DNA from: an uncultured Candidatus Saccharibacteria bacterium
GTDB lineage: Bacteria; Patescibacteriota; Minisyncoccia; Phycocordibacterales; JAKAEA01
Direction of reading: 5' to 3'
Length of the DNA: 64,000 nucleotides
NCBI GenBank assembly: GCA_964577595.1
Contig: CAZNZK010000001.1
Span: 208,144 to 272,143 of the forward strand
Shown: piece by piece, positions 1-64,000 of the stretch
Numbering within the stretch: the first letter of the stretch is position 1
How the letters are laid out: each line of letters begins with the position of its first letter
The notes under the pieces: generated by a model
What the model saw: the letters and a program-made list of their open reading frames with translations, nothing else
What the model was told of the DNA's origin: nothing
The model's database searches: none
Translations under genes and position numbers: made by a program

Positions 1-8551: not shown

Positions 8552-9457
8552 TGTTTCCACAGCAGAATTGGCAGTCACGGCAGTAGAAACCGAAACTCCG
8601 AGACTTTTTAAAATGCCGGCGGCGTCGGCCCTTGCGGCAGTTAAATCCTGCGTTGCTGTTTGTAATTTTGCCCGAGCATCCTTTAGGGCGGCGGTATTTG
8701 TCCCTAGTTGTGTTTGGTTGCCCTGGTCGGGTGTTAAGTTGATAACTTCAGCCTGGGCCGCTACCGCCTGCGTTTGGGCATCGGAAACCTTCGCCGTGAA
8801 ATCGGCCATGGCGGATTGGTTGGCGGCGGAAACGGTGGAACTTGCCAGACGGGTCTGCAATTTAGCGCCGAGAGTCGTCATCATGGTAACCAAGTTTTCC
8901 ACTCGGTCAACGGCGGCGATAATGCTGGTTTGAGGCACCACCAACGCGTAGATGCGGTAGGAACCGGTTATGGACTGGCGCTCGGTGCGAATTTCAGCCG
9001 TAGAAGTGGCAGAAGCAAACGAATTCTGAAGCGTGGTAAGCGCGGCGATTTCGTTCTGAATTTCCGTTTGTAAACTCGTTTTTTCACCGGCGGACACTTT
9101 TATCATACTGTTGATGCGGGTATTTAATTTCTGCAATGCGTCAATGCGATTGCGAATTTCCACGTCGGCGACATTGATTTGGCCCGTCATGCCGGCGGTG
9201 CTTGATGCCGTCCGGCCCGCATATACGCCCGCCCGCGGCCGGGTGGACGTAGACGAGCTGAACATTCTTTTGGAGCCTTGAAATTCAGGATGACCGGAAA
9301 CAACCGCGGAGGCATTCACGCCGGCGCCAGAGCCCGTAGTAACATCGGCAGTTGCGCCGATGCCGACAGTTGCGGCGGAGGCGATAGTTCCACTAAGCGC
9401 GAGACCGATGGCGGAACCAACAAAGCCGGCCACCATAATTTTTTGTGAAAAATTCAT
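8540..9457 (-). CDS. Secreted hypothetical protein (signal peptide, coiled-coil rich, Ala/Thr/Gln-rich).
   Basis: N-terminal hydrophobic segment; 305 aa; low-complexity helical composition. Confidence 0.6.
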   Translation of the reverse strand: MNFSQKIMVAGFVGSAIGLALSGTIASAATVGIGATADVTTGSGAGVNASAVVSGHPEFQGSKRMFSSSTSTRPRAGVYAGRTASSTAGMTGQINVADVEIRNRIDALQKLNTRINSMIKVSAGEKTSLQTEIQNEIAALTTLQNSFASATSTAEIRTERQSITGSYRIYALVVPQTSIIAAVDRVENLVTMMTTLGAKLQTRLASSTVSAANQSAMADFTAKVSDAQTQAVAAQAEVINLTPDQGNQTQLGTNTAALKDARAKLQTATQDLTAARADAAGILKSLGVSVSTAVTANSAVETSGQ

Positions 9458-9480
9458 AGATATATAATTACGCGAATAAA

Positions 9481-9774
9481 TTACTGGGCACTGGCCTGCA
9501 TGCTCTGGTTAACCGTGGCGGAATCGTCATTAAGCCCCTGCATCTGACCGTTAATGGAGGCGGCATCCTGGCCCAAGGCGGCATTGGAAGAATCGCTTGA
9601 GGAGGTGGTCAGCCCGCTTTCAGACGCGGCCGTTTGTGAAGCTGGGGCTGGCATGGTGGTTTCCGTGGAAACAGGAGCAGACGACCCCCCGCCCAATGAA
9701 CCAAGGTACCAGATACCGAGGACAATGATAATGATCACAATGACCGCCATGACGATTTTGCTGGTAGTTGACAT
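9481..9774 (-). CDS. Small membrane-anchored hypothetical protein.
   Basis: N-terminal transmembrane helix IVMAVIVIIIIVLGIWYL, then a Ser/Thr-rich tail. Confidence 0.5.
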   Translation of the reverse strand: MSTTSKIVMAVIVIIIIVLGIWYLGSLGGGSSAPVSTETTMPAPASQTAASESGLTTSSSDSSNAALGQDAASINGQMQGLNDDSATVNQSMQASAQ

Positions 9775-9829
9775 GATTAATTAAAATTAGGATTAATGAA
9801 CAACGACACACCTTAAATAGTACAGGGTA

Positions 9830-11053
9830 TTATTCGTAGCGCAAGGCCTCAATGGGGTTAAGATTGGCCGCACGCCGAGCCGGATAATAGCCGAAAGCAA
9901 TGCCAATAACTGCGCACACGCCAAATGCCAGGAATATTGACGGGATGGAAATTGCGGCGTTTAAGAGGCCAGTAGCACTCACCAAGAGAGCTATGCCGCA
10001 ACCCAGGATGATACCGATCACTCCGCCGACAAACGTCAGCAGAATTGATTCCATCAAGAACTGCTTGTTGATGTCGCTGCGCTTGGCGCCAATAGCTTTG
10101 CGTAGACCGATTTCGCGGGTGCGCTCGGTGACGGTGGTAAGCATCATATTCATAATGCCGATGCCTCCAACGAGGAGTGAAATACCAGCCACTGAGGCAA
10201 GCAGAATAGTGAGCGTGGTGGTAACACTTGAAGCCGTAGAAAGAATGTCGGCCTGATTCACAATACTGAAATCGGCATTGGCGGGGTTAGTGATTTTGTG
10301 TTGAGCTAGAAGAATGGTGGTGGCGTCATTTTGAACTTGTGTCATAGCCGCTGCACTGGCCGCTTGAATATTAATGTCGCTGACGTATTGGTTTCCAGTC
10401 ATAAAAAGCTGAGCATCCTGAAGCGGAATATAGACGCGGTCATCGGTATTGCCAATATTACTGCCACCCTTACTCGCGGCGACGCCAATAACGGTGAATT
10501 CCATGCCTTTGATGGTAACAACCTGCCCTACGGGCTCACTACCGTCGGTGAAGAGGTCGGCGGCAGTTGTGGGGCCAAGCACTGCGACGCGAGCCAAACT
10601 ACTGGCCTGCTGATCGGTAAAAAAAGTGCCGTCGGGAATACTGAGATTACGCACTGTGGTATACGCCGCAACAGTGCCGTCAATGGTGGTATTAGTGTTG
10701 TTGGCACCCACAACTACCTGCTGGCGACTAGTGACTTCCGGAGCAACGGCGGTAACATTGGCCACTTGGCTGGTAATAGCCGTGGCGTCGGCGGCGGTGA
10801 GGCTTTGAGCACTGCCGCGGCCGGCTGAAGCTCCAGCGCCAATAACACGAGCGGCGGAAGGGGTAACCACAAGGAGATTTGAGCCGAGCGATTGAATAGA
10901 CGACTGAATGGAGCCGCTGGCACCATTACCCACCGCGATCATCGCGATAACGGAAGCAATGCCGATAACAATACCCAGAACAGTTAGGCCGGAACGCACT
11001 TTATTAGAAAGGAGCGCGGCGGTTGTCTCGTGAAAAAGATCTTTGGTGTTCAT
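9830..11053 (-). CDS. ABC transporter permease, MacB/FtsX family.
   Basis: N-terminal TM, large periplasmic domain, C-terminal FtsX-like 3-TM module (ERTREIGLRKAIGA motif). Start overlaps the stop of the upstream ATPase (operon). Confidence 0.85.
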   Translation of the reverse strand: MNTKDLFHETTAALLSNKVRSGLTVLGIVIGIASVIAMIAVGNGASGSIQSSIQSLGSNLLVVTPSAARVIGAGASAGRGSAQSLTAADATAITSQVANVTAVAPEVTSRQQVVVGANNTNTTIDGTVAAYTTVRNLSIPDGTFFTDQQASSLARVAVLGPTTAADLFTDGSEPVGQVVTIKGMEFTVIGVAASKGGSNIGNTDDRVYIPLQDAQLFMTGNQYVSDINIQAASAAAMTQVQNDATTILLAQHKITNPANADFSIVNQADILSTASSVTTTLTILLASVAGISLLVGGIGIMNMMLTTVTERTREIGLRKAIGAKRSDINKQFLMESILLTFVGGVIGIILGCGIALLVSATGLLNAAISIPSIFLAFGVCAVIGIAFGYYPARRAANLNPIEALRYE

Positions 11054-11778
11054 GAGGTTTTTGTTAACAGATTTTTATCTATGACCTTTTTGTGTTTGTT
11101 GGGACTATCGTCCACAATAACCCCGTCTCGAATATGAATAATGCGGTCGGCGTGCGCGGCAATATCGGGCTCGTGGGTAATAAGCACAATAGTACGCTTC
11201 TGCTCTTCATTGAGCCGCTGAAATGTGCCCATGACGATTTCGCCGGTGCGGGTATCTAAGTTGCCGGTGGGCTCGTCGGCCATAATGAGCGCGGGATTAT
11301 TCACCAGAGCGCGGGCGATAGCCACACGCTGTATCTGCCCGCCGGAAAGTTGGTTGGAAAAATGTTGCCAGCGGTTTTCGGGTAAGCCGGCGGCAATGAG
11401 CGCCTGGCCGGCTCGGCGCTCCCGCTCTTCCTCGCTCACCGCTCCGCTATACATAAGTGGCAAAAGAACATTACGCATAACCGTGGCCCGCGAAAGAAGG
11501 TTGAATGATTGAAATACGAAGCCGATTTTTTGAGAACGAATGCCGGCGAGCTCGTCATCGGTCATTTTAGAAACATCGTGTTCGTCTAAAATATACGTGC
11601 CAGATGTCGGCGTATCCAAGCATCCTAAAATATGCATAAGCGTAGATTTTCCAGAACCGGATGGCCCCATAATAGCTACAAACTCGCCATCATGAATAGT
11701 GAACGAGACGTTGTCTAGTGCCCGCGTTTCTGTATCGCCGTTGCGATATATTTTAACGATATTTTTACAAACGATCAT
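11050..11778 (-). CDS. ABC transporter ATP-binding protein (MacB/LolD-like). The track ORF is over-extended; true start at MIVCKNIVK.
   Basis: Walker [10 protein letters not shown], signature [15 protein letters not shown], Walker [13 protein letters not shown]. Confidence 0.85.
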
Positions 11779-11779
11779 A

Positions 11780-13651
11780 CTAGAAAGCTCTAATAGCCGC
11801 CGCTCCGCCACCAGCTCGGGCGGCTCCACCTCCACCAAGAGCGCCGAAACCTCCACCCCCAAAGCCACCCGCGGCGCGCGTAGTAGCCGCTGCTGCGGGT
11901 GACGCCGTGGCGCCTCCCCCAGCGGATGTTTGGGTAATAATGAAATCCCCTTCGTTAACACCAGAAAGAATCTCTGTTTGGGTGCCATTGGTTAAGCCGA
12001 CAGTGACCGTAACATTTTGCGGCTTAGTGGCGGTGGTTACTTGCCCAGCTGCCGTGGCAATACCCGGCAACTCCTGCACATACGAACCTCGGCCGCCCGC
12101 GAGGCTTTTAACTGCCGCGCTAGCAATGATAATGGTATTGCTGTGCGACTGCGTAATAATGTTCGCGGTCACACTCATACCGGGCTTGATTTCCGTCAAA
12201 GTAGTTTGAAAATTCTGCTCAAAATTTTGAGCTGTTGTGGTAGCTAGCGTAGAAGAAGCGGTGCGACGGCCACCAGATGCTCCCCCATTTCCGCCTAGAA
12301 ACTGGGCAAATCCTTGCGTGCTGGTCGCGAGTGCTAATTTTACGTCGTAATCAACCACACCTGAGCTAACGGTACCGACCAGCGACATTTGCGAAACAGT
12401 GGCGGGAATAGTGATGTTGGGCAAAGCGCTAAAGGTTAGCGTCGCCAAATCGCCAACATGCACCGTAGCCGCATCAACTTCATTGAGTGAAATGTCAGCG
12501 ATTTTTTGAGTGGTGGTGAGTGTGGCCACGGCGGTTGAACCACCAGCAATAGCGCCCACTTGCACACCAACTGAACCCACCTGGCCCGCAAACGGAGCGG
12601 TAACACGAGTGTCGGCGTAATTATTCTGGGCGGTTTGGAGCGACACTTGGGCATTATCAAGACTGGCCTGAGCGCTTGTTACATCAGCATTGGTTGGGGG
12701 TGCGGTATTAACATTGTAATTAGTTTGCGCCGTAAGAAGCGACTGGTTGCTGGAGGTAACGCTGGCGATTTGCGCGTCTATATTTTGCAGAGCCGAAGCG
12801 ACGGTAGACTTAAAAGCACTGACGTTACTGGAATATTTGGTGTACTGGGCCGAGACATTATAGACGCTATTGGAAAGGTCATTGAGAAAATTGGCCATAT
12901 ATTGCAGATTGGTCAGCGTTAGCGAAACGTGCGGTGTGAGGTTGGTTGTGCTTGCCTGCAAAGAAAGCGAACTTGCATCAGCCTGCCAAACCGGCATAAG
13001 AGTGTTGAGTTCGGCACGTTCACCATTAACTTTTGCCACCAGCGCTATGTCGGTAGGAGCAAAAGTTACTAAATTACCATTGGAATCTAAAAAGCTTAGA
13101 GAAAACGAGGGGTCAATGTTGGCGCCGGTAAACATCGTGTCAACATCGGTGCGAAGTGTGCTGTTGGTTTGCGTATAAGCACTGATGAGCTCTGTTACAA
13201 GCGATTGTGTGGCATTAGTGACCGAGGCCTGATTGGCGGCAACCTGTTCGGGAGTTAGGCCGTCTACCACCTTTTCATAGCTCGCTTCCGCGCTTTCCAA
13301 ATTAGCCTTAGCTTGCTGGAGAGAAAGTAGGGCGCTGCGATCATCAAGCACGGCTAATGTCTGGCCAACGGCGACCATATCGCCAGGAGCCACCAAAACA
13401 GCCATCACTTGGCCACCACTGCCTTGTGGCGTGACACTAATTTGATTAACCCCCTGCACCTGACCAGTACCGCTTACTGTTTGTGAAATAGTGCCAAGCC
13501 GAGCCGCCGCAAGCGTGTAGGAAGGTACAATAACCTTACCAGCGCCAGTCGCAATAGCAGCGCCTTCCAGAATAACCGCCACCACAATAACACTACTGAT
13601 GATTTTATGGGCCCGAGCATAAGAAAATATTTTTGAAAAGAATTTTTTCAT
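11780..13651 (-). CDS. HlyD/MacA-family periplasmic adaptor subunit (long, 623 aa) with a Gly-rich C-terminal tail.
   Basis: N-terminal TM. Lipoyl-like VAPGDMVAVGQTLAVLD. Long coiled-coil-like middle. Immediately upstream of the ATPase and permease (2-nt gap). Confidence 0.7.
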   Translation of the reverse strand: MKKFFSKIFSYARAHKIISSVIVVAVILEGAAIATGAGKVIVPSYTLAAARLGTISQTVSGTGQVQGVNQISVTPQGSGGQVMAVLVAPGDMVAVGQTLAVLDDRSALLSLQQAKANLESAEASYEKVVDGLTPEQVAANQASVTNATQSLVTELISAYTQTNSTLRTDVDTMFTGANIDPSFSLSFLDSNGNLVTFAPTDIALVAKVNGERAELNTLMPVWQADASSLSLQASTTNLTPHVSLTLTNLQYMANFLNDLSNSVYNVSAQYTKYSSNVSAFKSTVASALQNIDAQIASVTSSNQSLLTAQTNYNVNTAPPTNADVTSAQASLDNAQVSLQTAQNNYADTRVTAPFAGQVGSVGVQVGAIAGGSTAVATLTTTQKIADISLNEVDAATVHVGDLATLTFSALPNITIPATVSQMSLVGTVSSGVVDYDVKLALATSTQGFAQFLGGNGGASGGRRTASSTLATTTAQNFEQNFQTTLTEIKPGMSVTANIITQSHSNTIIIASAAVKSLAGGRGSYVQELPGIATAAGQVTTATKPQNVTVTVGLTNGTQTEILSGVNEGDFIITQTSAGGGATASPAAAATTRAAGGFGGGGFGALGGGGAARAGGGAAAIRAF

Positions 13652-13674
13652 GGCAAAACGATTATTATAAATAT

Positions 13675-14088
13675 TTATTGTTGCGATGGCGGTGGCGGCA
13701 ACAGGCGAATAATACTGGCTATGATTTCACCCTGAGTATTGGGCACACCAATAACAGCGATATTTTGGCCGATCTGTAAAGAAATGGTGGATGAAGCAGT
13801 ATTCATCATGCCAGCAGGAACCAAAACAATTTTATCTACCCCATCATGCGCGTCATGAATTGTTACCGTGCTCGTAGCGTCCCGAACCGCGCTTATTGCG
13901 GTAATAACACCTGCCGCACCGTGGTCATTTAAAAGCCGCATGGGCGGTGTGCCATGAAAATGTTCCCATTCGTCGGAATATTCCGCCTGATGATAACCAA
14001 CCATAACACCGGCGCGGAAGGCCAATAAAACTACTACCAGACCGGCAATACCGACGATTATCCAAATAATAGTTTTAGAAGGATGCAT
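13675..14088 (-). CDS. Hypothetical membrane protein.
   Basis: N-terminal TM IIWIIVGIAGLVVVLLAF. No motif recognised. Confidence 0.5.
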   Translation of the reverse strand: MHPSKTIIWIIVGIAGLVVVLLAFRAGVMVGYHQAEYSDEWEHFHGTPPMRLLNDHGAAGVITAISAVRDATSTVTIHDAHDGVDKIVLVPAGMMNTASSTISLQIGQNIAVIGVPNTQGEIIASIIRLLPPPPSQQ

Positions 14089-14099
14089 ATACGATAATT

Positions 14100-14516
14100 T
14101 TAATAGGCAACGCGCGTGTATCGCTTACTGAAACCAATAACTTTTTCGGCCGACCACAACACCACACCGATAGCCACCGCCGCAACCGCTAAAGTGGTTG
14201 CCGGTAAAGATTCACCAATAGACGTGAGAATTTCACTCAAATGAGCCAAAAGAAGCGAAGGGTTGGTGCTTGCCAATGCCCAGAATTGGTTAAGATATGT
14301 TCCCAAGCCCGACGTAGCCGCTTCTTTGTAAAAGAAAATGCCAGCCGTGGCCAAGCCAGCTGTCGCAACAGCGGCAACACACGACCACGCCAAAAGAGCG
14401 CGGCGCACAATATGGCGTGCTTTTTCTAAATCAACACGACGAAGAATGCGCATCAGTAAGCCGGCGGGTGGTGCCAGTCGTTCGGCACAAAGAATAGTAA
14501 CCTGATTTTCTTTCAT
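14100..14516 (-). CDS. Hypothetical membrane protein, putative anti-sigma factor by position downstream of the ECF sigma.
   Basis: Immediately follows the sigma factor gene. Central TM segments. Context-based call only. Confidence 0.4.
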   Translation of the reverse strand: MKENQVTILCAERLAPPAGLLMRILRRVDLEKARHIVRRALLAWSCVAAVATAGLATAGIFFYKEAATSGLGTYLNQFWALASTNPSLLLAHLSEILTSIGESLPATTLAVAAVAIGVVLWSAEKVIGFSKRYTRVAY

Positions 14517-14570
14517 GATTGTAGCTATATGAGCATTATACGCGAGGGCTTGGCGTTTGGGTGCATTTTT

Positions 14571-15152
14571 CTAACGCCGCCCTTCCATAAAGCGTCGCAA
14601 AAGGGCGACAGCCCGGCGGTAATGACTCTTGACCGTATTAGCCGACTTGTTAAGTGTTTCAGCTATTTCGCGAAAGGTTAGCTGACTATCTAGACGTAAA
14701 AGCACCACAGCTCGATATTCAGGCGGCAAAGAATCCAGACCGGCGGTTAATTTTTCCTTCGTCAGTCGTTCATCAAAACGCTCCGACGCCGGCGACTCGT
14801 CGGCCACCACCGTCTCTTCAAAACTAGTACCGCCCTGCCCATCATCCAGCTCGGAAAAAGCAACTGGCCGCTTTTTCTTGAGCCAATCCAGAGCAGTATT
14901 TTTGGCGATAGTAAAAAGCCAGGTACGAAAATTGCGCGATGTGTCAAAACGCCCAAGATTTTTCCATACTTTAACAAAAACCTCCTGAACAATATCCTCA
15001 GCCTCGCCACCATAGCCAACGTAGCGGGCTACAAAACTATACACAGCAGAAAGATGTGCGTTTACGAGCTCGGAAAAAGCTTTTTGGTCACCGGCACGAT
15101 AACGAATAATGCGAGATGCGTCATTGTTGGCATCAGTAGTTGAAATTTTCAT
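14571..15152 (-). CDS. RNA polymerase ECF-type sigma-70 family factor.
   Basis: Region 2 RYRAGDQKAFSELV..DIVQEVFVKVW. Region 4 LTFREIAETLNKSANTVKSHYRRAV. Confidence 0.8.
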   Translation of the reverse strand: MKISTTDANNDASRIIRYRAGDQKAFSELVNAHLSAVYSFVARYVGYGGEAEDIVQEVFVKVWKNLGRFDTSRNFRTWLFTIAKNTALDWLKKKRPVAFSELDDGQGGTSFEETVVADESPASERFDERLTKEKLTAGLDSLPPEYRAVVLLRLDSQLTFREIAETLNKSANTVKSHYRRAVALLRRFMEGRR

Positions 15153-16455
15153 AATGAATATGACGATGTGGTACACCAAGCGCTTTCAGAGCCACTATGG
15201 CTTTTTTCATCATTATTGGCGGCCCGCACAAATACACGTCACGCTCGGCCACATCGGGCACCAACTCGGTAATGGCGACGGCGTCAATAAAGCCATGGCG
15301 ACTGCCTGGTACGTGCTCATCAGAAACGAAGGTCGTTACGGCTACACGCTTGGCAAGCGCTATTCTGTCAAATTCTGGAAGAAATGCCAGTTCGGATTCG
15401 GCGCGCACGGCAAAGAGGACTGCCGCATCGGTCCCGGCCAGCAAGGTGTCAACTAGCGCGCGAATAGGCGTCACGCCGATACCGCCCGCCAAAAACAGAA
15501 ATTTTTTAGTGGCGGCGTGCCGCAGAGTAAAACCGCCGAGCGGCCCATCTAGCACTACCCGCGTGCCTGGTAGAATTTTCGGCACTTCATTAGTAAAATC
15601 CCCTACCCCCTTCATGGAAAAACGCAGATTTTTACCATTTGGCCCCGCGGAAAAAGAAAATGGATGCGTGTACCAATGGTCGCGTGTCAAAAACGTTACG
15701 TTGGCATACTGGCCGGCTTCAAAATAGAATTTTTCCATATTTTGACCGGTAATGTAGACCGACCACACTGTGGGTGTCTCTTGCACCACTTTCTCCACGT
15801 AAAAACGGTGCCGCGCGAAAAGCCACAGCGGCCGCAAAAAGCGATAGAGCAACACCAAGCCAAACACAAAAAAGTTTATAACGAGCCAATAATAAAGACC
15901 GACACCGCTTGAAACGTCAGCAGTGTTTATTTGATGTGAAAAAGCCAAAACAATGGCGACATACACAAGGAGGTGCACAAAATACCAGGTTTCGTAACAT
16001 AATTTTTTACGAATAATGGCCAATGAGATACCGACCATAATAATAAGAATACATAGAGCCAAAAACGCCTTGAACACGTCGTCCCAGCTGGTGAGGAAGG
16101 TCAAAAACTGCCCCCACGTTGCCGAAACACTAAAAACGCCCGTACCAAGAGCGCTATAGCCGAGCGACAAAGCAATGGGATGAAAAACCAAGAGGCCAAG
16201 CGCCGCAAAGCCGAGCTTGCGATGATAGCGATTGAGCTTATCAAAGCCATAGTTGCGTTCCAAAAGCTGAACGCGGCCAATGAGTACCAGTTGCGTTAAA
16301 ATGAAAAATTCTCCAAGCAATCCCGCCAAACGTCCGCCGGCAATAAAAATTTCCGGCAATGAGCCGGTTATATATGTATGCGAGCCCAACAACCACAAAC
16401 CAAGAATAACCGTCAGGTTAATGAGCCATAGAATCAATAAAATATGCTTTTTCAT
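15133..16455 (-). CDS. Ferric-reductase-like transmembrane protein with FAD/NAD(P)-binding domain (NOX/FRE-like oxidoreductase).
   Basis: About 6 N-terminal TM helices with His residues. HPFSFS FAD-binding motif. GGIGVTP NAD-binding motif. Overlaps the cytochrome b5 gene stop (operon). Confidence 0.75.
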   Translation of the reverse strand: MKKHILLILWLINLTVILGLWLLGSHTYITGSLPEIFIAGGRLAGLLGEFFILTQLVLIGRVQLLERNYGFDKLNRYHRKLGFAALGLLVFHPIALSLGYSALGTGVFSVSATWGQFLTFLTSWDDVFKAFLALCILIIMVGISLAIIRKKLCYETWYFVHLLVYVAIVLAFSHQINTADVSSGVGLYYWLVINFFVFGLVLLYRFLRPLWLFARHRFYVEKVVQETPTVWSVYITGQNMEKFYFEAGQYANVTFLTRDHWYTHPFSFSAGPNGKNLRFSMKGVGDFTNEVPKILPGTRVVLDGPLGGFTLRHAATKKFLFLAGGIGVTPIRALVDTLLAGTDAAVLFAVRAESELAFLPEFDRIALAKRVAVTTFVSDEHVPGSRHGFIDAVAITELVPDVAERDVYLCGPPIMMKKAIVALKALGVPHRHIHYENFNY

Positions 16456-16862
16456 TACTGCGCCAGCGTACCAATTTTATACTGCGGTGCTACAGTATTT
16501 TCCACATTTTGGGCGGCGTGCGTTGGTACGGAATGAAAAAGAGCTGAAGCGTCTTTACCGCAACCGCGCAAAATTGCTCGACCACCCGGATGTATGGGAA
16601 TAAACGTGGTGACATCATACACATTTCCATCAATAGCCAGCCAGCAACTCGTCGCAGTGGAGTGTTGGGCAATTTGGGCTAAGGTATACGTGTTGGCAGC
16701 TGGTGTGGAAGATGCTGTTATGGGAGTGCTTGTCGCTATCGGCGTGGGCGTTACGGCGGTTGGTACACCAGAAGACCCTTGATACCCAGCAGTTGCCCAT
16801 ACCGCCAAAGCAATAATCACCAGCGCCAAAATTACCAATGCAGGAATATAAGGTTTTTTCAT
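16455..16862 (-). CDS. Cytochrome b5-like haem-binding domain protein (secreted or membrane-anchored).
   Basis: CWLAIDGNVYDVT..HPGG..LRGCGKDA..F matches the cyt b5 HPGG motif. N-terminal TM or signal peptide. Confidence 0.75.
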   Translation of the reverse strand: MKKPYIPALVILALVIIALAVWATAGYQGSSGVPTAVTPTPIATSTPITASSTPAANTYTLAQIAQHSTATSCWLAIDGNVYDVTTFIPIHPGGRAILRGCGKDASALFHSVPTHAAQNVENTVAPQYKIGTLAQ

Positions 16863-17029
16863 AGTGGATATGTATTTATACGACTAAAATTACCGTTAGG
16901 ATGCCGTAGTATAACAGATTTTCATTTTGAGAAAAAACGGGCAAGAAAAAAGCGCGTTCTCCCCACAAATACAAATGGGAGAAACGCGCTACCAAAGTTG
17001 GCGGATGAGGCCCTTTGGCTTTTTGTTAC

Positions 17030-17962
17030 TTAGTGACGTCCGCCACCACCGCTACGGGAACCGCCGCCAGTGTTGCACACCGGAGCCTGCCGACAAATTG
17101 GAGTCGAGACACACACAGGCGCAAGACGACACGGGGGAGCCGGCGGGCAATAGCTCACCGGCCGCACAGGCGCACAGTAAGAAACTGAGCGATAGGATGG
17201 CTGAGCGCAGGACTGGTTGTAACCGCCGCTACTGCGCCCGCCGCCTATGGAAAGCCCACCAAGATTCAAGTTAATGTTGTTACCGTTGAGGTAACTGCTG
17301 GTGTAGCCGCCATTATTGACGCCGGCATTGTAACCGGCACTGCTATCGCATGGCTGGGGATAGCTTGCGGGATACGTGGGCGAATAGGCCGCCTGCACGG
17401 GCACATCGCACTGCGATGACGCCCAGGGCCTGGGAGGCAAATACGCCACCGTCTGATTCGGCTGAGACACGTACACCGTCGCCGCCCCGCCTTGCGACTG
17501 CCACTGAATGGAAGAAGCTTGCGGGGCTTGGGTTGCCGCCGGTGCTACCTGCGCATACTGCGACCGCTGCTGACTGGCGCTTTGGAGATGATCAATCCGG
17601 GTGGAAAGTTCATCAACCTTGCGCTCCAACGCGGAGAGCTGCTGGCCCTGCGCATCCTGTTTGTCCTGGACTGTCTTCAGCCCGTTACCAACGGAACCGA
17701 TTTGACCTTCCAATTTGGACTCGTTTTCCTGGAGCTTGTTGAGCATTTCAGCAAGCTGCAGGTCGGCGGCCGAAGTGGCCGGAGCAGGGGTGAAAGCCGG
17801 GGCTTCAATGCGCTTGATGGGTTCGGGCTGGGCCGGCACAGTTGCTGGCGCACAGCCGTCGCAGGGGGGTTTGTAATAGGACGGACCATCCGCCATCACA
17901 TTCCCCGAGGCGGCCGCAATGGCCGCGCACACGATGGTGCTGACAAAGAACTTCGTGGTCAT
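17030..17962 (-). CDS. Secreted hypothetical protein with a coiled-coil middle and a Cys/Pro-rich C-terminus.
   Basis: Signal peptide. Heptad-like LNKLQENESKLEGQIGS. Repeated CxP motifs at the C-terminus. Confidence 0.55.
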   Translation of the reverse strand: MTTKFFVSTIVCAAIAAASGNVMADGPSYYKPPCDGCAPATVPAQPEPIKRIEAPAFTPAPATSAADLQLAEMLNKLQENESKLEGQIGSVGNGLKTVQDKQDAQGQQLSALERKVDELSTRIDHLQSASQQRSQYAQVAPAATQAPQASSIQWQSQGGAATVYVSQPNQTVAYLPPRPWASSQCDVPVQAAYSPTYPASYPQPCDSSAGYNAGVNNGGYTSSYLNGNNINLNLGGLSIGGGRSSGGYNQSCAQPSYRSVSYCAPVRPVSYCPPAPPCRLAPVCVSTPICRQAPVCNTGGGSRSGGGGRH

Positions 17963-18060
17963 TGTAGGCTCCTTTCAAAAAAAGCTGTTGTGACCGTACT
18001 GAAGTAATTATAGCACACCTAACTATTCTGTCAAGGCCGTGGTGGCCCTTTAAAATGGCT

Positions 18061-18213
18061 CTATTGAATAGGATTTTTGCCCTGAATGAGCCTGATGAGA
18101 ATGAGAATAATAGCCAATACCAAAAGAATATGGATGAAACCGCCCAGGGTATAGGAGCTAATTAAACCAACGAGCCAAAGCACAAAAAGAATTACGGCGA
18201 TGGTAATAAGCAT
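18061..18213 (-). CDS. Small (50-aa) lmo0937-family-like membrane protein. Not in the ORF track (under 60 aa).
   Basis: Manual translation gives MLITIAVILFVLWLVGLISSYTLGGFIHILLVLAIILILIRLIQGKNPIQ*. This resembles the conserved small two-helix protein family. Confidence 0.5.
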   Translation of the reverse strand: MLITIAVILFVLWLVGLISSYTLGGFIHILLVLAIILILIRLIQGKNPIQ

Positions 18214-18319
18214 AGTATGAAGGGTTAGTTGTTAATACTATGTTCAATGATGCCACGAGAGTTGATTGCTTACAAGTCCTACTATGCTATACTTTGCTGG
18301 CGCTTTGTCCTAGTGCAAT

Positions 18320-19831
18320 ATGTCATTAATTCGCAAAGCTAAAAAGCTCCGTGTGCTCTTTGTTGCCCCTGAGGCAGCCCCCTTCATTAAAGTAGGGGGT
18401 CTCGGAGAGGTTTTTCGTGCCCTGCCAAAATCATTGCGGGCGCTCGGTTGTGATGCTCGCGTTATTATCCCCCGCTATGCCGCCATTCCGGCTGAAAAAT
18501 TTCCAATGGACGTGCTTATCGCCGGCTTGAGCGTCTCAAGCGGCCCAGCCGGTAAGGAAATAATTTGCAATATTAAACAGCACATCGACGCCGACGGTAC
18601 CCCCACCTATTTTTTAGAAAATCAAGAATATTACGAACAGCGTGGCAGTGTCTATGGTTACGATGATGACGCCGCCCGCTGGGCGCTTCTGGCTCGAGGC
18701 ACACTAGAATTTGTACGTCGCAATGAAGACTGGCGACCCGATGTTATTGTGGGTGCCGACTGGCAAGGTGGTCTTTTGCCCGACCTCATAAAAACAACTT
18801 ACAAGGACGATCCTGTCCTTTCAAAAATCGCTACGGTCTTTTCCATTCACAATCTTTACTTCCAAGGAATGTTCAACCACCGCTTTGTGAACGATATGGA
18901 TTTTGACGACGGTAAATCCCCTATTCCTGATATCACCGATCCAAATCTCCTTAAAAAAACCAACTTCATGCGCCGCGGTATCCGCTATGCTGATGCTATC
19001 AATACCGTTTCGCCCACCTACGCCAAGGAAATTACCACCCCCGACTACGGCGAGCTTATGGACAACATCCTCTCCGAACGCCGCTCGCGCCTTTTCGGTA
19101 TTTTAAACGGCATTGACTACAATTATTGTAATCCACAAACAAATCCCAACGTCGTCCATAAATACAGCGCCAAAGATTTGAGCAATCGCGCAAAAAATAA
19201 AGCCGTTCTTCAGGAAAAATTCAACTTGGAGAAGGACCCGACCATGCCTGTTATCGGCATCGTTTCGCGTCTTAATGACCAAAAGGGCTTTGATCTCTTG
19301 GTGGATATGCTTGAGCCGCTCCTGGCCAATTGCCGCTTCCAACTGGTGGTGGTTGGCACAGGCGAAAGTAAATTCCTTTCGTTCTTCACTGAAATAGATA
19401 AAAAATATCCTCAGGTAGCTACTCATCTCTCTTTTGACGCCGATTTGCCCCACGTCGTATATGCTGGCGCCGACATTATTTTGATCCCGTCAAAATTTGA
19501 ACCGTGCGGCCTGACGCAAATGGAAGCGATGCGCTATGGCGCCCTACCCCTTGTGCGCAAAACCGGCGGCTTAGCCGACAGCGTAGAAAATTACAACCCC
19601 GCTACACAAACAGGCACCGGCTTCGTCTTTGAAAAATTTGATAAATATGAATTTTTTGTGGCTATTGTCCGCGCCTTGGAAAACTACAAATATCCGGGAG
19701 CCTGGGAAAAAACCCAAAAACGCGCCATGTCACAGAATTTTTCTTGGGACGAATCAGCTCAAAAATATTTTGATCTATTCAAGAAAGCTATTGGTTTTAA
19801 ACAGGAAGTAAAGCAGGAAGACAACCAATAA
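18320..19831 (+). CDS. glgA: Glycogen/starch synthase (ADP-glucose type, GT5).
   Basis: N-terminal FVAPEAAPFIKVGGLGEV. C-terminal GT-B motifs PSKFEPCGLTQMEAMRYGALP. Confidence 0.85.
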   Translation: MSLIRKAKKLRVLFVAPEAAPFIKVGGLGEVFRALPKSLRALGCDARVIIPRYAAIPAEKFPMDVLIAGLSVSSGPAGKEIICNIKQHIDADGTPTYFLENQEYYEQRGSVYGYDDDAARWALLARGTLEFVRRNEDWRPDVIVGADWQGGLLPDLIKTTYKDDPVLSKIATVFSIHNLYFQGMFNHRFVNDMDFDDGKSPIPDITDPNLLKKTNFMRRGIRYADAINTVSPTYAKEITTPDYGELMDNILSERRSRLFGILNGIDYNYCNPQTNPNVVHKYSAKDLSNRAKNKAVLQEKFNLEKDPTMPVIGIVSRLNDQKGFDLLVDMLEPLLANCRFQLVVVGTGESKFLSFFTEIDKKYPQVATHLSFDADLPHVVYAGADIILIPSKFEPCGLTQMEAMRYGALPLVRKTGGLADSVENYNPATQTGTGFVFEKFDKYEFFVAIVRALENYKYPGAWEKTQKRAMSQNFSWDESAQKYFDLFKKAIGFKQEVKQEDNQ

Positions 19832-19835
19832 AAAA

Positions 19836-21332
19836 ATGCGCTGGGCAAACTTTTTACACCTCTACCAGCCCGCGGATCAACAGCCAGACATCCTAGAAGC
19901 GGTAGTTGTGCAATCCTACAGACCCCTCCTTCAACACATACAAGAAAATAAAAACGTCCGATTAACCTTGAACGTGACCGGCGCACTCTTGGAGCTTTTT
20001 GATAAATATGGTTACCGCGATCTCATTGAAATATTGCGAGAAGTGGGTAGGGAGGGGCGCGTAGAATTTACTGGTTCGGCAAAATACCACGCTCTACTCC
20101 CCTTCCTGGAAGAATCTGAAATTATTCGACAAATAAAAATAAACGACGAAACAATGCGCTTTTTTCTTGAGGATGCCTACATGCCAGTGGGCTTTTTTCC
20201 GCCGGAAATGGCATACAAAGAAGCACTCGCGCCAATTGTGGAAAAACTCGGCTTCAAGTGGATTATTTTAGACGAAATCGCCTTTAACGGACATGCTCAG
20301 GGGGTTGATTATACAAAACTCTATAAAATCACCGGTTCAAATTTGCACGTTTTTTTCCGCGAACGCAGGACGAGCAACCTTATCATGAGTGCAATGGTTC
20401 GCTCAGCCGATTCACTTCGGGAAACAATGAAGGCAGATCTGACGAGCGACCGCTATCTTATTACCGCCATGGATGGCGAAACATTTGGCCACCACCGACC
20501 GGGTCTTGAAAAGATGTTATTTGAGATTTTTTCTGCTCCCGACTTTAACTTTGTAACCATCTCTGATCTTTTAAAACACTATGCGGGCACAGAGGTTGGA
20601 GTTGCACCCATCCAATCAACATGGGCGTCAAGTCCACTGGATATTGAACGTAATGTTCAGTTTTTATCATGGCACGACCCTGTAAATATTATCCATGGCT
20701 GGCAATGGGAACTTTTATACTTAGCCCTCGCAGAAGTCCACACACTTCCACAAAATACTCCGGGCTACAACGAAATTCGAAAGAAATTAGACGTAGCCCT
20801 CGCAAGCGACCATCTTTGGTGGGCATCAGCCAAACCGTGGTGGAGTATTGAGATGATTGAAGATGGTGCCTTTCGACTCCTGGATACTCTCCGTTCAATT
20901 CCAGGCATAACCTCTGATAAAATCGCCTCGGCGAGCAATTTGTACGAACATATTGTTTCTACTGCCTTTCAATGGAAACGCTCCGGCAAAATTTATCAAA
21001 TGATGCAGGAGCAGGATTCGCGGATACGTATACCTTTCAAAGACCGAACGGTGGGTCAAGGCGGTGCTGAAGAGGGGGTCTATCACGCATTCATGGATAT
21101 GCTGAGCGATGTGGAAAAAAAAGCGGTTACAAAAAGAGAGTATGAAAAAGCTATTCTTTGGCGAGACGCTCGTTACAAACTTGAAAACAAGCTTGATATT
21201 TACGATACAGTAGCGGCTATTGATCTATTGCGGCTAGAAATCCCCAACGTTGATGTCGAGAAAATTATTGAACAATATAAAGAAAAATACCGCCACCTGC
21301 GCGGTGGCCAGCCTGAGCAGCGCGGCGCTTAA
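19836..21332 (+). CDS. Glycoside hydrolase family 57-like protein (alpha-glucan processing), adjacent to glgA.
   Basis: N-terminal FLHLYQP (the GH57 HQP-like motif). Size and position next to glgA with a 4-nt gap. Confidence 0.65.
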   Translation: MRWANFLHLYQPADQQPDILEAVVVQSYRPLLQHIQENKNVRLTLNVTGALLELFDKYGYRDLIEILREVGREGRVEFTGSAKYHALLPFLEESEIIRQIKINDETMRFFLEDAYMPVGFFPPEMAYKEALAPIVEKLGFKWIILDEIAFNGHAQGVDYTKLYKITGSNLHVFFRERRTSNLIMSAMVRSADSLRETMKADLTSDRYLITAMDGETFGHHRPGLEKMLFEIFSAPDFNFVTISDLLKHYAGTEVGVAPIQSTWASSPLDIERNVQFLSWHDPVNIIHGWQWELLYLALAEVHTLPQNTPGYNEIRKKLDVALASDHLWWASAKPWWSIEMIEDGAFRLLDTLRSIPGITSDKIASASNLYEHIVSTAFQWKRSGKIYQMMQEQDSRIRIPFKDRTVGQGGAEEGVYHAFMDMLSDVEKKAVTKREYEKAILWRDARYKLENKLDIYDTVAAIDLLRLEIPNVDVEKIIEQYKEKYRHLRGGQPEQRGA

Positions 21333-21335
21333 AAA

Positions 21336-22286
21336 TTAGGATTTAAACAACGCCAAGAATTTGAGCGGGTCAATAGAAACGCCGGCAATTTTAATGGAAA
21401 GATGGAGGTGTGGCCCTTCGGAGTAGCCAGTTTCGCCGGAAAGGCCGAGAAGTTGGCCGCGTTGTACCACCTGCCCCGGCTTCACGTCTATTTCAGAAAG
21501 ATGCATATAGAGCGACTGCACGCCCACACCGTGATCAAGCACTATAGTATTGCCATACGCCGTGAATGGTTCGGCGATTTTCACGATACCACGATTGATT
21601 GCATATACCGGAGTACCGGGAGCAGCGGCAAAGTCGGTACCTTCGTGCGTAATGGCCACCGCCCCACTGTCGCGCGTAATGCCAAATTTGTCGGTGACGG
21701 TTGGTGAAGCAACGGGAAAACGGAACGGCTCGCTCCAGAGCGCGGTGCTTGTTGACGTGACAGCTTTCAGTGTCGCATTTTCCTGACTAAGAACTGAAAC
21801 TAAATTTTCTTGATTAGCCACGCTATTACCACCTAGTTGAGCTGGCACGGGTAAATATTCCTGCGGTCGTGGACGCGTTGAAATTTGAAAATCAACAGAA
21901 AGCGTGACACCGACCCGAAGCGTAACCGTGATTGTAGAGGTTCCTGGCATTTGCGAAAGAGGCACGCCATAAAAGGCCACCAGACGGCCATCATAAGGAG
22001 CAAAATGGAGCGGCGTGGCACTTCGGCCCTGCCACAAAACAGCACCGCGAATAGCCGCTGGCGTACTCGTGCCAAAAAGAATGAATTCTACCGGCTCACC
22101 CTGTAGAATCTTTCCTGCCGCGGGTGCAAAAGAAAGAGAGAGGGGCGTCGGTACTAAACTTCGGGTTATAAAAAACCCAAAAATAATTCCCAGTACCAAA
22201 CCCCCGAGCAAGCCGAGGGTGATGAGCTGATTTTTAAAAGTATCCGGCGCTGGCGGTGGATTTTTTTTCTTGTGGCGCTTACTCAC
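21336..22286 (-). CDS. M23-family peptidoglycan DD-metalloendopeptidase with an N-terminal TM.
   Basis: C-terminal HxxxD...GxSGxTG..PHLHLS M23 motifs (LDHGVGVQSLYMHLS, GLSGETGYSEGPHLHLSI). Confidence 0.85.
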   Translation of the reverse strand: MSKRHKKKNPPPAPDTFKNQLITLGLLGGLVLGIIFGFFITRSLVPTPLSLSFAPAAGKILQGEPVEFILFGTSTPAAIRGAVLWQGRSATPLHFAPYDGRLVAFYGVPLSQMPGTSTITVTLRVGVTLSVDFQISTRPRPQEYLPVPAQLGGNSVANQENLVSVLSQENATLKAVTSTSTALWSEPFRFPVASPTVTDKFGITRDSGAVAITHEGTDFAAAPGTPVYAINRGIVKIAEPFTAYGNTIVLDHGVGVQSLYMHLSEIDVKPGQVVQRGQLLGLSGETGYSEGPHLHLSIKIAGVSIDPLKFLALFKS

Positions 22287-22405
22287 ACCTATAGTATACG
22301 CTATTGGATTTTTGCCTTTGTGTATAAAAAAGCCCGCGGCCTGTGCAATTGCGACAGACCACGGGCAGGTGTGGAGACAAAGAAAGGACTAGAATTGACG
22401 GGGAG

Positions 22406-23185
22406 TTACGCGACGACGGCGTGCCGACACTTGCGGAAGGCGCCGTAAGCACCTAGGCCCACCAACATAGAGATGCCGCTCCACACAGACGCAGGAAGCG
22501 GTGTGGGGCTACCCGTGCCGACGACGACCGTCATGTTGTCGGAGGCGAGGAGTGAATCGGCGTTCTGGTTGGCGCCGCGAAAGACATCCAACTGGAAAGT
22601 GTAGGTGTTATTGGCGTTCATGTCGTAAAACGACGCGAGCGGAAAGTCACCGAAGTTGGGATTTTCCGACTGCTGAACACCCCACTGCCCCGCACTCTCA
22701 GGCGTCGTCTTGCCGGCACTTCCCCAGCCCGAATCGTCGCCCCAGTAGGTAAGCGGGTTAATCGTCACCGTGTTGCCACCGATGTCGGTAATGGTCAGGG
22801 CGGCGCTAATGTCGGCCAACGTCAGCAAACCAACGCCACTCGGCTGGAGGTCAATGGAAAACTCATAATTCCACGCCGCCCGATTGGCAGCCGACGGCCC
22901 GCCGGAAGTGACCGCAGTTTCGGCGCCGGTAACCACATTGTAGGTACTGGTCGGCGAATCAATGACCGCCGGATTCTGCCGGTACTTGGCCCGCAAACCG
23001 AGCTCAATACCGCCGTTGTTGACGACGGTGAATCCGCCATTCGGATTTCCACTGCCGTCATACCAGCCGGGGTCAGCCGAACTGGTCGGCGATGCCAAAC
23101 TCGCGTCGTAGACCGTCGCCGCAAAGAGGGGCGAAGCGCCCAAGACAAACGCGGCCAAGATACCAAAACCGAGGTGCAGCTTCAT
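22406..23185 (-). CDS. Secreted protein with a PEP-CTERM-like C-terminal sorting tail.
   Basis: Signal peptide MKLHLGFGILAAFVLGASPLFA. C-terminus PTPLPASVWSGISMLVGLGAYGAFRKCR (Pro-rich motif, TM helix, basic cluster). Confidence 0.55.
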   Translation of the reverse strand: MKLHLGFGILAAFVLGASPLFAATVYDASLASPTSSADPGWYDGSGNPNGGFTVVNNGGIELGLRAKYRQNPAVIDSPTSTYNVVTGAETAVTSGGPSAANRAAWNYEFSIDLQPSGVGLLTLADISAALTITDIGGNTVTINPLTYWGDDSGWGSAGKTTPESAGQWGVQQSENPNFGDFPLASFYDMNANNTYTFQLDVFRGANQNADSLLASDNMTVVVGTGSPTPLPASVWSGISMLVGLGAYGAFRKCRHAVVA

Positions 23186-23328
23186 AAGAAGCCTCCAAAA
23201 AAAAAGAATCCCACAGATGTGCATCGAAACGCTCGACCCACAATCATGTATTGAAGAACAAAAACCCCATAGGGAGTAATGCTGTCACAATATATAACAC
23301 CTTTTCAAAATTCGGTCAATCCCCGCTT

Positions 23329-23916
23329 CTAGTATAGAAAAGGTATGAGGCGTTTAGTTCTTTTAAGATACGCCGGATACTGCTCTGGGAATTGAGAGAG
23401 CATTAATTGTTCTTCAATGTGGGCGCTAAACACAAAATAGACCGCACTACCCAGAACTACCAAAAACCACACCGTACTTGAGGAAAAGGCCGAGCCAAGG
23501 GCCGCCAGCAAGATACCCGAATAGATAGGATGCCGGATAAAACGATATGGACCGCTCGTCACAAGCTCGGGCTCTTGCCGCACTGTCATGGGCATGCCCC
23601 AGTTGCGACCAAGGTGCACTCGCGCCCAAATAGCCAAGCCGAGGCCCGCCGCGCAAAGCAGAACACCAAGAACGTTGAGTGTTGGCCCGAAGACAACCGC
23701 GCTCGAGCTATCAAAAAAATGTCTAACGGACTGAAACTGCAGAATAAAAATGATAATCACCATAATCAATAACCGGGGGATCCAGAAACTGCGCAATCGG
23801 CTATAACCCTTTACGCTCTTTTTTGCTTGGAGCGCCGAAACAAACCAATAGATGATAAAAAGGAGCCAAAAAATGACAATTATTTGGGTAAGAATTTGCG
23901 TGAGCATGGTGGTCAT
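23329..23916 (-). CDS. Isoprenylcysteine carboxyl methyltransferase (ICMT)/phospholipid methyltransferase family membrane protein.
   Basis: Multi-TM. LGRNW...SGPYRFIRHPIYSG motif. Confidence 0.75.
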   Translation of the reverse strand: MTTMLTQILTQIIVIFWLLFIIYWFVSALQAKKSVKGYSRLRSFWIPRLLIMVIIIFILQFQSVRHFFDSSSAVVFGPTLNVLGVLLCAAGLGLAIWARVHLGRNWGMPMTVRQEPELVTSGPYRFIRHPIYSGILLAALGSAFSSSTVWFLVVLGSAVYFVFSAHIEEQLMLSQFPEQYPAYLKRTKRLIPFLY

Positions 23917-23919
23917 GTG

Positions 23920-24558
23920 TTAAAGGCTAAAATCATGGCTTTCTCCCGCTTTCATGCCCGTAAAAGTAATGCCGTGCTCGCTGAAAATCTTTGGCAAAAT
24001 GGTATTCACAAGAGTAGAACTATTCATAGCATCATGCACTGGAAAGGCCTGTTTTGGCTTCACTGCTAATGCGTAACGGATGGCATCAGGAATTTTACAC
24101 CACGGCCCGGCCACCGGCAAAGCCAAAATCTCCACCACTACGCCCGGCTGATGAAAAGAATCCCCTGGAAAAAAGAGCGCCCCATCAATGAGATAGCCCG
24201 TGTTTTGCACCTGGCCAATTTCTTCAAAAATCTCCTCATGCCTACCGTCAAAAGCGGCAAAAGCCACACCCGTAACATCTAGCGTGCTAGCACCCTCAAG
24301 AACCGTGTAGGAGATTTTCAACGCGTCTAGCTTTTTACCTACACCGGAATTAGTAATAACAATCGCCTTGGGATTGTGCGTAAGAACTTCCTGTACCGAC
24401 TCAGTGTGGAAGTGGTCGCCATGTTCATGGGTAATGAGCACCACATCAATACCCGTGAGCGTGTTTTGCTCGGTGGAATAGGAGCCGGGATCCGTTAAAA
24501 TAGTCAGCCCGCTGGTTTTGATAAGGAGGCAACAATGGCCGATTTTTTTAATGGTCAT
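23920..24558 (-). CDS. MBL-fold metallo-hydrolase.
   Basis: LITHEHGDHF (HxHxDH motif). Confidence 0.8.
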   Translation of the reverse strand: MTIKKIGHCCLLIKTSGLTILTDPGSYSTEQNTLTGIDVVLITHEHGDHFHTESVQEVLTHNPKAIVITNSGVGKKLDALKISYTVLEGASTLDVTGVAFAAFDGRHEEIFEEIGQVQNTGYLIDGALFFPGDSFHQPGVVVEILALPVAGPWCKIPDAIRYALAVKPKQAFPVHDAMNSSTLVNTILPKIFSEHGITFTGMKAGESHDFSL

Positions 24559-24659
24559 ATGACAATAATAACACGAGGGGAGGACGAATGGTTACAATAA
24601 ACCATGAAAAAATCCCCTTGGCATTAAAACCGCGGAGACTTTTTCCAAAATGGCGAGTA

Positions 24660-24872
24660 TTACATCTGTGAACCCTTCGGCTTCATGGCCGCGGCCACAA
24701 TCAAATAGAGGGCACTCAAACCAACAAGCCCGTACACGATTGCTGAAATCATGGAACCAACACCAAAAATTGAATCAACCACATTATAGCCAACCGAGAC
24801 CAAACCCCAGTTCAAGCCGCCGATGATGACGAGGATGAACGCAATCCAACCCAACGTGCTCATTTGCTTCAT
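24660..24872 (-). CDS. DUF378-family small membrane protein.
   Basis: GGLNWGLV...YGLVGLSALY pattern typical of DUF378. Two TM helices. Confidence 0.7.
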   Translation of the reverse strand: MKQMSTLGWIAFILVIIGGLNWGLVSVGYNVVDSIFGVGSMISAIVYGLVGLSALYLIVAAAMKPKGSQM

Positions 24873-24957
24873 AGTGATGAGATATTAGAAATAATGCCTG
24901 ACTGTTTAATTATACCGCTTCCACAGTGATGTAAAAGCGACCTGTGTATAACTCAAT

Positions 24958-25000
24958 TTTAAGAAAAAGCCCCGCGCCTTATAAAAAGAAACGGGGCGGA
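24958..25000 (-). terminator. Putative rho-independent terminator downstream of the 25028..25594 gene.
   Basis: gccccg/cggggc stem. On the minus strand it is followed by TTTTTCTTAAAATT. Confidence 0.35.
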
Positions 25001-25027
25001 CTATAAAAACAATTGACCAAAGCACGA

Positions 25028-25594
25028 TCAGGTGGCAGCGAAATTGATGATGGACACAATAGAAGTACGGTCTAGACGCAGTTCGTGTACAGTCGAAACA
25101 TTTAAAACACAAATGATGGCGGCACAACGGTCACCCTGTTCGGTCAACAAACTCACGAACTCCTTCAAAGGGAGAATGTCTTCGGGGCGTAAAACGTCCT
25201 TAATCATTGCCCACCCTCGACCATCCCCTCGGGCGGAAAACTTAGGATGCTTCAGCGTGAGCACCTCTTCCTGGCTCACCCGAGAAAGTACCCGGCATCC
25301 GCGTTCATAGAATGTCTCAAGAACGCGTGTGATGGGTGTGCTATTGCCGGGCAATGCGCAAAAACCAGCCAAGTTAGTACAACACGCAGCGTGGTTAATG
25401 AGCGTTGCGAGACCCCGAGCAACTTGCCCACAAAGATCGAGGTGATTCTCAAAAGGGCTGGGATTCCACGTAAACCCGGATTCGTGAGGTTGGTAGACAC
25501 TAAACCACGTGAGCAAATCCAAACCGGTAGAATACTTAGGCTGTCCATGTTGCTCCGGCACACAACAAAGTCCATCTTGTAGATGTGCGGTCAT
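25028..25594 (-). CDS. Hypothetical Cys-containing protein. Strand choice is uncertain.
   Basis: Longest ORF in the region from the internal Met MTAHLQ. Competing plus-strand ORFs are shorter. No motif recognised. Confidence 0.35.
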   Translation of the reverse strand: MTAHLQDGLCCVPEQHGQPKYSTGLDLLTWFSVYQPHESGFTWNPSPFENHLDLCGQVARGLATLINHAACCTNLAGFCALPGNSTPITRVLETFYERGCRVLSRVSQEEVLTLKHPKFSARGDGRGWAMIKDVLRPEDILPLKEFVSLLTEQGDRCAAIICVLNVSTVHELRLDRTSIVSIINFAAT

Positions 25595-25800
25595 GTAAAC
25601 TCTCCTTTTGTTAAAAATCAATGTGCAAACACGAATCTCGACTTCCTGACCAACAATAGCGCGCGTGACAGAAGGAGTAAAGGCACAAAAGCCCCGCACA
25701 CATTGACTTTACTGTTAAAATGACCTACAATACAGGCAGGTGGCTTCTTTGCATGTTGCACGGAAGCGCATATAGGTAGGCCACTTTTGGAGAACACACA

Positions 25801-26058
25801 ATGCTCATCAACAAGAAAAACGAATGGGGAATGAAACTGATGTGGGCGCTCATTATTAGCCTGGCACTTCCCCTCCTCTACAAAACCATTGTTGTCGGGT
25901 GGGCGGAAACGCTGCTCGCCGTCCAGAGAGCGGAAAGTTATGCATTCTGGGCCGTACCAATTTTGTTCGCACTCATCATCACTAGTTATCACTGGGGTAC
26001 CTACGAAAAGGCCAGCGAGTTCTTCCGGGAAATCTGGAACGACTTCTTGGCAAAATAA
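25801..26058 (+). CDS. Small two-TM membrane protein.
   Basis: Hydrophobic helices LMWALIISLALPLLY and AVPILFALIITSY. Followed by a strong terminator. Confidence 0.45.
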   Translation: MLINKKNEWGMKLMWALIISLALPLLYKTIVVGWAETLLAVQRAESYAFWAVPILFALIITSYHWGTYEKASEFFREIWNDFLAK

Positions 26059-26084
26059 CGGCAACGTCGCCCCACACAAGCAAA

Positions 26085-26115
26085 ACGCCGACCTCACGAG
26101 AGGCGGCGTTTTTTC
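26085..26115 (+). terminator. Rho-independent terminator (acgccgacctc...gaggcggcgt followed by T6).
   Basis: About 10-bp GC-rich stem with one bulge, followed by ttttttctt. Confidence 0.5.
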
Positions 26116-26163
26116 TTGCCTACGGTAATTAAGGTTGGACCCCTCAGTAACCGGTGCCTGACC

Positions 26164-26379
26164 CTAGTTGTCCGGCGTGGCGGCCCACGTTTTGTTGAAA
26201 TCGGCCTGCCATTTTTTCATCATTGGGTCATCTTTCGGCGCCTTTTTCACATCCGCGGCCATTTTAGGATGAGCCTTTTCCAAATGCTTCATACCCACGC
26301 TCATCATCTCCTCGGGAGTATTGGCTGAAAGCTTCGTGTCGCATCCCCCACCCATCTGTTTGCACGTAAGTGTTTTCAT
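26164..26379 (-). CDS. DUF1059-family small protein.
   Basis: MKTLTCKQMGGGCD...EEMM..HL..AHP pattern typical of DUF1059. Confidence 0.65.
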   Translation of the reverse strand: MKTLTCKQMGGGCDTKLSANTPEEMMSVGMKHLEKAHPKMAADVKKAPKDDPMMKKWQADFNKTWAATPDN

Positions 26380-26610
26380 ATGTTTTTATGATTATTTTAT
26401 AAAGACCAAGACAATAGTATAGCGAACTCACACCGCTTGACGCAATTACCGTTCTTTGCTATAATCTACGGGTAACTTCATATCTCCAGTGTTTCGTTGC
26501 CTGAGCCCAGTCCTACAATAAGCGCTCAACAATCGTGGCGTAAGCCTTCCAAAACCCTCGAGAGGCAGCCACGATTTATTCTTAACGGCTTCAGGTTATA
26601 GGCCCCGTTT

Positions 26611-27888
26611 GTGGGCCTTATAAGCAGTATGTATAACAACACTCCAGGCCGCTCATCCGGCTCGCATTCTTCGTTTAATAAACCAATATCGCGCGGGCCT
26701 TCTTTCGGCTCACGCGGTTCATATAACCCTCGTTTTAGCGGGGCGCCTAGCCGTGGTCGCTTCCCTGCTCGCCGTATCGCGCCTCGCATTGACGTCTCCC
26801 GCTACATTAATAAGAGCGCTGTGCCTGTGGCACCAACTGCACCCTATGTGCCCGAGCACGCCTTCGATGATTTTGCCATTACTGAAAAACTCAAGGCTAA
26901 TATTATAACTAAGGGCTACACCACCCCTACCCCCATCCAGGATAAATCCATTCCTGTGGTTTTGGCTGGCTCCGACATTGTTGGCATTGCCAACACGGGC
27001 ACCGGTAAAACTGCCGCCTTTTTGATTCCGCTTATTAATAAAGTACTGCTCAACCCACGTGAACTGGTGCTCATTGTGGTGCCGACCCGCGAGCTTGCTA
27101 TGCAAATTGACGAGGAGCTCAAAGGCTTTACCAAAGGCCTCGGCCTCCACTCTGTTGTTTGCGTCGGTGGAGCATCCATTACTATGCAATTGCGGGCGCT
27201 GCGCCTCTTCAATAACTTCGTTATTGGCACACCTGGCCGCATTAAGGACCTTATTGACCGTCGCGCCCTCAACTTGGCCGGTTTCAAAACCGCCGTTTTA
27301 GACGAAGCCGACCGCATGCTGGACATGGGCTTCGTCAACGACATGCGCCGTATGATGGGCCAAATGCCAAAGGAAAAACAAACCCTTTTCTTCTCTGCAA
27401 CTATGTCGCCGGAAGTTGAAGGACTTATCAAAGAATTCCTCCGCAACCCGGTGCGCATTTCCACCAAAACCGGCACCACCGCCAAAAACGTTGAGCAAGA
27501 CGTTGTTCGCGTTGCCCCCGGCCGCGACAAGCTTGATACTCTCCACGACCTTCTCAAAGGCCCCGGCTATGAGCGCGTTTTGATTTTCGGCCGCACCAAG
27601 CACGGTGTGGAACGCCTCTCCCGCACCCTCGTTGAGCGCGGCTTCCTCTCAGCTTCTATTCACGGCAATAAAAGCCAGCCTCAGCGCGAGCGCGCCCTGG
27701 CCGACTTCAAAAATAACCGCGCTAAAATCCTCGTCGCCACCGACGTTGCCGCTCGTGGCCTCGACATTAACGACATCACCCACGTCATCAACTACGACCT
27801 GCCTGCCACCCACGACGACTACATCCACCGCATCGGCCGCACCGGCCGCGGTAATAAGAAAGGCAAAGCCCTTACGTTCGTAGAGTAA
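26611..27888 (+). CDS. DEAD-box ATP-dependent RNA helicase with an about 80-aa N-terminal Arg/Gly/Ser-rich extension.
   Basis: Q-motif, AxTGTGKT, PTRELA, DEAD (VLDEADRMLDMGF), SAT, HRIGRTGR motifs. Confidence 0.85.
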   Translation: MGLISSMYNNTPGRSSGSHSSFNKPISRGPSFGSRGSYNPRFSGAPSRGRFPARRIAPRIDVSRYINKSAVPVAPTAPYVPEHAFDDFAITEKLKANIITKGYTTPTPIQDKSIPVVLAGSDIVGIANTGTGKTAAFLIPLINKVLLNPRELVLIVVPTRELAMQIDEELKGFTKGLGLHSVVCVGGASITMQLRALRLFNNFVIGTPGRIKDLIDRRALNLAGFKTAVLDEADRMLDMGFVNDMRRMMGQMPKEKQTLFFSATMSPEVEGLIKEFLRNPVRISTKTGTTAKNVEQDVVRVAPGRDKLDTLHDLLKGPGYERVLIFGRTKHGVERLSRTLVERGFLSASIHGNKSQPQRERALADFKNNRAKILVATDVAARGLDINDITHVINYDLPATHDDYIHRIGRTGRGNKKGKALTFVE

Positions 27889-27909
27889 TTAACCGGGGTC
27901 AGGCACCGG

Positions 27910-29640
27910 TTATTCGGCCTTCTGCTCTTCTATTGCCTCATCAACTTCGTCCAGGTCAACTTCAATCGCTTCCTTAATTTCTTTTTCAGCCTTCGTTAAA
28001 ATTCTATCGTGCCGTAGATTTTGGAGGATTTCCAAATGTTTTTCTAAGCGCTTCTTCAAAAGAAGTAGTACTTTTGAGGTGCCATCTTTGAGCAAGACAC
28101 TTCGTATCCTAATACCGCTCTCTGAATTGGCATGATGGCGGCCCAGGAAATATGCCGCGAGAAGAAGGACGATGAGAATGAGCAGGGCAATAATTCCGAA
28201 ATTAAGCGCCACAAACGTGTGCGAGCCAATAGTGATCAACAATTGCGATGTGGCTGTGGTGTAGAGACGCGCCGACGACACTTTTGCATTGCCGGAGCCG
28301 GCTTCGGCCCACACGGTGTAATCGCCAGCCGCCAACGGACTGGTTGCCACAGAAAAGCTGGAATCGGAACCAGAGGTTGTTTGTAGGGCAACTGGGTTGT
28401 CAAAATTATGCTTCACATTGATAGTGATAGTGGTATTGGGACTCTGCGCAACGCCGCTAATAAGAAGCGGCTGGTTCGCAGGAACAATTCTGGGCAATGC
28501 GCTAAGCTGTGGCACCAGAATGGCGGTGGCGTGGAAACTACCCGAGGCCGAAGCACTATTGCCCGCCCGGTCAACAGCCACCAATTTCACGGTGTTGTCA
28601 CCGGAGGCATCAAACGGCAGAGCATAACTGCCGCCCGCAAAGTCGGCAGCGGAAATCGTTTTTACCAAAGCATCATTTATATAAATATCGTAGTGGTCAA
28701 TGCCGGAGGTTATGTCCTGAACCTGAGCGCTCATAGTGAGCACTTTAGCAGTATCGTCATAAGAAAATACTGCGTTGTTTTCCTGCGGAGCGGTGGTGTC
28801 TATTCTGGCGATATACGTACTTACTGGCCCCCAAGCATTTTCGTTATGAGCGCGGATTTTGAAATACCAAACTCCGTCCGCCAAGTCGGTAACGGTTTTC
28901 TGAGTAGTGGCAGGATTATAAATAACGTGCGGCACGCCACTGGTTGTGTTATCAATCGTCGTTTGTACCTCATCTACGCCATCAGGAAGAACCCATTGGA
29001 ATTCTGGACTACTGTTGTTATACCATTGGTCCTGGTTAGGATGAGTAGGTGAAGAAATCTGTAGTGCGAGGGCATCGGAGGAAGTGGTTGGGGGCGGAGG
29101 CGTTGGAGCCACTGGCGCGACAGGCGCCACTGGCGTGGGAGCCGCGCTCGGCCCAATAGTAAGCGCCACCCCTTTTTGACCATTAAGAACATTGGTGCCC
29201 AAGCCGTCGTTGGCCCGCACCGCATCGTCACTAGAAAAAACCAAATTGGCCTGGCCGGCCTGTTTTGCCCTGACTAAAATAGCCACAACGGCGCCGCTTG
29301 CGCCAGTGTAGCCGGGAGTAGGCACTCCTCCATTAAACGTAATGGTGCCTGCCGTGTTTGAAAATGTCGGATTCTGCACCCACAAAGAGAAAATGGAACT
29401 TGCACTGTTTACCGAAACAACACTCAAGAGGGCCGCTGGAAAATTAATTGTTGCCTGCGCATTATTTATAGCTACGCCTTGAGAATCTACCGTCACTAAT
29501 AATGTGGCAGTGTCGCCCGGCGCGAGCGTTGTTACGTTTGAGGCAATTTGCAGAGTGGCGGCGTGCACGCTACCGTATCCTAAAAAGAATACGCCGAGCG
29601 AAATTAGTGCACTACCATATAGTATTTTATTTTTTAACAT
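27910..29640 (-). CDS. Membrane-anchored surface protein: signal peptide, cohesin-like domain, Ig/FN3-like domains, C-terminal TM helix and charged cytoplasmic coiled tail.
   Basis: The N-terminal domain (ATLQIASNVTTLAPGDTATLLVTVDS...ATINFPAALLSVVSV...ITFNGG...AILVRAKQAGQANLVF) follows the type-I cohesin pattern (PGDTV..V......YD...L......G..F......G.FATI.AKV). It is paralogous to the downstream gene. C-terminal TM IIALLILIVLLLAAYFL. Confidence 0.65.
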   Translation of the reverse strand: MLKNKILYGSALISLGVFFLGYGSVHAATLQIASNVTTLAPGDTATLLVTVDSQGVAINNAQATINFPAALLSVVSVNSASSIFSLWVQNPTFSNTAGTITFNGGVPTPGYTGASGAVVAILVRAKQAGQANLVFSSDDAVRANDGLGTNVLNGQKGVALTIGPSAAPTPVAPVAPVAPTPPPPTTSSDALALQISSPTHPNQDQWYNNSSPEFQWVLPDGVDEVQTTIDNTTSGVPHVIYNPATTQKTVTDLADGVWYFKIRAHNENAWGPVSTYIARIDTTAPQENNAVFSYDDTAKVLTMSAQVQDITSGIDHYDIYINDALVKTISAADFAGGSYALPFDASGDNTVKLVAVDRAGNSASASGSFHATAILVPQLSALPRIVPANQPLLISGVAQSPNTTITINVKHNFDNPVALQTTSGSDSSFSVATSPLAAGDYTVWAEAGSGNAKVSSARLYTTATSQLLITIGSHTFVALNFGIIALLILIVLLLAAYFLGRHHANSESGIRIRSVLLKDGTSKVLLLLKKRLEKHLEILQNLRHDRILTKAEKEIKEAIEVDLDEVDEAIEEQKAE

Positions 29641-30292
29641 ACTTTTTGTAGCGGAACCAAAGAGCCACGCTTACCAAGCAGAGCACACCAACGGCCGATA
29701 GTAGAATAAGTATATCATTTTGCTCATGGGCAGATTGGGGAGATGTTTGGCTTGTAGCGTTAGTGGTTGGCAAAGGCACAACAATTCCCGGGCTCTGCCG
29801 ATTAACCGCAATGGCGATCGGCTGAGCCGTGACGTTCTCCTCGGTGCCCTGTCCATTATTAAGATAGACCGCGCCATTAGTTAACGACATTTGCACTGTG
29901 CCCGCCACGGCGGGTTTAATGCGCAAGCGAAAAAGGAGACCCTCGTGGTTAAACCCTCCGGGAATGCCGCCCGTAAAACTCACACTCGCCGTATCTGGGC
30001 TGTAATGGGGGGAAGTAGGCCAGAGACTTAAAAGAGACTTAGCTGTATCCGCCTCAACTGAAAGCTGGTCGCCGGCTATCCCCCCAAAATCAACAGAACC
30101 CTGTACGACGTTGAGATTTTGCGATTGAGGATCAACGCGAACTTCAACGATAGTGGCGGTATCTCCTGACACGGTATTCGGTACGACATTGAAAGTGATA
30201 AGAGCGGCCCGCGCGTCATGTGGCGAAACAAGTGCGCACAAGGCCGCAATTCCGATTACAAAAAAAGAAAAAAGTGAGTTACGCATGGTCAT
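29627..30292 (-). CDS. Membrane-anchored cohesin-like domain protein (signal peptide, single cohesin-like domain, C-terminal TM anchor).
   Basis: ALITFNVVPNTVSGDTATIVEVRVDP...VSFTGGIPGG...LLFRLRIKPAVAGTVQMSL cohesin-like pattern. C-terminal TM ILILLSAVGVLCLVSVALWF plus KKYVKK. Confidence 0.65.
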   Translation of the reverse strand: MTMRNSLFSFFVIGIAALCALVSPHDARAALITFNVVPNTVSGDTATIVEVRVDPQSQNLNVVQGSVDFGGIAGDQLSVEADTAKSLLSLWPTSPHYSPDTASVSFTGGIPGGFNHEGLLFRLRIKPAVAGTVQMSLTNGAVYLNNGQGTEENVTAQPIAIAVNRQSPGIVVPLPTTNATSQTSPQSAHEQNDILILLSAVGVLCLVSVALWFRYKKYVKK

Positions 30293-30298
30293 ACAACG

Positions 30299-33200
30299 TT
30301 AGTCTTTTAGCGCAAGGGCTGTGTCTGTCCATTCATAGAGCATAATTGAAAAGTCTATGGAATCGACCTTGTTGTCGTGGTTAATATCTACCGAAGAATT
30401 TTTATATGGAGCCTTTGTTCCCCAAAATGCCAGGAGGATGGAGAAATCAATCGCGTCTACTCTGCCATCATGGTTAAAGTCGGATGTTGTCAATTTAGAA
30501 TTCACTAAATTAGGAGTGGCGACTACCAGGTTGCCCCCTCCACCTCCTCCCCCTCCTCCACCGCCACCTCCACCACCTCCTCCCCCGCCGCCATTAGTAG
30601 AAACGGGAGCGGTTGCGGTGAATGACTGGTCGGCCGTAGAAAAGCTGGAGCCAAATTGGACATTTAAATGAAACCAATAATTTCCGGCATTTGGCACCGT
30701 GGAATTGAGCGTTGTGTCAAAATTTTGACCGGGCTGGATAAGCTTGGCATTCTGGCCGTCAAAAATGTCGGCGCTACCGCACGAGCCCACCTCTGAACTG
30801 GTGACGCACCAGTTATATGTGTATTCAGATTGGGCCTGGCCTTCGTTGGTTATTCTAATCGCCGTGGAAATATTCGGAGTGGTTAGGCTCGGGAAACTCT
30901 GGATGAGGACTTGCGCTGGCGAGCCCGGCGTCGCGCTTACCACACCAGAAGGTGTGCCTTGATTGATGGCATTTTTAGCAATCACTCGGAAATTATACGC
31001 AACGTCGTTGGAAAGGCTCGTCACTGTTGTGGCAGGCGTAGTTCCTACTCCATCATCAAATATGGCCCAGGTGCCACCCGTAGCTAATTCGTATTCAACA
31101 ATGTAGTCGGCGATTGAGGAGCCCCCATCAGAAACGGGCGCTGACCAAGAAAGACCAATGCTACTGTCGGCGACTGTGGCTGTGAGGTTTTGCGGCGCGC
31201 TTGGAATACTTGCGGGCGTAATGGAGTTACTTGTTCCCGATGATGTACTCGTGCCTTCCGCGTTAGTGGCGCTAACGGTAAATGTATATGGTGTGCCGTT
31301 AGTGAGGCCGGTGACCGTGGCTACCGTAGAACCGCTCATGGCACTATGCAAGCCATCGTTGGAAGTAACCGTGTAATACAGGATGGTTGAGCCGCCGTTG
31401 AACGACGGGGCCGACCACGAAACAGTGGCGCTCGTATCGCCGGTCACGGCCGCAACGTTGGTCGGAGCGTTTGGAACGGTCGCCGGCGTTGTTGCGTTGC
31501 TGGAGAGTGAGGAGGTGCTTGTGCCAACCGAGTTCGTGGCAGTCACCGTAAAGGTGTAAGTGGTGCCGTTAATGAGGCCAGTGACGGTGATGGGCGAAGC
31601 GCCGCCCGAAGCAGTGTGACCATCGTTGGAAGTAACGGTGTATGAGGTGACCGTGGCGCCGCCAGTATTGCTTGGCGGAGTGAAGGTGACCGTGGCATTG
31701 CCATTTCCGCTAGTGGCAGTGACGCTCGTCGGCGCGTCGGGAACAGTAGCAGGCACGACTGAATTACTTGTACCTGAGGACGTACTGGTTCCAACAGCGT
31801 TGCTGGCGGTGACCGTGAACGTGTAGGTGGTGCCATTAGTGAGGCCGGTGATTGTTATAGGCGACGAGCCACCGGTTGCGGTGAATCCTCCGACATTTGA
31901 AGAAACCGTGTATGTCGTGATGGCCGAGCCGCCAGTGTTGCCAGGCGCTGTGAAAGTAATTGTGGCTTGGCCGTTGCCACCGGTGGCTGTGCCGATCGTC
32001 GGCGCATTCGGAATGGTAGCCGGCGTTACTGAATTAGTGGTGGCTGAAGGCGTGCTCGTACCAGCTGAGTTTGAGGCGGTCACCGTAAACGTATACGTGG
32101 TGCCATTAGTGAGGCCGGTGATTGTTATAGGCGAGGAACCACCCGTTGCCGTGTGCCCGTCGTTGGAAGTGACGGTGTAGTAAGAAATCGTGGATCCCCC
32201 ATTATTTCCGGGAGCCGAGAACGTGATAGTGGCTTGGCCATTTCCTCCGGTTGCCGTGCCAACAGAAGGCGCATTCGGAACTGTGGCCGGAGTGACCGAG
32301 CCACTAGCAGACGAGGCAGTGCTCGTGCCTGCAGAATTGGTGGCGGTAACCGTGAACGTGTATGCAGTGCCGTTGGTAAGGCCGGTGACGGTGATTGGAG
32401 ATGAACCGCCATTTGCCGTGTGGCCGTCGTTTGAGGTAACCGTATAGGTAGTGATTACGGAGCCACCGTTATTTCCGGGCGCGGTGAATGTGACGAGCAC
32501 CTGACCATTACCGCTCGTGACCGAACCGATTGTGGGCGCATCAGGAATAGTCGCTGAAGTGACTGAATTACTGGTGGCCGAAGCGGTACTCGTGCCCACG
32601 GAGTTGGTCGCGGTAACCGTGAACGTGTAGGTCGTGCCGTTGGTGAGGCCGGTCACCGTAATCGGCGAGGAACCGCCGGTTGCGCTGTGGCCGTCGTTAG
32701 AAGTGACGGTGTAGTACGAAATTGTTGCCCCTCCATTATTTCCGGGAGCCGAGAACGTGATGGTAGCCTGACCATTGCCGGAAGTGGCGGTACCTATGCT
32801 TGGAGCATTAGGAACAGTAGCTGGCGTGGCCGAATTAGAAGCGCTTGAAGCCGTACTCGTACCAGCGGAGTTGGAAGCCGTCACCGTAAAAGTATACGAC
32901 GTGCCGTTGGTGAGGCCGGTCACCGTAATCGGCGAGGAACCACCCGTTGCGCTGTGGCCGTCGTTGGAACTAACCGTGTAATAAGAAACGCTCGCGCCGC
33001 CGTTATTTCCGGGAGCCGTAAACGCGACGGTGACCTGACCATTTCCGGCAGTGGCGGGGCCAATTGTCGGCGCGTCGGGAACCGTTGCTGGCGTAACTGA
33101 ATTACTTGCGGCGGAAACAGTGCTTGTTCCTACTCCGTTGGTAGCCGTTACGGTAAATGTGTATGTAATACCGTTGGTGAGGCCGGTCACCGTAATCGGC

Positions 33201-36200
33201 GAGGAACCGCCCGTTGCGCTGTGGCCATCGTTTGAGGTGACGGTATAATACGAAATTGTTGAGCCGCCATAATTTACCGGTCCGGAGAAAGAGATTGTGG
33301 CCTCGCCAGGACTTTGTGTTGCCGTGCCAATGGTTGGAGCGTCAGGAACAGTCGCTGGCGTCACTGAATTTGAAACCGAAGAAGCGGTGCTTGTGCCGGC
33401 CGCATTCGTGGCAGTCACCGTAAACGTATAGGTGGTGCCATTCGTCAGGCCAGTAATTGTTACGGGCGAAGAACCGCCCGTGGCAGTGTGACCATCGTTG
33501 GAACTAACTGTGTAATAAGAAACTGTGGCCCCTCCATTATTTCCGGGAGCCGTAAAAGTAATGGTTGCTTGCCCGTTTCCGGAAGTAGCCGTGCCGATAG
33601 TTGGCGCATTCGGAGCCATGGCAGGAGTGACCGAGTTAGTCACGCTGGAAGCAGTGCTGGTACCCACGGCATTACTTGCTGAGACGGTGAATGTGTAGGT
33701 CGTACCGTTAGTGAGGCCGGTTATTGTTATAGGTGACGAACCGCCCGTGGCAGTGTGACCGTCATTAGAAGTGACAGTATATGAAGCCACAGTGGCTCCC
33801 CCATTATTTCCGAGTGTCGAGAACGAAATCGTGGCCTGCCCGTTTCCGCCAGCGGCAGTCACACCGCTAGGAGCATCTGGAACTGTAGCTGGCGTAACTG
33901 AATTTGAAACGGAAGAAGATGTACTGGTGCCCACACTATTAGTAGCGGTAACTGTGAATGTGTAGGTTGTACCGTTACTTAGTCCCGTAATAGTAATTGG
34001 GGATGAACCGCCGGTTGCCGTAAATCCGCCAATGTTTGAACTGACTGTGTAATACGTAATTGTGGAGCCTCCATTATTTCCGGGGGCCGAGAAAGAAATG
34101 GTAGCCTGACCATTGCCGCCAGTGGCGGGCCCAATTGTCGGCGCGTCGGGAACCGTTGTCGGCGTCACTGAATTTGAAACTGAAGAAGCTGTACTTGTGC
34201 CAACCGCGTTCGTAGCGGTCACCGTAAACGTATAGACCACACCATTAGTGAGGCCGGTCACCGTAATCGGCGAGGAACCGCCGGTTGCGCTGTGGCCGTC
34301 GTTGGAAGTGACGGTGTAGTACGAAATTGTTGAGCCGCCATAATTTACCGGTCTGGAGAAAGAGATTGTGGCTTCGCCAGGAGCTTCTGTTGCCGTTCCG
34401 ATGGTTGGAGCGTCAGGCGTCGTGGCCGGCACGACTGAACCGCTTGTGCCAGAAGGAGTACTTGTGCCAGCACCATTGGTCGCGGTCACCGTGAATGTGT
34501 AGGTCGCGCCGTTGGTGAGACCGGTAATGGTGATTGGTGAATTACCACCCGTCGCGGTGTGCGGTACGTCGGTCAGGGAATTGGAAGTGACGGTGTAATA
34601 GGTGATATTTGAACCATTGTTATTTGGCGCAGTGAACGTGACGGTGGCTTGGCCAGTGCCAGCAGTGGCAGAGACATTAGTTGGAAAATCTGGAGCCGCG
34701 GCGGGCATGACCGAATTACTTGTTCCCGATGAGGTGCTGGTGCCCACCGCATTGGTCGCGGTCACCGTAAACGTGTAGGTCGCGCCGTTGGTGAGACCGG
34801 TAATGGTGATTGGCGAATTACCACCCATCATAGTATGCGGTACATCGCTCAAGGAACTTGAGGTAACCGTGTAATACGAAATTGTTGAGCCGCCGTAATT
34901 TACCGGCCCGGAGAAAGAGATTGTGGCTTCACCAGGAGCTTCTGTTGCTGTTCCAATAGTTGGCGCGTCTGGAATGCTAATAGGTGTGACCGAATTACTT
35001 GTTCCCGATGAGGTGCTGGTGCCCACCGCATTGGTCGCGGTCACCGTAAACGTGTAGGTCGCGCCGTTGGTGAGACCGGTAATGGTGATTGGTGAAGTGC
35101 CACCAGTCGCGGTGTGCGGTACGTCGGTCATGGAGTTGGAAGTGACGGTGTAATACGAAATTGTTGAGCCGTTATTGGCTGGCGCGGTGAAGGTGACAGT
35201 GGCCTCGCCAGGACTTTGTGTTGCCGTTCCGATCGTCGGCGCGTCAGGAGAGGTAGCCGGCATGACCGAATTACTTGTTCCCGATGAGGTGCTGGTGCCC
35301 ACCGCATTGGTCGCGGTCACCGTAAACGTATAGACCACACCATTAGTGAGGCCGGTCACCGTAATCGGCGAGGAACCGCCGGTTGCGCTGTGGCCATCGT
35401 TTGAGGTAACCGTGTAGTACGAAATTGTTGAGCCGCCATAATTTACTGGTCCGGAGAAAGAGATTGTGGCTTCACCAGGAGCTTCTGTTGCTGTTCCAAT
35501 AGTTGGCGCGTCTGGAATGCTAATAGGTGTGACCGAATTACTCGATAACGAAGCACTGCTTGTGCCGATGCTATTTGTCGCGGTGACGGTGAAATAATAC
35601 GTTAGACCATTCGTAAGGCCCGTAATAACTATGGGCGATGCCCCACCAGTAATGCTATGCAAACCATCAGTAGAAGTGACGGTGTATGAAGTTATCGTCG
35701 AATAGCCATCATTAACGGGTGCGGTAAAAGTAACAATGGCTTCGCCAGGAGCTTCTGTCGCCGTTCCAATGATTGGCGCGTCCGGAGCGGTAGCGGGAGT
35801 GATTGGGAGTGAGGAAAGTGAGGGAGTGCTTGTTCCTACGCCGTTTGTCGCAGTGACGGTGAAGGTGTAGGTTGAGCCGTAGGTCAAGCCACTAATAGTT
35901 ATCGGTGAAGTGCCTCCACTCATAGTATGCGGAACATCACTCGTGGAATTGGAGGTTACGGTGTAGTACGAAATAGTGGAGCCGTTGCTGTTTGGATATG
36001 AAAAAGTAATCGTGGCTCCATCATCATTTCTGACTGCCGAAATAATTATCGGTTGGTCGGGAACGGTAGCTGGCATCACTGAAAGACTCGAACCTGAAGC
36101 GGTGCTCGTGCCAACCGAGTTGGTAGCAGTAACAGAGAAAGTGTACGTCGCGCCGTTAATCAAACCACCGATAGTGATGGGCGAAGCGCCTCCACTCATG

Positions 36201-39200
36201 GTATGCGGAGTATCACCCAAGGAGCTGGACGTCACGGTGTAGTACGAAATTGCGGAACCATTGTTGGCCGGTGTAGTGAACGTAATAGTAGCTGTGCCAG
36301 GACCCCCAGTAGCGGAGGTGATGACGGGAGCGTCTGGAGCAATAGCTGGCATCACGGAACCACTCGTGTTTGACATGGTACTGGTACCAACGCCATTGGT
36401 CGCAGTAACGGTGAACGTGTAGTTAACACCATTAGTAAGATTAATAATTGTAATTGGTGATGAGCCGCCGTACGCCGTGTCACCGTAATTAGAGGTGACG
36501 GTGTAATACGAAATAGTGGAGCCGTTATTGGCCGGTGTAGTAAAAGTGATGGTTGCCGAACCGGGGCCGCCAGTAGCGGAGGTGATGACGGGAGCGTCTG
36601 GAGTTGTGGCGGGCATAACAGAACCACTAGTGTTTGACATGGTGCTTGTGCCAGCAGAATTCGTGGCCGTCACCGTGAACGTGTAGTTAATACCATTGGT
36701 GAGATTGGTAATTGTAATTGGCGACGAACCACCGATTGCCGTGTCACCGTAATTAGAGGTGACGGTGTAATACGAAATAGTGGAGCCGTTATTGGCCGGT
36801 GTAGTAAAAGTGATGGTTGCCGAACCGGGGCCGCCAGTAGCGGAGGTGATGACGGGAGCATCGGGAACGGTGGCCGGCATCACGGAGTTGCTCGTGACCG
36901 AAGCCGTGCTGGTGCCGGTGGCATTAGTTGCTGTTACGGTAAAAGTGTATAGGACGCCATTAGTTAGGCCATAGATCGTAATTGGTGAATTACTGCCGGT
37001 TATTGTATGTGACACGTCGGCTAAAGAACTGGAAGTGACGGTGTAATAAGTGATAGCAGAACCACCAAGATTAGTCGGCGCTGTGAAAGTGATGGTAGCT
37101 TGGCCATTACCACCAACCGCGACAACGTTCGTCGGCGACCCTGAAACAGTTTGATAATCAAGATACGCATAAGTAGAGCTCGGAACAATATCCCAAATTG
37201 GCGTGGCAAAATCCCAGTTGGAATATGTGGCGAGCAACATCATTGAGTTGTTACTCTCGCTGTTCATACCGGAAGGATCCACAGCACCAGTGCCAAGACC
37301 GTTGTTGTGGAGCTTTCCAGAAGTGTCCGTATCCCAATAATCGGAAACATAGGTGCCGCCAGCACTGCCGGTCATACCGCCGACGTTGCGTACTCCCACC
37401 GTAGTACCATTCGCGCCGGCGCTACCGGTGCCACCCGCTCCACTACCGGTGCCAGTAGCACCACCCGCACCACCGAGAGCGGCAAGAGTGCTTGTGCCTG
37501 AAGGCGCGCCAATTGAATACGCGTTCGTAACCGTTGCAGTGTTGCTACCCATCAGGCCGCCGATGTATGCATTACCGCCGTTGCCGCCAGTGCCACCATT
37601 CAAACCGGCGCCAGCGGTACCCAATGTACTTCCGCCACCTTTAGCACCACCGGCGCCACCCTGGCCACCGTTGCCGCCTTTAGCGGCCAGGCCAGCAGTT
37701 GAGCTCGCGGTTCCTAATGCATAGGCATTAGTGATAGTTCCCGTATTTGTGCCGATTAAACCTCCGGCATACACATCACCGCCCGCGCCACCGTTGCCGC
37801 CGTTAGAACCATTCGTGGCCGGGCCACCGTTGCCGGTAGCGCCGGAGCCACCAACACCACCGTTGCCTCCTATGCCGCCAGTGGCGCCAACAATTCCATT
37901 GCCTCCAATCACCTTCACATTACCGGAAGCATAACTGGTGCTAATACTACCCGTTGAAATATTTCCGCCAACGAGCCCGCCGCCGTAGCTGAAGCCGCCA
38001 GTACCACCATTACCCTCTGTTACCACGCCACCACCAGTACCGCCAATGCCACCGCCACCTGTTCCGCCATTGCCACCAGTGCCAGCTACCCCAGCAAGAC
38101 CAGCCGCGCCACCGTTGCCGCCAACAATGGTAACGTTCCCCGCCGACCAGGAATATTGAATTATGCCCGCGGTGTAGTTATAACCGACTAGTCCCCCAGC
38201 GTAGGCCGCGCCGCCGTTGCCAGCCGCGGCAGTTGCTCCTTCTGCGCCACCCGTGCCACCAGCACCCGTTGCGCCGCCGTTGCCACCGACGCCACCTATA
38301 CCACCCGCGCCTCCGGCACCGCCGGTTGAACCATTAGCATTTACTGCTCCGATAGCATATGTCGTATATAAAGTACCTAAGTTATAGCCAGTAAAGCCTC
38401 CGGCATACGTGATACCGCCGTTAGTACCAGCGGTTCTACCCCCTGCCTGACCACCATTACTACCGTTGCTTGCGGAAGCGGCTGTGGTGGTACCTATACC
38501 ACCAGTGCCGCCAGCACCGCCAGCACCGCCAGCACCAGCAGTCGCCGTTACTGTTCCTAATGCATAAGAATCTTTAATAATCATGCCGGTAAAATTTTCT
38601 CCGGCAAAACCACCACCATAGACGATGCCAGCTGTGCCTGCGGCACCACCTGTTCCTCCAACGCCACCCTGGCCACCCACACCAACCGTGCCAACAAAAC
38701 CAGAAACGCCATTGCCACCAACACCGCCAGTACCGCCAGTGCCAGCAGTACCTGTGGCGTTATTAGTTGAATAAGAGTTGATCTCAATAAAACCATCGTT
38801 ATAACCAACAAAACCTCCTATATATAGAGCACCTCCCACGGCATTCGTGGCAGCAGAACCGCCGGTACCACCGCCACCGCCGATACCAACACTTCCAGCC
38901 GCGCCGCCGGTGCCGCCAGTACCTCCCGTGCCGCCGTTGCCGGCAATTCCAGTAACCGTTTGCCCAATAGCATAACTGGTGAGCGTTGTGTTTGTCGTGT
39001 CAATATTATTTCCAATCAGACCGCCGACATATGCCGCGCCGCCGGCGCCGGAAGCGCCTCCGTTGCCGCCCAATCCTCCCGCATGACCACCGACTCCCAA
39101 CGAGCCGTCACCACCCGTGCCGCCGTTACCGCCGGCGGCACCGTTGTTACCTATTGCCGTAACAGAACCGGCCGCGTACGAACTAATAATGACACCGTTG

Positions 39201-42200
39201 GCCGCGTTGTTAGCAACAAGGCCACCAGCATAAGCAACACCAGCGTTTCCACCGACGCCGCCCACGCCACCAGAAGCGGCCGTACCACCTGAAAGTGCTC
39301 CGCCAGTAGCGCCGCCCGTGCCACCAACGCCAGCCGTGCCCGCAGTGCCGCTAGTTGACGTGGCATTCCCTGTTGCATACGAAGTGTTTTCAATAATACC
39401 GGCGTTGGAACCGATTAATCCTCCCGCATAACTCGTGCCACCAGTGCTGGAAGTGCCACCAGTGCCGCCCGTGCCACCCTTGTTCAAAGATCCACCAAGA
39501 CCGCCAATAACCCCAGTAACTCCATTACCCGAAGAGCCGCCCGTGGCCACAACATTCTCGGTGGAATGACTACCAATAATAGAGAGATCCGTGTTTGCAC
39601 TCGCGCTTGTTTGGCCTATTAAGCCTCCGGCATAAGCGTTGCCACCAGCACCACTCGTACCACCAGCGAGCGTCCCGCCACCGGCAAATGCACCAGCACC
39701 GGCTCCAGAATATCCAGCACTACCACCCTGGCCGCCCTGACCACCCTTTGCTGAGACAATATTAGTTGTAGAGGTTGCGGCGGAATTCTGATAATTGCCA
39801 GTTCCACTTGTGACACTGCTGTACCCTACCAAGCCACCAGCATCAGCTTCACCACCTGCACCGCCGTTGCCGCCGACGCCACCGTTACCGCCAAGGGAAC
39901 TTCCTGTGCTACTGGCTGCATTACCGCCAACGTTTCCAATACTGCCAATTCCTCCAGTTGAACTGGCAAAACCAATCGCAAATGAATTTATAAAATTATT
40001 AATGCCGGTAGTGAACCTATTATTACCGATTAAACCTCCGGCGTAAGCGTTGCCACCCACGGCAGCCGCGACCGCGGCGGGACCGCTCACTCCAGTTACT
40101 GTTGTAGTTGAAAGACCGGCACTACCTGAAGAACCGGCCGTGCCGGCATTTCCTCCTAATGCTGAAACGTTGCCGAGAGCATAATCATTTAAAAAGTTGC
40201 CTGTGCCGGCTGCAAAACTACTGAAGCCTACGAGGCCACCAGCATCGGCTTCACCACCGACCCCAGCCACGCCGCCCAAAGCACCAGTCGATCCCACGTG
40301 CCCCGTTGTGCCATAAAAACCACTACCGCCGTTGCCACCAGTGCCACCGTTGCCACCGTTGCCGCCGACAATCGAGACTGTTCCAGTCGCGTAAGAATTT
40401 ACGACCTGGATAGTAAGTGCCGCTCCAGAAATAGTTCCTACTAAGCCACCGCCAAACACAACACCACCAGCTCCGCCTATTCCACCTGGAAACCCAGCAG
40501 CCGCCGTTCCACTTGAGGTTGTTGTTCCGGAAGTACCACCAGCGCCACCGTTGCCGCCAAGACCGCCGTTGCCACCCGTCATAAAAATAGTAACTAAAGA
40601 ATATGACGACTGCTGAATGACGCCCAAATCGTTACCGATAAGCCCTCCGAATTCTAACGTCCCAGAGTTGCCACCGTTGCCACCGATGAGTCCGACACCG
40701 CCGACGCTACTGCCAGCTCCCGCGCCACCATTGCCGCCGTTGCCACCAATACCGCCAGTTTGCTCAACACCCGTGATTGTCAGAGATTGCGAATACGAAG
40801 AAGAAACTGTTGCGGAACTATAGCCTAATAGTCCGCCAACAATAGCACCGTTTGTTGCCCCTCCGACAGCAGCTGTTGTACCGCCGACACCGCCGACACC
40901 GCCACTCACAACCGCCGAGCCGCCGTTGCCGGCATTACCGGCATTACCAGTGCCGCCGGTATTAATATAAATATTTCCCGCTCCGGAAATCGGATCAACA
41001 CTCGTCCACGAAGCAACGACGTCTGCCACCGTATAGCCCGCCAATCCACCAGCATATACAATTCCGGAAGCGCCACCAGCGCCGGCGTTAGAGCCAGCCG
41101 CTCCTCTATTAGCAACTCCACTAATACCGTTTGATCCATTTTGACCGGAGCCTCCGGCAATGTTAAGAGTTGTTTCGGAATACGATCCGTTCACTACGCC
41201 AGTACTGTAACCTACGAGCCCACCGGCATATACTGACCCGCCAGCGCCACCGGCACCGCCAGCGCCGGCAAGACCGCTCAAGCCGGTACCAGTTCCAATG
41301 CCACCTGTGCCTCCCTGAACAGATGCCCCACCGGCACCACCAGTAGCAGTGACCGTTCCCGACACGGCATACGAGTTGCTAATAGTCCCCGTTATATTTT
41401 GTCCGACGAGACCGCCGGCTTGCACTGCTGTTGCTGGTGGGCCAACACCGCTGGCACCAGGACCGCCCGCTCCACCGACGCCGCCAATGCCACCAGTTTG
41501 GTTGACACCGGCAGAACCATCACCGGCATTACCACCAATGCCACCCTGGCCGCCAATGCCACCAGTGGTTGAAGCATTCGCCATCGCATACGAATTATTA
41601 ATAATCGCTCCGGCTCCGGTATTTATTCCCACCAAACCACCAATGTTGACCGCGCCACCCGTGCCACCAAGGAATCCGGCACCGCCAGCTGCTGTGGTTG
41701 AGGCGGATAAAAATGCCCCGGAAGCGCCAGCGTTGCCGCCCGCACCACCAATACCACCGCTACCAACATTCGCCGTTACCATACCGAGAATATGATAGTC
41801 ATATTGCAGAGTACCTGAATTTGATCCAATCAAACCGCCGGTATAATTAACGCCACCGTTGTTGCCAGCTACCCCGTTGCCGCCAATGCCGCCTATAAAC
41901 TGGCCGTTACCGGCACCGCCAATACCTCCGGAACCGCTGTTGCCACCATTTCCTGAAGTTCCCGTAACAGCTCCGGTAGAATATGAACTGTCAATTTCGC
42001 CGGAAGTCACGAATCCAACCAGACCTCCCACGTAGACCGTGCCACCGAGACCGCCGGCAATTCCGGTGCCACCGTTGCCACCTGGATTATTAGCCCCAAG
42101 TCCACCCTTACCACCGTTACCTCCAATGCCAGCGTTACCAGCGGAGATGGAAACGGTTCCGGTGGCATAGGCATTACTGATAAAAATATTTGTGTTGGTA

Positions 42201-45200
42201 AATCCTACCAATCCTCCACCGTAAGCAAAACCTCCTGCGCCGCCACCGGCGCCGTTGCCGCCGTTGCCGCCCGACATTGTGGTTGTGGCGGTTGTGGTAC
42301 CGTCTCCACCTAAGGCACCGAAACTTCCCGTTCCACCAACCTGCCCTATAACTAAAATATTTCCCGTGGAAGAGGCGTTGCTAATAGTATCTCCGGTACC
42401 GCCAATATATCCAAAAAGACCGCCGACATATGTATAGGAACTGGCTGCGCCACCGGCACCACCCGCGCCGCCGTTGCCGCCCAAAGCTCCAACAGTTCCG
42501 TTAATCGCTGTACCACCGGTGCCACCCGTGCCGCCCGTCGCGTAAACATTGCTCGTTGAATAAACAGCATTAAATAAAAGATCATTGGTAGTATTGTTGT
42601 AGCCGGCGATACCTCCAACGTACACCGCCCCGGTTATACCACCACCACCGCCAGTACCGCCGGTGCCATTTCTACCTCCCAACCCACCAGCCGGACCGCC
42701 CGTGCCGCCCGTTCCACCCGTGCCACCGCCCGCGCCCAAAACCGCATTGATAGTTCCATTCTGGCTATTTGATGACAAAATATCTCCGTTGTCTTGACCG
42801 GCTAAACCTCCCATATATAGAGCACCACCGGTGCCACCCGTGCCGCCGGCACCGGCCGCACCACCGCTATGACCGTTGAGTCCTAATGTTCCATCACCAC
42901 CGTTTCCTCCTTGGCCAGCAGCAGCACCGGGTGTTCCATCTGCCGTCATACTGCCAACCACTATCACTGAAGAATTTATAATGACTCCCGGATTATCACC
43001 GGTAAGTCCTCCTATATATGTAGCGCCACCAACGCCGCCGTTGCCACCAGTGTTACCAGCACCTCCTGTGCCGCCAATAGCAGCACCGGAAGCTCCAGCC
43101 TTACCACCCGTGCCGCCAGCACCGGCCGTACCGCCATTAACTGAAATAGTAGTAACGGTGTACGTAACGCCACTAATGATACCCGTATTTGAACCGGTCA
43201 CCCCACCACCATACGCCGCGCCGCCGTTGCCGCCCGCACCACCAATGCCACCGGCACCACCGATAAATCCTGAGGTGCTTGTGGCATTTCCTCCGGCGCC
43301 ACCAGTACCACCATAACCTCCGAGGCCCCCAGTTGAATAAATTCCTCCCGTATTATTTGCCGTGCCTATTGTTGATCCAGCAACGCCGTTCCAAGCAACA
43401 ACACCACCAACATAGGTGGCCCCACCGTTGCCGCCAAGACCACCAACAACAGCGGCTTCGGATACTCCGTTGATACCCGTTCCGCTCGTGCCGCCATTTC
43501 CAGCATTACCGCCATAACCGCCGGTGCCACCGGTTGATGTAGCATTCCCCATCGCATAAGAATCAACACCCACCAACCCCAAGTTGTTTGCTATCAAACC
43601 ACCCGAGTAACTCGCGCCGCCCGTGCCGCCAGCACCGCCAATGTTGCCGGCACCACCGACAACTCCACCACCGGAGGAATTACCACCATTAGCGCCGGGA
43701 GCACCAGGAGCGCCAGTGCCGCCGGTTGAGCTTGCTGTCCCTAGTGCATATGAAAAATTTTGAACAATACCGTTGGCGCTGTTTTGCCCCAGCAAACCTC
43801 CGGCGTAGGCAGGGCCGCCAGCACGAGCAGTAATCAAAGCGCCAGTATCAAGCGCGCCGTTGGCACCGCCAGCCATACCAGTTGACCCACTACCACCAAG
43901 ACCGCCGGAACCAGGCGCGCCACCAGTACCACCGAGCGCGGAAACATTTCCTGTCGCATACGAATGATCAATAACGCCCGTGCTCAGCGCTACTAAACCC
44001 CCAGCGTAAGCGGTTCCGCCAAGACCACCGATCGCGCCGCCAGTGCCACCAGTGGCTCCAACGCCACCAGCACCGCCAGTGCCACCGTTTCCAGCATTGC
44101 CCGCTACTGATGTTACCGTCGCGGCGGCATAAGAATTTGCTTGAATAAAACCAGCTACGTTATTTCCCACCCCACCACCTGCATATGAAAACGCTCCCAG
44201 GCCTCCGGTGCCACCAGTGCCGCCGGCACCACCAAGAGCCCCACTGCCACCAATACCGCCGGCACCGCCGGTAGCTCCGTTGCCACCAGAACCAGCGGTA
44301 GCGGTTACGGAACCGGCAGAGATATATGAATTGGTAATTGTTGAAGAGTTGTATCCGGCAATACCTCCGCCATAAGCCGCGGCTCCGGCACCACCCGTAC
44401 CGCCCTGCACTCCGGAAGCGCCAACTTGACTCGCGCCTCCCGTAGAACCATTACCGGCTGCTCCGGCAGCTGCTCCGGGTTGGCCAGAAACTGAAAGAGC
44501 AATAACCGTGGTTGACGCGGTTGAGCTGGCAATAATAGTGGTGTTATATCCCACCAATCCACCAGCGTAAGCAATAGCACCAGTACCACCAGTACCGCCA
44601 GTGCCACCCGCCGCGGCAGTAGCAGCAATAGTTCCGGTAGTGGTGCCGGCCCCGCCACCCGCGCCACCTAAACCAGGAATACCTGAGGTTGACGTGACAT
44701 TTCCAATAAAATTATTTCCACCCTGGACGATGCCGGCACTATCTCCAATAAGCCCGCCGGCGTAAGATACGCCGGCAGTGCCGCCCGTTCCACCACTGCC
44801 ACCGACACCGCCGATAGAGTTGGTACCGCCAGCTCCGCCACTGCCACCATTGCCAGCATTGCCACCCTGACCACCGTTCGCAATTATGGATCCAGTTGAT
44901 GAGGCTGTTGTTACTGTGCCGGCAACAAAGTTTCCGATTACTCCTCCACTGAAGGCGTTGCCACCCGTGCCGCCGCCAAGACCACCCAGCCCGGCGCCGC
45001 CGGTAGTTGACGTTGCCGTTCCACCAGCTCCGCCATTACCACCAACGCCACCCGCGCCGCCGTTCGCGGTTATGGTGCCAATTGAATATGAACTTAGAAT
45101 ATCTCCGTTATTTTGATCACCGACAACTCCGCCAACATATGCAACACCGCCAGTTAAGCCGGCGCTACCAGCAACACCGGACGTGCTCGTCGTTCCCACA

Positions 45201-48200
45201 CCACCATTTGCTCCGGCACCACCAGCTCCGGCTGTGCCTGTGAGGTTCGCCAAAAAATAACTACTCGTAATAGTTGGCCCTGAGTTGTAACCGGTAATTC
45301 CGCCAGCGTAAATAATCGCGCCGATAATCGCCGTGCCGGCAGCACCAGGCGTGCCACCAGTGCCGCCAGGCCCCGCGCCGCCGACACCGGCAGCGCCACC
45401 CGCTCCGGCTATTCCGGAAATATTTCCCGTCGTATGATAGCTGTTCGTAATAATATTGGTATTATTGCCGGATATTCCTCCTATATATAGAACGCCAGCG
45501 GCGCCGCCCGTGCCGCCACCGACGCCAGCATAGCCGAGCAAGCTCGCCGCGCCCGTTCCTCCGGTGCCACCGGTGCCACCATTAGCCGAGAGTGCATTTT
45601 GAGAAAATGAGTTTTGAATGGTTCCCGTATTGCTTCCGACAAGCGCGCCCGCGTAAGTTGCTGTTCCGTTAGCGGAACCTCCCGTGCCTGAAGTGCCACC
45701 CGTGCCGTTTGCGGCGCCGGATGTGCCTTTAGCACCGCCAATTCCGCCCGTGCCACCCATGCCACCATTGCCGCCCGTCACCGTAACAAGCCCCGCAGTG
45801 GAATCAGCCATACTAATAAGTCCCGCGTTTAATCCCACGAGACCACCGGCATATGCAGCGCCACCAACGGCACCGTTCGCCGCATTGCCGCCATTGCCGC
45901 CGCTCGCCGCCGTACCACCCTGGCCGCCCGCGCCGCCATTGCTACCATTCTTACCAGCAGATCCTGTGGCCGTTACGGCACCGCTTGCATATACAGTACT
46001 TGTTGCCCCGGTGATAATTCCATCAGCACTATTTTGCGCTACTAAGCCTCCGGCATAAGCAATAGCTCCAGCACCACCAATGGCACCGGCGCCACCGCCT
46101 AGGGCAGTCGCTGTTGATGCGGCCGCACTGGTACTGGCCATGCCACCGGCAGATGCATTACCCGCAATGCCGGCAAGTGACTGCACCGTGCCGGTAGCGT
46201 ACGAACCGGTCTCAATAGTTCCTAAATTGTTTGCCACCAAGCCACCGGCAAATGAGTTGCCACCCGCGCCGCCAACAGCACCGTTGCCGCCTGCACCGCC
46301 AGTAGCAGCCACGTTGCTGTTACCACCCTGCCCGCCCGTACCGGCAATTCCCGCCACGCCGCCAGCGCCACCATAGGCCGTAACATTTCCAGTTGCCGCG
46401 GAAGCCATAATCGTGCCAGTGTTGAGCCAGCCAATCAAGCCGCCGACATAGCTAATGCCACCAGCACCGGGAATACCAACACTGCCTCCACCACCGCCTG
46501 TTCCCGTGCCGAAGTTCATACCACCATTGCCACCGTTACCACTGGCGCCGCCCGCGCCGCCGCTACCAATAACCGCAACCGTGCTCAACGCGTTCGTGAT
46601 ACTACCTTGTGCAGACCACCCAACCAGACCTCCAATATAAACGACGCCACCAGTGGCACCGGCATTCGTTGGCGTCGTGCCTCCCACACCGCCAGTGTTA
46701 GCAAAACCAGCCGGAGTATCACCGCCGTTACTCGCGTTTCCTTCAGTACCGCCCGCGCCGCCCGCGCCAGTTACTGTTCCAGAGATATTAATATTTGAAA
46801 TTGTTCCGGCGTTATAGGCGACCAGGCCGCCGACATAAATGTTGCTACCCGCGGTACCGGCAGAGTTGTTATTACCAGGAGTGCTTGTCGCCACGGCTGC
46901 GGCATTAGCGGTACTCAAGCCCGGCGTGCCTGTCGCCGAAATAAGTAAATTTGCCAGAGTGAGATTTTGAATGTTACTGCTGTTATATCCAAAAAGACCG
47001 GCGTAGGTTATGGAGCTTGAAGCAATAAATAAGTTGCTGACCGTAAATCCATTACCATTGAAATTTCCCGTGAAGCTTGTCGTGTTATTTCCTATCGGCA
47101 CAAAACCACTGCTTGAATTCCAGGATGAAGTCACGGTCGCGTCAACACTGCTGTTAAGCTGGTAAGAACTCGTCAGGTTGGTTTTGACCCCCTGCAAGCC
47201 ATAGACGTCATAAATTATATACGGATCATTCGTTGAGCCGATACCGGTGTACCTTCTAAACGTACCGGCATTGATGGCAAAATTATTGCCGACGGAAAAA
47301 TAGTTGTTGGCAGGATTCCCGACCGTGAGAGTAGCAAAGTAGGTGCCGGAGTTTTGAATAAAATTGTTTGTAATCGCCAGGTTGGCGTTCTGGTTGATGC
47401 TTCCGGCGAAGCCGTTTATGGAGAATGAACTGATAGTTGAAGAAGCATCAATTGTCACAATGGAGGAAGCGATTCCGGAGTTTCCATCAAAAATGACCGT
47501 AGTTGTGGTACCAGGCGCATTCACGGTGCTGGTGAAAGTGGCACCGGAGGAAGTCGCCCAGTGAGTGCCACCGACATCCGACCAAAGCCCCGTGCCATTA
47601 ACCCAATAAGCAGTAGCCGGAGGAGTCACCGGGTCAACGATGTAGTCAATGTCTATGTTTCCGGAAATTCGCAAATCAAAAAGGTCGGTCGGTGTTTGCA
47701 AGTCGGGCATCAGAATCCGATACTTTCCTTCCTGATTAATTTGAAATGTTGCGTGGAGCGCGTCGCCTTCCGTAGTACTTCCTTCGGCGTCAGTATATAC
47801 CGGGTACACGGTTATTGAACCCGTCTGGCTCGCATCGTCCGCTTTGGCATAGAGTGTGACGTCGTTTGTGTTGTTCAAAATTTGATCAAACGTGACCCGG
47901 ACAGATTGGCCGGAAGCGATGGTAGCGTAGTTTCCATCTTGCGCCTGCACGAGGCTATAAATATCACCGATCGGGTTAAGATTCGCGTCCAACTGCAAGG
48001 CTTTGGAAATGTAAATAATTTGAAATGTTTGAGTTGAAAGGTGCGGCACAATCCACTGAAGGTGATCAATGTACCCATTGCCATCTTCATCAAGCGCGGT
48101 AAATTGCATTGGTTGACCGCCATTGTTCGCCCAATTTATTTTAATTTGATTTTCTTGACCCACTTTAAAGAGTTCTGGAATAGTAATGGTGACCGGTACG

Positions 48201-48850
48201 TTAATCATAGGAGTGAGCGCTTCTTGTTCGGGCGTTGCTGAAATCGTCACCAGCTTTCCGTCGCTGGTTAATTGCTCAACAATAGTTGGAGTTGAGCTTA
48301 CTACATCAGCTGTTGAAGTTGCCGTAGATGTTGCGTCACTCGCAGAAGCCGAAATGCCTAATGGGTCGGTGGTGGTCGCTGATGAATCACCGCCACCAGT
48401 TGTTGTTGAAGTACCCGTAGGTGATGAAGTGTCTGGAGTTGAAGTTGCTACATCTGAGACGGGGAGAGTGACAGATTCGGACGTGGTCGCCATGGTTGTG
48501 GGGGGAGGCACATCTTCAACCGGTGTGGTATTTTGGCTGCCAGTATCACTAGTTGTCACGTTTGTACCCGTATCATCAGCGGTCGCATCGGCAGTCGGAG
48601 TAGGCGTGCTGAGACTACTACTATCTGCTGAGTCAGACGAAGTGTCGGGTGTGGTAACTGCCGGCGTTGCAGTCGTAGGATCAGGGGTAGCGGCAGGTGT
48701 CGCAGTGCTCGTATCAGTATCCGCTGTGGTATCGGTGCTAGGAGCAACCGCGTCATCAGCCAAGCTCCTGAGAGGGAAAAAACCGGCACAGAGAAAAATC
48801 ACAAGTATGACAAAAAATATCTTGATGGTGTGATTGAATCGTGATGACAT
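30299..48850 (-). CDS. Giant (6183-aa) secreted surface fibre protein with, in order: signal peptide, Thr/Ser/Asp-rich linker, N-terminal globular region, about 49 GLUG-motif/Gly-rich repeats, 23 FN3-like repeats, a roughly 110-aa domain, Gly22, and a C-terminal dockerin-like domain.
   Basis: Single uninterrupted ORF of 18,552 nt. Signal peptide MSSRFNHTIKIFFVILVIFLCAGFFPLRSLA. Recurrent Y[AVI]GG[LIV][VI]G.N.G.I.NSYA units separated by GGxGG tracts. Repeated about 90-aa PDAPTIGTAT...TYTFTVTATN units. Dockerin DFNHDGRVDAIDFSILL...DINHDNKVDSIDFSIML. Confidence 0.85.
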   Translation of the reverse strand: MSSRFNHTIKIFFVILVIFLCAGFFPLRSLADDAVAPSTDTTADTDTSTATPAATPDPTTATPAVTTPDTSSDSADSSSLSTPTPTADATADDTGTNVTTSDTGSQNTTPVEDVPPPTTMATTSESVTLPVSDVATSTPDTSSPTGTSTTTGGGDSSATTTDPLGISASASDATSTATSTADVVSSTPTIVEQLTSDGKLVTISATPEQEALTPMINVPVTITIPELFKVGQENQIKINWANNGGQPMQFTALDEDGNGYIDHLQWIVPHLSTQTFQIIYISKALQLDANLNPIGDIYSLVQAQDGNYATIASGQSVRVTFDQILNNTNDVTLYAKADDASQTGSITVYPVYTDAEGSTTEGDALHATFQINQEGKYRILMPDLQTPTDLFDLRISGNIDIDYIVDPVTPPATAYWVNGTGLWSDVGGTHWATSSGATFTSTVNAPGTTTTVIFDGNSGIASSIVTIDASSTISSFSINGFAGSINQNANLAITNNFIQNSGTYFATLTVGNPANNYFSVGNNFAINAGTFRRYTGIGSTNDPYIIYDVYGLQGVKTNLTSSYQLNSSVDATVTSSWNSSSGFVPIGNNTTSFTGNFNGNGFTVSNLFIASSSITYAGLFGYNSSNIQNLTLANLLISATGTPGLSTANAAAVATSTPGNNNSAGTAGSNIYVGGLVAYNAGTISNINISGTVTGAGGAGGTEGNASNGGDTPAGFANTGGVGGTTPTNAGATGGVVYIGGLVGWSAQGSITNALSTVAVIGSGGAGGASGNGGNGGMNFGTGTGGGGGSVGIPGAGGISYVGGLIGWLNTGTIMASAATGNVTAYGGAGGVAGIAGTGGQGGNSNVAATGGAGGNGAVGGAGGNSFAGGLVANNLGTIETGSYATGTVQSLAGIAGNASAGGMASTSAAASTATALGGGAGAIGGAGAIAYAGGLVAQNSADGIITGATSTVYASGAVTATGSAGKNGSNGGAGGQGGTAASGGNGGNAANGAVGGAAYAGGLVGLNAGLISMADSTAGLVTVTGGNGGMGGTGGIGGAKGTSGAANGTGGTSGTGGSANGTATYAGALVGSNTGTIQNSFSQNALSANGGTGGTGGTGAASLLGYAGVGGGTGGAAGVLYIGGISGNNTNIITNSYHTTGNISGIAGAGGAAGVGGAGPGGTGGTPGAAGTAIIGAIIYAGGITGYNSGPTITSSYFLANLTGTAGAGGAGANGGVGTTSTSGVAGSAGLTGGVAYVGGVVGDQNNGDILSSYSIGTITANGGAGGVGGNGGAGGTATSTTGGAGLGGLGGGTGGNAFSGGVIGNFVAGTVTTASSTGSIIANGGQGGNAGNGGSGGAGGTNSIGGVGGSGGTGGTAGVSYAGGLIGDSAGIVQGGNNFIGNVTSTSGIPGLGGAGGGAGTTTGTIAATAAAGGTGGTGGTGAIAYAGGLVGYNTTIIASSTASTTVIALSVSGQPGAAAGAAGNGSTGGASQVGASGVQGGTGGAGAAAYGGGIAGYNSSTITNSYISAGSVTATAGSGGNGATGGAGGIGGSGALGGAGGTGGTGGLGAFSYAGGGVGNNVAGFIQANSYAAATVTSVAGNAGNGGTGGAGGVGATGGTGGAIGGLGGTAYAGGLVALSTGVIDHSYATGNVSALGGTGGAPGSGGLGGSGSTGMAGGANGALDTGALITARAGGPAYAGGLLGQNSANGIVQNFSYALGTASSTGGTGAPGAPGANGGNSSGGGVVGGAGNIGGAGGTGGASYSGGLIANNLGLVGVDSYAMGNATSTGGTGGYGGNAGNGGTSGTGINGVSEAAVVGGLGGNGGATYVGGVVAWNGVAGSTIGTANNTGGIYSTGGLGGYGGTGGAGGNATSTSGFIGGAGGIGGAGGNGGAAYGGGVTGSNTGIISGVTYTVTTISVNGGTAGAGGTGGKAGASGAAIGGTGGAGNTGGNGGVGGATYIGGLTGDNPGVIINSSVIVVGSMTADGTPGAAAGQGGNGGDGTLGLNGHSGGAAGAGGTGGTGGALYMGGLAGQDNGDILSSNSQNGTINAVLGAGGGTGGTGGTGGPAGGLGGRNGTGGTGGGGGITGAVYVGGIAGYNNTTNDLLFNAVYSTSNVYATGGTGGTGGTAINGTVGALGGNGGAGGAGGAASSYTYVGGLFGYIGGTGDTISNASSTGNILVIGQVGGTGSFGALGGDGTTTATTTMSGGNGGNGAGGGAGGFAYGGGLVGFTNTNIFISNAYATGTVSISAGNAGIGGNGGKGGLGANNPGGNGGTGIAGGLGGTVYVGGLVGFVTSGEIDSSYSTGAVTGTSGNGGNSGSGGIGGAGNGQFIGGIGGNGVAGNNGGVNYTGGLIGSNSGTLQYDYHILGMVTANVGSGGIGGAGGNAGASGAFLSASTTAAGGAGFLGGTGGAVNIGGLVGINTGAGAIINNSYAMANASTTGGIGGQGGIGGNAGDGSAGVNQTGGIGGVGGAGGPGASGVGPPATAVQAGGLVGQNITGTISNSYAVSGTVTATGGAGGASVQGGTGGIGTGTGLSGLAGAGGAGGAGGSVYAGGLVGYSTGVVNGSYSETTLNIAGGSGQNGSNGISGVANRGAAGSNAGAGGASGIVYAGGLAGYTVADVVASWTSVDPISGAGNIYINTGGTGNAGNAGNGGSAVVSGGVGGVGGTTAAVGGATNGAIVGGLLGYSSATVSSSYSQSLTITGVEQTGGIGGNGGNGGAGAGSSVGGVGLIGGNGGNSGTLEFGGLIGNDLGVIQQSSYSLVTIFMTGGNGGLGGNGGAGGTSGTTTSSGTAAAGFPGGIGGAGGVVFGGGLVGTISGAALTIQVVNSYATGTVSIVGGNGGNGGTGGNGGSGFYGTTGHVGSTGALGGVAGVGGEADAGGLVGFSSFAAGTGNFLNDYALGNVSALGGNAGTAGSSGSAGLSTTTVTGVSGPAAVAAAVGGNAYAGGLIGNNRFTTGINNFINSFAIGFASSTGGIGSIGNVGGNAASSTGSSLGGNGGVGGNGGAGGEADAGGLVGYSSVTSGTGNYQNSAATSTTNIVSAKGGQGGQGGSAGYSGAGAGAFAGGGTLAGGTSGAGGNAYAGGLIGQTSASANTDLSIIGSHSTENVVATGGSSGNGVTGVIGGLGGSLNKGGTGGTGGTSSTGGTSYAGGLIGSNAGIIENTSYATGNATSTSGTAGTAGVGGTGGATGGALSGGTAASGGVGGVGGNAGVAYAGGLVANNAANGVIISSYAAGSVTAIGNNGAAGGNGGTGGDGSLGVGGHAGGLGGNGGASGAGGAAYVGGLIGNNIDTTNTTLTSYAIGQTVTGIAGNGGTGGTGGTGGAAGSVGIGGGGGTGGSAATNAVGGALYIGGFVGYNDGFIEINSYSTNNATGTAGTGGTGGVGGNGVSGFVGTVGVGGQGGVGGTGGAAGTAGIVYGGGFAGENFTGMIIKDSYALGTVTATAGAGGAGGAGGTGGIGTTTAASASNGSNGGQAGGRTAGTNGGITYAGGFTGYNLGTLYTTYAIGAVNANGSTGGAGGAGGIGGVGGNGGATGAGGTGGAEGATAAAGNGGAAYAGGLVGYNYTAGIIQYSWSAGNVTIVGGNGGAAGLAGVAGTGGNGGTGGGGIGGTGGGVVTEGNGGTGGFSYGGGLVGGNISTGSISTSYASGNVKVIGGNGIVGATGGIGGNGGVGGSGATGNGGPATNGSNGGNGGAGGDVYAGGLIGTNTGTITNAYALGTASSTAGLAAKGGNGGQGGAGGAKGGGSTLGTAGAGLNGGTGGNGGNAYIGGLMGSNTATVTNAYSIGAPSGTSTLAALGGAGGATGTGSGAGGTGSAGANGTTVGVRNVGGMTGSAGGTYVSDYWDTDTSGKLHNNGLGTGAVDPSGMNSESNNSMMLLATYSNWDFATPIWDIVPSSTYAYLDYQTVSGSPTNVVAVGGNGQATITFTAPTNLGGSAITYYTVTSSSLADVSHTITGSNSPITIYGLTNGVLYTFTVTATNATGTSTASVTSNSVMPATVPDAPVITSATGGPGSATITFTTPANNGSTISYYTVTSNYGDTAIGGSSPITITNLTNGINYTFTVTATNSAGTSTMSNTSGSVMPATTPDAPVITSATGGPGSATITFTTPANNGSTISYYTVTSNYGDTAYGGSSPITIINLTNGVNYTFTVTATNGVGTSTMSNTSGSVMPAIAPDAPVITSATGGPGTATITFTTPANNGSAISYYTVTSSSLGDTPHTMSGGASPITIGGLINGATYTFSVTATNSVGTSTASGSSLSVMPATVPDQPIIISAVRNDDGATITFSYPNSNGSTISYYTVTSNSTSDVPHTMSGGTSPITISGLTYGSTYTFTVTATNGVGTSTPSLSSLPITPATAPDAPIIGTATEAPGEAIVTFTAPVNDGYSTITSYTVTSTDGLHSITGGASPIVITGLTNGLTYYFTVTATNSIGTSSASLSSNSVTPISIPDAPTIGTATEAPGEATISFSGPVNYGGSTISYYTVTSNDGHSATGGSSPITVTGLTNGVVYTFTVTATNAVGTSTSSGTSNSVMPATSPDAPTIGTATQSPGEATVTFTAPANNGSTISYYTVTSNSMTDVPHTATGGTSPITITGLTNGATYTFTVTATNAVGTSTSSGTSNSVTPISIPDAPTIGTATEAPGEATISFSGPVNYGGSTISYYTVTSSSLSDVPHTMMGGNSPITITGLTNGATYTFTVTATNAVGTSTSSGTSNSVMPAAAPDFPTNVSATAGTGQATVTFTAPNNNGSNITYYTVTSNSLTDVPHTATGGNSPITITGLTNGATYTFTVTATNGAGTSTPSGTSGSVVPATTPDAPTIGTATEAPGEATISFSRPVNYGGSTISYYTVTSNDGHSATGGSSPITVTGLTNGVVYTFTVTATNAVGTSTASSVSNSVTPTTVPDAPTIGPATGGNGQATISFSAPGNNGGSTITYYTVSSNIGGFTATGGSSPITITGLSNGTTYTFTVTATNSVGTSTSSSVSNSVTPATVPDAPSGVTAAGGNGQATISFSTLGNNGGATVASYTVTSNDGHTATGGSSPITITGLTNGTTYTFTVSASNAVGTSTASSVTNSVTPAMAPNAPTIGTATSGNGQATITFTAPGNNGGATVSYYTVSSNDGHTATGGSSPVTITGLTNGTTYTFTVTATNAAGTSTASSVSNSVTPATVPDAPTIGTATQSPGEATISFSGPVNYGGSTISYYTVTSNDGHSATGGSSPITVTGLTNGITYTFTVTATNGVGTSTVSAASNSVTPATVPDAPTIGPATAGNGQVTVAFTAPGNNGGASVSYYTVSSNDGHSATGGSSPITVTGLTNGTSYTFTVTASNSAGTSTASSASNSATPATVPNAPSIGTATSGNGQATITFSAPGNNGGATISYYTVTSNDGHSATGGSSPITVTGLTNGTTYTFTVTATNSVGTSTASATSNSVTSATIPDAPTIGSVTSGNGQVLVTFTAPGNNGGSVITTYTVTSNDGHTANGGSSPITVTGLTNGTAYTFTVTATNSAGTSTASSASGSVTPATVPNAPSVGTATGGNGQATITFSAPGNNGGSTISYYTVTSNDGHTATGGSSPITITGLTNGTTYTFTVTASNSAGTSTPSATTNSVTPATIPNAPTIGTATGGNGQATITFTAPGNTGGSAITTYTVSSNVGGFTATGGSSPITITGLTNGTTYTFTVTASNAVGTSTSSGTSNSVVPATVPDAPTSVTATSGNGNATVTFTPPSNTGGATVTSYTVTSNDGHTASGGASPITVTGLINGTTYTFTVTATNSVGTSTSSLSSNATTPATVPNAPTNVAAVTGDTSATVSWSAPSFNGGSTILYYTVTSNDGLHSAMSGSTVATVTGLTNGTPYTFTVSATNAEGTSTSSGTSNSITPASIPSAPQNLTATVADSSIGLSWSAPVSDGGSSIADYIVEYELATGGTWAIFDDGVGTTPATTVTSLSNDVAYNFRVIAKNAINQGTPSGVVSATPGSPAQVLIQSFPSLTTPNISTAIRITNEGQAQSEYTYNWCVTSSEVGSCGSADIFDGQNAKLIQPGQNFDTTLNSTVPNAGNYWFHLNVQFGSSFSTADQSFTATAPVSTNGGGGGGGGGGGGGGGGGGGGNLVVATPNLVNSKLTTSDFNHDGRVDAIDFSILLAFWGTKAPYKNSSVDINHDNKVDSIDFSIMLYEWTDTALALKD
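30929..37208 (-). repeat. Tandem array of 23 in-frame FN3-like repeats (about 270 nt each) within the giant gene.
   Basis: 23 successive units counted from the protein (PDAP/PNAP ... TYTFTVTATN ... SNSVTPATV). Several adjacent units are nearly identical at the amino-acid level. Confidence 0.8.
37410..47070 (-). repeat. About 49 degenerate GLUG-motif plus Gly-rich repeats (about 66 aa each) within the giant gene.
   Basis: Counted occurrences of the Y.GG[LIV].G.N.G.I core in the translation. Extreme GGN codon bias produces CCN-rich proline shadow ORFs on the opposite strand. Confidence 0.75.
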
Positions 48851-49028
48851 GGAACAAGTAGAAAAAGAGAGAACCGTACTGGTAATAATAGCGGTAAAAC
48901 CACTAAACTTAAATAGAAAATTGAAGCATTTCTGTTGATAACTTTGCCTTCCTCACAAAAAAAGTTGGTCTTTTTCAAAATTTCCCCAAAATAGTATTGA
49001 ATAAAAATTAAATACGTGTCACAATACC

Positions 49029-49051
49029 AAGTGTCGGGTTATCCGACACTT
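49029..49051. promoter_or_regulatory. Perfect 9-bp inverted repeat (aagtgtcgg gttat ccgacactt) in the divergent intergenic region between the giant gene and the wHTH regulator. Candidate operator.
   Basis: Read directly from the sequence. It sits 12 nt upstream of the regulator start codon and within the upstream region of the giant gene. Confidence 0.4.
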
Positions 49052-49062
49052 TATTTTTCTCC

Positions 49063-49470
49063 ATGTTTACGAAAGAACAAAAAAATATTTTAGGAATTTC
49101 CGTAAAAGAAAATAAAGTGTTAGCTTCGCTGAAAAAGAGCAAAAGTATTTTTACGTTGAGTAAAAATGTAAAAATTCCCCGCGCTTCTCTCTACCCTATC
49201 ATTCAAAAACTCTTTCAACGCGGCTTTATCCGATCTAAGAGCGTTGGCAATAGATTCCATTTTCAAGCCATTTCTAAGGAAAATCTCAGCGAAATGTTGG
49301 CAAAAATTGCCATAGAATTACGCGAGTCAATTGAGCCGGCAAAGATCGTTCTACAAAAGCCAGAAATACTAACTAAGATTGAAATTCCCCCAACGCCAGC
49401 GTTGCCCCCCACTGTTACCGCCCCTAAACCAAAAAAAATATCAACATGGTTGAAATCTATTTTTAAGTAG
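49063..49470 (+). CDS. Putative winged-helix transcriptional regulator (TrmB/MarR-like HTH), divergent from the giant gene.
   Basis: N-terminal ILGISVKENKVLASLKKSKSIFTLSKNVKIPRASLYPIIQKLFQRGFI resembles a wHTH. Low GC. No strong motif match. Confidence 0.45.
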   Translation: MFTKEQKNILGISVKENKVLASLKKSKSIFTLSKNVKIPRASLYPIIQKLFQRGFIRSKSVGNRFHFQAISKENLSEMLAKIAIELRESIEPAKIVLQKPEILTKIEIPPTPALPPTVTAPKPKKISTWLKSIFK

Positions 49471-49474
49471 CATG

Positions 49475-49726
49475 TTAAAAACTGCCCAGTAATTTCTCTT
49501 TTTGAGCCTTAGTTAGAGCCTTTATTTCTCCCTCGCGCCTGAAAGCGGCCGTTCTAGTGGCGCATTTTTCCGTATATACAAGCACAACCGGCTGGCGGCT
49601 TCTTGTGTATTTTGCTCCGCCCGCCAATAAACCATTGTGCTGTTTAAGCCGCTTCTCTATGTTTGGAGTGATGCCCGTATATAAACTACCATCGGCACAG
49701 CGAACTATGTACGCGTAATAGTCCAT
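49475..49726 (-). CDS. GIY-YIG nuclease family protein (UPF0213-type).
   Basis: YYAYIVRCADGSLYTGIT...RL.QHN motif. Confidence 0.8.
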   Translation of the reverse strand: MDYYAYIVRCADGSLYTGITPNIEKRLKQHNGLLAGGAKYTRSRQPVVLVYTEKCATRTAAFRREGEIKALTKAQKEKLLGSF

Positions 49727-49738
49727 TGACTGCCGCTA

Positions 49739-50323
49739 TTAGCTAACGAGCACCGCCGTCACCACAAGACGATCGTTATAGGTACCGGTCTGCGGCAAAT
49801 AGGTGCCATAGCAGGTAATAATTTTAAGAAGCGGCTGGCCGCTGTCGGCGAAAATCTGGCCGCTGGGAAAAGCGCTGACGCTGTAAATATCGAGAGAAGT
49901 AACTTTAAAATGAGAGACGCCACCAAGCACATTGGTTACGTAAATATCGTCGCCAGCAACCAGGGTGTGGAGATTTTTAAAAACGCCGGGAATAGCGGCA
50001 CCGTTATCAACGTGGCCGTCAATTACCGCACTGCCTATGCCGCCAACCACGGGCCCACGGTCATACCAACCGGCCTGCACGAAATTGTGTGGCACATCAA
50101 GTGCACCAGCCGGAGTAATATCAACAGGCACAATTGAAGCCCGCTTGCCAATTTGCGGAATGAAAAGCGAGGCCGGAGCGCCGGCTACGGGCCCGATAGT
50201 AGCCGGCGTATTTTGGGCATAAGCCGGAGAAATGGTTAGAAAAAAGCCGCCGAAAGCCACGGATGTGGTAACGACGAGCACAAGTGAAGTGCGAGCGATA
50301 CTGGCGCGAAATGAAAGTTGCAT
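49739..50323 (-). CDS. Sortase-family transpeptidase (class E/F-like) with an N-terminal TM.
   Basis: His region GSAVIDGHVD. Catalytic-Cys context LLKIITCYG (TLxTC-like). Followed by conserved R (NDRLVV). Confidence 0.7.
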   Translation of the reverse strand: MQLSFRASIARTSLVLVVTTSVAFGGFFLTISPAYAQNTPATIGPVAGAPASLFIPQIGKRASIVPVDITPAGALDVPHNFVQAGWYDRGPVVGGIGSAVIDGHVDNGAAIPGVFKNLHTLVAGDDIYVTNVLGGVSHFKVTSLDIYSVSAFPSGQIFADSGQPLLKIITCYGTYLPQTGTYNDRLVVTAVLVS

Positions 50324-50418
50324 AAGAGTTGAAATATGGCTTAAATAAAAGGTTTTTAAACGAATACAAAGATATTTTAGCACGAAAAAATAGGTGTGTA
50401 AAGGGCTTCGGTTCGAAA

Positions 50419-51903
50419 TTATTTCTCCAAATCTAACACCTCGTCAATGCGGATTTTGGCGACGAAATCGGGGACGTGGCTGACGAGAATCATGGCGCCG
50501 GCGAAAGTATTGAGGGCCTCCGCAATAACAGGCAAATGGCGGAAGTTGATATGGTTGGTGGGCTCGTCTAAAATGAGGAGGCCGGGCTTTTGCAAAACGA
50601 GGCGGGCGAAAGCCACCAAGCCTTTTTGACCCTCAGAAAGATTACCAATTTTTGTATGAATCATGTCGCCAGTAATAAGAAAACCAGCGGCCACCGAGCG
50701 CAATTCCTGTTCAATAATTCGCCCTTCAACCGTGCGCAAAACGCCTTCAAGCGACTGGTACACTGTGTCCTCAAAATTCAGAGTTGAAAAATCTTGGCGA
50801 TAATAGCCGATACGAATGCCATCCTGGACCATCGTGCCCTCGGCATGGCCAGAAGCGAGCGCTTCCAAGAGGGTTGTTTTACCAATGCCATTCGGCCCGC
50901 GCAACAAGAGGTGCTGATTTTTCTTAATCGGCATATTCACTTTTCTTTTGACCGGCTTATGATTCTTAAAAATTGTAAATGAGGAAATTTTCATAACCTC
51001 ACCAAAAACGTCCTTTTGAGCTGGGATAGTAAAAGGGCGAATGGCTTTGTCTTCCTTGCGCACGTCCACCTTTGCCTCCTCAAGCTCATCGGCTTTGTCG
51101 CGCATACGCTTAGCCACTAAGCGCATCTGGCCACCCTTATTGGCAAAAAAGTTGGCCTTGTCTTTATTTTCTTGAATTTCCTTGGCCAGCTGAGCATTTT
51201 TGCGATTTTCCTTTTCCATACGCGCGGTGATTTGCTCGCGGACGTCAAAATAGTTGCCCACATACTGCTCAATTTTTTTGGTGAACACGTCCAAATAAAG
51301 CACGCCGTCAGTGAAAGAATTTAAAAAATCAGCATCGTGCGAAATAACCATACAGCTTTTTCTATAGGCCTTCAAAAACGCCGTGAGGTGTGTAATGCCG
51401 GCAGCGTCTAAGTTATTCGTCGGTTCATCAAGCAAAAGAAGGTCAGGGTCGGCAATAAGTGCCGAGGCCAGCAAAAGCCGCGCTTGCTGACCGCCAGAAA
51501 ACGACTTCACCGTGCGCTCGTGCAATTTTTCATGGCCTTTCAAATTAACCACTTCAAGCACATCGTCAATGCGCGGGTCAATGTCGTACACCTTCCCTGC
51601 TTGAGCGCCTTCCATAGCCTTTTCAAAAAATGCCCGCACCGTAAGCCCCATTTCATCGCGTGGAATGACCTGCCGGGCTATGGCAATGCTTATACCCTTC
51701 GTAATATGCACCTCACCTGCTTCAGGCCTTAGAAGGCCCAAAATGAGCTGAAAAAGGGTGCTTTTGCCGGCACCATTCTGACCCATGATGGTTATTTTGC
51801 TCCCCCGCCGTACGTTAAAATCAACCCCATTAAGAAGCTGGCGATTCACCCCATATTCAAAACTCACCCCCTCAAAGCGGAGTATCGTGGCATCAGCGGA
51901 CAT
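50419..51903 (-). CDS. ABC-F family ATPase (two tandem ABC domains, no TMD; EttA/Uup-like translation factor).
   Basis: Two Walker A motifs (GQNGAGKST, GPNGIGKTT) and two signature motifs (FSGGQQARL, LSEGQKGLV), with a charged linker. Confidence 0.85.
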   Translation of the reverse strand: MSADATILRFEGVSFEYGVNRQLLNGVDFNVRRGSKITIMGQNGAGKSTLFQLILGLLRPEAGEVHITKGISIAIARQVIPRDEMGLTVRAFFEKAMEGAQAGKVYDIDPRIDDVLEVVNLKGHEKLHERTVKSFSGGQQARLLLASALIADPDLLLLDEPTNNLDAAGITHLTAFLKAYRKSCMVISHDADFLNSFTDGVLYLDVFTKKIEQYVGNYFDVREQITARMEKENRKNAQLAKEIQENKDKANFFANKGGQMRLVAKRMRDKADELEEAKVDVRKEDKAIRPFTIPAQKDVFGEVMKISSFTIFKNHKPVKRKVNMPIKKNQHLLLRGPNGIGKTTLLEALASGHAEGTMVQDGIRIGYYRQDFSTLNFEDTVYQSLEGVLRTVEGRIIEQELRSVAAGFLITGDMIHTKIGNLSEGQKGLVAFARLVLQKPGLLILDEPTNHINFRHLPVIAEALNTFAGAMILVSHVPDFVAKIRIDEVLDLEK

Positions 51904-51944
51904 AGGAACTCTAGAGTAGCGTCTTCTGACCGAAAAGGAAAGCT

Positions 51945-52541
51945 CTAACTAAGCGCCTTGTATACCTGCATGCCAAGGATGGAGCCGAGAATTGGCGCGA
52001 GAATATAGACCCAGCTGAAGGAATTCAGGGCGAGCGCAACTGCCGGGTTGAGAATGCCAGCCGAGCCGGCAATGCCCGCGATGAGTGCGCCTAGAGTGAG
52101 CGAGCCGCCGATAACCAAGCCACTTGCCGCAGGCGCTACTTTGCCGTACATAACCGAAGCGATGCCAAAGGTAAAGAGGAATGTGCCGATAGTTTCGGCC
52201 ACAAAGGGGATCAGCGTGAAGGCGCTGGTGGCCCCAGTAACATGAAAATTGAAAACAAGCGTTCCAACCGCGAGGGCGATTGCGGCGCCAAAAAACTGGA
52301 AAACAATGTAGCCAATGGCGTCTTTGAGGGAAATCTTTTTAATGGAAAGCGCGCCGAGAGTAACTGCCGGGTTAATGTGGCAACCAGAAATTGCCCCAAT
52401 GCTGTACACACAGAGGCCCAGCGCCAAGCCAGCAATAACCGGCACCGCAAGCGGGCTACCCGCGCCCGCGACAACTCCAAGAAACACCGCAAAAGCCAGA
52501 GCAAACGTACCGATACTTTCCGCAATATATTTTTTCATCAT
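51945..52541 (-). CDS. MIP-family aquaporin/glycerol facilitator.
   Basis: Two NPA boxes: SGCHINPAVTLG and GILNPAVALA. Six TM segments. Confidence 0.8.
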   Translation of the reverse strand: MMKKYIAESIGTFALAFAVFLGVVAGAGSPLAVPVIAGLALGLCVYSIGAISGCHINPAVTLGALSIKKISLKDAIGYIVFQFFGAAIALAVGTLVFNFHVTGATSAFTLIPFVAETIGTFLFTFGIASVMYGKVAPAASGLVIGGSLTLGALIAGIAGSAGILNPAVALALNSFSWVYILAPILGSILGMQVYKALS

Positions 52542-52600
52542 AAGGAAATGGTACTAGCGACTAATGAGATAAGTATAGCATCACGACCTGAAAATCAAAC

Positions 52601-53302
52601 CTAATTCTTCACACATACGCCGCCGACGTCGCCAAAGGGCAAGTGGGAGCCAGGCGTAGGTGCACATTGGTACCCGGCGCCGCACACTGGCGCATTGAGC
52701 ATGTTGCCGCCACAACGCCCGCCGGGAGCGGCAGTAGAGCCGGTACTCGTGGTAGTTGCCGTACTCGTCGCCACAGGAATTTCCACAAGCACTCCGCCTT
52801 GTACGTTCAAATATTTTGTGACGCCAAGCGAAGGCGCGGCCGTCATTGGCTCGTCAGGATTTCTATCGGCGTAATTTACAATGAGCTTGCCGCCAGCAAT
52901 TTCGGTACTTTGTGGAGCAATTCTGTCACCAAGAAGAACGGCATTCGTACCCTTGTAGCCATCGCCAGTCACCAGTGCCGCCACTACGTAAAAGAACGTG
53001 CCACTTCCGCCGCTGTTTTGCGTGAGAATAAAAGCGGTGTCGGCCAAACCATCGCCATTTAAATCCCCCGTCGCTTCATTGCCAAAAAATTGCGTGACCA
53101 CTTTTGAAGCCGAGCCTGGCGCGGCCGGGGTTTCCGCATAGCCATTCACGAGCGTCACCGGCTGGCCGTCAATAGTATATGTGGCATTTTTGTAATCAGT
53201 CACAACAGGCCCAATACTTGTATTCGGACGGCTTGAATACCAAATAACAATACCGACAACAATGAGCGCAATGATACCTACAATAATGTATGTTTTTTTC
53301 AT
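52601..53302 (-). CDS. Secreted or membrane-anchored hypothetical protein with an FG-GAP-like DLNGDGLAD motif and a Cys-rich C-terminus.
   Basis: N-terminal TM IIVGIIALIVVGIVIWY. Cys cluster RCGGNMLNAPVCGAGYQCAP...GGVCV. Confidence 0.55.
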   Translation of the reverse strand: MKKTYIIVGIIALIVVGIVIWYSSRPNTSIGPVVTDYKNATYTIDGQPVTLVNGYAETPAAPGSASKVVTQFFGNEATGDLNGDGLADTAFILTQNSGGSGTFFYVVAALVTGDGYKGTNAVLLGDRIAPQSTEIAGGKLIVNYADRNPDEPMTAAPSLGVTKYLNVQGGVLVEIPVATSTATTTSTGSTAAPGGRCGGNMLNAPVCGAGYQCAPTPGSHLPFGDVGGVCVKN

Positions 53303-53577
53303 TAGTGTGAATTAGAATTAGTTGATGTTGACATACCGGCGGCGTTATTACACGCATTCTCGCATACCTGTTCTTTTGAGGAATTCTCCCCCGTCCCCGA
53401 CTCGTCGTAGACAGTTTGACAAAGCTCCACGCAATCGTTTACTGCATTAATTTGCGTTTGACTCGGGAGGTTAGCGCCAGCACTCGTAGCCCCGCCCTGC
53501 TGGCGCAAAGCTATTTCCACACCCAGTATAATGAGGATAATGACTATTATTAAAATGAAGAGTTGGTTCTTTGACAT
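53302..53577 (-). CDS. Small secreted Cys-rich protein.
   Basis: N-terminal TM LFILIIVIILIILGV. Four or more Cys in the C-terminal half. Start overlaps the upstream gene stop. Confidence 0.45.
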   Translation of the reverse strand: MSKNQLFILIIVIILIILGVEIALRQQGGATSAGANLPSQTQINAVNDCVELCQTVYDESGTGENSSKEQVCENACNNAAGMSTSTNSNSH

Positions 53578-53595
53578 ATACTACTTTAAAAAGTT

Positions 53596-53916
53596 TTAAA
53601 GATCTACAATTCTTATACAGCGAGCAATAATCATAAAAGCATACGCCCATAAAAACGGAAGCCATAACGGCATGATGCCTAGAAGCGTTCGCCGAGTGAA
53701 TGTTTCTACTCCAGTTGAAATGAAGAAGTATTCTGAAAGAAAGAGCGCAATGAAACCGAAGATGAGAAAAAATATGTCATTTTTCTGTTTTTTGACTGCT
53801 AGGGTGAGTAAAATGAGCACAACATACAGACTAGCTAAAATCAAATCATTTTGAATCAGCGGTATCAGCGCGATCATGGCCGCGATTACTACTGCGTATG
53901 CGAGGATTTTTATCAT
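53596..53916 (-). CDS. Hypothetical multi-TM membrane protein (trimmed to the internal Met MIKILAY).
   Basis: Three hydrophobic helices. Trimmed so it does not overlap the upstream ORF. Confidence 0.4.
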   Translation of the reverse strand: MIKILAYAVVIAAMIALIPLIQNDLILASLYVVLILLTLAVKKQKNDIFFLIFGFIALFLSEYFFISTGVETFTRRTLLGIMPLWLPFLWAYAFMIIARCIRIVDL

Positions 53917-53917
53917 T

Positions 53918-54313
53918 TTACTTTTGATATTCCCATTCGCCACCTCTATAATCGGCCACATGCTCTCCGTCAATCTTTCCATCGGGGTAGTATTCGGTTG
54001 CATGAATAGATGCAGTGACTCCTGTCCGTGGCGAGAGAGTTCTACTCTTATAGTCCTCTATATCTTTTATTCTTTGAAAATTATACTCGACAGTACCTCC
54101 ATTTTCTTGAGTGACCTCTATTTCATATATTTTGAAACCGTGTTCGTCGGTTTCCACCCGTAACTCCTTGAAAGGCTTTCCTTGGAGCAGTTTTTCAAAC
54201 ACAGCTTTAATCTCTTCTACTGAAGGAGTTTTTTCTTGATTGCCTTCGGCTCCTAAAGAAAGATTATTGGGTGGTTGTTCCATCATTGGGAATAGTCTAA
54301 CATATCGCCGCAT
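53918..54313 (-). CDS. Hypothetical protein.
   Basis: 131-aa ORF. No motif recognised. Confidence 0.4.
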   Translation of the reverse strand: MRRYVRLFPMMEQPPNNLSLGAEGNQEKTPSVEEIKAVFEKLLQGKPFKELRVETDEHGFKIYEIEVTQENGGTVEYNFQRIKDIEDYKSRTLSPRTGVTASIHATEYYPDGKIDGEHVADYRGGEWEYQK

Positions 54314-54714
54314 AAGAATTATGTACCGTGAAATTTTCCGAAGGCCTTTTTGTGACTATACAGAATTTCGCGAAAAAGATGTCAAGAAAGAGTGTTTTTT
54401 AAAAAAGTTGGCGTAGGACGCCTTCACTTGGGCCTAAAAAAGAAACACGAACGTATGCAGAAAAATGCATATGTTCATGTGTGGTGAAATGTGGCAGACG
54501 AGGGCTTCATATAAGCGTTTTAAAAATCTGCAATTGGCAAAAAACGTGAAAAAGCTGTTTTATGAGCGTTTTTCTGTAGGTGCCCCAAAAGACGCGTTTG
54601 AAAATATCTCGGAAAGTGAGAACGTCCTTATTATTAGGCGAAAGTATTTTTCGAAAGCGTGCCCTATCTCCTCCAGCTGAGAAAAGTACTTTCGCCGAAA
54701 AGTGGTACCCCATT

Positions 54715-56472
54715 CTAGCTCTCGCGCTTACCGTGCATGAGCATGTCTACGGCGTGTTCCATACTGCCGGCGACGATAATTTCGCCGCCGTTAACGAAGC
54801 AGATTTCATCGGCGTTGCTGATGGTGTTAAGGCGGTGAGCGATAATAACTTTAGTGGTGCTGGCCGGCAACTTCTTCAAGATTTCTTCAAGCAATTGCTC
54901 GGTGACGGTATCAATGTTGGCGGTGGCTTCATCAAGAATAAGAATTTCCGGCTTGTAGAGCACAGCGCGAATAAAGGCGATGAGCTGTTTTTGGCCCAAA
55001 CTAATACCGTCGCCGCTCGTGGTTACGACAGTGTCGAGGCCCTGTTCAAAACGCGCGAGCAAGTTGGAAAGGCCGGCCTGCTCCAAGGTTTCGCGCAATT
55101 GTTCGTTGCTGGATTCTTTGTAAGCGTCGTTACCATAGACAACATTGTCGCGAACCGTGCCGGTAAAAAGGAATGGCTCCTGTAAAATAAAACCGATCTT
55201 TTTAGTGCGCTCGGCCGGCGTGTAGGCGCGAATGTCTTTGCCATCCAAAAATACCGTGCCTTCGGTAGGGTCGTAGAGGCGGGCCATGAGCGATGCAGTG
55301 GTAGTTTTACCCCCACCCGTGGGACCAACAAGCGCGTAGGTTTTGCCCTTCTCCAGCTTGAGATTTATTTTATGCAGAACGCGAGTGCCTTCCGGGTAGA
55401 CGAACGACACGTTTTTAAATTCCATCAAAAAACGTGAGCTCGCTTGCGGCGCGTCAATAATCGGCATATCGGAATCAAGCACGAGCACTTCGGAAATGCG
55501 ATCCAGGCCGGCGAGGGCCGTTTGAAGAGAAGTCCACACCGAGGCGAGTTGTTGGAGGGGGTTGTAGAAGTTGGTGACATAGAGCAAGAAGCCAATGAGC
55601 AAGCCCACCGTAAGCTGGCCGGCGGAAATGAGGTAAATACCGTAGGAAAGCACAATGAGCTGGCCGAGGTTGGCGGCCAAAGTGTAGAGCGGCGTAAAAA
55701 TGTTGTTGGCCAAGCCAGCCCGAACGCCAGCCTTGAAATTGCGCTGATTAGCCCCGCTAAATTTTTGGCGGAAATAATCAAGGCGATTAAACGCGACCAC
55801 CACTTTGAAATTTTGAATGTTTTCCTGAATTTCCGCGCTTAAGCCGCCCAAGCTCTGCAAAGCCGTCAGGTTTTTACGCTTAACCCAACTGGAAAGCGCA
55901 CGAGTAATAATGAAAACAATGAGCGCCGGCACCAGCGCCGCCGCGCCGAGGCGAATATTGAGCGCCAACAGGAAAATGCCCGCGCCGAGAATCAAAAAGA
56001 AATTGCGCATAAATTGCATCAGGGCCTGCGAGAAAAACTGATTGAGCTGATCAGTGTCGTTATTGATGCGGGAAATGAGGTCACCAGCTTTATTTTGATT
56101 GAAAAAGGCTACCGGTAATTCCTGCAGTTTCGTAAACACAGCATTGCGCAAATTGAAAAGCACGTGGCGGCCAACCGTACCCATGCGCAGGGTTTGAATA
56201 TAGCTGGAAACAAGGCCGGCAATATAGACCAGAGCCAGAAGGCCGGAATACATTAAAACGCCCTGGAAATCGTGCGTTTGAACGAAGTGGTCTATGGTGT
56301 AGCCGATAATAAGCGGTGCCACCAAAGCCGAGCCGGACGTGATGAAAATGGCGATAAAAGCCACAATAAGGTTGTTCCGCTCCCCCGCCAAAAAAGGCAC
56401 GATTCTTTTAATGGCGAGTGCGATGCTCGTTTTGCGCTCGTGTTTTGCGGTTTGATTAAGCTCGTACTTCAT
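54715..56472 (-). CDS. ABC exporter fused permease/ATPase (MsbA-like), partner 2 of a heterodimeric pair.
   Basis: 6-TM domain plus NBD with Walker A GPTGGGKTT, signature LSGGQKQ (ISLGQKQLIAF variant), Walker B ILILDEATANID. Confidence 0.85.
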   Translation of the reverse strand: MKYELNQTAKHERKTSIALAIKRIVPFLAGERNNLIVAFIAIFITSGSALVAPLIIGYTIDHFVQTHDFQGVLMYSGLLALVYIAGLVSSYIQTLRMGTVGRHVLFNLRNAVFTKLQELPVAFFNQNKAGDLISRINNDTDQLNQFFSQALMQFMRNFFLILGAGIFLLALNIRLGAAALVPALIVFIITRALSSWVKRKNLTALQSLGGLSAEIQENIQNFKVVVAFNRLDYFRQKFSGANQRNFKAGVRAGLANNIFTPLYTLAANLGQLIVLSYGIYLISAGQLTVGLLIGFLLYVTNFYNPLQQLASVWTSLQTALAGLDRISEVLVLDSDMPIIDAPQASSRFLMEFKNVSFVYPEGTRVLHKINLKLEKGKTYALVGPTGGGKTTTASLMARLYDPTEGTVFLDGKDIRAYTPAERTKKIGFILQEPFLFTGTVRDNVVYGNDAYKESSNEQLRETLEQAGLSNLLARFEQGLDTVVTTSGDGISLGQKQLIAFIRAVLYKPEILILDEATANIDTVTEQLLEEILKKLPASTTKVIIAHRLNTISNADEICFVNGGEIIVAGSMEHAVDMLMHGKRES

Positions 56473-58183
56473 AATTGTTGGTGCTTTGCTGTGAATTAAA
56501 AATTTGCACGTATTCCGGCGAGCTTGCCATGAGCTCCTGATGCGTGCCCCGCGCCAAAATTTCGCCTTCCATCAGCAGAATGATTTGGTCGTAGTTTTCA
56601 ACCGGCGCGATTTTCTGGGTTACGGAAATGAGCGTGAGGCCCGGATAATTTTTGGCCACATTGCCGAGAATTTTTCGTTCGGTGTTGCCATCGACGCGCG
56701 CGGTGAAATCATCCAAAAGCAACACTTTTGGATTAAGCGCCAAAGCCCGGGCCAGCATGATGCGCTGTTTTTGGCCGCCGGAAAGGCTGGTGCCACGCTC
56801 ACTGGCAATGGTGTCCAACCCTTTCGGCAAAGCGCTGACGAAATCGGCAAGCTCGGCCGTAGCAATGGCTTTTTTAAGATCGTCGTCCTTCACCGTATTA
56901 CTGAAAGCGATGTTTTCACGAAGCGACAAATTAAACATACTGCTGTCCTGAAAAACGAAACCAACCTGCGAGTGTAATGTCTCCTTGCTGTAGGCGTCAA
57001 TATCCTTGCCATCATATTGCACCACACCGGAAATTGGCGGCAGAAGACCGATGAGTAAATAGAGCAATTGCGTTTTGCCGGCGGCTGTTGGGCCGATGAT
57101 GGCCGTTTTTGTACCTGCCTTAACCACGAAAGAAACATCTTTAAGAATATTTTTCTGACCGATAGTGAGCGTGACATTTTCAAAGGCCACGTCGCCATGC
57201 AAGCGGACCTTGTGAGTGCCGCTATCCTTGCGGGGCGGAGCATTAAGCACTTGGCCGATACGCGCGTAGGAAGCCGTGGCCTGAGCGATAACGTTGCTCA
57301 TGAAGCCGAGAATTAAAATCGGCAAAATGAGAATGATGAGATAGTTATTGAAAGCGCTGAAATTGCCCAGAGTCATCGTGCCGTTGATAACATAGTGGCC
57401 GCCGAGCACCAAAATAATGAGCGTAGCCAGGTTGGTACAAAACGTGATGACCGGAATAAGCGTGGCGAAAAGTCGCAAAATACTCATACCAATACTCATT
57501 GCTTCGTTATTGGCTCCTAGAAATTTTTGATATTCGTAGTGGCGAGAATTAAGCAAGCGAATAAGCGCGGCACCTAAAATACTTTCGTTAATGACTTTAT
57601 TCAAGCGGTCAATGGCCTCCTGCGAGCGGGTAAAAAGCTTGCGCACCCGCTTCAACACCACATAGAACGTTCCGCCGATAATAGGGACTATCACCAGCAC
57701 CGCCAATGCGAGCCGCCAATCGATGAGCAGAAGAAGCACGCTCGCGCCGACAATCAGAAAAATTGAAGAAATGATGGAAGCCACCGCTTGCGACACGAAG
57801 TTTTTGACCGCATCCACGTCGGAAGTGAGATTGGTTAAAAGCTTGGCCGGCGTCACCTGCTGTATATAGGAGTAATCCTGCAACGAAACGCGTGCCGTGA
57901 GCTTACTGCGCAAGTCGCGAGCTACCCGCTCGGCCGCAAAGGTTTGCACCACGCTCTGTAAATAGGTGAATATGAAAATTGCCGCGGCAATAAGCGCGAA
58001 TTCCGTCACTACGGCGCTCAACACAAAACCGCCCTTTGTATACGTATCAATTGCGCTCCCGATAATTTTCGGCACCCACAGGGTGAGCGCGTTAGCGGCG
58101 ATAGTCAAAACCACCAACGCACTGATGATGGCCGCGTTCTGTTTTAAGAGACCGATGAGTCCTGTGGAATTTTTCTCCGGCAT
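56456..58183 (-). CDS. ABC exporter fused permease/ATPase, partner 1. Overlaps the downstream partner by 17 nt.
   Basis: 6-TM domain. Walker A GPTAAGKTQ, signature LSGGQKQRIMLARAL, Walker B LLLDDFTARVD. Confidence 0.85.
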   Translation of the reverse strand: MPEKNSTGLIGLLKQNAAIISALVVLTIAANALTLWVPKIIGSAIDTYTKGGFVLSAVVTEFALIAAAIFIFTYLQSVVQTFAAERVARDLRSKLTARVSLQDYSYIQQVTPAKLLTNLTSDVDAVKNFVSQAVASIISSIFLIVGASVLLLLIDWRLALAVLVIVPIIGGTFYVVLKRVRKLFTRSQEAIDRLNKVINESILGAALIRLLNSRHYEYQKFLGANNEAMSIGMSILRLFATLIPVITFCTNLATLIILVLGGHYVINGTMTLGNFSAFNNYLIILILPILILGFMSNVIAQATASYARIGQVLNAPPRKDSGTHKVRLHGDVAFENVTLTIGQKNILKDVSFVVKAGTKTAIIGPTAAGKTQLLYLLIGLLPPISGVVQYDGKDIDAYSKETLHSQVGFVFQDSSMFNLSLRENIAFSNTVKDDDLKKAIATAELADFVSALPKGLDTIASERGTSLSGGQKQRIMLARALALNPKVLLLDDFTARVDGNTERKILGNVAKNYPGLTLISVTQKIAPVENYDQIILLMEGEILARGTHQELMASSPEYVQIFNSQQSTNNYEVRA

Positions 58184-58223
58184 CAGAAAGAGAGTATACC
58201 AGAATTATTGCCAAAAATCTTGG

Positions 58224-58781
58224 CTATTTTCTCATCCACATCGGCTTCTTTTTTGCGATTTTCGCATAAACAGCGCAACTCGGCACATGGGCGCCACGCA
58301 GATAGCCAATACTCATGAGAAATTCATTAACGATTTCCCCGCCCGTAAATTTGAAAGTCTTTTTAAACAGCTTTACCCAGCCTTCTTTTGAGAGCCCGTG
58401 GTTATGTTCAAGCCATTTTTGAAATGAACCATATTCTTTCTGAAGAGCCAGTATCGCCTTGGCATTCTCAATGGCCGCATTAATTTTGAGGCGATTGCGA
58501 ATAATGCCCGCATCATTCATAAGCCGCTTCCGGTTGGCAGCGGTATACGCCGCCACTTTTTTTATATTGAAATTATCATAGGCCGCCCTGAACGCGTCCT
58601 GCTTTTTCAAAATAGTTTCCCAACTTAAGCCGGCCTGATTTATTTCCAACACTAGGCGGCCAAAAAGTTCATTGTCGTCGTGTATAGGAAAACCATACTG
58701 CAAATCGTGATACGCCTTATGCAAAGCCTTTCTTGGCTCCAGCATATTTTCAATTGCATCGCAGTATGACATTTCAATCAC
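58224..58781 (-). CDS. tag: DNA-3-methyladenine glycosylase I.
   Basis: YHD.EWG.P..DD..LFE.L.LE..QAGLSW.TIL.K motif (AYHDLQYGFPIHDDNELFGRLVLEINQAGLSWETILKK). Cys/His zinc-site residues at the C-terminus. Confidence 0.85.
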   Translation of the reverse strand: MIEMSYCDAIENMLEPRKALHKAYHDLQYGFPIHDDNELFGRLVLEINQAGLSWETILKKQDAFRAAYDNFNIKKVAAYTAANRKRLMNDAGIIRNRLKINAAIENAKAILALQKEYGSFQKWLEHNHGLSKEGWVKLFKKTFKFTGGEIVNEFLMSIGYLRGAHVPSCAVYAKIAKKKPMWMRK

Positions 58782-59254
58782 GCCGTCGCCTCCATTTTAG
58801 CCAGAATACGATTAACCGTTTTCCAGGTGCGGCTGGTAATTGCCTTGCCGTGAGCACGCTCCAGGTCAACCATGAATTGGGGAGTTTTCGCGCCCTCCAA
58901 ATTAATAGCACTGCACAATTCAGGCCGCCGATCCTTGAAAAAAGTAATCAGCAAATAATTGGGCTTTTTGTCCTCCACGCCCTTATACGGATTTTTCTTC
59001 ACCAGCGCCTCAAGTTCTACCCGGCTGCGCACAATGGCAATTCGGCTAAAACCGAGTTTGAGAGGCATTTCTTTTTCTATTTTCGCTTCAAGCGTCGCGG
59101 CATTAGCGCTCCCCGACTCAAATATCACATTGCCACTGGCAATCACCGGATGCACATTTTTAAACCCCAGCCCTTTTAAAAGGCCAGCAAGTTTTTCCCC
59201 AGTCATATTCGGATTCCCCGGGCCAATGCCCCGCAACAACGCGACGTAGTTCAT
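58778..59254 (-). CDS. DUF1697-family protein.
   Basis: N-terminal LLRGIGPGN..M...L..LL..LGF.NV...IASGNVIF pattern typical of DUF1697. Confidence 0.7.
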   Translation of the reverse strand: MNYVALLRGIGPGNPNMTGEKLAGLLKGLGFKNVHPVIASGNVIFESGSANAATLEAKIEKEMPLKLGFSRIAIVRSRVELEALVKKNPYKGVEDKKPNYLLITFFKDRRPELCSAINLEGAKTPQFMVDLERAHGKAITSRTWKTVNRILAKMEATA

Positions 59255-59276
59255 GCAGAAAAATCTGCTTATTTGA

Positions 59277-59438
59277 AGGCGAAAGCCAGCAACACGATAG
59301 TTAGAGCATTAAGAATCACCAATACCGCGACGAGTGTTGTTTTTGACCCGACCGCATTGGGATTGATTAATATAAAAACCGTGTAAATTATTGCAACAAT
59401 CGCTGCTCCCAAAAAGTTTCCTTTTATCATATATTTAT
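59277..59438 (-). CDS. Possible 53-aa two-TM membrane peptide (not in the ORF track).
   Basis: Manual translation gives MIKGNFLGAAIVAIIYTVFILINPNAVGSKTTLVAVLVILNALTIVLLAFAFK*. Purely hydrophobic, so it could be fortuitous. Confidence 0.3.
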
Positions 59439-59516
59439 AATGACACTTATAAACCCGCCAACCTTACAGGAAGTATAGCAGACTTACCGAGAGTATTCTG
59501 TGCTAGTATAGCGCCC

Positions 59517-60809
59517 ATGGAAGACACACTCTGGGATGTGGCTGTAGTTGGCGGCGGGCCGGCCGGCATGATGGCAGCTGGGCGGGCGGCGGAAAAAGGC
59601 GCTAAGGTCATTTTGCTGGAAAAAAATGAGTCCCTCGGAAAGAAACTGCTCATAACCGGAGGAGGGCGTTGCAATGTCACCAATGCCGAGGAGGATACGC
59701 GGAAACTTCTTGAGCAATTTAAGGATGCCGGAAAATTTCTTTTTTCGGCTTTTTCGCAATGGGGCGTACCAAATACGCTCCGCTTTTTTCACACCAGAGA
59801 TATGCCAACAAAAGTTGAAAAGGGATTGCGGGTTTTCCCCGTAACCAACCGCTCCCAGTCGGTATGGGATGTGCTGGTGGGGTATATTCGGAAAAATAAC
59901 GTGGTTATTCTTTCACAGTCTCCGGTTACCGGCATTGCCACCGAGAGCGCCGCAAACGAAAATGCCGGCACAAACGGCAAAAAAGTAATCGGTGTTATTT
60001 TAAAGAATAAAAAGGTAATCCGCGCCAACTCGGTGATTATTGCCACCGGGGGCACATCCCGCCCGGAAACGGGTTCCACCGGCGATGCCTATGCGTGGCT
60101 CAGAAAAATTGGCCACACCGTTATAGAGCCAGAGCCTTCTCTGGTGCCCCTTAAAGTTAAGGATGCCTGGGCAAAGCGCCTGGCGGGAGTAAGCTTAACC
60201 GATATAAAACTGACCCTTTTCCAAAATGACGTGAAGCAGGATACGAAAAAAGGCAAAATTCTCTTCACCCACATTGGCATAAGCGGCCCAACGATACTTA
60301 ATATGAGCAAGGATGTCGGTGAACTTTTGAAATATGGCGACGTAACCGTTTCGCTGGACATCCTCCCCACCCTTGACTATGGCCAGCTCAACCTCCGCCT
60401 GCAGGAGCTTTTCAAGGAGCACGACAAAAAGAAATTAAAAAATGCTCTCGGCGGTTTGGTGCCCTCGGCCATCATTGATATCGTCGTTGAGCTCTCCAGC
60501 ATCAACCCCGACGCCTCGTGCAATAGCGTCAGCCGCGACGAGCGCCTCCGGCTGGTGAAAGTATTAAAAGACATTCCCATTCACATTGACTCCCTCTTGG
60601 GAGTGGAGAAAGCCATCATAACCAGCGGCGGCGTCATCCTTGATGAAGTTGATTTTAAAACGATGCGCTCTCGCCTATTCCCCAACCTCTACCTCGTCGG
60701 CGATATTCTCAATATTGACCGCCCCTCCGGCGGCTATAGCCTGCAACTCTGCTGGACCACCGGCTTTGTGGCCGGAGAACATGCCGGGCCAACGCTAAAA
60801 CACTTATAA
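59517..60809 (+). CDS. HI0933/BaiN-family FAD-dependent oxidoreductase (aminoacetone-oxidase-like flavoprotein). True start at the internal Met MEDTLWDV.
   Basis: Dinucleotide-binding DVAVVGGGPAGMMAA. GGGRCNVTN motif diagnostic of the HI0933 family. Confidence 0.8.
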   Translation: MEDTLWDVAVVGGGPAGMMAAGRAAEKGAKVILLEKNESLGKKLLITGGGRCNVTNAEEDTRKLLEQFKDAGKFLFSAFSQWGVPNTLRFFHTRDMPTKVEKGLRVFPVTNRSQSVWDVLVGYIRKNNVVILSQSPVTGIATESAANENAGTNGKKVIGVILKNKKVIRANSVIIATGGTSRPETGSTGDAYAWLRKIGHTVIEPEPSLVPLKVKDAWAKRLAGVSLTDIKLTLFQNDVKQDTKKGKILFTHIGISGPTILNMSKDVGELLKYGDVTVSLDILPTLDYGQLNLRLQELFKEHDKKKLKNALGGLVPSAIIDIVVELSSINPDASCNSVSRDERLRLVKVLKDIPIHIDSLLGVEKAIITSGGVILDEVDFKTMRSRLFPNLYLVGDILNIDRPSGGYSLQLCWTTGFVAGEHAGPTLKHL

Positions 60810-61292
60810 AATTTTCTCTGGTTTTAAATTTTCCTGAAGCATCGTGAGTAACTTCTCAACCGGTCTACGATTAGGAGGTAAGTTGGTAGGCAAAAACCAT
60901 TGTGCCTCAATGATTTCTATATTGTCAATCTTGAAATCAAACGACGCAACAGACGAATAGAATACAGCCACAGTATCTCTCTTATGTTCCATTATGTTTT
61001 TATATTCTCCAATGTTCTTAATAGCGTCTAAACGTATACCCACTTCTTCAAAAACCTCTCGTCGAATAGCTGTTTCCCAACTTTCGTTTCTCTTAACTCC
61101 CCCGCCAGGAACAGTCCATAGTTTGTGAGCATAACCAAGCCGAGTCAATAAAAAATGCCCACGACATTCAATAAGACATTTCACTCCGCGTGTTTGTGGC
61201 CGAAAAATATACCAATAGAGTCTTCGAAAAGGATTAATGAGGGTATACCACGTGCGAATACAAATCTTGTACATAGTGTGAATATACCACAT
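60804..61292 (-). CDS. NUDIX hydrolase.
   Basis: Nudix box GGGVKRNESWETAIRREVFEEVGIRL. Confidence 0.8.
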   Translation of the reverse strand: MWYIHTMYKICIRTWYTLINPFRRLYWYIFRPQTRGVKCLIECRGHFLLTRLGYAHKLWTVPGGGVKRNESWETAIRREVFEEVGIRLDAIKNIGEYKNIMEHKRDTVAVFYSSVASFDFKIDNIEIIEAQWFLPTNLPPNRRPVEKLLTMLQENLKPEKIL

Positions 61293-61302
61293 CTAAATTT
61301 AC

Positions 61303-61340
61303 GGGCTGGCCGTGTTGGACGGTATCCGAACTATTTAAAG
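61303..61340. repeat. Intergenic repeat copy A (GGGCTGGCCGTGTTGGACGGTATCCGAACTATTTAAAG).
   Basis: Shares at least 30 of 34 nt with the copy at 62703..62740. Occupies the whole gap between one gene's stop and the next gene's start. Confidence 0.5.
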
Positions 61341-62038
61341 CCAACCTGAGCTGAAAATCTACGAATAGCACCGATTGCCATGCCTTGTTCAGGCGTCGCA
61401 ACAGTTTCCAAATTCTTCAGCATTTCATTGAGCGTTTTTAGAGAATTTACATTTTCGACAGCAGGAAGTTGTGGAAATAGGTCTTTTTTCATATTCACGT
61501 ATTCAGATACCAGAAATGGCATGAAATCTGGGTCTTTTCTCACAATTTTTTTGATTGCCACGAAACACATACAAATCACAAAACTCAGCTTATCACTAGG
61601 ATCCTTTTTAGTACGCTTCGGGTCATACACCATCTTCCCCTTTTGAATTGGCGTTTTTCCAAAGAGAACAATCGCCCCATCATCAACCCGAGAAGACGAC
61701 AACGGGCAGAAAAAATAATCCACCTGTAAAAGCCCGGCTGGTGTATCATAAATAACCAAGGAATAATTTCCACCAAGCGGGAAATTTTGCTGTGCCTCGT
61801 GGCATATCAGAATTGTTCCGAAACGCTTGTATATTTCAAACCGATTTTTAATGGACTCTTGAATTTCGTCATCTTTGAAAGTAACCCAGACATCGATGTC
61901 ACTCAACGCATCCCCATCGCCCCTAGCGAGAGAGCCGAACACGTGCCCCTCTAGAGCCTTATCGGTGAAGAAATTAGTAATTACAGAAAGCGTTTGCTCA
62001 CGCGTCTCAATCAGTTTTTTACTCAGTTCTGGTTTCAT
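61331..62038 (-). CDS. Nucleotidyltransferase-fold protein resembling ANT/Lnu-type antibiotic nucleotidyltransferases.
   Basis: GHVFGSLARGDGDALSDIDVWVTF, the minimal NTase motif hGS..xG.....SDhDh. Similar to LinB-type N-termini by eye. Confidence 0.6.
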   Translation of the reverse strand: MKPELSKKLIETREQTLSVITNFFTDKALEGHVFGSLARGDGDALSDIDVWVTFKDDEIQESIKNRFEIYKRFGTILICHEAQQNFPLGGNYSLVIYDTPAGLLQVDYFFCPLSSSRVDDGAIVLFGKTPIQKGKMVYDPKRTKKDPSDKLSFVICMCFVAIKKIVRKDPDFMPFLVSEYVNMKKDLFPQLPAVENVNSLKTLNEMLKNLETVATPEQGMAIGAIRRFSAQVGFK

Positions 62039-62050
62039 AAATTTTAATGT

Positions 62051-62680
62051 CTACACAATGCCCTGCCACACAATATTAATGTCATGCGTTTTCTGCCACT
62101 GTTCTTTCATTATGTTTCTTAATTCTTGGTGCTGAGGATACCCTCTATCAATCTCTCCAGCCATTAAATCGGCACACGTCTCATTGAGCAATACTGATAA
62201 CGCTTCTTTTTTGTCGTTATATTTTGCGTCGCCGAGTTTCTTTGCATCACCACCAAATTTATACCATGTATAAAAATGCCAAAGCTCGTGCATGGCTATT
62301 TGGTTAGCGTTCTTTTTTGTGGATACGTAAAAGAAGTTTTGATCGATATTGTATGGATATCTGCCGGTGATAGTCACAAAAGCAGTAATATTGTTTTCAA
62401 TTTTTACATCGAACACCTCTTCAGCCCTCTTTTCATATGCTTCGGCTACCGTGTCCCAATTACCCTGAAGTTGTGCCACTACCGCGCTCATCTCAATATT
62501 ATTGTCTTGAATATATTTTCTCACGAACTCCCGTACCTTTTCCTTGTTAGTAATATCAGACGTGAACGCCAAAAGCGCCTCATATGTTTTTGTCTTATTT
62601 GGTGAGTTTTGAGAACCTGCCCCTTTTGAAAGAAGACACTCTATATCCTTATTTTCGTCGTAGGTAAAATGGATTTTCAT
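62051..62680 (-). CDS. Hypothetical protein with an HExxH motif (possible zinc metallopeptidase-like). The track ORF used a TTG start inside the upstream repeat; the ATG start is at 62680.
   Basis: NANQIAMHELWHFYTWYKF contains HELWH. No further family assignment. Confidence 0.45.
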   Translation of the reverse strand: MKIHFTYDENKDIECLLSKGAGSQNSPNKTKTYEALLAFTSDITNKEKVREFVRKYIQDNNIEMSAVVAQLQGNWDTVAEAYEKRAEEVFDVKIENNITAFVTITGRYPYNIDQNFFYVSTKKNANQIAMHELWHFYTWYKFGGDAKKLGDAKYNDKKEALSVLLNETCADLMAGEIDRGYPQHQELRNIMKEQWQKTHDINIVWQGIV

Positions 62681-62702
62681 AAAATATACTGTGAAAAAGT
62701 GG

Positions 62703-62740
62703 GGGCTGGCCGCGTGGGACGGTATCCGAACTATTTTAAG
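62703..62740. repeat. Intergenic repeat copy B (GGGCTGGCCGCGTGGGACGGTATCCGAACTATTTTAAG).
   Basis: Near-identical to copy A, and in the same position relative to the gene start. Confidence 0.5.
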
Positions 62741-62751
62741 CAACGAATCCT

Positions 62752-63165
62752 CTATTTGAGCCCGCTTTTAATATATTCCAAGATCATTTCAACGTCTTTT
62801 AAATGCTTTGGTTTATTATACGCCTTCTTAAATTTTATAGTATCGTCAAGACTGGCGAATGGAATGTCTTTAATAATATCTGCCTGACCACGAAGTTCGG
62901 AAAATGTCGGATTGAAATCTTTGCAATTTACATCAAGATATAGTTCTATATTGTCTTTTTTTAAATAAACCTGCCCAATTTTTTCATACGTCCAGGGTAT
63001 TTGTTCCCAATGTTCATTTTTACTCTTTTCAAAAAGTTTTGGGGTAACAACGATATCTATGTCATTCGTCATTCGTAACCCCCGTGCGACAATGGGGCCG
63101 CTGCCGACGATCACATATTGATCTGGTGGAAAATTAAGTTTTTTTATTTCTTCAAAAATTTTCAT
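62752..63165 (-). CDS. Small nucleotidyltransferase-fold protein (hypothetical).
   Basis: YVIVGSGPIVARGLRMTNDIDIVV fits the GS...D.D NTase signature. Confidence 0.5.
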   Translation of the reverse strand: MKIFEEIKKLNFPPDQYVIVGSGPIVARGLRMTNDIDIVVTPKLFEKSKNEHWEQIPWTYEKIGQVYLKKDNIELYLDVNCKDFNPTFSELRGQADIIKDIPFASLDDTIKFKKAYNKPKHLKDVEMILEYIKSGLK

Positions 63166-63172
63166 TGTTGGT

Positions 63173-63200
63173 CGGCTGGCCGTGTGGTACGAAGTTGGAA
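63173..63200. repeat. Intergenic repeat copy C (degenerate: GGCTGGCCGTGTGGTACGAAGTTGGAAC).
   Basis: The first 12 nt are identical to copies A and B; the rest is about 60% identical. Same inter-gene position. Confidence 0.4.
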
Positions 63201-63202
63201 CT

Positions 63203-63985
63203 TTACTCGCCAGTGATGGGGAAAATCGCTCCAGACCCTTTCGTTAACTCTTCGACTATATTTTTGTTTCCGGCTATAAGATTAGTATTTTTATAGTCAT
63301 ATGAAGTACTTCCAATATTGGCCACAATACCACCCGCCTCCGAAACAAGCAGGCTTCCTGGGGCAAAATCATAATCTTTACCAAATGGATCAAAACATAT
63401 TCTGGCCTCTATCTTCCCGGTAGCAACTAAGACAAACTCGTAGCCTGAACTTATTGTCTGGAGCAGGAGTGATTTAGCTCTTACCTTATTTCGGATTTCC
63501 ACATTTTGTGGTTTAGTCTGATTAGTTTCCAACGCCACAACAGATTGATTTACTGGACGACTGCTTACACTAATCTTTTCTCCATTTTTAAAAGCACCAA
63601 CACCCTTTTCCGCGTGATACATGATGTCGTTTACAAAATCATAGATTGCTGAGAAAATCACTTGACCATCCTGAATCAAAGCCACCATGGTTGTGCAAAA
63701 TGGAGTACCTCGCACAAAATGCATCGTCCCGTCAATTGGATCAACGAGCCAGAGTTTCTTGGCATCACGACTTCCCCCAAACTCCTCACCAGCAAATTCA
63801 ATGGAGGGGTCTATTTTCTTAAATTCTTCAGCAAGATATGTTTCTACTTTACGATCAAGTTCCGTAACCACATTATGTGGAGACGAGTCTTTTTGAGCGG
63901 CTATTTCCACCTTTCCCCAAAAAGGCAGTGTAATGTCTCTCGTTGAACGAATAATGGGTAAAACTTTTTGAGCAATATTTTTCAT
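63203..63985 (-). CDS. Inositol monophosphatase/CysQ-family phosphatase.
   Basis: WLVDPIDGTMHFVRG (DPIDGT motif). WDhAAG-like region ...DFAPGSLLVSEAGG. Confidence 0.8.
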   Translation of the reverse strand: MKNIAQKVLPIIRSTRDITLPFWGKVEIAAQKDSSPHNVVTELDRKVETYLAEEFKKIDPSIEFAGEEFGGSRDAKKLWLVDPIDGTMHFVRGTPFCTTMVALIQDGQVIFSAIYDFVNDIMYHAEKGVGAFKNGEKISVSSRPVNQSVVALETNQTKPQNVEIRNKVRAKSLLLQTISSGYEFVLVATGKIEARICFDPFGKDYDFAPGSLLVSEAGGIVANIGSTSYDYKNTNLIAGNKNIVEELTKGSGAIFPITGE

Positions 63986-64000
63986 ATCTTTAGAATTTCA

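Follow-up and report, generated by a model that had tools for sequence, protein, structure and literature searches.

Three adjacent genes lie on the minus strand of the window, by which we mean the whole 64-kb stretch of DNA that was analyzed. Read 5' to 3', the open reading frames encode a giant protein of 6183 aa that ends in a dockerin (positions 30299 to 48850), a 221-aa protein here called B (29627 to 30292), and a 576-aa protein called A (27910 to 29640). The stop codon of the giant gene (30299 to 30301) is followed after a 6-nt spacing by the ATG of B at 30292, and the 3' end of B overlaps the start of A (ATG at 29640) by 14 nt. The overlap holds only with the upstream ATG of A. In public gene calls, A begins 24 codons downstream, which gives a 552-aa protein without the signal peptide, and the longer N terminus is kept among orthologues. 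Given the upstream ATG, the coordinates, protein sizes, spacing, and overlap reported in a first-pass annotation of the sequence are borne out by the open reading frames. No terminator-like site was found on the coding strand between the three genes. Moreover, with profiles built from the families, one dockerin and two cohesins were the only such modules detected in the window, all of them adjacent.

The giant protein ends in a dockerin

The giant protein is organized, in order, as a signal peptide, a Thr/Ser-rich segment, an unannotated head, glycine-rich repeats, 23 fibronectin type III (FN3) domains, a cysteine-containing module, a polyglycine linker, and the dockerin, all encoded on the minus strand. 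A Sec signal peptide is predicted from hydropathy and sequence at residues 1 to 31 (48758 to 48850), with the cleavage site placed by eye at FFPLRSLA/DD, and the single hydrophobic segment found by hydropathy spans residues 5 to 32. The glycine-rich region (residues 641 to 3830; 37361 to 46930) is 35% glycine and is built from approximately 48 units of about 66 aa bearing a Y[AV]GGL[VI]G motif, which matched 39 times at a median spacing of 66 aa. No Pfam family matched the region at an E value of ≤0.01, and the GC skew of the DNA shifts strongly over it, at 38 to 46 kb. The FN3 domains (residues 3901 to 5975; 30926 to 37150) were detected by Pfam fn3 as 23 stretches (E value of 6.5e-172), are encoded by tandem repeats of 264 to 276 nt, and likely form the stalk of the protein. 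Next comes a small conserved module (residues 5976 to 6082; 30605 to 30925) that contains the only two extracytoplasmic cysteines (residues 6015 and 6024), has no match in Pfam, and is also kept in the orthologous giants of two other loci (L003 and L004). The polyglycine linker, evident from the sequence (residues 6083 to 6106; 30533 to 30604), varies in length, with runs of 23 glycines in the window's giant and of 12 and 7 among orthologues.

The dockerin itself occupies residues 6107 to 6183 (30302 to 30532, minus strand). After the run of 23 glycines, the C terminus reads ...DFNHDGRVDAIDFSILL...DINHDNKVDSIDFSIML..., and the first-pass annotation had described it as a duplicated dockerin-like segment. 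Pfam agrees: Dockerin_1 (PF00404) matched the isolated segment at 55.2 bits (cutoff, 22.9; E value of 8e-15) and matched at 44.8 bits, against the same cutoff of 22.9, when the segment was scanned within a 499-aa fragment. Two tandem 12-residue EF-hand-like calcium loops are present (DFNHDGRVDAID-FSILLAFW and DINHDNKVDSID-FSIMLYEW), with D or N at positions 1, 3, 5, 9, and 12, which we take from established knowledge to be the calcium ligands, and each loop runs into a DFSI(L/M)L helix. The two halves are near-identical, and the pattern D.N.D..V.S.DFSI.L..W is kept in both halves of 72 orthologous dockerins. These were recovered from related loci with a custom hidden Markov model (HMM), as a word-indexed search for homologues of the 77-aa dockerin gave only 1 match. 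Dockerins of distant cassettes were independently recognized by Pfam.

Two membrane proteins carry cohesin-type domains

Protein A consists of a signal peptide, a cohesin, a Pro/Thr linker, three Ig-like beta domains, a transmembrane (TM) helix, and a cytoplasmic helical hairpin, with domain boundaries taken from a full-length AlphaFold model (mean pLDDT, 81.6). On the minus strand, the cohesin spans residues 27 to 165 (29146 to 29562), and the three Ig-like or FN3-like stalk domains span residues 190 to 282, 286 to 371, and 385 to 464 (28249 to 29073). The TM helix follows at residues 473 to 504 (28129 to 28224), with a hydropathy peak of 3.07 over residues 471 to 504 and the modeled helix beginning at residue 473. 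The cytoplasmic tail (residues 505 to 576; 27913 to 28128) is predicted to fold as a hairpin of two helices (521 to 545 and 550 to 575). In 32 homologues, R546 of the tail is invariant and eight positions are at least 90% conserved, and the tail has no match in Pfam.

Protein B is simpler: a signal peptide (residues 1 to 29), a diverged cohesin-like domain (residues 29 to 168; 29789 to 30208, minus strand), a short linker, a TM helix (residues 191 to 215), and a KKYVKK tail. Approximately 25 residues separate its cohesin-like domain from the TM helix. The cohesins of A and B are predicted to sit at unequal heights above the membrane, which would make it awkward for both to bind one 70-residue dockerin simultaneously. 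That both cohesin proteins open with a signal peptide, as first annotated, is supported in B and, with the longer N terminus, in A. The further claim that each is tethered by a C-terminal TM helix stands in part. Both proteins have a single TM pass, but the helix of A is not C terminal, as 72 conserved cytoplasmic residues come after it. The conserved cytoplasmic domain indicates that A is no simple C-terminal tether.

Assignment of the A domain to the cohesins is by profile and fold. The cohesin-like motifs that had been claimed are present in A (PGDTATLLVTV and ITFNGG) and in B (SGDTATIVEVRV and VSFTGG). A search with the Pfam Cohesin profile (PF00963), which had been proposed as a check on both anchors, succeeded for A only when residues 27 to 165 were scanned alone (26.6 bits; cutoff, 24.1; E value of 7.5e-6) and failed for B, either full length or as an isolated domain, at an E value of ≤10. 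Neither Pfam nor NCBIfam reported a cohesin in full-length A or B, and 11 of 61 members of the A family matched Pfam Cohesin. The A domain is nonetheless modeled with the nine-stranded beta jelly-roll fold of solved cohesins, and solved cohesins of the cellulosome anchoring-scaffoldin type (4dh2, 3ul4, 4uyp, and 2zf9) are among its best fold matches. The model lacks a helix and matches type I cohesins best (1g1k and 6kgf), with types II and III scoring nearly as high. Searches of PDB sequences with A, B, the A domain, and a 32-sequence profile returned no cohesin. Thus, the A/B family is remote from characterized cohesins, and its tie to the solved ones comes from the Pfam profile and the fold.

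The B domain was recognized by its family profile (121.9 bits) and by hhalign. B and A cohesins are 32% identical by BLASTP (E value of 1e-10), and the two families align over 135 columns at a probability of 99.9% (E value of 1.6e-31; profile identity of 24%). By sequence comparison, we conclude that the B domain is a diverged homologue of the A cohesin over its full length. The A family is large, with more than 440 homologues of A and 4,940 cluster representatives of its cohesin domain at an E value of ≤1e-3.

How the two proteins are held at the surface appears to differ from wall attachment. SLH modules were not found in A or B, LPXTG was not found in A, and an LPTTN sequence in B is not kept among homologues. 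A sortase gene is located upstream, and a substrate motif for it was not found. Sortase anchoring, suggested by that gene, was rejected, as there is no conserved LPXTG and TM helices are present instead.

Cohesins and dockerins are the hallmark modules of the cellulosome, and the locus might display enzymes for polysaccharide degradation in a cellulosome-like manner. Some cellulases do have FN3 domains, and NCBIfam gave a weak CbhB match. Neither the giant nor A nor B, however, contains a detectable glycoside hydrolase, carbohydrate-binding module (CBM), or SLH domain; each cohesin protein has one cohesin, so that there is no multicohesin scaffoldin; only one dockerin occurs within the 64 kb; and the hosts are Patescibacteria with reduced genomes. 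We consider enzyme display highly improbable and reject a cellulosome for want of any CAZyme or CBM domain in the three proteins.

The three genes form a conserved cassette

Relatives of A are encoded in 436 stretches in a collection of species-representative genomes. Among the best 80 of the related loci, 72 have the order dockerin-terminated open reading frame, B, and A on one strand, as do 65 of the 67 that have at least 1.5 kb of upstream sequence. By record title, all come from Patescibacteria except two probably misbinned metagenome-assembled genomes, and the stop codon follows the end of the dockerin after a median of 1 residue. At two loci (L016 and L017), the A gene has neither B nor a dockerin upstream. 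What precedes the dockerin changes greatly, with open reading frames that range from a few hundred to over 5000 aa, while the dockerin, B, and A are constant. Variable cargo on constant modules is what a modular plug and socket should show.

B and A are in some loci fused into a single protein, and such two-domain proteins, 600 to 870 aa in length, are found repeatedly in the best 150 cluster representatives. The fusions retain the B TM helix and the A signal segment as a hairpin, and thus both cohesins would stay outside the cell. The first-pass annotation had suggested that the two anchors provide alternative display heights or states, such that the dockerin docks independently either near the membrane on B or on the stalked A. 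Linker lengths do clearly differ, with about 25 residues in B against the Pro/Thr linker and three Ig-like domains of A, and the near-identical dockerin halves resemble those of dockerins with dual binding modes. Independently used paralogues, however, should come and go separately in evolution, whereas each cassette with enough sequence has both B and A, which usually overlap and are repeatedly fused. Moreover, the two cohesin surfaces differ strongly, as the low profile identity indicates, even though the dockerin halves hardly differ. Alternative receptors fit poorly and are unlikely. Constant co-occurrence, translational overlap, and recurrent fusion instead point to an obligate A-B pair.

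The most conserved modules are the dockerin (mean pairwise distance of 0.38) and the A cohesin (0.46). Dockerins bind the 8-3-6-5 sheet of cohesins in solved complexes. With strands mapped onto the A cohesin by inference, conservation is 0.70 to 0.87 in strands 5, 8, 6, and 3 and 0.46 to 0.60 in strands 1, 2, 7, and 9. In a mirror-tree comparison, the partial correlations of the dockerin with the A and B cohesins were weak (0.23 to 0.30), and covariation is not expected, as the interface residues are nearly invariant. Perhaps the A and B domains do not bind the dockerin at all, and A and B form a separate envelope complex whose genes are neighbors only through one shared surface structure. Such an arrangement would hardly explain why these modules stay adjacent as the cargo changes, why the dockerin invariably lies at the very C terminus and adjoins the cohesin genes, or why, within the A cohesin, conservation peaks on the canonical dockerin-binding face. 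We think a separate complex quite unlikely, and equally so its corollary that the dockerin targets, for example, glycans of a host or of the cell's own wall, or a cohesin encoded elsewhere.

Discussion

Here, we describe what is probably a surface-anchoring cassette of three genes, conserved among Patescibacteria (CPR bacteria), that is based on cohesin and dockerin modules and is unrelated to cellulose degradation. The first-pass annotation had proposed a noncellulosomal set of a giant dockerin gene and two membrane cohesin genes, and the proposal is upheld by the dockerin HMM, the HMM and fold of A, the homology of B to A, and the gene order. Lack of profile support, which would have counted against it, was not what we found, as Dockerin_1 matched the giant and Cohesin matched the A domain. 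Synteny and the conserved canonical binding face suggest that the dockerin binds A, B, or both, and we infer that A and B associate. The set is found in hundreds of genomes of ultra-small bacteria, in which it probably tethers a long surface fiber.

How the cassette would work can be outlined. The giant would be exported through Sec, and its N-terminal part and its shaft of glycine-rich repeats and 23 FN3 domains would be directed away from the cell. The calcium-binding dockerin at its C terminus would plug noncovalently into a cohesin of the cotranslated membrane proteins. Protein A would likely be the main receptor, its cohesin raised off the membrane by the Pro/Thr linker and three Ig-like domains and fixed by the TM helix and cytoplasmic hairpin. 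Protein B, short and with the more diverged cohesin, would act in the membrane jointly with A, as a partner and not as an alternative. The product would be a fiber approximately 100 nm long and anchored at the cytoplasmic membrane, with a plausible role in attachment to a host cell or surface. There is a slim chance that A and B together make up a heteromeric receptor across the membrane, with each cohesin clamping one dockerin half and the A hairpin coupling fiber engagement or tension to the cell interior. If so, the receptor would be a CPR-specific mechanosensing or signaling adhesin anchor rather than a passive tether.

The cassette resembles known anchoring systems in part. In Ruminococcus flavefaciens, the anchor gene lies in one cluster with its dockerin-bearing partners. 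As with ScaE of that organism (sca cluster with ScaB and CttA) and SdbA, OlpB, OlpA, and OlpC of Clostridium thermocellum, a cell-bound protein that has one or a few cohesins would retain a large secreted protein through the C-terminal dockerin of the latter. Noncellulosomal pairs, such as those of Clostridium perfringens (NagJ, NagH, and sialidase) and the cohesin of Archaeoglobus fulgidus, either join soluble enzymes or lack a known cargo, and we know of none that is a conserved operon of a giant fiber and two single-pass membrane cohesin proteins. For wall attachment, classical anchors rely on SLH modules or on sortase and LPXTG (PMC12484212), whereas both anchors here use a TM helix and lack a conserved LPXTG or SLH. 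Further differences are a cargo that is a repeat fiber instead of a scaffoldin loaded with enzymes, the presence of two distinct cohesin proteins, of which one has a conserved cytoplasmic domain, and a host that belongs to the CPR bacteria.

A literature search for a cohesin-dockerin fiber cassette in CPR bacteria found nothing specific and no paper describing one. Extracellular giants with dockerin-type calcium-binding repeats and a proposed role in attachment occur in ultra-small Omnitrophota (West-Roberts et al. 2023, bioRxiv 10.1101/2023.11.21.568195). Those giants, however, have many internal dockerin or thrombospondin repeats, their own C-terminal TM anchor, and no dedicated cohesin partner genes described, whereas a single terminal dockerin is here paired with two cohesin genes. 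A dockerin-domain surface protein, SEML1_0315, has also been reported among the essential envelope proteins of the Saccharibacterium Southlakia epibionticum (Wang et al. 2023, PMC10633639). It is similar in being such a protein in a Patescibacterium, but no cohesin partner was described for it.

The cassette would extend cohesin-dockerin anchoring to a new mode, with a TM helix joined to a conserved cytoplasmic domain and two distinct cohesins. If the dockerin binds as we propose, it may also offer a compact, orthogonal plug-and-socket pair for the engineering of surface display. Patescibacteria account for a large share of uncultured bacterial diversity, and to our knowledge, little is understood of how they construct their surface and attach to hosts. 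The cassette, widespread as judged by the relatives of A, provides a concrete architecture in which variable and often giant cargo would be carried on a conserved membrane cohesin pair by way of a terminal dockerin.

Results

The minus strand of the window carries three open reading frames in head-to-tail order: the giant gene (6183 aa; 30299..48850), gene B (221 aa; 29627..30292) and gene A (576 aa; 27910..29640). The stop codon of the giant and the ATG of B share a frame and are separated by 6 nt, the final codons of B overlap the ATG of A by 14 nt, and no terminator-like site was found on the coding strand between the three genes. Beyond A, at a distance of 21 nt, is the end of a convergently oriented DEAD-box helicase gene. 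The ORFs and their domains confirm the first-pass annotation of a dockerin-ended giant adjoining two membrane cohesin-type genes, and every peptide it quoted was found in the translated ORFs. The public gene call for A (P0001, 552 aa) begins at an internal GTG and is missing the signal peptide; the longer N terminus (29563..29640, -) is conserved in orthologues and gives rise to the overlap with B.

The giant has a single hydrophobic segment (residues 5-32), which we read as a signal peptide, followed by a region rich in T/S/D/P (33-190) and a 450-residue stretch without annotation. Next is a Gly-rich repeat of about 66 aa, present in about 48 units (35% Gly, motif Y[AV]GGL[VI]G) and without a Pfam match, and then 23 FN3 domains. 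The repeat region (37361..46930, -) makes the GC skew swing sharply, to between -0.2 and -0.26 at 38 to 46 kb. The protein ends with a small module, which holds its only two extracytoplasmic cysteines, a polyglycine linker and the dockerin. The linker (30533..30604, -) varies in length, with 23 glycines here and 12 and 7 at the related loci L003 and L004, respectively.

Judged by sequence, the dockerin of the giant is a member of PF00404 with the canonical duplicated layout. The final 77 residues match Pfam Dockerin_1 at 55.2 bits (cut-off, 22.9; E = 8e-15), and the match persists at 44.8 bits inside a 499-aa fragment of the giant. Both EF-hand-like loops, DFNHDGRVDAID and DINHDNKVDSID, lead into a DFSI(L/M)L helix.

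Full-length A and B gave no cohesin match in Pfam and NCBIfam scans, and PDB sequence searches with A, B, the A domain and a 32-sequence profile gave none either. Residues 27-165 of A, scanned alone, pass Pfam Cohesin (26.6 bits against a threshold of 24.1; E = 7.5e-6), as do several A orthologues that are 45 to 50% identical. The N-terminal domain of B never matches Pfam Cohesin; it aligns with the A cohesin by BLASTP (32% identity, E = 1e-10) and, profile against profile, over 135 of 139 columns (99.9% probability, E = 1.6e-31). Thus, A bears a cohesin, a PF00963 member by profile and fold, and B bears a diverged homologue that fails the Pfam test and is predicted to share the fold. The cohesin assignment made for both proteins at first pass therefore held at the level of Pfam for A and not for B.

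The two membrane proteins differ beyond the cohesin-type domain. B consists of a signal peptide, the cohesin-like domain, a linker of about 25 residues, a TM helix (191-215) and KKYVKK. An AF2 model of full-length A (mean pLDDT, 81.6) has a signal helix (5-20) and then the cohesin (28-162), which a disordered P/T linker (167-188) joins to three beta-sandwich domains. These domains (190-282, 286-371 and 385-464) show weak similarity to Big_13, OmpL47-barrel and DUF7743 and are followed by a TM helix (473-504). Beyond it lies a cytoplasmic tail of 72 residues (505-576; window 27913..28128, -), a predicted helical hairpin that matched no Pfam family and is strongly conserved across the family, with R546 invariant. 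A was first described as tethered by a C-terminal TM helix, a description that falls short because the conserved hairpin follows that helix; a passive anchor would not need such a tail.

A sortase-family gene (49739..50383, -; Pfam Sortase, E = 8.5e-18) lies on the same strand 888 nt upstream of the giant. No conserved LPXTG signal was found in the giant, A or B, and an LPTTN in B, 17 residues ahead of the TM helix, is absent from B homologues. Elsewhere in the window, 2074..4665 resembles a small element integrated at a tRNA: genes for a Phage_CRI-type replication protein (2074..3126) and a large serine recombinase (3137..4618) adjoin a tRNA gene on the minus strand (4592..4665). Glycogen-type storage metabolism, unrelated to the cassette, is indicated by neighbouring genes for a GT5 starch/glycogen synthase and a GH57 protein (18320..21332, +).

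Relatives of A are numerous. The metagenomic protein collection holds more than 440 homologues; the few that are named belong to Candidatus Paceibacterota/Parcubacteria, and one is labelled "cohesin domain-containing protein" by NCBI. The isolated A cohesin retrieved 4,940 cluster representatives at E<=1e-3, and a one-genome-per-species scan found 436 stretches encoding an A relative. The best 80 of the 436 are, going by record title, Patescibacteria (Paceibacterota, Falkow-, Nomura-, Wolfe-, Taylor-, Zambryski-, Adler- and Gribaldobacteria, and others), save two probably mis-binned MAGs. These two contigs, L028 (CAYMIJ010000029.1) and L077 (CAYFZV010000006.1), are labelled Flavobacteriaceae and Gammaproteobacteria and hold a complete Patescibacteria-type cassette.

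When dockerin and cohesin-domain profiles were searched against all six frames of the best 80 loci, a dockerin-ended ORF, a B-type gene and an A-type gene followed one another on one strand in 72. Contig ends interrupt six of the other eight. Upstream sequence reaches at least 1.5 kb in 67 loci, of which 65 show the full order. A median of 1 residue lies between the end of the dockerin and the stop codon, no dockerin was found on the opposite strand, and Pfam independently detects dockerins in distant cassettes. In L016 and L017, neither a B gene nor a dockerin precedes the A-type gene, although the sequence upstream exceeds 5 kb; in L017, a second, B-like cohesin gene (575 aa) lies downstream.

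The dockerin, B and A are constant and the cargo ahead of the dockerin is variable. Two orthologous giants (5194 and 5301 aa) have the same small module, polyglycine and dockerin at the C terminus. In many more distant cassettes, the dockerin ORF is just 344 to 1500 aa with MG2-like domains, lengths that run from stop to stop and may include larger genes split by assembly breaks, as in L003. Public assemblies routinely cut short giant genes that are rich in repeats, and cargo sizes at other loci are therefore uncertain. For the same organism in another assembly (L085; ENA ERZ27245386 k141_101130), the contig stops within the giant gene and 1581 aa were called.

At least three genomes encode B and A as one fused protein (L023, 1076-3541; L076, 5104-7707; and P0087). 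In the fusions, the cohesin domains are separated by a hairpin in the membrane, made of the retained B TM helix and A signal segment, so both cohesins remain outside. P0132, P0133, P0139 and P0206 are also B-A fusions, and the fused proteins as a set measure about 810 to 870 aa. About ten two-domain proteins of 600 to 870 aa occur among the best 150 of the 4,940 cluster representatives.

Discussion

The most likely working of the cassette can be read from its parts. The giant would be secreted, and its C-terminal dockerin, set off from the shaft by the flexible polyglycine linker, would bind one or both cohesins of the co-translated type I membrane proteins. Tethering of the fibre would thus be through its C terminus, with the N-terminal region distal. 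In solved cohesin-dockerin complexes, the dockerin binds the 8-3-6-5 sheet. Conservation in A cohesin strands, numbered by order alone, is highest in 5 (0.87), 8 (0.85), 6 (0.75) and 3 (0.70) and lower in 1, 2, 7 and 9 (0.46 to 0.60). Moreover, among the modules, conservation is strongest in the dockerin and the A cohesin (mean pairwise distances, 0.38 and 0.46; B cohesin, 0.67; remaining A, 0.70), and the dockerin halves are equally conserved. Together, these patterns argue for a conserved dockerin-cohesin interface.

The first-pass suggestion that A and B are alternative anchors is disfavoured. Since they are always together, overlapping and sometimes fused, we read A and B as an obligate pair. 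Both may bind the dockerin, or B may act as a helper to A. Domains and conserved gene order support a non-cellulosomal cohesin-dockerin system; dockerin binding, A-B association and biological role are inferred.

The cassette resembles cellulosome anchoring, in which a large secreted protein is held by its C-terminal dockerin on the cohesin of an anchoring scaffoldin, and it also resembles non-cellulosomal cohesin-dockerin connectors. No glycoside hydrolase, CBM or SLH domain was found in the giant, A or B, and a cellulosome was rejected, as the cassette has no scaffoldin, enzymes or CBM. Known anchoring scaffoldins attach by SLH modules or sortase (PMC12484212), whereas the anchors here are TM helices without a conserved LPXTG despite the upstream sortase gene. 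Full-text literature searches did not turn up this cassette. The nearest published cases are the dockerin-type giant proteins of Omnitrophota, which have another layout and no described cohesin partners (bioRxiv 10.1101/2023.11.21.568195), and an essential dockerin-domain protein of a saccharibacterium, for which no partner is described (PMC10633639).

What the fibre does may be adhesion to a host or surface. Cultivated Patescibacteria have an epibiotic lifestyle, and we propose this role from that lifestyle and by analogy with other fibrillar adhesins. Ultimately, the cassette is widespread in CPR bacteria and offers a testable handle on how CPR cells build and hold surface fibres.

Follow-up and report, generated by a model that had tools for sequence, protein, structure and literature searches.

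A giant dockerin-bearing surface fibre encoded next to putative membrane-anchored cohesins in a Patescibacteria bacterium

Most Patescibacteria are uncultivable and presumed to be fixed to other cells, and to our knowledge very little is known about their means of attachment beyond type IV pili. The DNA analysed here, a stretch of 64,000 nt referred to as the window, raises the question of what such a bacterium might do with a single gene of 18.5 kb. This gene fills 29% of the window and, if the genome is similar in size to that of a complete relative (CP066698.1, 0.98 Mb), about 2% of the genome, which is a substantial expense for so streamlined a bacterium. According to the ORF list and its translation, the gene (30299..48850, minus strand) is one open reading frame of 6183 codons with an ATG start and without internal stop. 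Its product is a 6183-residue cell-surface fibre of a Patescibacteria (CPR) bacterium with a mass of ~571 kDa and a very acidic pI of ~4. Charged residues are nearly absent (K+R+E 1.4%, Asp 2.3%), and the composition is dominated by G (23.5%), T (15.3%), A (11.9%) and S (10.8%). From the N- to the C-terminus, a signal peptide and a Thr/Ser/Pro/Asp linker are followed by a tip, a beta-helix entry, 50 GLUG-like cores, a cap, 23 FN3 domains, a two-Cys domain, a run of 20 Gly and a dockerin (Table 1). The uninterrupted ORF and this domain order bear out the first-pass annotation, which had described a secreted fibre of modular build encoded by a single intact gene. Rfam and tRNA scans gave no match within or beside the giant gene, and scans for promoters and terminators in the surroundings of the operon scored no higher than on shuffled sequence.

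Table 1 Features of the fibre gene and of the two genes downstream, with window coordinates.
Feature	Position	Strand	Basis
Start codon and Sec-type signal peptide (aa 1-31)	48758..48850	-	Inspection of translation; likely cut after SLA
Thr/Ser/Ala/Pro/Asp-rich low-complexity linker (aa 32-190), distal end of mature protein	48281..48757	-	T21 S12 A10 P9 D8 %
Conserved tip module (aa 191-406), all-beta sandwich, ~215 aa	47633..48280	-	AF2, Foldseek and conservation
Beta-helix entry region (aa 407-613), ends in FTGNFNGNGFTVSNLFI	47012..47632	-	AF2: strand-rich, low confidence
50 GLUG-like cores (aa 616-3822), mean period 65.7 aa	37301..47011	-	Motif spacing
Beta-helix C-terminal cap (SDYWDTDTSG...SNWDFATPIWD)	37136..37300	-	Sequence
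22 FN3 domains (aa 3906-5881), period 88-93 aa	31208..37135	-	Pfam fn3 and motif spacing
23rd FN3, distinct subtype; opens conserved C-terminal module; fusion junction	30932..31207	-	Identity to free-standing proteins
Two-Cys domain (aa 5974-6083)	30602..30931	-	C6015 and C6024 invariant in alignment A4
20-Gly run (aa 6087-6106), mixed GGN codons	30533..30592	-	Direct count
Dockerin, two canonical Ca-binding loops DFNHDGRVDAID and DINHDNKVDSID	30323..30508	-	Pfam; loops read from sequence
221-aa membrane protein: signal peptide, cohesin-like domain, short linker, C-terminal TM (putative)	29627..30292	-	Homology and synteny
576-aa membrane protein: signal peptide, cohesin, Pro/Ala linker, Ig-like (Big_13-like) stalk, TM, cytoplasmic tail (putative)	27910..29640	-	Pfam and synteny

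As the protein is highly repetitive and stems from a metagenome assembly, the ORF could be an assembly artefact or a pseudogene, in which collapsed or chimeric repeats stay in frame by luck. However, the 18.5 kb are stop-free, for which simple arithmetic gives a chance of about (61/64)^6183, or ~e^-297. Inside the gene there are no exact DNA repeats of at least 150 bp; the GLUG units are mutually unrelated at the DNA level, and the FN3 units are ~72% identical, with a maximum of 92% over 224 bp. Two independent assemblies match at 99.99-100% identity, namely L001 (Logan SRR8464963; 100% against window positions 27821-31856) and L088 (ENA ERZ27245386; 99.994% against 19627-35046). These short-read contigs cover the 3' 1.5-4.7 kb of the gene, and both end within the FN3 array; the 5' 13.8 kb are backed by collinear orthologues only. 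One of these follows the gene repeat by repeat at 45-62% identity, and about two dozen orthologous ORFs exceed 3,900 codons. Three orthologues do show defects: L003 is split over several reading frames, which may reflect long-read error or decay, and the seemingly complete L007 and L016 end at an N-gap and a mid-repeat stop, respectively, which are not true ends. Altogether, we regard an artefact as exceedingly improbable.

At its N-terminus, the translation reads MSSRFNHTIKIFFVILVIFLCAGFFPLRSLA and is by inspection likely cut before DD, in agreement with the signal peptide claimed before. The linker behind it had been estimated at ~170 aa and described as rich in Thr, Ser and Asp; it measures ~160 aa and gave no match in Pfam scans. 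Next, a beta-helix-like region of about 400 aa had been proposed, which only partly withstood modelling. Its first ~215 aa are predicted to form a beta-sandwich, the tip (AF2 pLDDT 80-96 across model residues 1-222), and the following ~200 aa do appear to be the entry into a beta-helix. A Foldseek comparison of the tip model with the PDB returned Vip3B (6v1v, E 4e-5), CBM22 (4xup), SGBP-B (6e57) and CBM16 (2zez), with low TM-scores. The nearest solved folds of the modelled tip are thus of carbohydrate-binding type, which identifies a fold class rather than a ligand, and the Pfam scan of the tip matched no CBM family. Across 250 Patescibacteria loci this module recurs in conserved form, with varying parts downstream of it, and it heads many different surface proteins of this phylum. 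In the entry region (aa 407-613) the Pfam scan found no match, but its motif F.G.FDGNG..IS.L also stands ahead of the classical GLUG arrays of two other proteins (P0170, P0172).

The longest part of the fibre is the array of GLUG-like cores, of which we counted 50, in agreement with the about 49 noted before. Each repeat unit can be written as xxYxGGLxGxNxGxIxxSYxxGxVxxx + (GGX)4-5 + 4-8 aa + (GGX)4-5, so that ~38 residues of (GGX)n, with a Gly periodicity of 3, accompany every GLUG rung. The Pfam family Glug (PF07581) gave a weak but real match, with 21.0 bits against a cut-off of 20.5 on one 267-aa piece and 12.9 bits on another; among the isolated cores, 30/50 matched at E<=1 (best 2.4e-5). 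Scans of the whole protein gave no Glug match, for which composition filters are the probable cause. Kin of the fibre score higher, i.e. 27.1 bits for an orthologue fragment (P0003) and 84-110 bits for two relatives (P0023, P0025). The region has right-handed beta-helix rungs like those of IgA1-protease N-terminal domains, and its end resembles the motif SYWDK.TS....WDFG..YP.LK, with which the classical GLUG arrays of P0170, P0172 and P0231 end. A profile search with a GLUG-Gly-GLUG unit against 1.84 billion proteins resulted in 12,898 matches; the top ones that were read are classical GLUG arrays without Gly tracts, and the count is uninformative on the composite GLUG/(GGX)n unit or its presence beyond Patescibacteria. 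One of the top matches (P0164) comes from Chromatiales.

The structure of this array bears on two other possible functions. The beta-helix could be catalytic or lytic, like a tailspike depolymerase, a pectate-lyase-fold enzyme or an IgA1 protease, which would make the fibre a tethered enzyme against the host envelope. However, the match to IgA1 protease falls on its GLUG beta-helix, which is not catalytic; the Pfam scans revealed neither a peptidase nor a lyase or glycosidase family anywhere in the protein, and identity to enzymes is 5-12% only. The rungs are also near-identical in design, carry Gly-rich excursions and lack a conserved groove; an enzyme is therefore very unlikely. The second possibility concerns the Gly tracts, which could form polyglycine-II sheets with a flat face binding ice, minerals or other surfaces, as in springtail antifreeze; the giant ice-binding adhesin of Marinomonas would be the comparison. 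Indeed, the best Foldseek row for the repeat model is springtail antifreeze 7jjv with its nine PPII helices (E 7e-3, prob 0.80), 2pne is also listed, and Gly recurs with a period of three. This match is not significant, though, nor did Foldseek return any significant solved match for the whole repeat-unit model, which is of low confidence exactly in the (GGX)n tracts (AF2 pLDDT ~55-65). The family is known from groundwater, wastewater and sediment MAGs, which are not specifically cold habitats, and we consider ice or mineral binding to be most unlikely. For structural studies, the GLUG/(GGX)n unit is of interest as a candidate for a new repeat fold.

Behind the cap, all of the 23 FN3-like repeats reported before were recovered; they recur every 88-97 aa and match Pfam fn3 very strongly (PF00041; 504.2 and 67.9 bits over 19+3 stretches, cut-off 25). 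The 23rd unit differs from the others; free-standing proteins of ~325 aa that have their own signal peptide contain an FN3 with 55-63% identity to it. Since the C-terminal ~300 aa exist elsewhere as a separate secreted protein, the giant gene appears to be a fusion of a fibre and a dockerin module, and the fusion junction lies inside the stretch matched by L001 at 100% identity. The Cys-containing domain of ~110 aa, also noted earlier, holds the sole Cys residues outside the signal peptide (C6015 and C6024) and is probably a disulphide-bonded beta domain; a Pfam scan of it gave no convincing match. The poly-Gly stretch that follows had been given as 22 residues and contains 20 by count, with 7-13 Gly at this position in relatives. 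At the very C-terminus, the dockerin proposed from inspection is clearly recognized by Pfam Dockerin_1 (PF00404), with 48.8 bits against a cut-off of 22.9 when the last 233 aa are scanned (aa 6123-6170) and 33.2 bits on a 1983-aa piece. The tandem segments of ~22 aa typical of dockerins, a Ca loop (D-x-N-x-D-G/N-x-V-D-x-x-D) followed by a helix, are present as DFNHDGRVDAIDFSILLAFW and DINHDNKVDSIDFSIMLYEW and are conserved in 26 relatives.

A dockerin raises the question of its cohesin, and cohesin genes syntenic with the giant gene had indeed been suggested. Directly downstream, a gene for a 221-aa protein begins 6 nt past the stop of the giant gene and is overlapped by 14 nt by a gene for a 576-aa protein. 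In the larger protein, Pfam Cohesin (PF00963) scores 25.6-26.4 bits against a cut-off of 24.1, i.e. only ~2 bits over. The smaller one has no Pfam Cohesin match of its own and is 31% identical to the cohesin domain of its neighbour (E 4e-9). Among the members of this cohesin family, 4/12 match Pfam Cohesin (best E 1.2e-8), and a profile of the 12 domains ranks cohesins of R. flavefaciens first in the PDB (E 0.004). By homology, both genes are thus predicted to encode membrane-anchored, divergent cohesin proteins packed as an operon with the fibre gene. A phmmer comparison of the 221-aa protein alone with the PDB gave chance matches to laminin-G only, so that a family profile was needed. Attachment by sortase was dismissed: LP.T[GASN] occurs nowhere in the fibre protein, its C-terminus is the dockerin, and the upstream sortase has no counterpart in 78 orthologue loci.

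The same neighbourhood was observed in other genomes. Orthologues of the 221-aa protein lie directly 3' of dockerin genes in five loci (L082, L084, L086, L087, L088); L086 has the 576-aa orthologue at the same position, and in L087 both cohesin proteins are fused in one ORF. The MAG GCA_964618365.1 shows the same order of GLUG/Gly, FN3, dockerin, cohesin and cohesin. In L084, the dockerin module is a separate gene adjoining a tip-domain protein, which reads as a Rosetta-stone style link between the two. Two further genes of the dockerin cassette in L082 and L084 (167 aa and 207 aa) have no counterpart within the window. Across 67 informative metagenome loci, a cohesin-like ORF directly follows 48/50 dockerin-bearing relatives and 0/17 dockerin-less ones (Fisher p 5e-14, loci being counted without correction for relatedness). 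The dockerin might still be unpaired with these neighbours, which would then serve other dockerin proteins, with the fibre being released or binding cohesins of other cells (aggregation) or another receptor. The window does hold two cohesin proteins for one dockerin gene, and the specificity of a dockerin for a cohesin is unreadable from sequence. However, the coupling of 48/50 versus 0/17, a synteny that is kept across 30-60% sequence divergence and the operon packing speak against such an arrangement, which we consider quite unlikely.

The architecture had been called unusual, but it is not a one-off. At least 29 species-level Patescibacteria genomes carry ORFs with the tip and GLUG/Gly repeats that are open over 2,097 to more than 4,100 codons; most of them are open to the end of the fetched DNA, and about two dozen exceed 3,900 codons. 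Fused FN3-dockerin ends are present in several metagenomes. The giant orthologues were reached via genome and metagenome loci; the protein homologue search gave only proteins below 900 aa and therefore cannot show fused full-length relatives. Judged by these loci, the fibre family appears to be widespread, and we found no description of it in the literature.

What could such a protein do? Our best reading, to which we assign a probability of roughly 0.6, is a non-cellulosomal adhesion fibre that is tethered to its own cell by cohesin and dockerin. Most likely, its end would plug into the two membrane proteins of the adjacent genes as into sockets. After Sec export, the C-terminal dockerin would bind the cohesin of one or both downstream membrane proteins, probably with Ca2+, so that the fibre would be held non-covalently with its N-terminus pointing outwards. 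The run of 20 Gly could serve as a swivel and flexible tether, the 23 FN3 domains as a stalk and the 50-rung GLUG beta-helix as a stiff rod. Together, rod and stalk would hold the beta-sandwich tip and the mucin-like Thr/Ser tail ~100 nm off the membrane, a length estimated from textbook dimensions (~0.48 nm per rung x 50 plus ~3.5 nm x 23). Tip and tail, in turn, may bind a glycan or the surface of a partner cell or substrate. From this anatomy, a role in adhesion or host attachment can reasonably be inferred.

One alternative explanation could be that the fibre, anchored in the same manner, provides bulk and distance and not specific binding, i.e. that its role is structural, as a coat, spacer or matrix such as a fuzzy layer, a biofilm scaffold or a shield against predators or phages. 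This would be in line with the extreme composition, the long low-complexity stretches and the lack of a domain with a demonstrated ligand. However, the N-terminal tip is the most conserved part of the family and is reused on many stalks, as expected of a recognition head, and its nearest solved folds are of carbohydrate-binding type. For this reason, we consider a mere coat unlikely. If the tethered adhesion fibre is the right reading, it provides a concrete, testable attachment apparatus (tip, rod, stalk, dockerin and cohesin anchors), which dozens of lineages share. It would also be a clear natural case of cohesin-dockerin pairing outside enzyme assembly, undescribed in the phylum, and the compact pair (~70-aa dockerin, ~140-aa cohesin) could be expressed and tested without cultivation. 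As a tentative generalization, possible but rather less than even odds in our view, Patescibacteria may use a general, non-cellulosomal 'plug-and-socket' display at their surface, in which membrane cohesins encoded beside dockerin genes would carry fibres for host recognition; the dockerin would be part of the fibre, as in the gene described here, or come as a separate ~325-aa adaptor. The rod would then be an unseen composite fold, with polyglycine-II-type (GGX)n packed along every GLUG rung.

Known systems share single parts of this design. The closest known GLUG beta-helices are those of M26 IgA1 proteases (Gemella, 7uvk; S. pneumoniae, 7jgj), BACOVA_03286 (3n6z) and the families PF07581 and PF05342. 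In IgA1 proteases, a handful of rungs of ~25-30 aa stand beside a metalloprotease, whereas the fibre has 50 rungs, each with ~38 aa of (GGX)n, no protease and marginal Pfam scores. Giant GLUG arrays of Proteobacteria (MBC6414695.1 from Chromatiales, 5003 aa; P0170, P0172, P0231) are likewise secreted proteins of several thousand residues and are the top matches of the repeat profile. Their period, however, is ~27 aa without Gly tracts, and GLUG blocks alternate with cadherin- or Ig-like modules; the three sequences read (P0170, P0172, P0231) lack a tip module of the fibre's type, an FN3 array and a dockerin.

The Gly tracts had also prompted a comparison with a PE_PGRS-like scaffold. PE_PGRS proteins are mycobacterial, consist of an N-terminal PE domain followed by the PGRS region and are exported by ESX-5. 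This comparison had to be dropped: GGX composition is all that is shared, the Pfam scans gave no PE or PGRS match and none to any family in aa 1-700, and the fibre carries a Sec signal and belongs to a Patescibacteria organism. PE_PGRS proteins and polyglycine-II antifreeze proteins (7jjv, 2pne) do share the GGX triplets (X = T, A, N) and a weak Foldseek likeness to PPII bundles. In contrast to both, the tracts of the fibre are short (12-15 aa), occur twice per unit and are always interleaved with a GLUG rung, and no match was significant.

Giant repeat adhesins, such as the RTX proteins MpIBP, LapA and SiiE, Ebh and others with FN3/Ig stalks, are anchored by one end and expose ligand-binding modules at the other, with a long stalk of tandem Ig/FN3-like domains in between. 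The fibre follows the same logic of anchor, long stalk and distal modules. However, it has no RTX nonapeptides, T1SS signal, LPxTG or beta-barrel, and its proposed anchoring by cohesin is non-covalent. An RTX/T1SS adhesin was considered and rejected, as the Pfam matches include no RTX-repeat family (e.g. HemolysinCabind), the Asp content is low and the N-terminal signal is of Sec type.

The anchoring itself can be compared with that of the cellulosome. In C. thermocellum and R. flavefaciens, the scaffoldin dockerin is bound by cohesins of cell-surface anchoring proteins (PMC12484212). The fibre resembles this arrangement in having a C-terminal dockerin with two Ca-loop repeats on a very large modular protein and cell-bound cohesins encoded nearby. 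An actual cellulosome was rejected, as the window contains a single dockerin gene alongside two proteins with one cohesin each, and no dockerin-bearing enzyme was among the ~40 window ORFs scanned. The fibre system is without enzymes, carbohydrate-active catalytic modules or a multi-cohesin scaffoldin and has a single fibre as its cargo; its anchors end in a plain C-terminal TM helix instead of the SLH domains or sortase of cellulosomes, and its host is a tiny-genome CPR bacterium. Dockerin-type giants of Omnitrophota contain repeated dockerin/CBM35-like units within the chain, with no cohesin partner gene described (bioRxiv 10.1101/2023.11.21.568195), and in a cultivated Saccharibacterium the dockerin protein SEML1_0315, for which only a domain annotation is given, and an FN3 protein are among the essential envelope proteins (PMC10633639). 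GLUG/(GGX)n rods and adjacent cohesin anchors are absent from both descriptions (10.1101/2023.11.21.568195; PMC10633639). Like the fibre, these are giant or envelope proteins of ultra-small bacteria that depend on a host, and they make use of dockerin-related modules outside any cellulosome.

The first-pass annotation had proposed a single gene encoding a modular surface fibre, and closer analysis showed that the gene is real and that its modules had been read correctly. Besides it, just one ORF of at least 150 aa overlaps this region (215 aa, opposite strand). Across the gene, G+C rises to 0.53–0.60, and the GC skew is strongly negative over the Gly-rich part. The encoded protein (571 kDa, predicted pI ~4.05) is extremely poor in charged residues (K 0.4, R 0.3, E 0.7, D 2.3%). 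Both the signal peptide and the following linker, rich in T/S/A/P/D and extending to ~aa 190, are seen in the translation. Where ~49 GLUG-like cores had been estimated, 50 were counted (aa 616–3822, mean spacing 65.7 aa); the 23 FN3 repeats were recovered in full (period 88–97 aa; Pfam fn3, 504 bits), the Cys-containing domain holds C6015 and C6024, the sole cysteines outside the signal peptide, and the dockerin scored 48.8 bits against a Dockerin_1 cut-off of 22.9. Two details required correction: the poly-Gly run comprises 20 residues rather than 22, and the supposed ~400-aa beta-helix-like N-terminal region is not one block, as AF2 and Foldseek set apart an all-beta tip at aa 185–406. The GLUG assignment stood in part, with weak profile support: whole-protein Pfam scans were silent, one 267-aa piece reached 21.0 bits (cut-off 20.5), and 30/50 isolated cores matched Pfam Glug at E≤1 (best 2.4e-5).

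Genomic features of the window
Feature	Position (nt)	Strand	Remarks
Phage_CRI-type replication initiator	2074–3126		65.8 bits
Large serine recombinase	3137–4618		adjoins replication initiator
tRNA-Val(cac)	4591–4665	−	recombinase ORF reaches into the tRNA gene
Glycogen/starch synthase and adjoining GH57 enzyme	18320–21332	+	Glyco_transf_5, 227 bits
576-aa gene	27910–29640		overlaps 221-aa gene by 14 nt; signal peptide, C-terminal TM helix
221-aa gene	29627–30292		6 nt downstream of giant gene; signal peptide, C-terminal TM helix
Giant gene	30299–48850	−	6183 codons, ATG start, zero internal stops
Sortase	49739–50383	−	same strand as giant gene, 0.9 kb upstream; Pfam 64.7 bits

A gene of this size could be an assembly artefact, an explanation that is essentially excluded. 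Self-BLAST of the gene revealed no mutual DNA similarity among the GLUG/Gly units, ~72% identity among the FN3 units (maximum 92% over 224 bp) and no exact repeats of ≥150 bp. Furthermore, two independent assemblies contain the same sequence, namely L001 (Logan SRR8464963; 100% identity across window 27821–31856) and L088 (ENA ERZ27245386, a 250-kb contig; 99.994% across window 19627–35046). Because each of them ends within the FN3 array, support for the 5′ 13.8 kb comes from orthologue collinearity and not from a second same-strain assembly. For this part, the orthologous locus L003 was compared repeat by repeat, giving 45% identity at aa 781–1513, 56% at 1513–2637, 59% at 2638–3230 and 62% at 3232–3585. 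Since off-register matches reach no more than 30–40%, the aligned sequences indicate that the GLUG/Gly array is old and maintained in register. The L003 orthologue itself (L003:8890–19984; ENA ERZ25039459 contig_135478) is broken into at least five reading frames; the contig name suggests a long-read assembly, and the breaks may be homopolymer errors in G-rich DNA or mark a decaying copy.

The architecture had been regarded as unusual, which did not hold across genomes. When one genome was scanned for each GTDB species, 250 confirmed tip-module loci emerged, 78 of which were kept. According to the record titles, nearly all are Patescibacteria (Falkow-, Wolfe-, Kaiser-, Staskawicz-, Nomura-, Doudnabacteria, Paceibacterota), including many TPA bins labelled Saccharibacteria; two short contigs carry non-Patescibacteria labels. 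In 29/78 loci, an ORF with ≥26% Gly and 41–75 GLUG cores comes after the tip. These reading frames continue without a stop for between 2,097 and >4,100 codons (>3,900 in about two dozen), and most of them extend to the end of the fetched DNA; at another eleven tip loci, the ORF is cut earlier by contig ends. One of the tip and GLUG/Gly loci sits on the complete 977-kb chromosome CP066698.1. That the gene is not confined to this genome lowers the surprise and raises its biological weight.

The sortase gene next to the giant gene seems to be an incidental neighbour, since the giant protein contains no LPxTG motif and none of the 78 orthologue loci has a sortase homologue. Elsewhere in the window, the region 2074–4665 (local G+C 0.417 versus ~0.46–0.50 nearby) has the appearance of a small ssDNA replicon or phage-like element integrated at a tRNA gene. 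The glycogen/starch synthase and GH57 genes represent storage-glucan metabolism amid an otherwise minimal-looking genome segment.

At the C-terminus, the last ~300 aa (a distinct FN3, the two-Cys domain, poly-Gly and dockerin) share 49–63% identity with 261 database proteins. Many of these are complete ~325-aa proteins with their own signal peptide; in seven others (P0036, P0037, P0039, P0045, P0047, P0070, P0073), array-type FN3 sequence takes the signal peptide position. Given these free-standing and FN3-joined relatives, the giant gene is a fibre fused to a dockerin module that also stands alone; the junction is spanned by L001 at 100% identity.

The cohesin genes at which the first-pass annotation had hinted are the 221-aa and 576-aa genes downstream. 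In the 576-aa protein, the N-terminal 180 aa match Pfam Cohesin (25.6–26.4 bits, cut-off 24.1) and the remainder is Ig-like (Big_13 25.7 bits, under cut-off). No Pfam match was obtained for the 221-aa protein, which shares 31% identity (E 4e-9) with this cohesin domain. With a profile built from 12 such domains, the two best PDB matches were cohesins of Ruminococcus flavefaciens (E 0.004–0.006). Gene order is kept in MAG GCA_964618365.1, where GLUG/Gly sequence (55% to aa 1812–3586), an N-gap and the FN3/Cys/dockerin part (56%) are followed by a 297-aa cohesin-like gene and a 576-aa cohesin gene; the 5′ end lies on a separate contig, L025. Similarly, the related loci L082 and L084 carry a free-standing dockerin protein followed by a 221-type cohesin protein, preceded in L084 by a tip-bearing 1112-aa protein.

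This coupling was quantified in JGI metagenome loci with the C-terminal module (80 found, 3′ neighbour visible in 67). Dockerin-bearing ORFs were followed by a cohesin-like ORF within −60 to +400 nt in 48/50 cases, versus 0/17 for relatives with an internal Cys domain and no dockerin (Fisher p 5e-14, for loci that are not phylogenetically independent). Binding of the dockerin to another partner was scored separately as a rival.

Further arrangements were observed among the relatives. In L082:8831–9998 and L084:8768–9994, the dockerin gene is separated from that of the large surface protein by two small conserved genes. One encodes a secreted protein of 167–179 aa and the other a ~206-aa protein with a C-terminal TM; neither has a Pfam match or a counterpart within the window. 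In L087:1100–3541, directly after a dockerin-ending gene, both anchor proteins with both cohesin types form one 813-aa ORF. In two genomes, loci L043:165–4194 and L016:6175–8865 encode a ~300-aa Ig-like dockerin protein and two cohesin-like membrane proteins just upstream of the giant tip-GLUG/Gly gene; therefore, this cassette also occurs 5′ of a giant gene.

The rod follows the consensus xxYxGGLxGxNxGxIxxSYxxGxVxxx - (GGX)4-5 - 4-8 aa - (GGX)4-5, with Gly-Gly autocorrelation at 1.62, 1.49 and 1.45 times expectation for lags 3, 6 and 9. Six units (aa 3205–3619) were modelled with AF2 using the protein's own repeats as alignment (pLDDT 64.8, pTM 0.66). Each unit shows three strands (~10, 7 and 4 residues; confidence 72–83) and then ~40 residues without DSSP structure, the Gly tracts scoring 54–65. 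Based on this pattern, each GLUG core most likely forms one rung of a stacked right-handed beta-helix, and the (GGX)n tracts are most likely excursions without counterpart among solved structures. The best Foldseek match of the repeat, a springtail polyproline-II bundle antifreeze protein, was non-significant (E 7e-3); ice- or surface-binding was likewise scored as a rival.

The ~215-aa tip module is the best-conserved part of the family. In an AF2 model of aa 185–680 (alignment with 22 homologues), confidence was confined to model residues 1–222 (aa 185–406; pLDDT 80–96), which are all-beta. Foldseek against the PDB returned carbohydrate-binding-type beta-sandwiches, namely Vip3B domains (E 4e-5), tandem CBM22, Bacteroides surface glycan-binding protein B and CBM16. 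The modelled tip thus matches a carbohydrate-binding-type beta-sandwich, which assigns a fold class and no ligand. It also heads proteins with differing C-terminal parts (Lcl_C/DUF1566, Fib_succ_major, Gly_rich_2) and non-Gly proteins of 1,700–3,400 aa. A non-adhesive coat and a tethered enzyme were the other rivals given separate scores.

Altogether, a self-anchored fibre is the best-supported reading, and cohesin–dockerin anchoring, previously merely hinted at, is a well-supported and testable hypothesis. After Sec export, the dockerin would dock onto the neighbouring membrane cohesins, with the poly-Gly run as a possible swivel. The FN3 stalk (~80 nm) and GLUG rod (~24 nm), lengths obtained by arithmetic from standard dimensions, would provide reach, and the beta-sandwich tip with its Thr/Ser tail could act as binding head at the far end. 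The 576-aa anchor would carry its cohesin on a ~300-aa Ig-like stalk and the 221-aa anchor would keep it near the membrane; either or both may serve.

We found no description of this giant-fibre family in the literature, where the GLUG motif is almost unstudied, with four papers referring to it. Giant genes of Omnitrophota differ, with internal dockerin/CBM35-like repeats (bioRxiv 10.1101/2023.11.21.568195). Tn-seq in Saccharibacteria placed two envelope proteins, one with a dockerin domain and one with FN3, among the essential ones, with no further analysis (PMC10633639). Membership tests placed the giant protein outside the PE_PGRS proteins, RTX adhesins and sortase substrates. A cellulosome was rejected, as the window contains neither its enzymes nor a multi-cohesin scaffoldin. 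The rod is akin to the GLUG beta-helix of IgA1-protease N-terminal domains and to classical GLUG arrays in giant proteobacterial proteins, which are flanked by the same lead-in (FTGNFNGNGFTVSNLFI...YAGLFGY) and the same closing cap (...YWD.D.SG...WDF). In its workings, the protein resembles giant stalk-and-tip adhesins, and in its attachment the anchoring end of a cellulosome; what is new is an adhesin-like fibre of giant size that probably uses cohesin–dockerin pairing outside a cellulosome and has a (GGX)n-decorated GLUG rung.

Follow-up and report, generated by a model that had tools for sequence, protein, structure and literature searches.

The window, by which we mean the whole 64,000-nucleotide stretch of DNA analyzed here, comes from an uncultured Candidatus Saccharibacteria bacterium. 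It contains a giant open reading frame (ORF) of 6,183 aa, whose 18.5-kb frame is intact and whose sequence includes zero N. The encoded protein begins with a signal peptide, which is visible in the translated sequence, followed by a T/S/D-rich linker, an N-terminal domain and a Gly-rich region of ~3,200 aa. Its C-terminal side is composed of 23 FN3 units, a cryptic beta-sandwich, a poly-Gly tract and a dockerin. The features of the locus are as follows.

29627 to 30292, minus strand: downstream 221-aa gene with a signal peptide, a ~140-aa beta domain, a C-terminal TM helix and a KK tail
30299 to 48850, minus strand: giant ORF, 6,183 aa (ORF list and translation)
30341 to 30484, minus strand: C-terminal type I dockerin (Pfam Dockerin_1)
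30534 to 30589, minus strand: imperfect GGN codon repeat forming most of the 22-residue poly-Gly linker (Tandem Repeats Finder and translation)
30605 to 30916, minus strand: cryptic 24th beta-sandwich (FN3/Ig-like) after u23, with a conserved Cys pair (AlphaFold and Foldseek)
30920 to 37144, minus strand: array of 23 tandem FN3 units, u1 to u23 (Pfam fn3, unit table and unit profile)
30920 to 31204, minus strand: unit u23
36866 to 37144, minus strand: unit u1
37301 to 46933, minus strand: Gly-rich repeat region with 'YAGGLVG...' motifs (translation; no Pfam match here)
49739 to 50383, minus strand: sortase gene, immediately upstream (Pfam Sortase, E 8.5e-18)

Residues 1-3816 of the giant protein matched no Pfam family at E<=0.01, hence no recognized adhesive domain, and fragments of its homologs carry only the GLUG motif (PF07581). 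The Gly-rich region is likely a fibre or beta-helix. At the other end, Dockerin_1 (PF00404) was matched in two stretches (E 6.4e-13, 49.1 bits versus a cut-off of 22.9). The cryptic domain was modeled by AlphaFold from alignment A1 with pLDDT 77-95 across the domain, and the poly-Gly linker is disordered in the model. Together with u23, this domain was aligned by Foldseek with tandem FnIII pairs, such as titin A77-A78 (E 5.7e-9, probability 1.00), and the best structural matches in the PDB were 3LPW and 8BXR (titin). For u23 and the next domain only, the model and PDB matches thus support the seven-stranded FN3 beta-sandwich fold.

The original prediction of 23 tandem FN3-like repeats with a unit of about 270 nt was borne out. 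Pfam fn3 (PF00041) matched the protein in 23 distinct stretches (569 bits versus a cut-off of 25, E 3.6e-175), and exactly 23 units were also recovered by a motif scan and by a profile built on the units. They are arranged head to tail and measure 88-95 aa each (264-285 nt). Of the extent first proposed, 30929 to 37208, the low end agrees to 9 nt; the high end overshoots by 64 nt. The units had also been described as highly similar, which does not hold for the whole array. Mean pairwise identity is 66% at the amino acid level and 63% at the nucleotide level, neighboring units share 48-87% of nucleotides, and all 23 units are distinct from one another, with a conserved framework that includes YTFTVTATN and GLTNG. 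Tandem Repeats Finder reported three sub-arrays (period 264-276, 73-82% matches). Where two units have the same amino acid, they use the same codon in 39% of columns versus 33% expected by chance from codon usage; synonymous sites in the array are near saturation. The best pair is u2/u3 (87% nucleotide identity), the only one to reach 92% amino acid identity. A few residue differences between these two had been noted, correctly for the protein (7 of 88 aa). At the nucleotide level, 34 of 264 positions differ, including 32 in the 3' half: the 5' halves are identical and the 3' halves 76% identical, with synonymous differences at 22 codons.

Stretches of exact identity between units are embedded in this diverged array:

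36474 to 36859, minus strand: 122-bp exact repeat, u3 (36474 to 36595) and u2 (36738 to 36859), 264 bp apart
34708 to 35092, minus strand: 106-bp exact repeat, u9 (34708 to 34813) and u8 (34987 to 35092), 279 bp apart
34908 to 35542, minus strand: 92-bp exact repeat, u9 (34908 to 34999) and u7 (35451 to 35542), 543 bp (2 units) apart
34215 to 35395, minus strand: 83-bp exact repeat, u11 (34215 to 34297) and u7 (35313 to 35395), 1,098 bp (4 units) apart
31827 to 32134, minus strand: 38-bp exact repeat, u20 (31827 to 31864) and u19 (32097 to 32134)

The u2/u3 repeat is the longest substrate for recombination or collapse in the array. Unit u9 is a mosaic, with a u7-like head and a tail identical to u8. 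Significant match runs were found in seven pairs (u2/u3, u8/u9, u7/u9, u7/u11, u11/u17, u7/u17 and u7/u8), for which the observed run was reached in 0-7 of 200,000 permutations. These mosaic tracts record past gene conversion or unequal crossover within the gene. Units could be gained or lost through the exact repeats of 30-122 bp, which are in register and in frame. Within the array, 862 20-mers are shared, and every one recurs at a spacing that is a multiple of 3. Homopolymers of 7 or more are absent from the coding sequence, as are simple repeats of non-triplet period; therefore, only in-frame length change is possible. The array had been proposed as a likely hotspot of phase or length variation; judged by frame-shifting simple repeats and homopolymers, the gene is not a phase-variable (contingency) gene. 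The AT-rich region upstream of the giant gene has only tracts of A7-A8, and promoter-like matches there occur at chance level.

Two contigs of the same species cover part of the array. L113, assembled independently from a sister strain, has a single mismatch to the window in 15,420 bp. It is collinear with u9-u23 with zero mismatches there, so 15 of the 23 units have independent confirmation. A Logan contig, L111, is 100% identical across u20-u23. The ends of both contigs fall inside exact repeats: L113 ends at 35046, within the 106-bp repeat of u8/u9, and L111 at 31856, within the 38-bp repeat of u19/u20. Over u1-u8, the last homolog search for same-species fragments gave nothing above 58% identity, its entries apparently being at most ~1,500 aa. 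The giant protein was absent from the cluster collection searched, and an exact look-up of the 576-aa neighbor gave no match.

The family set comprised 104 related CPR loci, in which bounded arrays have 1-27 units. Mean unit identity in 32 related arrays (0.64-0.73) is similar to that of the window array (0.65). Positional orthology is limited to the final two units and, in some cases, the initial one, and interior units are closer to paralogs of the same array. Leaving aside the loci bounded as single-unit genes, 88 related loci remain, and in 48 of them the contig ends within the array. Gaps of 100 N lie in or at the array of four loci. Closed genomes (e.g., CP066698.1) hold assembled diverged arrays of up to 27 units. 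Twelve bounded loci have exactly 13 units, and among these only L007/L065 are close enough for the list of near-identical pairs. We also considered a two-unit super-repeat behind odd-numbered arrays and rejected it, as lag identity profiles showed no general lag-2 periodicity and L024 alone has one.

Three near-identical pairs were informative. L007 and L065 (99.6% identical) both have 13 units, and the other two pairs differ in array length. L024 has 11 units and L081 has 5, at 97-98% identity; L081 lacks blocks of 534 bp and 1,074 bp, which coincide with the 289-bp and 197-bp exact repeats of L024. L030 has 16.5 units and L087 at least 21; they are 100% identical over 5.9 kb, but a 654-bp block and the array's 5' edge distinguish them. 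The L030 junction has a 4-bp microhomology, is out of domain register and lies within a frameshifted gene, and clean unit-wise recombination was therefore rejected for this pair. The length differences within these two pairs could be real or assembly artefacts. Since two of the three pairs differ, change could be faster in arrays with long identical units.

For the dockerin, the 221-aa protein encoded downstream is a candidate membrane anchor. Its gene has a conserved position: in ~60 of 76 related loci, a member of this family comes after the gene with the dockerin end. Its identity as a cohesin was examined and rejected: there was no cohesin match for the 221-aa neighbor in Pfam at E<=10, no Pfam Cohesin match in about 20 orthologs, no cohesin in a PDB profile search, and a probability of 0.4% in hhalign against the verified CipA cohesin (1AOH). 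A single-sequence AlphaFold model of this protein had a pLDDT of 45, too poor for structural comparison. The sole hint of a cohesin is a weak precomputed PF00963 match on the neighboring gene of one relative. Sortase anchoring was likewise rejected, as the giant protein has no LPXTG-like motif, and the sortase encoded upstream probably does not anchor it.

Taken together, these data suggest that the array is probably a diverged, slowly turning-over stalk in a secreted giant protein of the fibrillar-adhesin-like type from an ultrasmall bacterium of the CPR/Patescibacteria, a stalk array of a known kind that reveals no new mechanism. From the domain order, the 23 FN3 units and the cryptic 24th domain would form the stalk or spacer between the N-terminal domain with its Gly-rich fibre and the poly-Gly-dockerin end. 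The N-terminal domain would be distal, and the dockerin would presumably tie the protein to the cell, its partner perhaps being the adjoining membrane protein. The array probably grew by ancient duplications of units, whose fold would then have been held by purifying selection while drift brought synonymous sites close to saturation. From time to time, gene conversion or unequal crossover within the gene would re-homogenize patches and shift the number of units in whole in-frame steps, so that over long evolutionary times the interior would be turned over and edge units would stay. The present array would offer a handful of usable substrates, the exact repeats of 30-122 bp; with so few, length change should be possible but slow, and always in frame, with no switching on and off.

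The rate of change is the point at which this reading departs from a periscope-type locus, a fast, recombination-driven length variator in which the unit numbers of strains or subpopulations tune the reach of the fibre. The significant mosaic tracts, the exact repeats of up to 122 bp, the family range of 1-27 units with interiors that are non-orthologous between species, the blocks missing from L081 at the exact repeats of L024 and the differences between the otherwise identical L030 and L087 are all in its favor. However, units with 63% mean nucleotide identity (48-87% for adjacent ones) and nearly saturated synonymous sites, a sister strain identical through 15 units, the equal arrays of L007 and L065, the other loci at exactly 13 units that are not near-identical, and the microhomology junction of L030 argue against it, and we consider such a locus unlikely. 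Likewise, the proposed strain variation in length agrees with the range among relatives and with two near-identical pairs (possibly artefacts) and disagrees with u9-u23 of L113 and with L007/L065. The footprints of recombination, mosaic units and exact repeats justify calling the array recombinogenic in the past, but the label of hotspot was not earned here, because the units are diverged, the gene shows no phase mechanism, and the sister strain (over u9-u23) and the 13-unit pair show no change. It is about equally improbable that the true count is not 23 and that near-identical units, likeliest u2/u3 or u7-u9, were collapsed or mis-joined. Arrays of this type are indeed trouble spots of short-read assembly, as had been claimed: many related contigs end inside the array, some loci are N-gapped, L111 and L113 end inside exact repeats in the same species, and L081 resembles a shortcut through the two longest repeats of L024. 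The independent confirmation covers u9-u23 and not u1-u8, for which the last homolog search gave at most 58% identity. Against an artefact stand the 23 distinct units in an intact frame with no N, the exact reproduction of 15 units in the separately assembled contig of another strain and the diverged arrays of closed genomes. The 122-bp repeat, which is shorter than common read lengths and the maximum k values of assemblers, was evidently passed by the assembly, with both u2 and u3 kept. The earlier caution on assembly and length change was thus partly justified.

FN3 domains can also bind ligands, an observation against a stalk-only reading. The units could form a multivalent ligand-binding (e.g., glycan) surface whose diversity is selected for breadth, which would be compatible with a stalk role; we regard this as rather unlikely, if somewhat less so than the two preceding alternatives. 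It is consistent with units that diverged instead of being homogenized, with the FN3 protein and dockerin protein found to be essential in the envelope of a cultivated Saccharibacterium, where targeting of host glycans was suggested (PMC10633639), and with the blurred boundary between stalk and adhesive domains in a survey of fibrillar adhesins (PMC8286594). Yet unit variation is set on a strongly conserved framework, and a family range of 1-27 units suits a spacer better. Returning to the stalk, we tentatively raise the possibility, itself doubtful, of a two-gene cassette widespread in CPR bacteria, in which a dockerin-ended FN3 protein would be tethered by the downstream membrane protein and expansion of the interior would set the reach of the tip. 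On the N-terminal side of the FN3 units, the secreted protein of such a cassette would have as little as a bare signal peptide or as much as ~3,900 aa of fibre; after the 1-27 units come the cryptic beta-sandwich, the poly-Gly tract and the dockerin. If the cassette is real, the downstream family, with no detectable similarity to cohesins, would be a new kind of dockerin receptor, and lineage-specific interior expansion would set the reach of the host-contact tip in these episymbionts.

The reproduction of u9-u23 demonstrates that DNA divergence can suffice for correct assembly of an array whose protein looks repetitive. Assembly errors or genuine changes in length would be located at the few exact repeats of u2/u3 and u7-u9. 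In CPR bacteria, giant surface fibres are leading candidates for attachment to the host, and the range of unit numbers, conserved edges, turned-over interior and conserved neighboring membrane protein provide a testable family picture of how such a fibre is built and evolves.

The closest known systems are compared below. Fibrillar adhesins have a stalk and anchor architecture, with a blurred boundary of stalk and adhesive domains (Monzon et al. 2021, PMC8286594). Like these, the window protein is secreted and very long, with a non-repetitive N-terminal region, a beta-sandwich stalk toward the C-terminus and a C-terminal attachment module; its putative stalk comprises the 23 FN3 domains and the cryptic beta-sandwich. 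It differs in having no known adhesive Pfam domain in the N-terminal part, a long Gly-rich region between tip and stalk, and a dockerin end instead of LPXTG, SLH or another listed anchor. Exoproteins of >5,000 aa annotated as FN3 domain-containing are reported from the same phylum, in Patescibacterium danicum (PMC11809585). Cellulosomal dockerin proteins (PF00404) share the duplicated C-terminal calcium-binding dockerin repeat, which is above the Pfam cut-off here, but the window protein has no enzyme module, no cohesin was detected in its neighborhood, and the host is a CPR bacterium rather than a cellulolytic Firmicute. Eukaryotic tandem FN3/Ig arrays such as titin have the same fold and head-to-tail order; they belong to an unrelated lineage and cellular context, whereas the window protein is bacterial and extracellular, and its adjacent units are more alike (~66% aa identity, up to 92%). 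Long DNA repeats of high similarity are the defining trait of periscope proteins, which include SasG/Aap, Rib/alpha C and the Sgo_0707 SHIRT arrays (Whelan et al. 2021, PMC8201768); identity between neighboring SHIRT domains is 82-100%, and variation is greatest where repeat identity is highest (PMC8201768). In contrast, the window repeats average 63% nucleotide identity and fall outside that definition, and no length variation separates the window from its sister strain over 15 units. What the two have in common is a series of folded domains in tandem, which would carry an N-terminal region outward from the cell, footprints of recombination within the gene, and a number of units that varies among relatives.

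The FN3 array lies within a single unbroken open reading frame on the minus strand (30299..48850), which encodes a giant protein of 6,183 aa. Beginning with the gene upstream and proceeding from the N-terminus, the features of this region are:

49739..50383 (-), sortase gene, directly upstream of the giant gene
N-terminus, Sec-type signal peptide
next, Thr/Ser/Asp-rich linker
next, non-repetitive domain of ~450 aa
37301..46933 (-), Gly-rich repeats of the 'YAGGLVG' type, ~3,200 aa
37144 down to 30920 (-), FN3 array, 23 units (u1-u23, numbered from the N-terminal side)
after u23, one extra beta-sandwich
30534..30589 (-), poly-Gly tract of 22 residues, an imperfect GGN repeat
30341..30484 (-), C-terminal type I dockerin (Dockerin_1, E 6.4e-13)

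The original prediction had placed 23 FN3 units of ~270 nt at 30929-37208, and its count, period and coordinates were right. Pfam fn3 matched 23 separate stretches (E 3.6e-175), exactly 23 units were also obtained by a motif scan and by a profile built from the units, and unit size is 88-95 aa (264-285 nt). The last unit and the C-terminal module were modelled with AlphaFold; the model has pLDDT values of 77-95 across its first 200 residues and aligns over ~210 columns to solved tandem FnIII pairs, the best being titin A77-A78 (E 5.7e-9). By this alignment, the 'unknown' domain after u23 is a cryptic 24th FN3/Ig-like domain. The Gly-rich region had no Pfam match at E<=0.01, and the GLUG motif is present in homolog fragments of this region. 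On the plus strand, its repeats, with ~30% Gly, give rise to a strongly negative GC skew at 38-46 kb. Among homologs of the N-terminal domain, the 16 closest (P0001-P0016) are all at most 786 aa long and apparently truncated.

The units had also been described as highly similar, which was not borne out. Their mean pairwise identity is 66% for protein and 63% for DNA, and neighbouring units are 48-87% identical at the nucleotide level, with u2/u3 as the top pair (87%). At columns where a pair of units has an identical amino acid, the same codon is used in 39% of cases vs 33% expected by chance from the array's own codon usage. Hence, most of the unit duplications are old, and selection on the fold has kept the protein-level resemblance. 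Nevertheless, the array contains long exact repeats:

122 bp, u2/u3
106 bp, u8/u9
92 bp, u7/u9
83 bp, u7/u11

Further exact stretches of 71, 67, 56 and 50 bp occur between unit pairs. Unit u9 is a mosaic: its first ~115 nt resemble u7, and its 3' part matches u8 exactly over the 106-bp repeat. Similarly, u2 and u3 are identical at nt 7-128, whereas their 3' halves show 32 differences in 136 positions; synonymous differences affect 22 codons overall. When variable sites were permuted, the observed run was reached in 0-7 of 200,000 shuffles for seven unit pairs. These mosaic tracts are the traces of gene conversion or of unequal crossover inside the array.

All 862 of the 20-mers shared within the array are spaced at multiples of 3, and a scan of the giant coding sequence found neither homopolymers of at least 7 nor simple repeats with a non-triplet period. 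With such spacing and without frame-shifting repeats, unit exchange would stay in frame and in register, and whole units would be gained or lost. As judged from sequence, the change possible at the array would be length variation, not an on/off switch, and the phase variation that had been proposed is not borne out. The GGN poly-Gly tract is a more plausible slippage site, and slippage there would likewise be in frame. This linker has 22 residues in the window and shorter runs, ~5 to 14 G, in the homologs read; a JGI contig (L112) stops within the tract, and its differences from the window are confined to it.

Contigs of the window's own species were found by searching for exact matches to the 221-aa protein that flanks the giant gene. 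One, a 250-kb MEGAHIT contig from a different sample (L113), has 1 mismatch to the window in 15,420 bp, is collinear with it with zero mismatches from u23 back into u8, and stops at window position 35046, within the 106-bp u8/u9 repeat. Another, from a Logan assembly (L111), matches window 27821..31856 with 100% identity and stops within the 38-bp u19/u20 repeat. Thus, 15 of the 23 units (u9-u23, a stretch that does not include the most similar pair, u2/u3) are independently reproduced without variation. The array is stable between two strains over these 15 units, and the label of hotspot is not supported for the window locus. Short-read graphs break at exact repeats instead of collapsing.

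A search with the aligned C-terminal module yielded 104 related loci, of which 58 came from genome records, nearly all labelled as CPR/Patescibacteria MAGs, and 46 were metagenome contigs without a taxon label. Every one is at most 68% identical to the window. Among 100 scored loci, 12 are small genes (signal peptide, one FN3, beta-sandwich and dockerin), 40 have multi-unit arrays bounded upstream, and in 48 the contig stops within the array. The 38 gap-free bounded arrays have 5-27 units, with 27 in the closed chromosome CP066698.1; two other bounded multi-unit arrays (L003 and L025) carry N-gaps. Gaps of 100 N occur in or at the array in four loci (L003, 9860..9959; L004, 621..720; L005, 7409..7508; L025, 9815..9914), and the anticipated fragility of assemblies at such arrays is real. 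In L003 and L004, which were obtained from two samples, the relative position of the gap is the same, and in L005, a syntenic NCBI MAG, the gap takes the place of nearly the whole array.

Mean unit identity is 0.64-0.73 within 32 related arrays and 0.65 in the window, which makes the window's array a typical one for its family. Positional orthologs across species are limited to the last two units, plus the first in some species, whereas interior units are 74-94% identical (aa) to paralogs of their own array vs ~70-74% to the best units elsewhere. Conserved edges with an own-array-like interior are the classic mark of interior turnover or homogenisation, over long between-species times. Bounded multi-unit arrays are mostly odd-numbered (11, 13, 15, 17, 21, 27; 31 odd vs 7 even), and the window has 23 units. 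A general two-unit periodicity, sought as an explanation of the odd numbers, was not found; shared ancestry among loci may contribute to the excess.

Three near-identical pairs of relatives were informative. L007 and L065 are 99.6% identical and have 13 units each. L081 has 5 units vs 11 in its sister L024 (97-98% identical), and the absent blocks of 534 bp and 1,074 bp fall exactly at the two longest exact repeats of L024 (a 289-bp repeat with copies 534 bp apart and a 197-bp repeat with copies 1,074 bp apart). This difference is as expected from homologous recombination or, equally, from a short-read shortcut through the repeat. In the third pair, L030 (OY970354.1, a closed chromosome) is 100% identical to L087 across 5.9 kb and lacks 654 bp present in the latter. 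A clean unit-wise exchange is ruled out here by the junction, a 4-bp microhomology out of domain register, and by the frameshifted gene. The orthologous giant gene is spread over three frames (L030 1..11300), and the domain at the junction of the Gly-rich region with the FN3 array is absent; the gene is either a decaying pseudogene or affected by long-read indel or assembly errors. Overall, what the original prediction observed is confirmed and its interpretation is partly supported: recombination footprints are real and array length differs within the family, but at the window locus neither high similarity of the units nor phase variation nor the label of hotspot is supported.

The array and the cryptic domain make up a run of 24 beta-sandwiches between the distal fibre and the dockerin. 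The diverged units of the array carry a few recent conversion tracts, and its interior has turned over in the long term. We propose that the array serves as a stalk and that the C-terminus is the cell-proximal end. Textbook FN3 dimensions give an estimate of ~3.5 nm per domain, or roughly 80 nm for the array in all. The dockerin might dock to the membrane-anchored protein of 221 aa encoded directly downstream (29627..30292, minus strand), whose homologs follow a dockerin-ending gene in ~60 of 76 related loci, a conserved two-gene arrangement. Several sequence methods detected no cohesin similarity in this protein, which may be a new dockerin partner. Members of its family are 200-300 aa long and combine a signal peptide with a conserved beta domain ('VEVRIDPQSKxLNVVEG...YLNDGKGT'), a C-terminal TM helix and a KK tail, sometimes with a DUF7743-like insert. 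The upstream sortase is probably irrelevant to the giant protein, since no LPXTG-like motif was found in this protein; its two downstream neighbours lack one as well. Two genes downstream (27910..29640, minus strand), a protein of 576 aa is encoded that shows weak matches to Big_13 (Ig-like) and a coiled-coil-like acidic C-terminus, an arrangement also found in L005; this protein may be part of the same surface module.

Periscope proteins are defined by long, highly similar DNA repeats (PMC8201768), a feature that the array in the window does not share. The giant protein would work in the manner of fibrillar adhesins (PMC8286594), and it resembles the exoproteins of >5,000 aa that are annotated as FN3 domain-containing in Patescibacteria (PMC11809585).

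Follow-up and report, generated by a model that had tools for sequence, protein, structure and literature searches.

The glycine-rich region of the 64,000-nt stretch of DNA analysed here (the window) probably encodes the central, rod-shaped part of a very large fibre that is secreted to the cell surface, which would be dockerin-anchored and built as a composite GLUG/PPII rod. In both the ORF list and the translation, the whole glycine-rich stretch lies inside a single minus-strand reading frame. The earlier note described it as coding sequence, which is borne out, and gave coordinates (37410-47070) that are correct to within about 150 nt at either end; it overlooked the larger protein of 6,183 aa, equipped with FN3 and dockerin modules, in whose middle the region lies. 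The modules follow in the order signal peptide, T/S-rich linker, head, GLUG N-cap, 50 composite units, GLUG C-cap, about 23 FN3 domains, small domain, Gly20 linker and type I dockerin. The source is an uncultured and ultra-small bacterium, and the closest named homologues come from CPR/Patescibacteria (Pacebacteria, Staskawiczbacteria). The features are as follows.

30299..48850, minus strand: giant ORF, the whole surface protein, 6,183 aa (ORF list and translation; an ENA contig carries a gene of the same length).
48758..48850, minus strand: probable Sec signal peptide, aa 1-31 (...FFPLRSLA/DD), read from the translation.
48251..48757, minus strand: Thr/Ser/Asp/Pro-rich low-complexity linker, aa 32-200 (T 24.5%, S 15.5%, D 10.5%, P 9%).
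47615..48250, minus strand: N-terminal 'head' domain, aa 201-412, recognised by its conservation in databases.
47006..47614, minus strand: lead-in region and canonical GLUG N-terminal cap, aa 413-615 (...RRYTGIGSTNDPYIIYDVYGLQ...GNGFTVSNLFI), recognised by recurrence before GLUG arrays.
37265..47005, minus strand: repeat array of 50 composite units of ~66 aa, aa 616-3862 (anchors, alignment, periodicity, column frequencies, orthologue conservation and AF2 of four units).
37136..37264, minus strand: GLUG C-terminal cap, aa 3863-3905, containing WDFATPIWDI and placed after the YVSDYWDTDTSGK... motif with which the last unit ends (by-eye comparison).
30935..37135, minus strand: ~23 fibronectin type III (FN3) domains, aa 3906-5972 (Pfam fn3, E = 5e-175, 23 stretches).
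30593..30934, minus strand: short C-terminal domain, aa 5973-6086 (translation).
30533..30592, minus strand: 20-residue poly-glycine linker, aa 6087-6106.
30302..30481, minus strand: type I dockerin, aa 6124-6183 (Pfam Dockerin_1 at 46.9 bits, cutoff 22.9, E = 3e-12).
29627..30292, minus strand: downstream gene 1, 221 aa, with signal peptide, predicted cohesin-fold ectodomain and C-terminal transmembrane helix (AF2 and Foldseek).
27910..29640, minus strand: downstream gene 2, 552-576 aa, with paralogous cohesin-like N-domain, Ig-like stalk, transmembrane helix and cytoplasmic coiled tail.
37353..37724, 41349..41795, 42876..43316 and 45684..46058 (within 37353..46058), plus strand: antisense shadow ORFs, not genes, in one antisense frame.

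The array is a repeat core of 3,250 residues, with 48 full units and a degenerate first and last one, making 50 where 49 had been counted before. The 50 anchors are spaced 65.4 +/- 4.1 aa apart. Measured against shuffles, residue autocorrelation shows peaks at lags of 66, 67 and 133 (z = 8.8, 7.1 and 6.4) and, at short range, at lags 3, 6 and 9 (z = 14.7, 11.9 and 10.6), and the hydrophobic power spectrum has its maximum at 66.3 aa. The periodicity therefore survives alignment. Gly-Gly co-occurrence at lags 3, 6 and 9 is 1.63, 1.50 and 1.46 times chance expectation. Each unit consists of a diverged GLUG core, YxGGLxGxNxGxIxxSYxxGxV (~26 aa), and, in fixed phase behind it, a (GGx)5-loop-(GGx)5 tail (~37 aa), in which one run of about five triplets stands on each side of a short variable loop and x is N, A or T. 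In the unit alignment, Gly has a frequency of 57-89% at the G columns and of 0-6% at the x columns. The Gly-triplet tail is the novel part of the unit. The regular GLUG core reported previously is thus real, but a single kind of repeat is not, since each composite unit joins a GLUG coil to a putative Gly-triplet hairpin. Mean identity between units is 39%, and DNA-level similarity is absent. About nine distinct orthologues are all collinear with the array; alignment with orthologues gives 54% identity on the diagonal versus 36-38% when shifted by one or more units. The array is ancestral, in keeping with the old, diverged duplication that had been proposed.

Residues 616-3862 (nt 37265..47005) comprise 34.5% Gly, 13.9% Ala and 10.9% Thr, with Pro at 0.8% and nearly no charged residues. 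GGN makes up 34.5% of the codons, and the share of G is 56% at the first codon position and 38% at the second. GC skew on the plus strand is -0.19 to -0.27 between 38 and 47 kb and +0.14 to +0.22 where the gene encodes the FN3 domains; as it flips inside one gene, it stems from amino-acid composition. The GGN dominance and strand skew noted before are both confirmed. The four plus-strand ORFs that had been named as proline-rich shadows all exist, and because they share a single antisense frame and 33-39% Pro, mirroring GGN, they are indeed shadows and not genes.

GLUG motif domains (Pfam PF07581) occur in streptococcal IgA1 protease/M26 peptidases and in many large bacterial and archaeal surface proteins. 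A search with a profile of the unit, a check proposed in the earlier note, returned 14,240 proteins, the best matches covering profile positions 1 to ~31; all five that were checked are strong Pfam Glug proteins (147-323 bits), which upholds the GLUG core. The Pfam Glug model placed one of ten array slices above its cutoff and gave no match to the whole array region, and this poor detection counts against the explanation preferred here. Residues matching positions ~337-441 of the query recur ahead of GLUG arrays at 58 genome loci spread over many phyla of bacteria and archaea, and the N-cap segment is also present in P0096 and P0178. The FWDT...SG...WDF...W motif seen here, compared by eye, also closes the arrays of P0096, P0001, P0052, P0086 and L075. 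Core spacing in the 150 best profile matches has medians of 26-35 aa, save for one TPS-secreted protein at 44 aa. Among the cap-sharing genome loci with enough measurable cores, only the orthologue L002 has a spacing of 64 aa (35% Gly), and ten metagenome loci that cover the N-terminal region in full, one of them identical to L002, have 63-64 aa and 32-38% Gly. Judging from these searches, the 66-aa composite unit appears to be restricted to the giant protein and its orthologues (about nine distinct sequences on genome and metagenome contigs).

The structure prediction suggested for a fragment of 3-4 repeats was run with AF2 on four units and gave a model with a pLDDT of 80.6 and a pTM of 0.73. 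Its strands were confined to the GLUG cores, parts of the tails exceeded a pLDDT of 90 with no DSSP structure, and one third of the residues lay at 50-70. The underlying alignment was shallow, 11 of its 12 rows being paralogous segments of the giant protein itself, and AF2 is known to draw polyglycine II (PGII) where repeats are rich in Gly; the model therefore cannot serve as independent evidence of PPII tails. The best PDB matches were the PPII-bundle antifreeze proteins 7jjv, 3bog and 2pne (springtail/snow-flea), and they were weak (E = 6.5e-4, probability 0.47, TM 0.1-0.3). Double-layer PPII sheets with inward-facing Gly are known from (Ala-Gly-Gly)n and (Pro-Gly-Gly)n peptides (bioRxiv 10.1101/2023.11.25.568672), and PGRS GGA/GGN domains have been modelled as PGII sandwiches (PMC9436101). 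In the arrangement we favour, the GLUG cores would be stacked as right-handed beta-helix coils, as in canonical GLUG domains, and every coil would carry a Gly-triplet hairpin of two antiparallel PPII helices. Neighbouring hairpins could pack along the helix into a continuous two-layer sheet, with Gly inside and x outside. The product would be a stiff, almost uncharged rod, about 25 nm long or longer, with a fast-evolving face decorated by N, A and T.

The tails might instead be intrinsically disordered or elastic spacers between isolated GLUG beta-hairpins, comparable to silk and plant Gly-rich GGX sequences, so that the region would act as a flexible entropic tether. We consider this unlikely, although it would fit the lack of regular DSSP structure in the tails, the third of the model at low pLDDT, the weak fold matches and a composition of one third Gly with scarcely any charge. 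Disordered linkers usually tolerate indels and drift in length, whereas across the eight other orthologues, at 46-59% identity, gaps amount to 1.3-1.4% within the runs of triplets and to 5% within the loop, and unit lengths correlate with those of L002 (r = 0.82; 43 of 49 within 3 aa). The tail G positions are 78% conserved in these orthologues and the x positions, nearly devoid of Gly within the array, 25%; x positions are the most variable sites of the unit, and Gly positions and run lengths are kept. Such conservation, with about 1% indels, favours a folded, surface-variable structure over a floppy linker. Moreover, canonical GLUG coils pile directly upon each other, and lone 26-aa coils would probably be unstable.

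The earlier note had suggested a repetitive beta-solenoid or fibre. If the whole 66-aa unit were an ordinary beta-solenoid, the Gly part would add one or two coils (~2.5 coils per unit) with no PPII. In its favour are the beta-helical nature of GLUG domains, a unit length of 66 aa that equals about 2.4 canonical coils of 27 aa, and the existence of Gly-rich beta-rolls, but we judge this reading quite improbable. The AF2 strands are restricted to the cores, the strict three-residue phase with two Gly per triplet is a PGII/PPII signature rather than the two-residue alternation of beta structure, and both the Pfam Glug model and the canonical GLUG matches align only to profile positions 1 to ~31. 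A solenoid or fibre as such is plausible; beta strands in the Gly tracts are not what the model indicates. It is very improbable that the GGx runs form intermolecular collagen-like triple helices in a trimeric fibre. Gly does stand at every third residue, and the best fold matches in a viral library were exclusively collagen-like; these were insignificant, however (E >= 3e-3, TM <= 0.2), Pro is scarce, the runs of ~5 triplets are broken each 66 aa by a beta core, and two Gly per triplet favours sheets over triple helices (10.1101/2023.11.25.568672).

The glycine-rich region is a genuine assembly and not a misassembly. Independent assemblies match it at 99.7-100% wherever they have coverage: ERZ27245386 is 100% identical across 40419..61903, a gene of identical length (6,183 aa) is called in ERZ27245399, from which 6.7 kb was fetched and found 99.9% identical, and a Logan contig is 100% identical through the 4 kb covered. 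No DNA self-matches were found within the array, so the chimera that had been raised as a concern is not seen. That the region is low complexity without true repeats, a chimera, or non-coding DNA with the plus-strand ORFs as real genes can practically be dismissed: misassembly is frequent in repeat-rich genes and one assembly ends within the giant gene, but it does so at aa 4656, in the FN3 array and outside the glycine-rich one, the frame is open and collinear through ~3,700 aa in about nine orthologues, and the plus-strand ORFs are short Pro-rich mirror images.

The N-terminal segment has a basic N-region, a hydrophobic core and an A-x-A-like cleavage site, and is probably a Sec signal peptide. 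The linker behind it is poorly conserved and indel-rich against an orthologue (39% identity, 55 gap columns). Searches of Pfam, NCBIfam and PDB sequences returned no match for the head. Its conservation extends to 34 database proteins and to at least 110 metagenome loci, and GLUG arrays are absent from many of these. FN3 units are 88-93 aa long, with a mean identity of 69% and a maximum of 92%. Residues 5973-6086 yielded no significant Pfam family beyond the adjoining fn3 and dockerin, and the L064 homologue likewise has a poly-Gly run ahead of its dockerin.

In translation, the dockerin shows both of its calcium loops of the DxNxDxxxDxxD type intact, DFNHDGRVDAID and DINHDNKVDSID. Downstream gene 1 begins 6 nt past the stop codon of the giant gene. 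Its AF2 model (pLDDT 90.7, pTM 0.86), compared with the PDB by Foldseek, has cohesin modules as the listed top matches (49 at E <= 1e-3; best E = 7e-6, probability 1.0, TM 0.6-0.7); the Pfam Cohesin model gave no sequence match to the downstream proteins. The N-domain of gene 2 is 32% identical to gene 1 (E = 3e-8), and gene 2 has a weak Big_13 Pfam match and 47% identity to its syntenic L064 counterpart. The cassette of a dockerin-ended gene and both cohesin-like genes is syntenic in another organism. The giant protein appears to be held to the cell by a dockerin-cohesin clasp, whereby after Sec export the C-terminal dockerin would bind the predicted cohesin-fold ectodomains of both membrane proteins whose genes lie immediately downstream. 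FN3 stalk and rod together would project the N-terminal head ~100 nm off the cell, with attachment to a host cell or surface as the likely role; the protein is most likely a long cell-anchored adhesion fibre. A sortase adjoins the locus and has no place in this explanation.

The protein shares with canonical GLUG domains the core YxGGLxGxNxGxIxNSYxxGxV, the N-terminal cap DPYxIxxxxxL...FxGxFdGnGxxIxNL and the C-terminal FWDxxxSG...WDF cap. Unlike canonical arrays, with a 26-35 aa period and 11-25% Gly, it has a 66-aa period, 34.5% Gly and an extra ~37-aa Gly-triplet hairpin predicted at every coil, and the Pfam model scores it at or below threshold. The nearest intermediate is P0096, TPS-secreted, with 44-aa units and a shorter Gly/Tyr-rich insert. 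Gly-rich PPII bundles (7JJV, 3BOG, 2PNE; phage gp38 tip; Obg N-domain) resemble it in being the best structural matches to the AF2 model, and triplets that are two-thirds Gly would be expected to form PPII sheets of two layers (10.1101/2023.11.25.568672). Those bundles are stand-alone domains of 6-13 helices, whereas here ~100 predicted helix-length segments would be spread along a beta-helix, and the matches have a TM of only 0.1-0.3.

The Gly tracts had also been likened to mycobacterial PGRS and YadA-like scaffolds. The PGRS likeness holds for the motif, in the phase-locked GGA/GGN/GGT triplets, with ~3-6 triplets per helix-length segment and short joining loops (PMC9436101), and for the variable x side chain and surface exposure, the surface location being predicted here. 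It does not extend to identity: a PE_PGRS protein was rejected on the lack of a PE domain, the Sec-type signal peptide and the CPR (Patescibacteria) homologues, and there is no ESX-5 context or mycobacterial host. The triplet hairpins here alternate regularly with GLUG beta cores, and the array is evolutionarily stable, its units collinear from one species to the next, in contrast to the high polymorphism described for PGRS domains (PMC9436101). The YadA comparison fails, with no Pfam YadA feature in the giant protein and a dockerin, not a membrane anchor, at its C-terminus.

As in cellulosomal and non-cellulosomal cohesin-dockerin systems, a type I dockerin with both calcium loops accompanies adjacent membrane-anchored cohesin-fold proteins, with synteny kept. 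Unlike in those systems, the cargo has no carbohydrate-active enzyme or CBM; the cohesins are recognised by predicted fold and not by the Pfam model, their binding is predicted, and each is anchored by a single C-terminal transmembrane helix in place of SLH domains or sortase. Giant dockerin-type proteins are also described from Omnitrophota, ultra-small bacteria, and these too are very large, repeat-rich and extracellular, with cell attachment proposed for both (bioRxiv 10.1101/2023.11.21.568195). They belong to another phylum and have another repeat chemistry, GLUG being unmentioned there, and those of 30,000 aa or more far exceed the 6,183 aa of the protein described here.

The Gly-rich stretch at 37410..47070 is contained in one minus-strand ORF (30299..48850, 6,183 aa), whose parts are, from the N-terminus:

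aa 1-31: signal-peptide-like segment, Sec type by appearance
between this segment and the head: linker rich in T, S, D and P
47615..48250, minus strand (aa ~201-412): conserved head domain
37265..47005, minus strand (aa 616-3862): array of 50 units
30935..37135, minus strand (aa 3906-5972): FN3 array of ~23 units (Pfam fn3, E = 5e-175, 23 stretches)
between the FN3 array and the poly-Gly linker: small domain
30533..30592, minus strand (aa 6087-6106): 20-residue poly-Gly linker in mixed GGN codons, directly before the dockerin
C-terminus: type I dockerin (Pfam Dockerin_1, 46.9 bits vs a cutoff of 22.9), both calcium loops intact (DFNHDGRVDAID and DINHDNKVDSID)

Anchored on the GG[LIV] core, the 50 units follow each other at a spacing of 65.4 +/- 4.1 aa and align cleanly across the array. 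The regular repeat proposed in the earlier note was thus found in the alignment, in the residue autocorrelation (z = 8.8, 7.1 and 6.4 at lags 66, 67 and 133, relative to 200 shuffles) and in the power spectrum of hydrophobic residues, which peaks at 66.3 aa. The same autocorrelation has a short scale, with z = 14.7, 11.9 and 10.6 at lags 3, 6 and 9. The consensus unit has a core, YxGGLxGxNxxGxIxxSYxxGxVxxx, followed by GGxGGxGGxGGxGGxG, a loop of xxxxx, GGxGGxGGxGGxGG and a final xx, ie by the column statistics the tails are (GGx)5G and (GGx)4GG, x being N, A or T. Within the triplet runs Gly occupies 57-89% of the G columns vs 0-6% of the x columns, which are mostly N, A or T. Pairs of Gly at lag 3 are 1.63 times as frequent as chance would give, and a crude run-finder located two runs of 3-6 triplets in 33 of 48 units. 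The tail pattern is phase-locked and is not plain low complexity.

Gly, Ala and Thr account for 34.5%, 13.9% and 10.9% of aa 616-3862, and charge is nearly nil (D+E 1.6%, K+R 0.5%). The dominance of GGN codons described from the sequence is therefore real: they are 34.5% of the total (GGT 439, GGC 440, GGA 195, GGG 46), and G fills the first codon position in 56% of codons and the second in 38%. So is the strand skew, the plus-strand GC skew being -0.19 to -0.27 at 38-47 kb and +0.14 to +0.22 at 31-37 kb, where the reversal corresponds to the Thr/Ser/Pro-rich FN3 part of the same gene. The skew results from the amino-acid composition of the encoded protein and not from replication. Over 31000..47000 the cumulative GC skew peaks sharply, as a local maximum, at ~37 kb within one gene, solely because the codons switch from GGN-rich to ACN/TCN/CCN-rich, and skew-based callers of origins and termini would be fooled at this point. 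Four Pro-rich ORFs do exist on the plus strand, as had been noted, all in a single antisense frame with 33-39% Pro. As shadow ORFs they mirror the GGN codons in this Pro content, and they were ruled out as genes. The lesson for annotation is that amino-acid composition alone can flip the GC skew within a gene and create long antisense ORFs. Scans for promoters and terminators gave chance-level results only.

Pfam detects the relationship of the array to GLUG weakly. Pfam and NCBIfam gave no match to the uncut array (a 3,301-aa region), and it had to be sliced for scoring with Pfam Glug (PF07581, gathering threshold 20.5 bits). Ten slices of 330 aa gave three scores (24.2, 20.2 and 12.7 bits), the remaining seven having no match; other fragments of 300 aa scored 12.9-21.5 bits. 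The Pfam Glug model and the composition filters of HMMER thus nearly overlook a GLUG-derived domain of 3,250 residues, which is a second lesson for annotation. A profile built from 48 units and run against 1.84 billion representatives retrieved 14,240 proteins at E <= 1e-3, of which 634 reach E <= 1e-30. They match over profile positions 1 to about 31, ie the core, and the five that were checked score 147-323 bits with Pfam Glug. The N-cap (aa ~537-640; RRYTGIGSTNDPYIIYDVYGLQ...GNGFTVSNLFI) was located by tblastn ahead of the GLUG arrays of 58 genome loci, which span many phyla of bacteria and archaea, and by eye the array ends in the usual (F/Y)WDxxxSG...WDF cap, shared with the database proteins P0096, P0001, P0052 and P0086 and with the locus L075. 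(An apparent stop codon in L079, a locus nearly identical to L075, was rejected as the end of the gene, being a frameshift relative to L075.) Because of the profile matches and both caps we read the cores as diverged GLUG coils in a canonically capped domain, in agreement with the GLUG core named in the earlier note. A homologue search with four units returned one fragment only and missed the query itself, as Gly-rich words swamped the selection of candidates. Neither the cap plus six units nor the head domain nor the unit profile had a significant match among PDB sequences, where IgA1 protease scored no better than E = 2.6, and a literature search on the GLUG motif found almost nothing.

Canonical GLUG domains have one motif per ~27-aa coil, in contrast to the period of 65.4 +/- 4.1 aa observed here. 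The 150 best profile matches (of 14,240) have a median core spacing of 26-35 aa and 9-25% Gly, and genome loci with the same cap mostly have spacings of 27-38 aa. The exception among the 150 is P0096, a protein with a TPS domain (two-partner secretion) whose GLUG units, of ~44 aa, each carry a shorter Gly/Tyr-rich insert (…AxGGxGG…GGDA); it may be an independent or intermediate instance of Gly-rich insertion in GLUG coils.

Unit-to-unit protein identity averages 39% with a maximum of 63%, neighbouring units are hardly more similar to each other than units far apart, and there are no DNA self-matches within the array at E <= 1e-10, all as expected of the old, diverged duplication that had been proposed. 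The FN3 array is far more homogeneous (mean identity 69%, maximum 92%; DNA self-identity 66-70%), and no part of the gene is less certain than the copy number of this array, because another assembly breaks there. The latter, ERZ27245386, has a contig identical (100%) over 40419..61903, which stops at aa 4656. In ERZ27245399 a gene of 6,183 aa is likewise called, and the 6.7 kb retrieved is 99.9% identical; two further contigs, covering 2-4 kb around the 3' end of the gene, have identities of 100% (Logan) and 99.7% (JGI). Misassembly was ruled out on this concordance of independent assemblies over the parts covered. Neither a loss of periodicity on alignment nor a chimeric assembly, the two observations that the earlier note named as fatal to its reading, was found, and we put the probability that this is a real gene carrying a GLUG-derived array at about 95%.

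Only one of the measurable cap-sharing genome loci, L002 (uncultured bacterium, bin AM-2014_bin-3837), has a comparable unit, with 64-aa spacing and 35% Gly. Scanning metagenomes with the N-terminal region gave at least 110 loci, and ten of those with a full-query match and enough downstream sequence have spacings of 63-64 aa and 32-38% Gly; one of these, L066, is identical to L002. There are thus about nine distinct orthologues including L002, with 46-87% identity, all collinear over ~3,700 residues. The database fragments P0151-P0153 are also related, and one is labelled Candidatus Pacebacteria. A genome of Candidatus Pacebacteria is assigned by NCBI taxonomy to the phylum Minisyncoccota, the current name of CPR/Patescibacteria. 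The composite unit represents an elaboration of GLUG specific to this lineage, kept in a small family of CPR proteins. In L002 (9113..21328) the collinear array of ~50 units is followed by W(R/S)SVxYGNGIFVAVAS... repeats in place of FN3, so the module between rod and anchor is swapped between species while head and rod are retained.

Aligned on the diagonal, the protein and its L002 orthologue are 54% identical, vs just 36-38% when shifted by one or more units, so the array of ~50 units predates the split of the species and escaped homogenisation. Unit lengths in the two are correlated (r = 0.82) and agree within 3 aa in 43 of 49 units. Conservation was also computed by class of position.

Conservation of position classes over 8 other orthologues
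Tail G positions: identity 78%, gaps 1.3%
Tail x positions (triplet runs): identity 25%, gaps 1.4%
Loop (profile positions 43-47): identity 39%, gaps 5%
Core (profile positions 1-26): identity 54%, gaps 0.6%

Fixed length and phase combined with hypervariable x positions are what packing with Gly inside and x outside would predict, and not what a disordered spacer would. Four units were modelled with AF2 from a 12-row alignment (the query, ten non-overlapping four-unit segments of the same protein and P0151), giving pLDDT 80.6 and pTM 0.73. Strands are confined to the GLUG cores, with 3-4 per core, and the tails include blocks above pLDDT 90 to which DSSP assigns no structure. The top fold matches in the PDB are antifreeze proteins with bundles of polyproline-II (PPII) helices, and are weak (E = 6.5e-4, probability 0.47, TM <= 0.31). 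Both (Ala-Gly-Gly)n and (Pro-Gly-Gly)n assemble into PPII sheets of two layers that have Gly facing in (10.1101/2023.11.25.568672), and PGRS domains of GGA/GGN type have been modelled as sandwiches of polyglycine-II (PGII) helices with 3-4 triplets per helix (PMC9436101). This literature supports PGII hairpins as the structure of the tails, which we consider slightly more likely than not. Each unit would then comprise one beta-helix coil and one antiparallel PGII hairpin, the hairpins stacking along the helix.

A bolder extension, which we consider rather unlikely, is a previously undescribed hybrid fold in which every beta-helix coil extrudes a PGII hairpin and ~100 PPII helices zip into a continuous two-layer sheet of ~25 nm. 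Its hypervariable, uncharged N/A/T face would be the working surface, shown by an ultra-small CPR bacterium via a private cohesin-dockerin clasp. If true, this would far exceed every other natural PPII assembly in size and be the first beyond the handful of known bundle families, and the N/A/T-studded face could bind, for example, a host-cell envelope, a polysaccharide or even ice.

The head domain has no Pfam or PDB match and is an unannotated, widespread surface module of CPR bacteria. Copies were found at no fewer than 110 metagenome loci, and 34 database proteins have one as well. Most are fused to bodies without GLUG motifs, and some adjoin other Gly-rich or Ig-like modules. At the other end of the protein, the dockerin has candidate partners in the next two genes. 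The first (221 aa) begins 6 nt downstream, and its product carries a signal peptide and, at the C-terminus, a transmembrane helix. Its ectodomain was modelled by AF2 with pLDDT 90.7 and pTM 0.86, and the top matches listed by Foldseek against the PDB are cohesins (49 matches at E <= 1e-3, probability 1.0, TM up to 0.70). Pfam Cohesin (PF00963) gave no sequence match to the downstream proteins even at E <= 10. The product of the second combines an N-domain paralogous to the first (32% identity, E = 3e-8) with an Ig-like stalk and a transmembrane helix. In L064, a locus from another organism, a poly-Gly and dockerin gene is followed by homologues of both proteins (44% and 47% identity), and this conservation of the three-gene cassette supports cohesin-dockerin anchoring. 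The homologous L064 gene has a poly-Gly run and a Pro/Thr linker ahead of its dockerin. We consider anchoring of the giant protein by predicted cohesin-dockerin binding probable.

Other loci in the window are:

900..4665: low-GC block (0.41-0.43 vs ~0.50 elsewhere)
2074..3126, plus strand: replication initiator of Phage_CRI/G2P type (E = 6e-18)
3137..4618, plus strand: large serine recombinase, its end adjoining or overlapping tRNA-Val
4591..4665, minus strand: tRNA-Val
17030..17962, minus strand: ORF for a secreted Gln/Pro/Cys-rich protein, GC 0.60; its middle resembles a coiled coil, and no Pfam family matches
49063..49470, plus strand: divergent TrmB-like regulator, between the sortase and the giant gene, with a small GIY-YIG ORF
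49739..50383, minus strand: sortase, just upstream of the giant gene

The block at 900..4665 resembles an inovirus-like element integrated at a tRNA gene. Scanning for LPXTG revealed no such signal in the giant protein and no convincing sortase substrate in the window. The LPTTN of a cohesin-like protein was rejected as a sorting signal, since it is 15 residues from the transmembrane helix and not conserved in homologues.

In the mechanism we propose, Sec would export the giant protein and the membrane cohesins would capture its dockerin. The head, borne on the FN3 stalk (~80 nm when extended) and the GLUG/PGII rod (~24 nm, assuming one 4.8 A coil per unit), would then stand well away from the cell and could attach to a host or surface, as would fit episymbiotic CPR bacteria. 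An adhesive function is conceivable at a little under even odds. The protein is a candidate organelle of host attachment, with a predicted cohesin-dockerin anchor encoded in adjacent genes, in bacteria about whose surface biology little is known.

The Gly tracts had been likened to mycobacterial PGRS. The tandem GGA/GGN triplets of PE_PGRS proteins are indeed matched by the tails, but membership was rejected: PE_PGRS proteins have an N-terminal PE domain and ESX-dependent export, whereas aa 1-640 contain no Pfam family and the N-terminus is Sec-like, and PE_PGRS are mycobacterial whereas the named homologues here are from CPR bacteria. The suggested likeness to YadA adhesins did not hold, as Pfam finds no YadA head, stalk or anchor family anywhere in the protein, and its C-terminus is a dockerin. 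A collagen triple helix was rejected on the low Pro content (0.8% of the array), the runs of 3-6 triplets with two Gly each and the absence of Pfam Collagen. The proposal of a fibre is supported. To our knowledge, Gly-rich PPII-helix assemblies come from just a few small natural domains, and the array family would exemplify the natural grafting of PPII sheets onto another fold. Mycobacterial PGRS structure is still only modelled, because the proteins are hard to produce. The present arrays, being stable, collinear and non-polymorphic, would offer a tractable system in which to test for PGII sheets in GGA/GGN repeats if each Gly-triplet hairpin is paired, as predicted, with a well-behaved beta-helix coil, and the hybrid fold, if true, would make them a stable non-mycobacterial counterpart of PGRS. 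What is new here is a GLUG beta-helix with a predicted, PGRS-like Gly-triplet hairpin in every coil.
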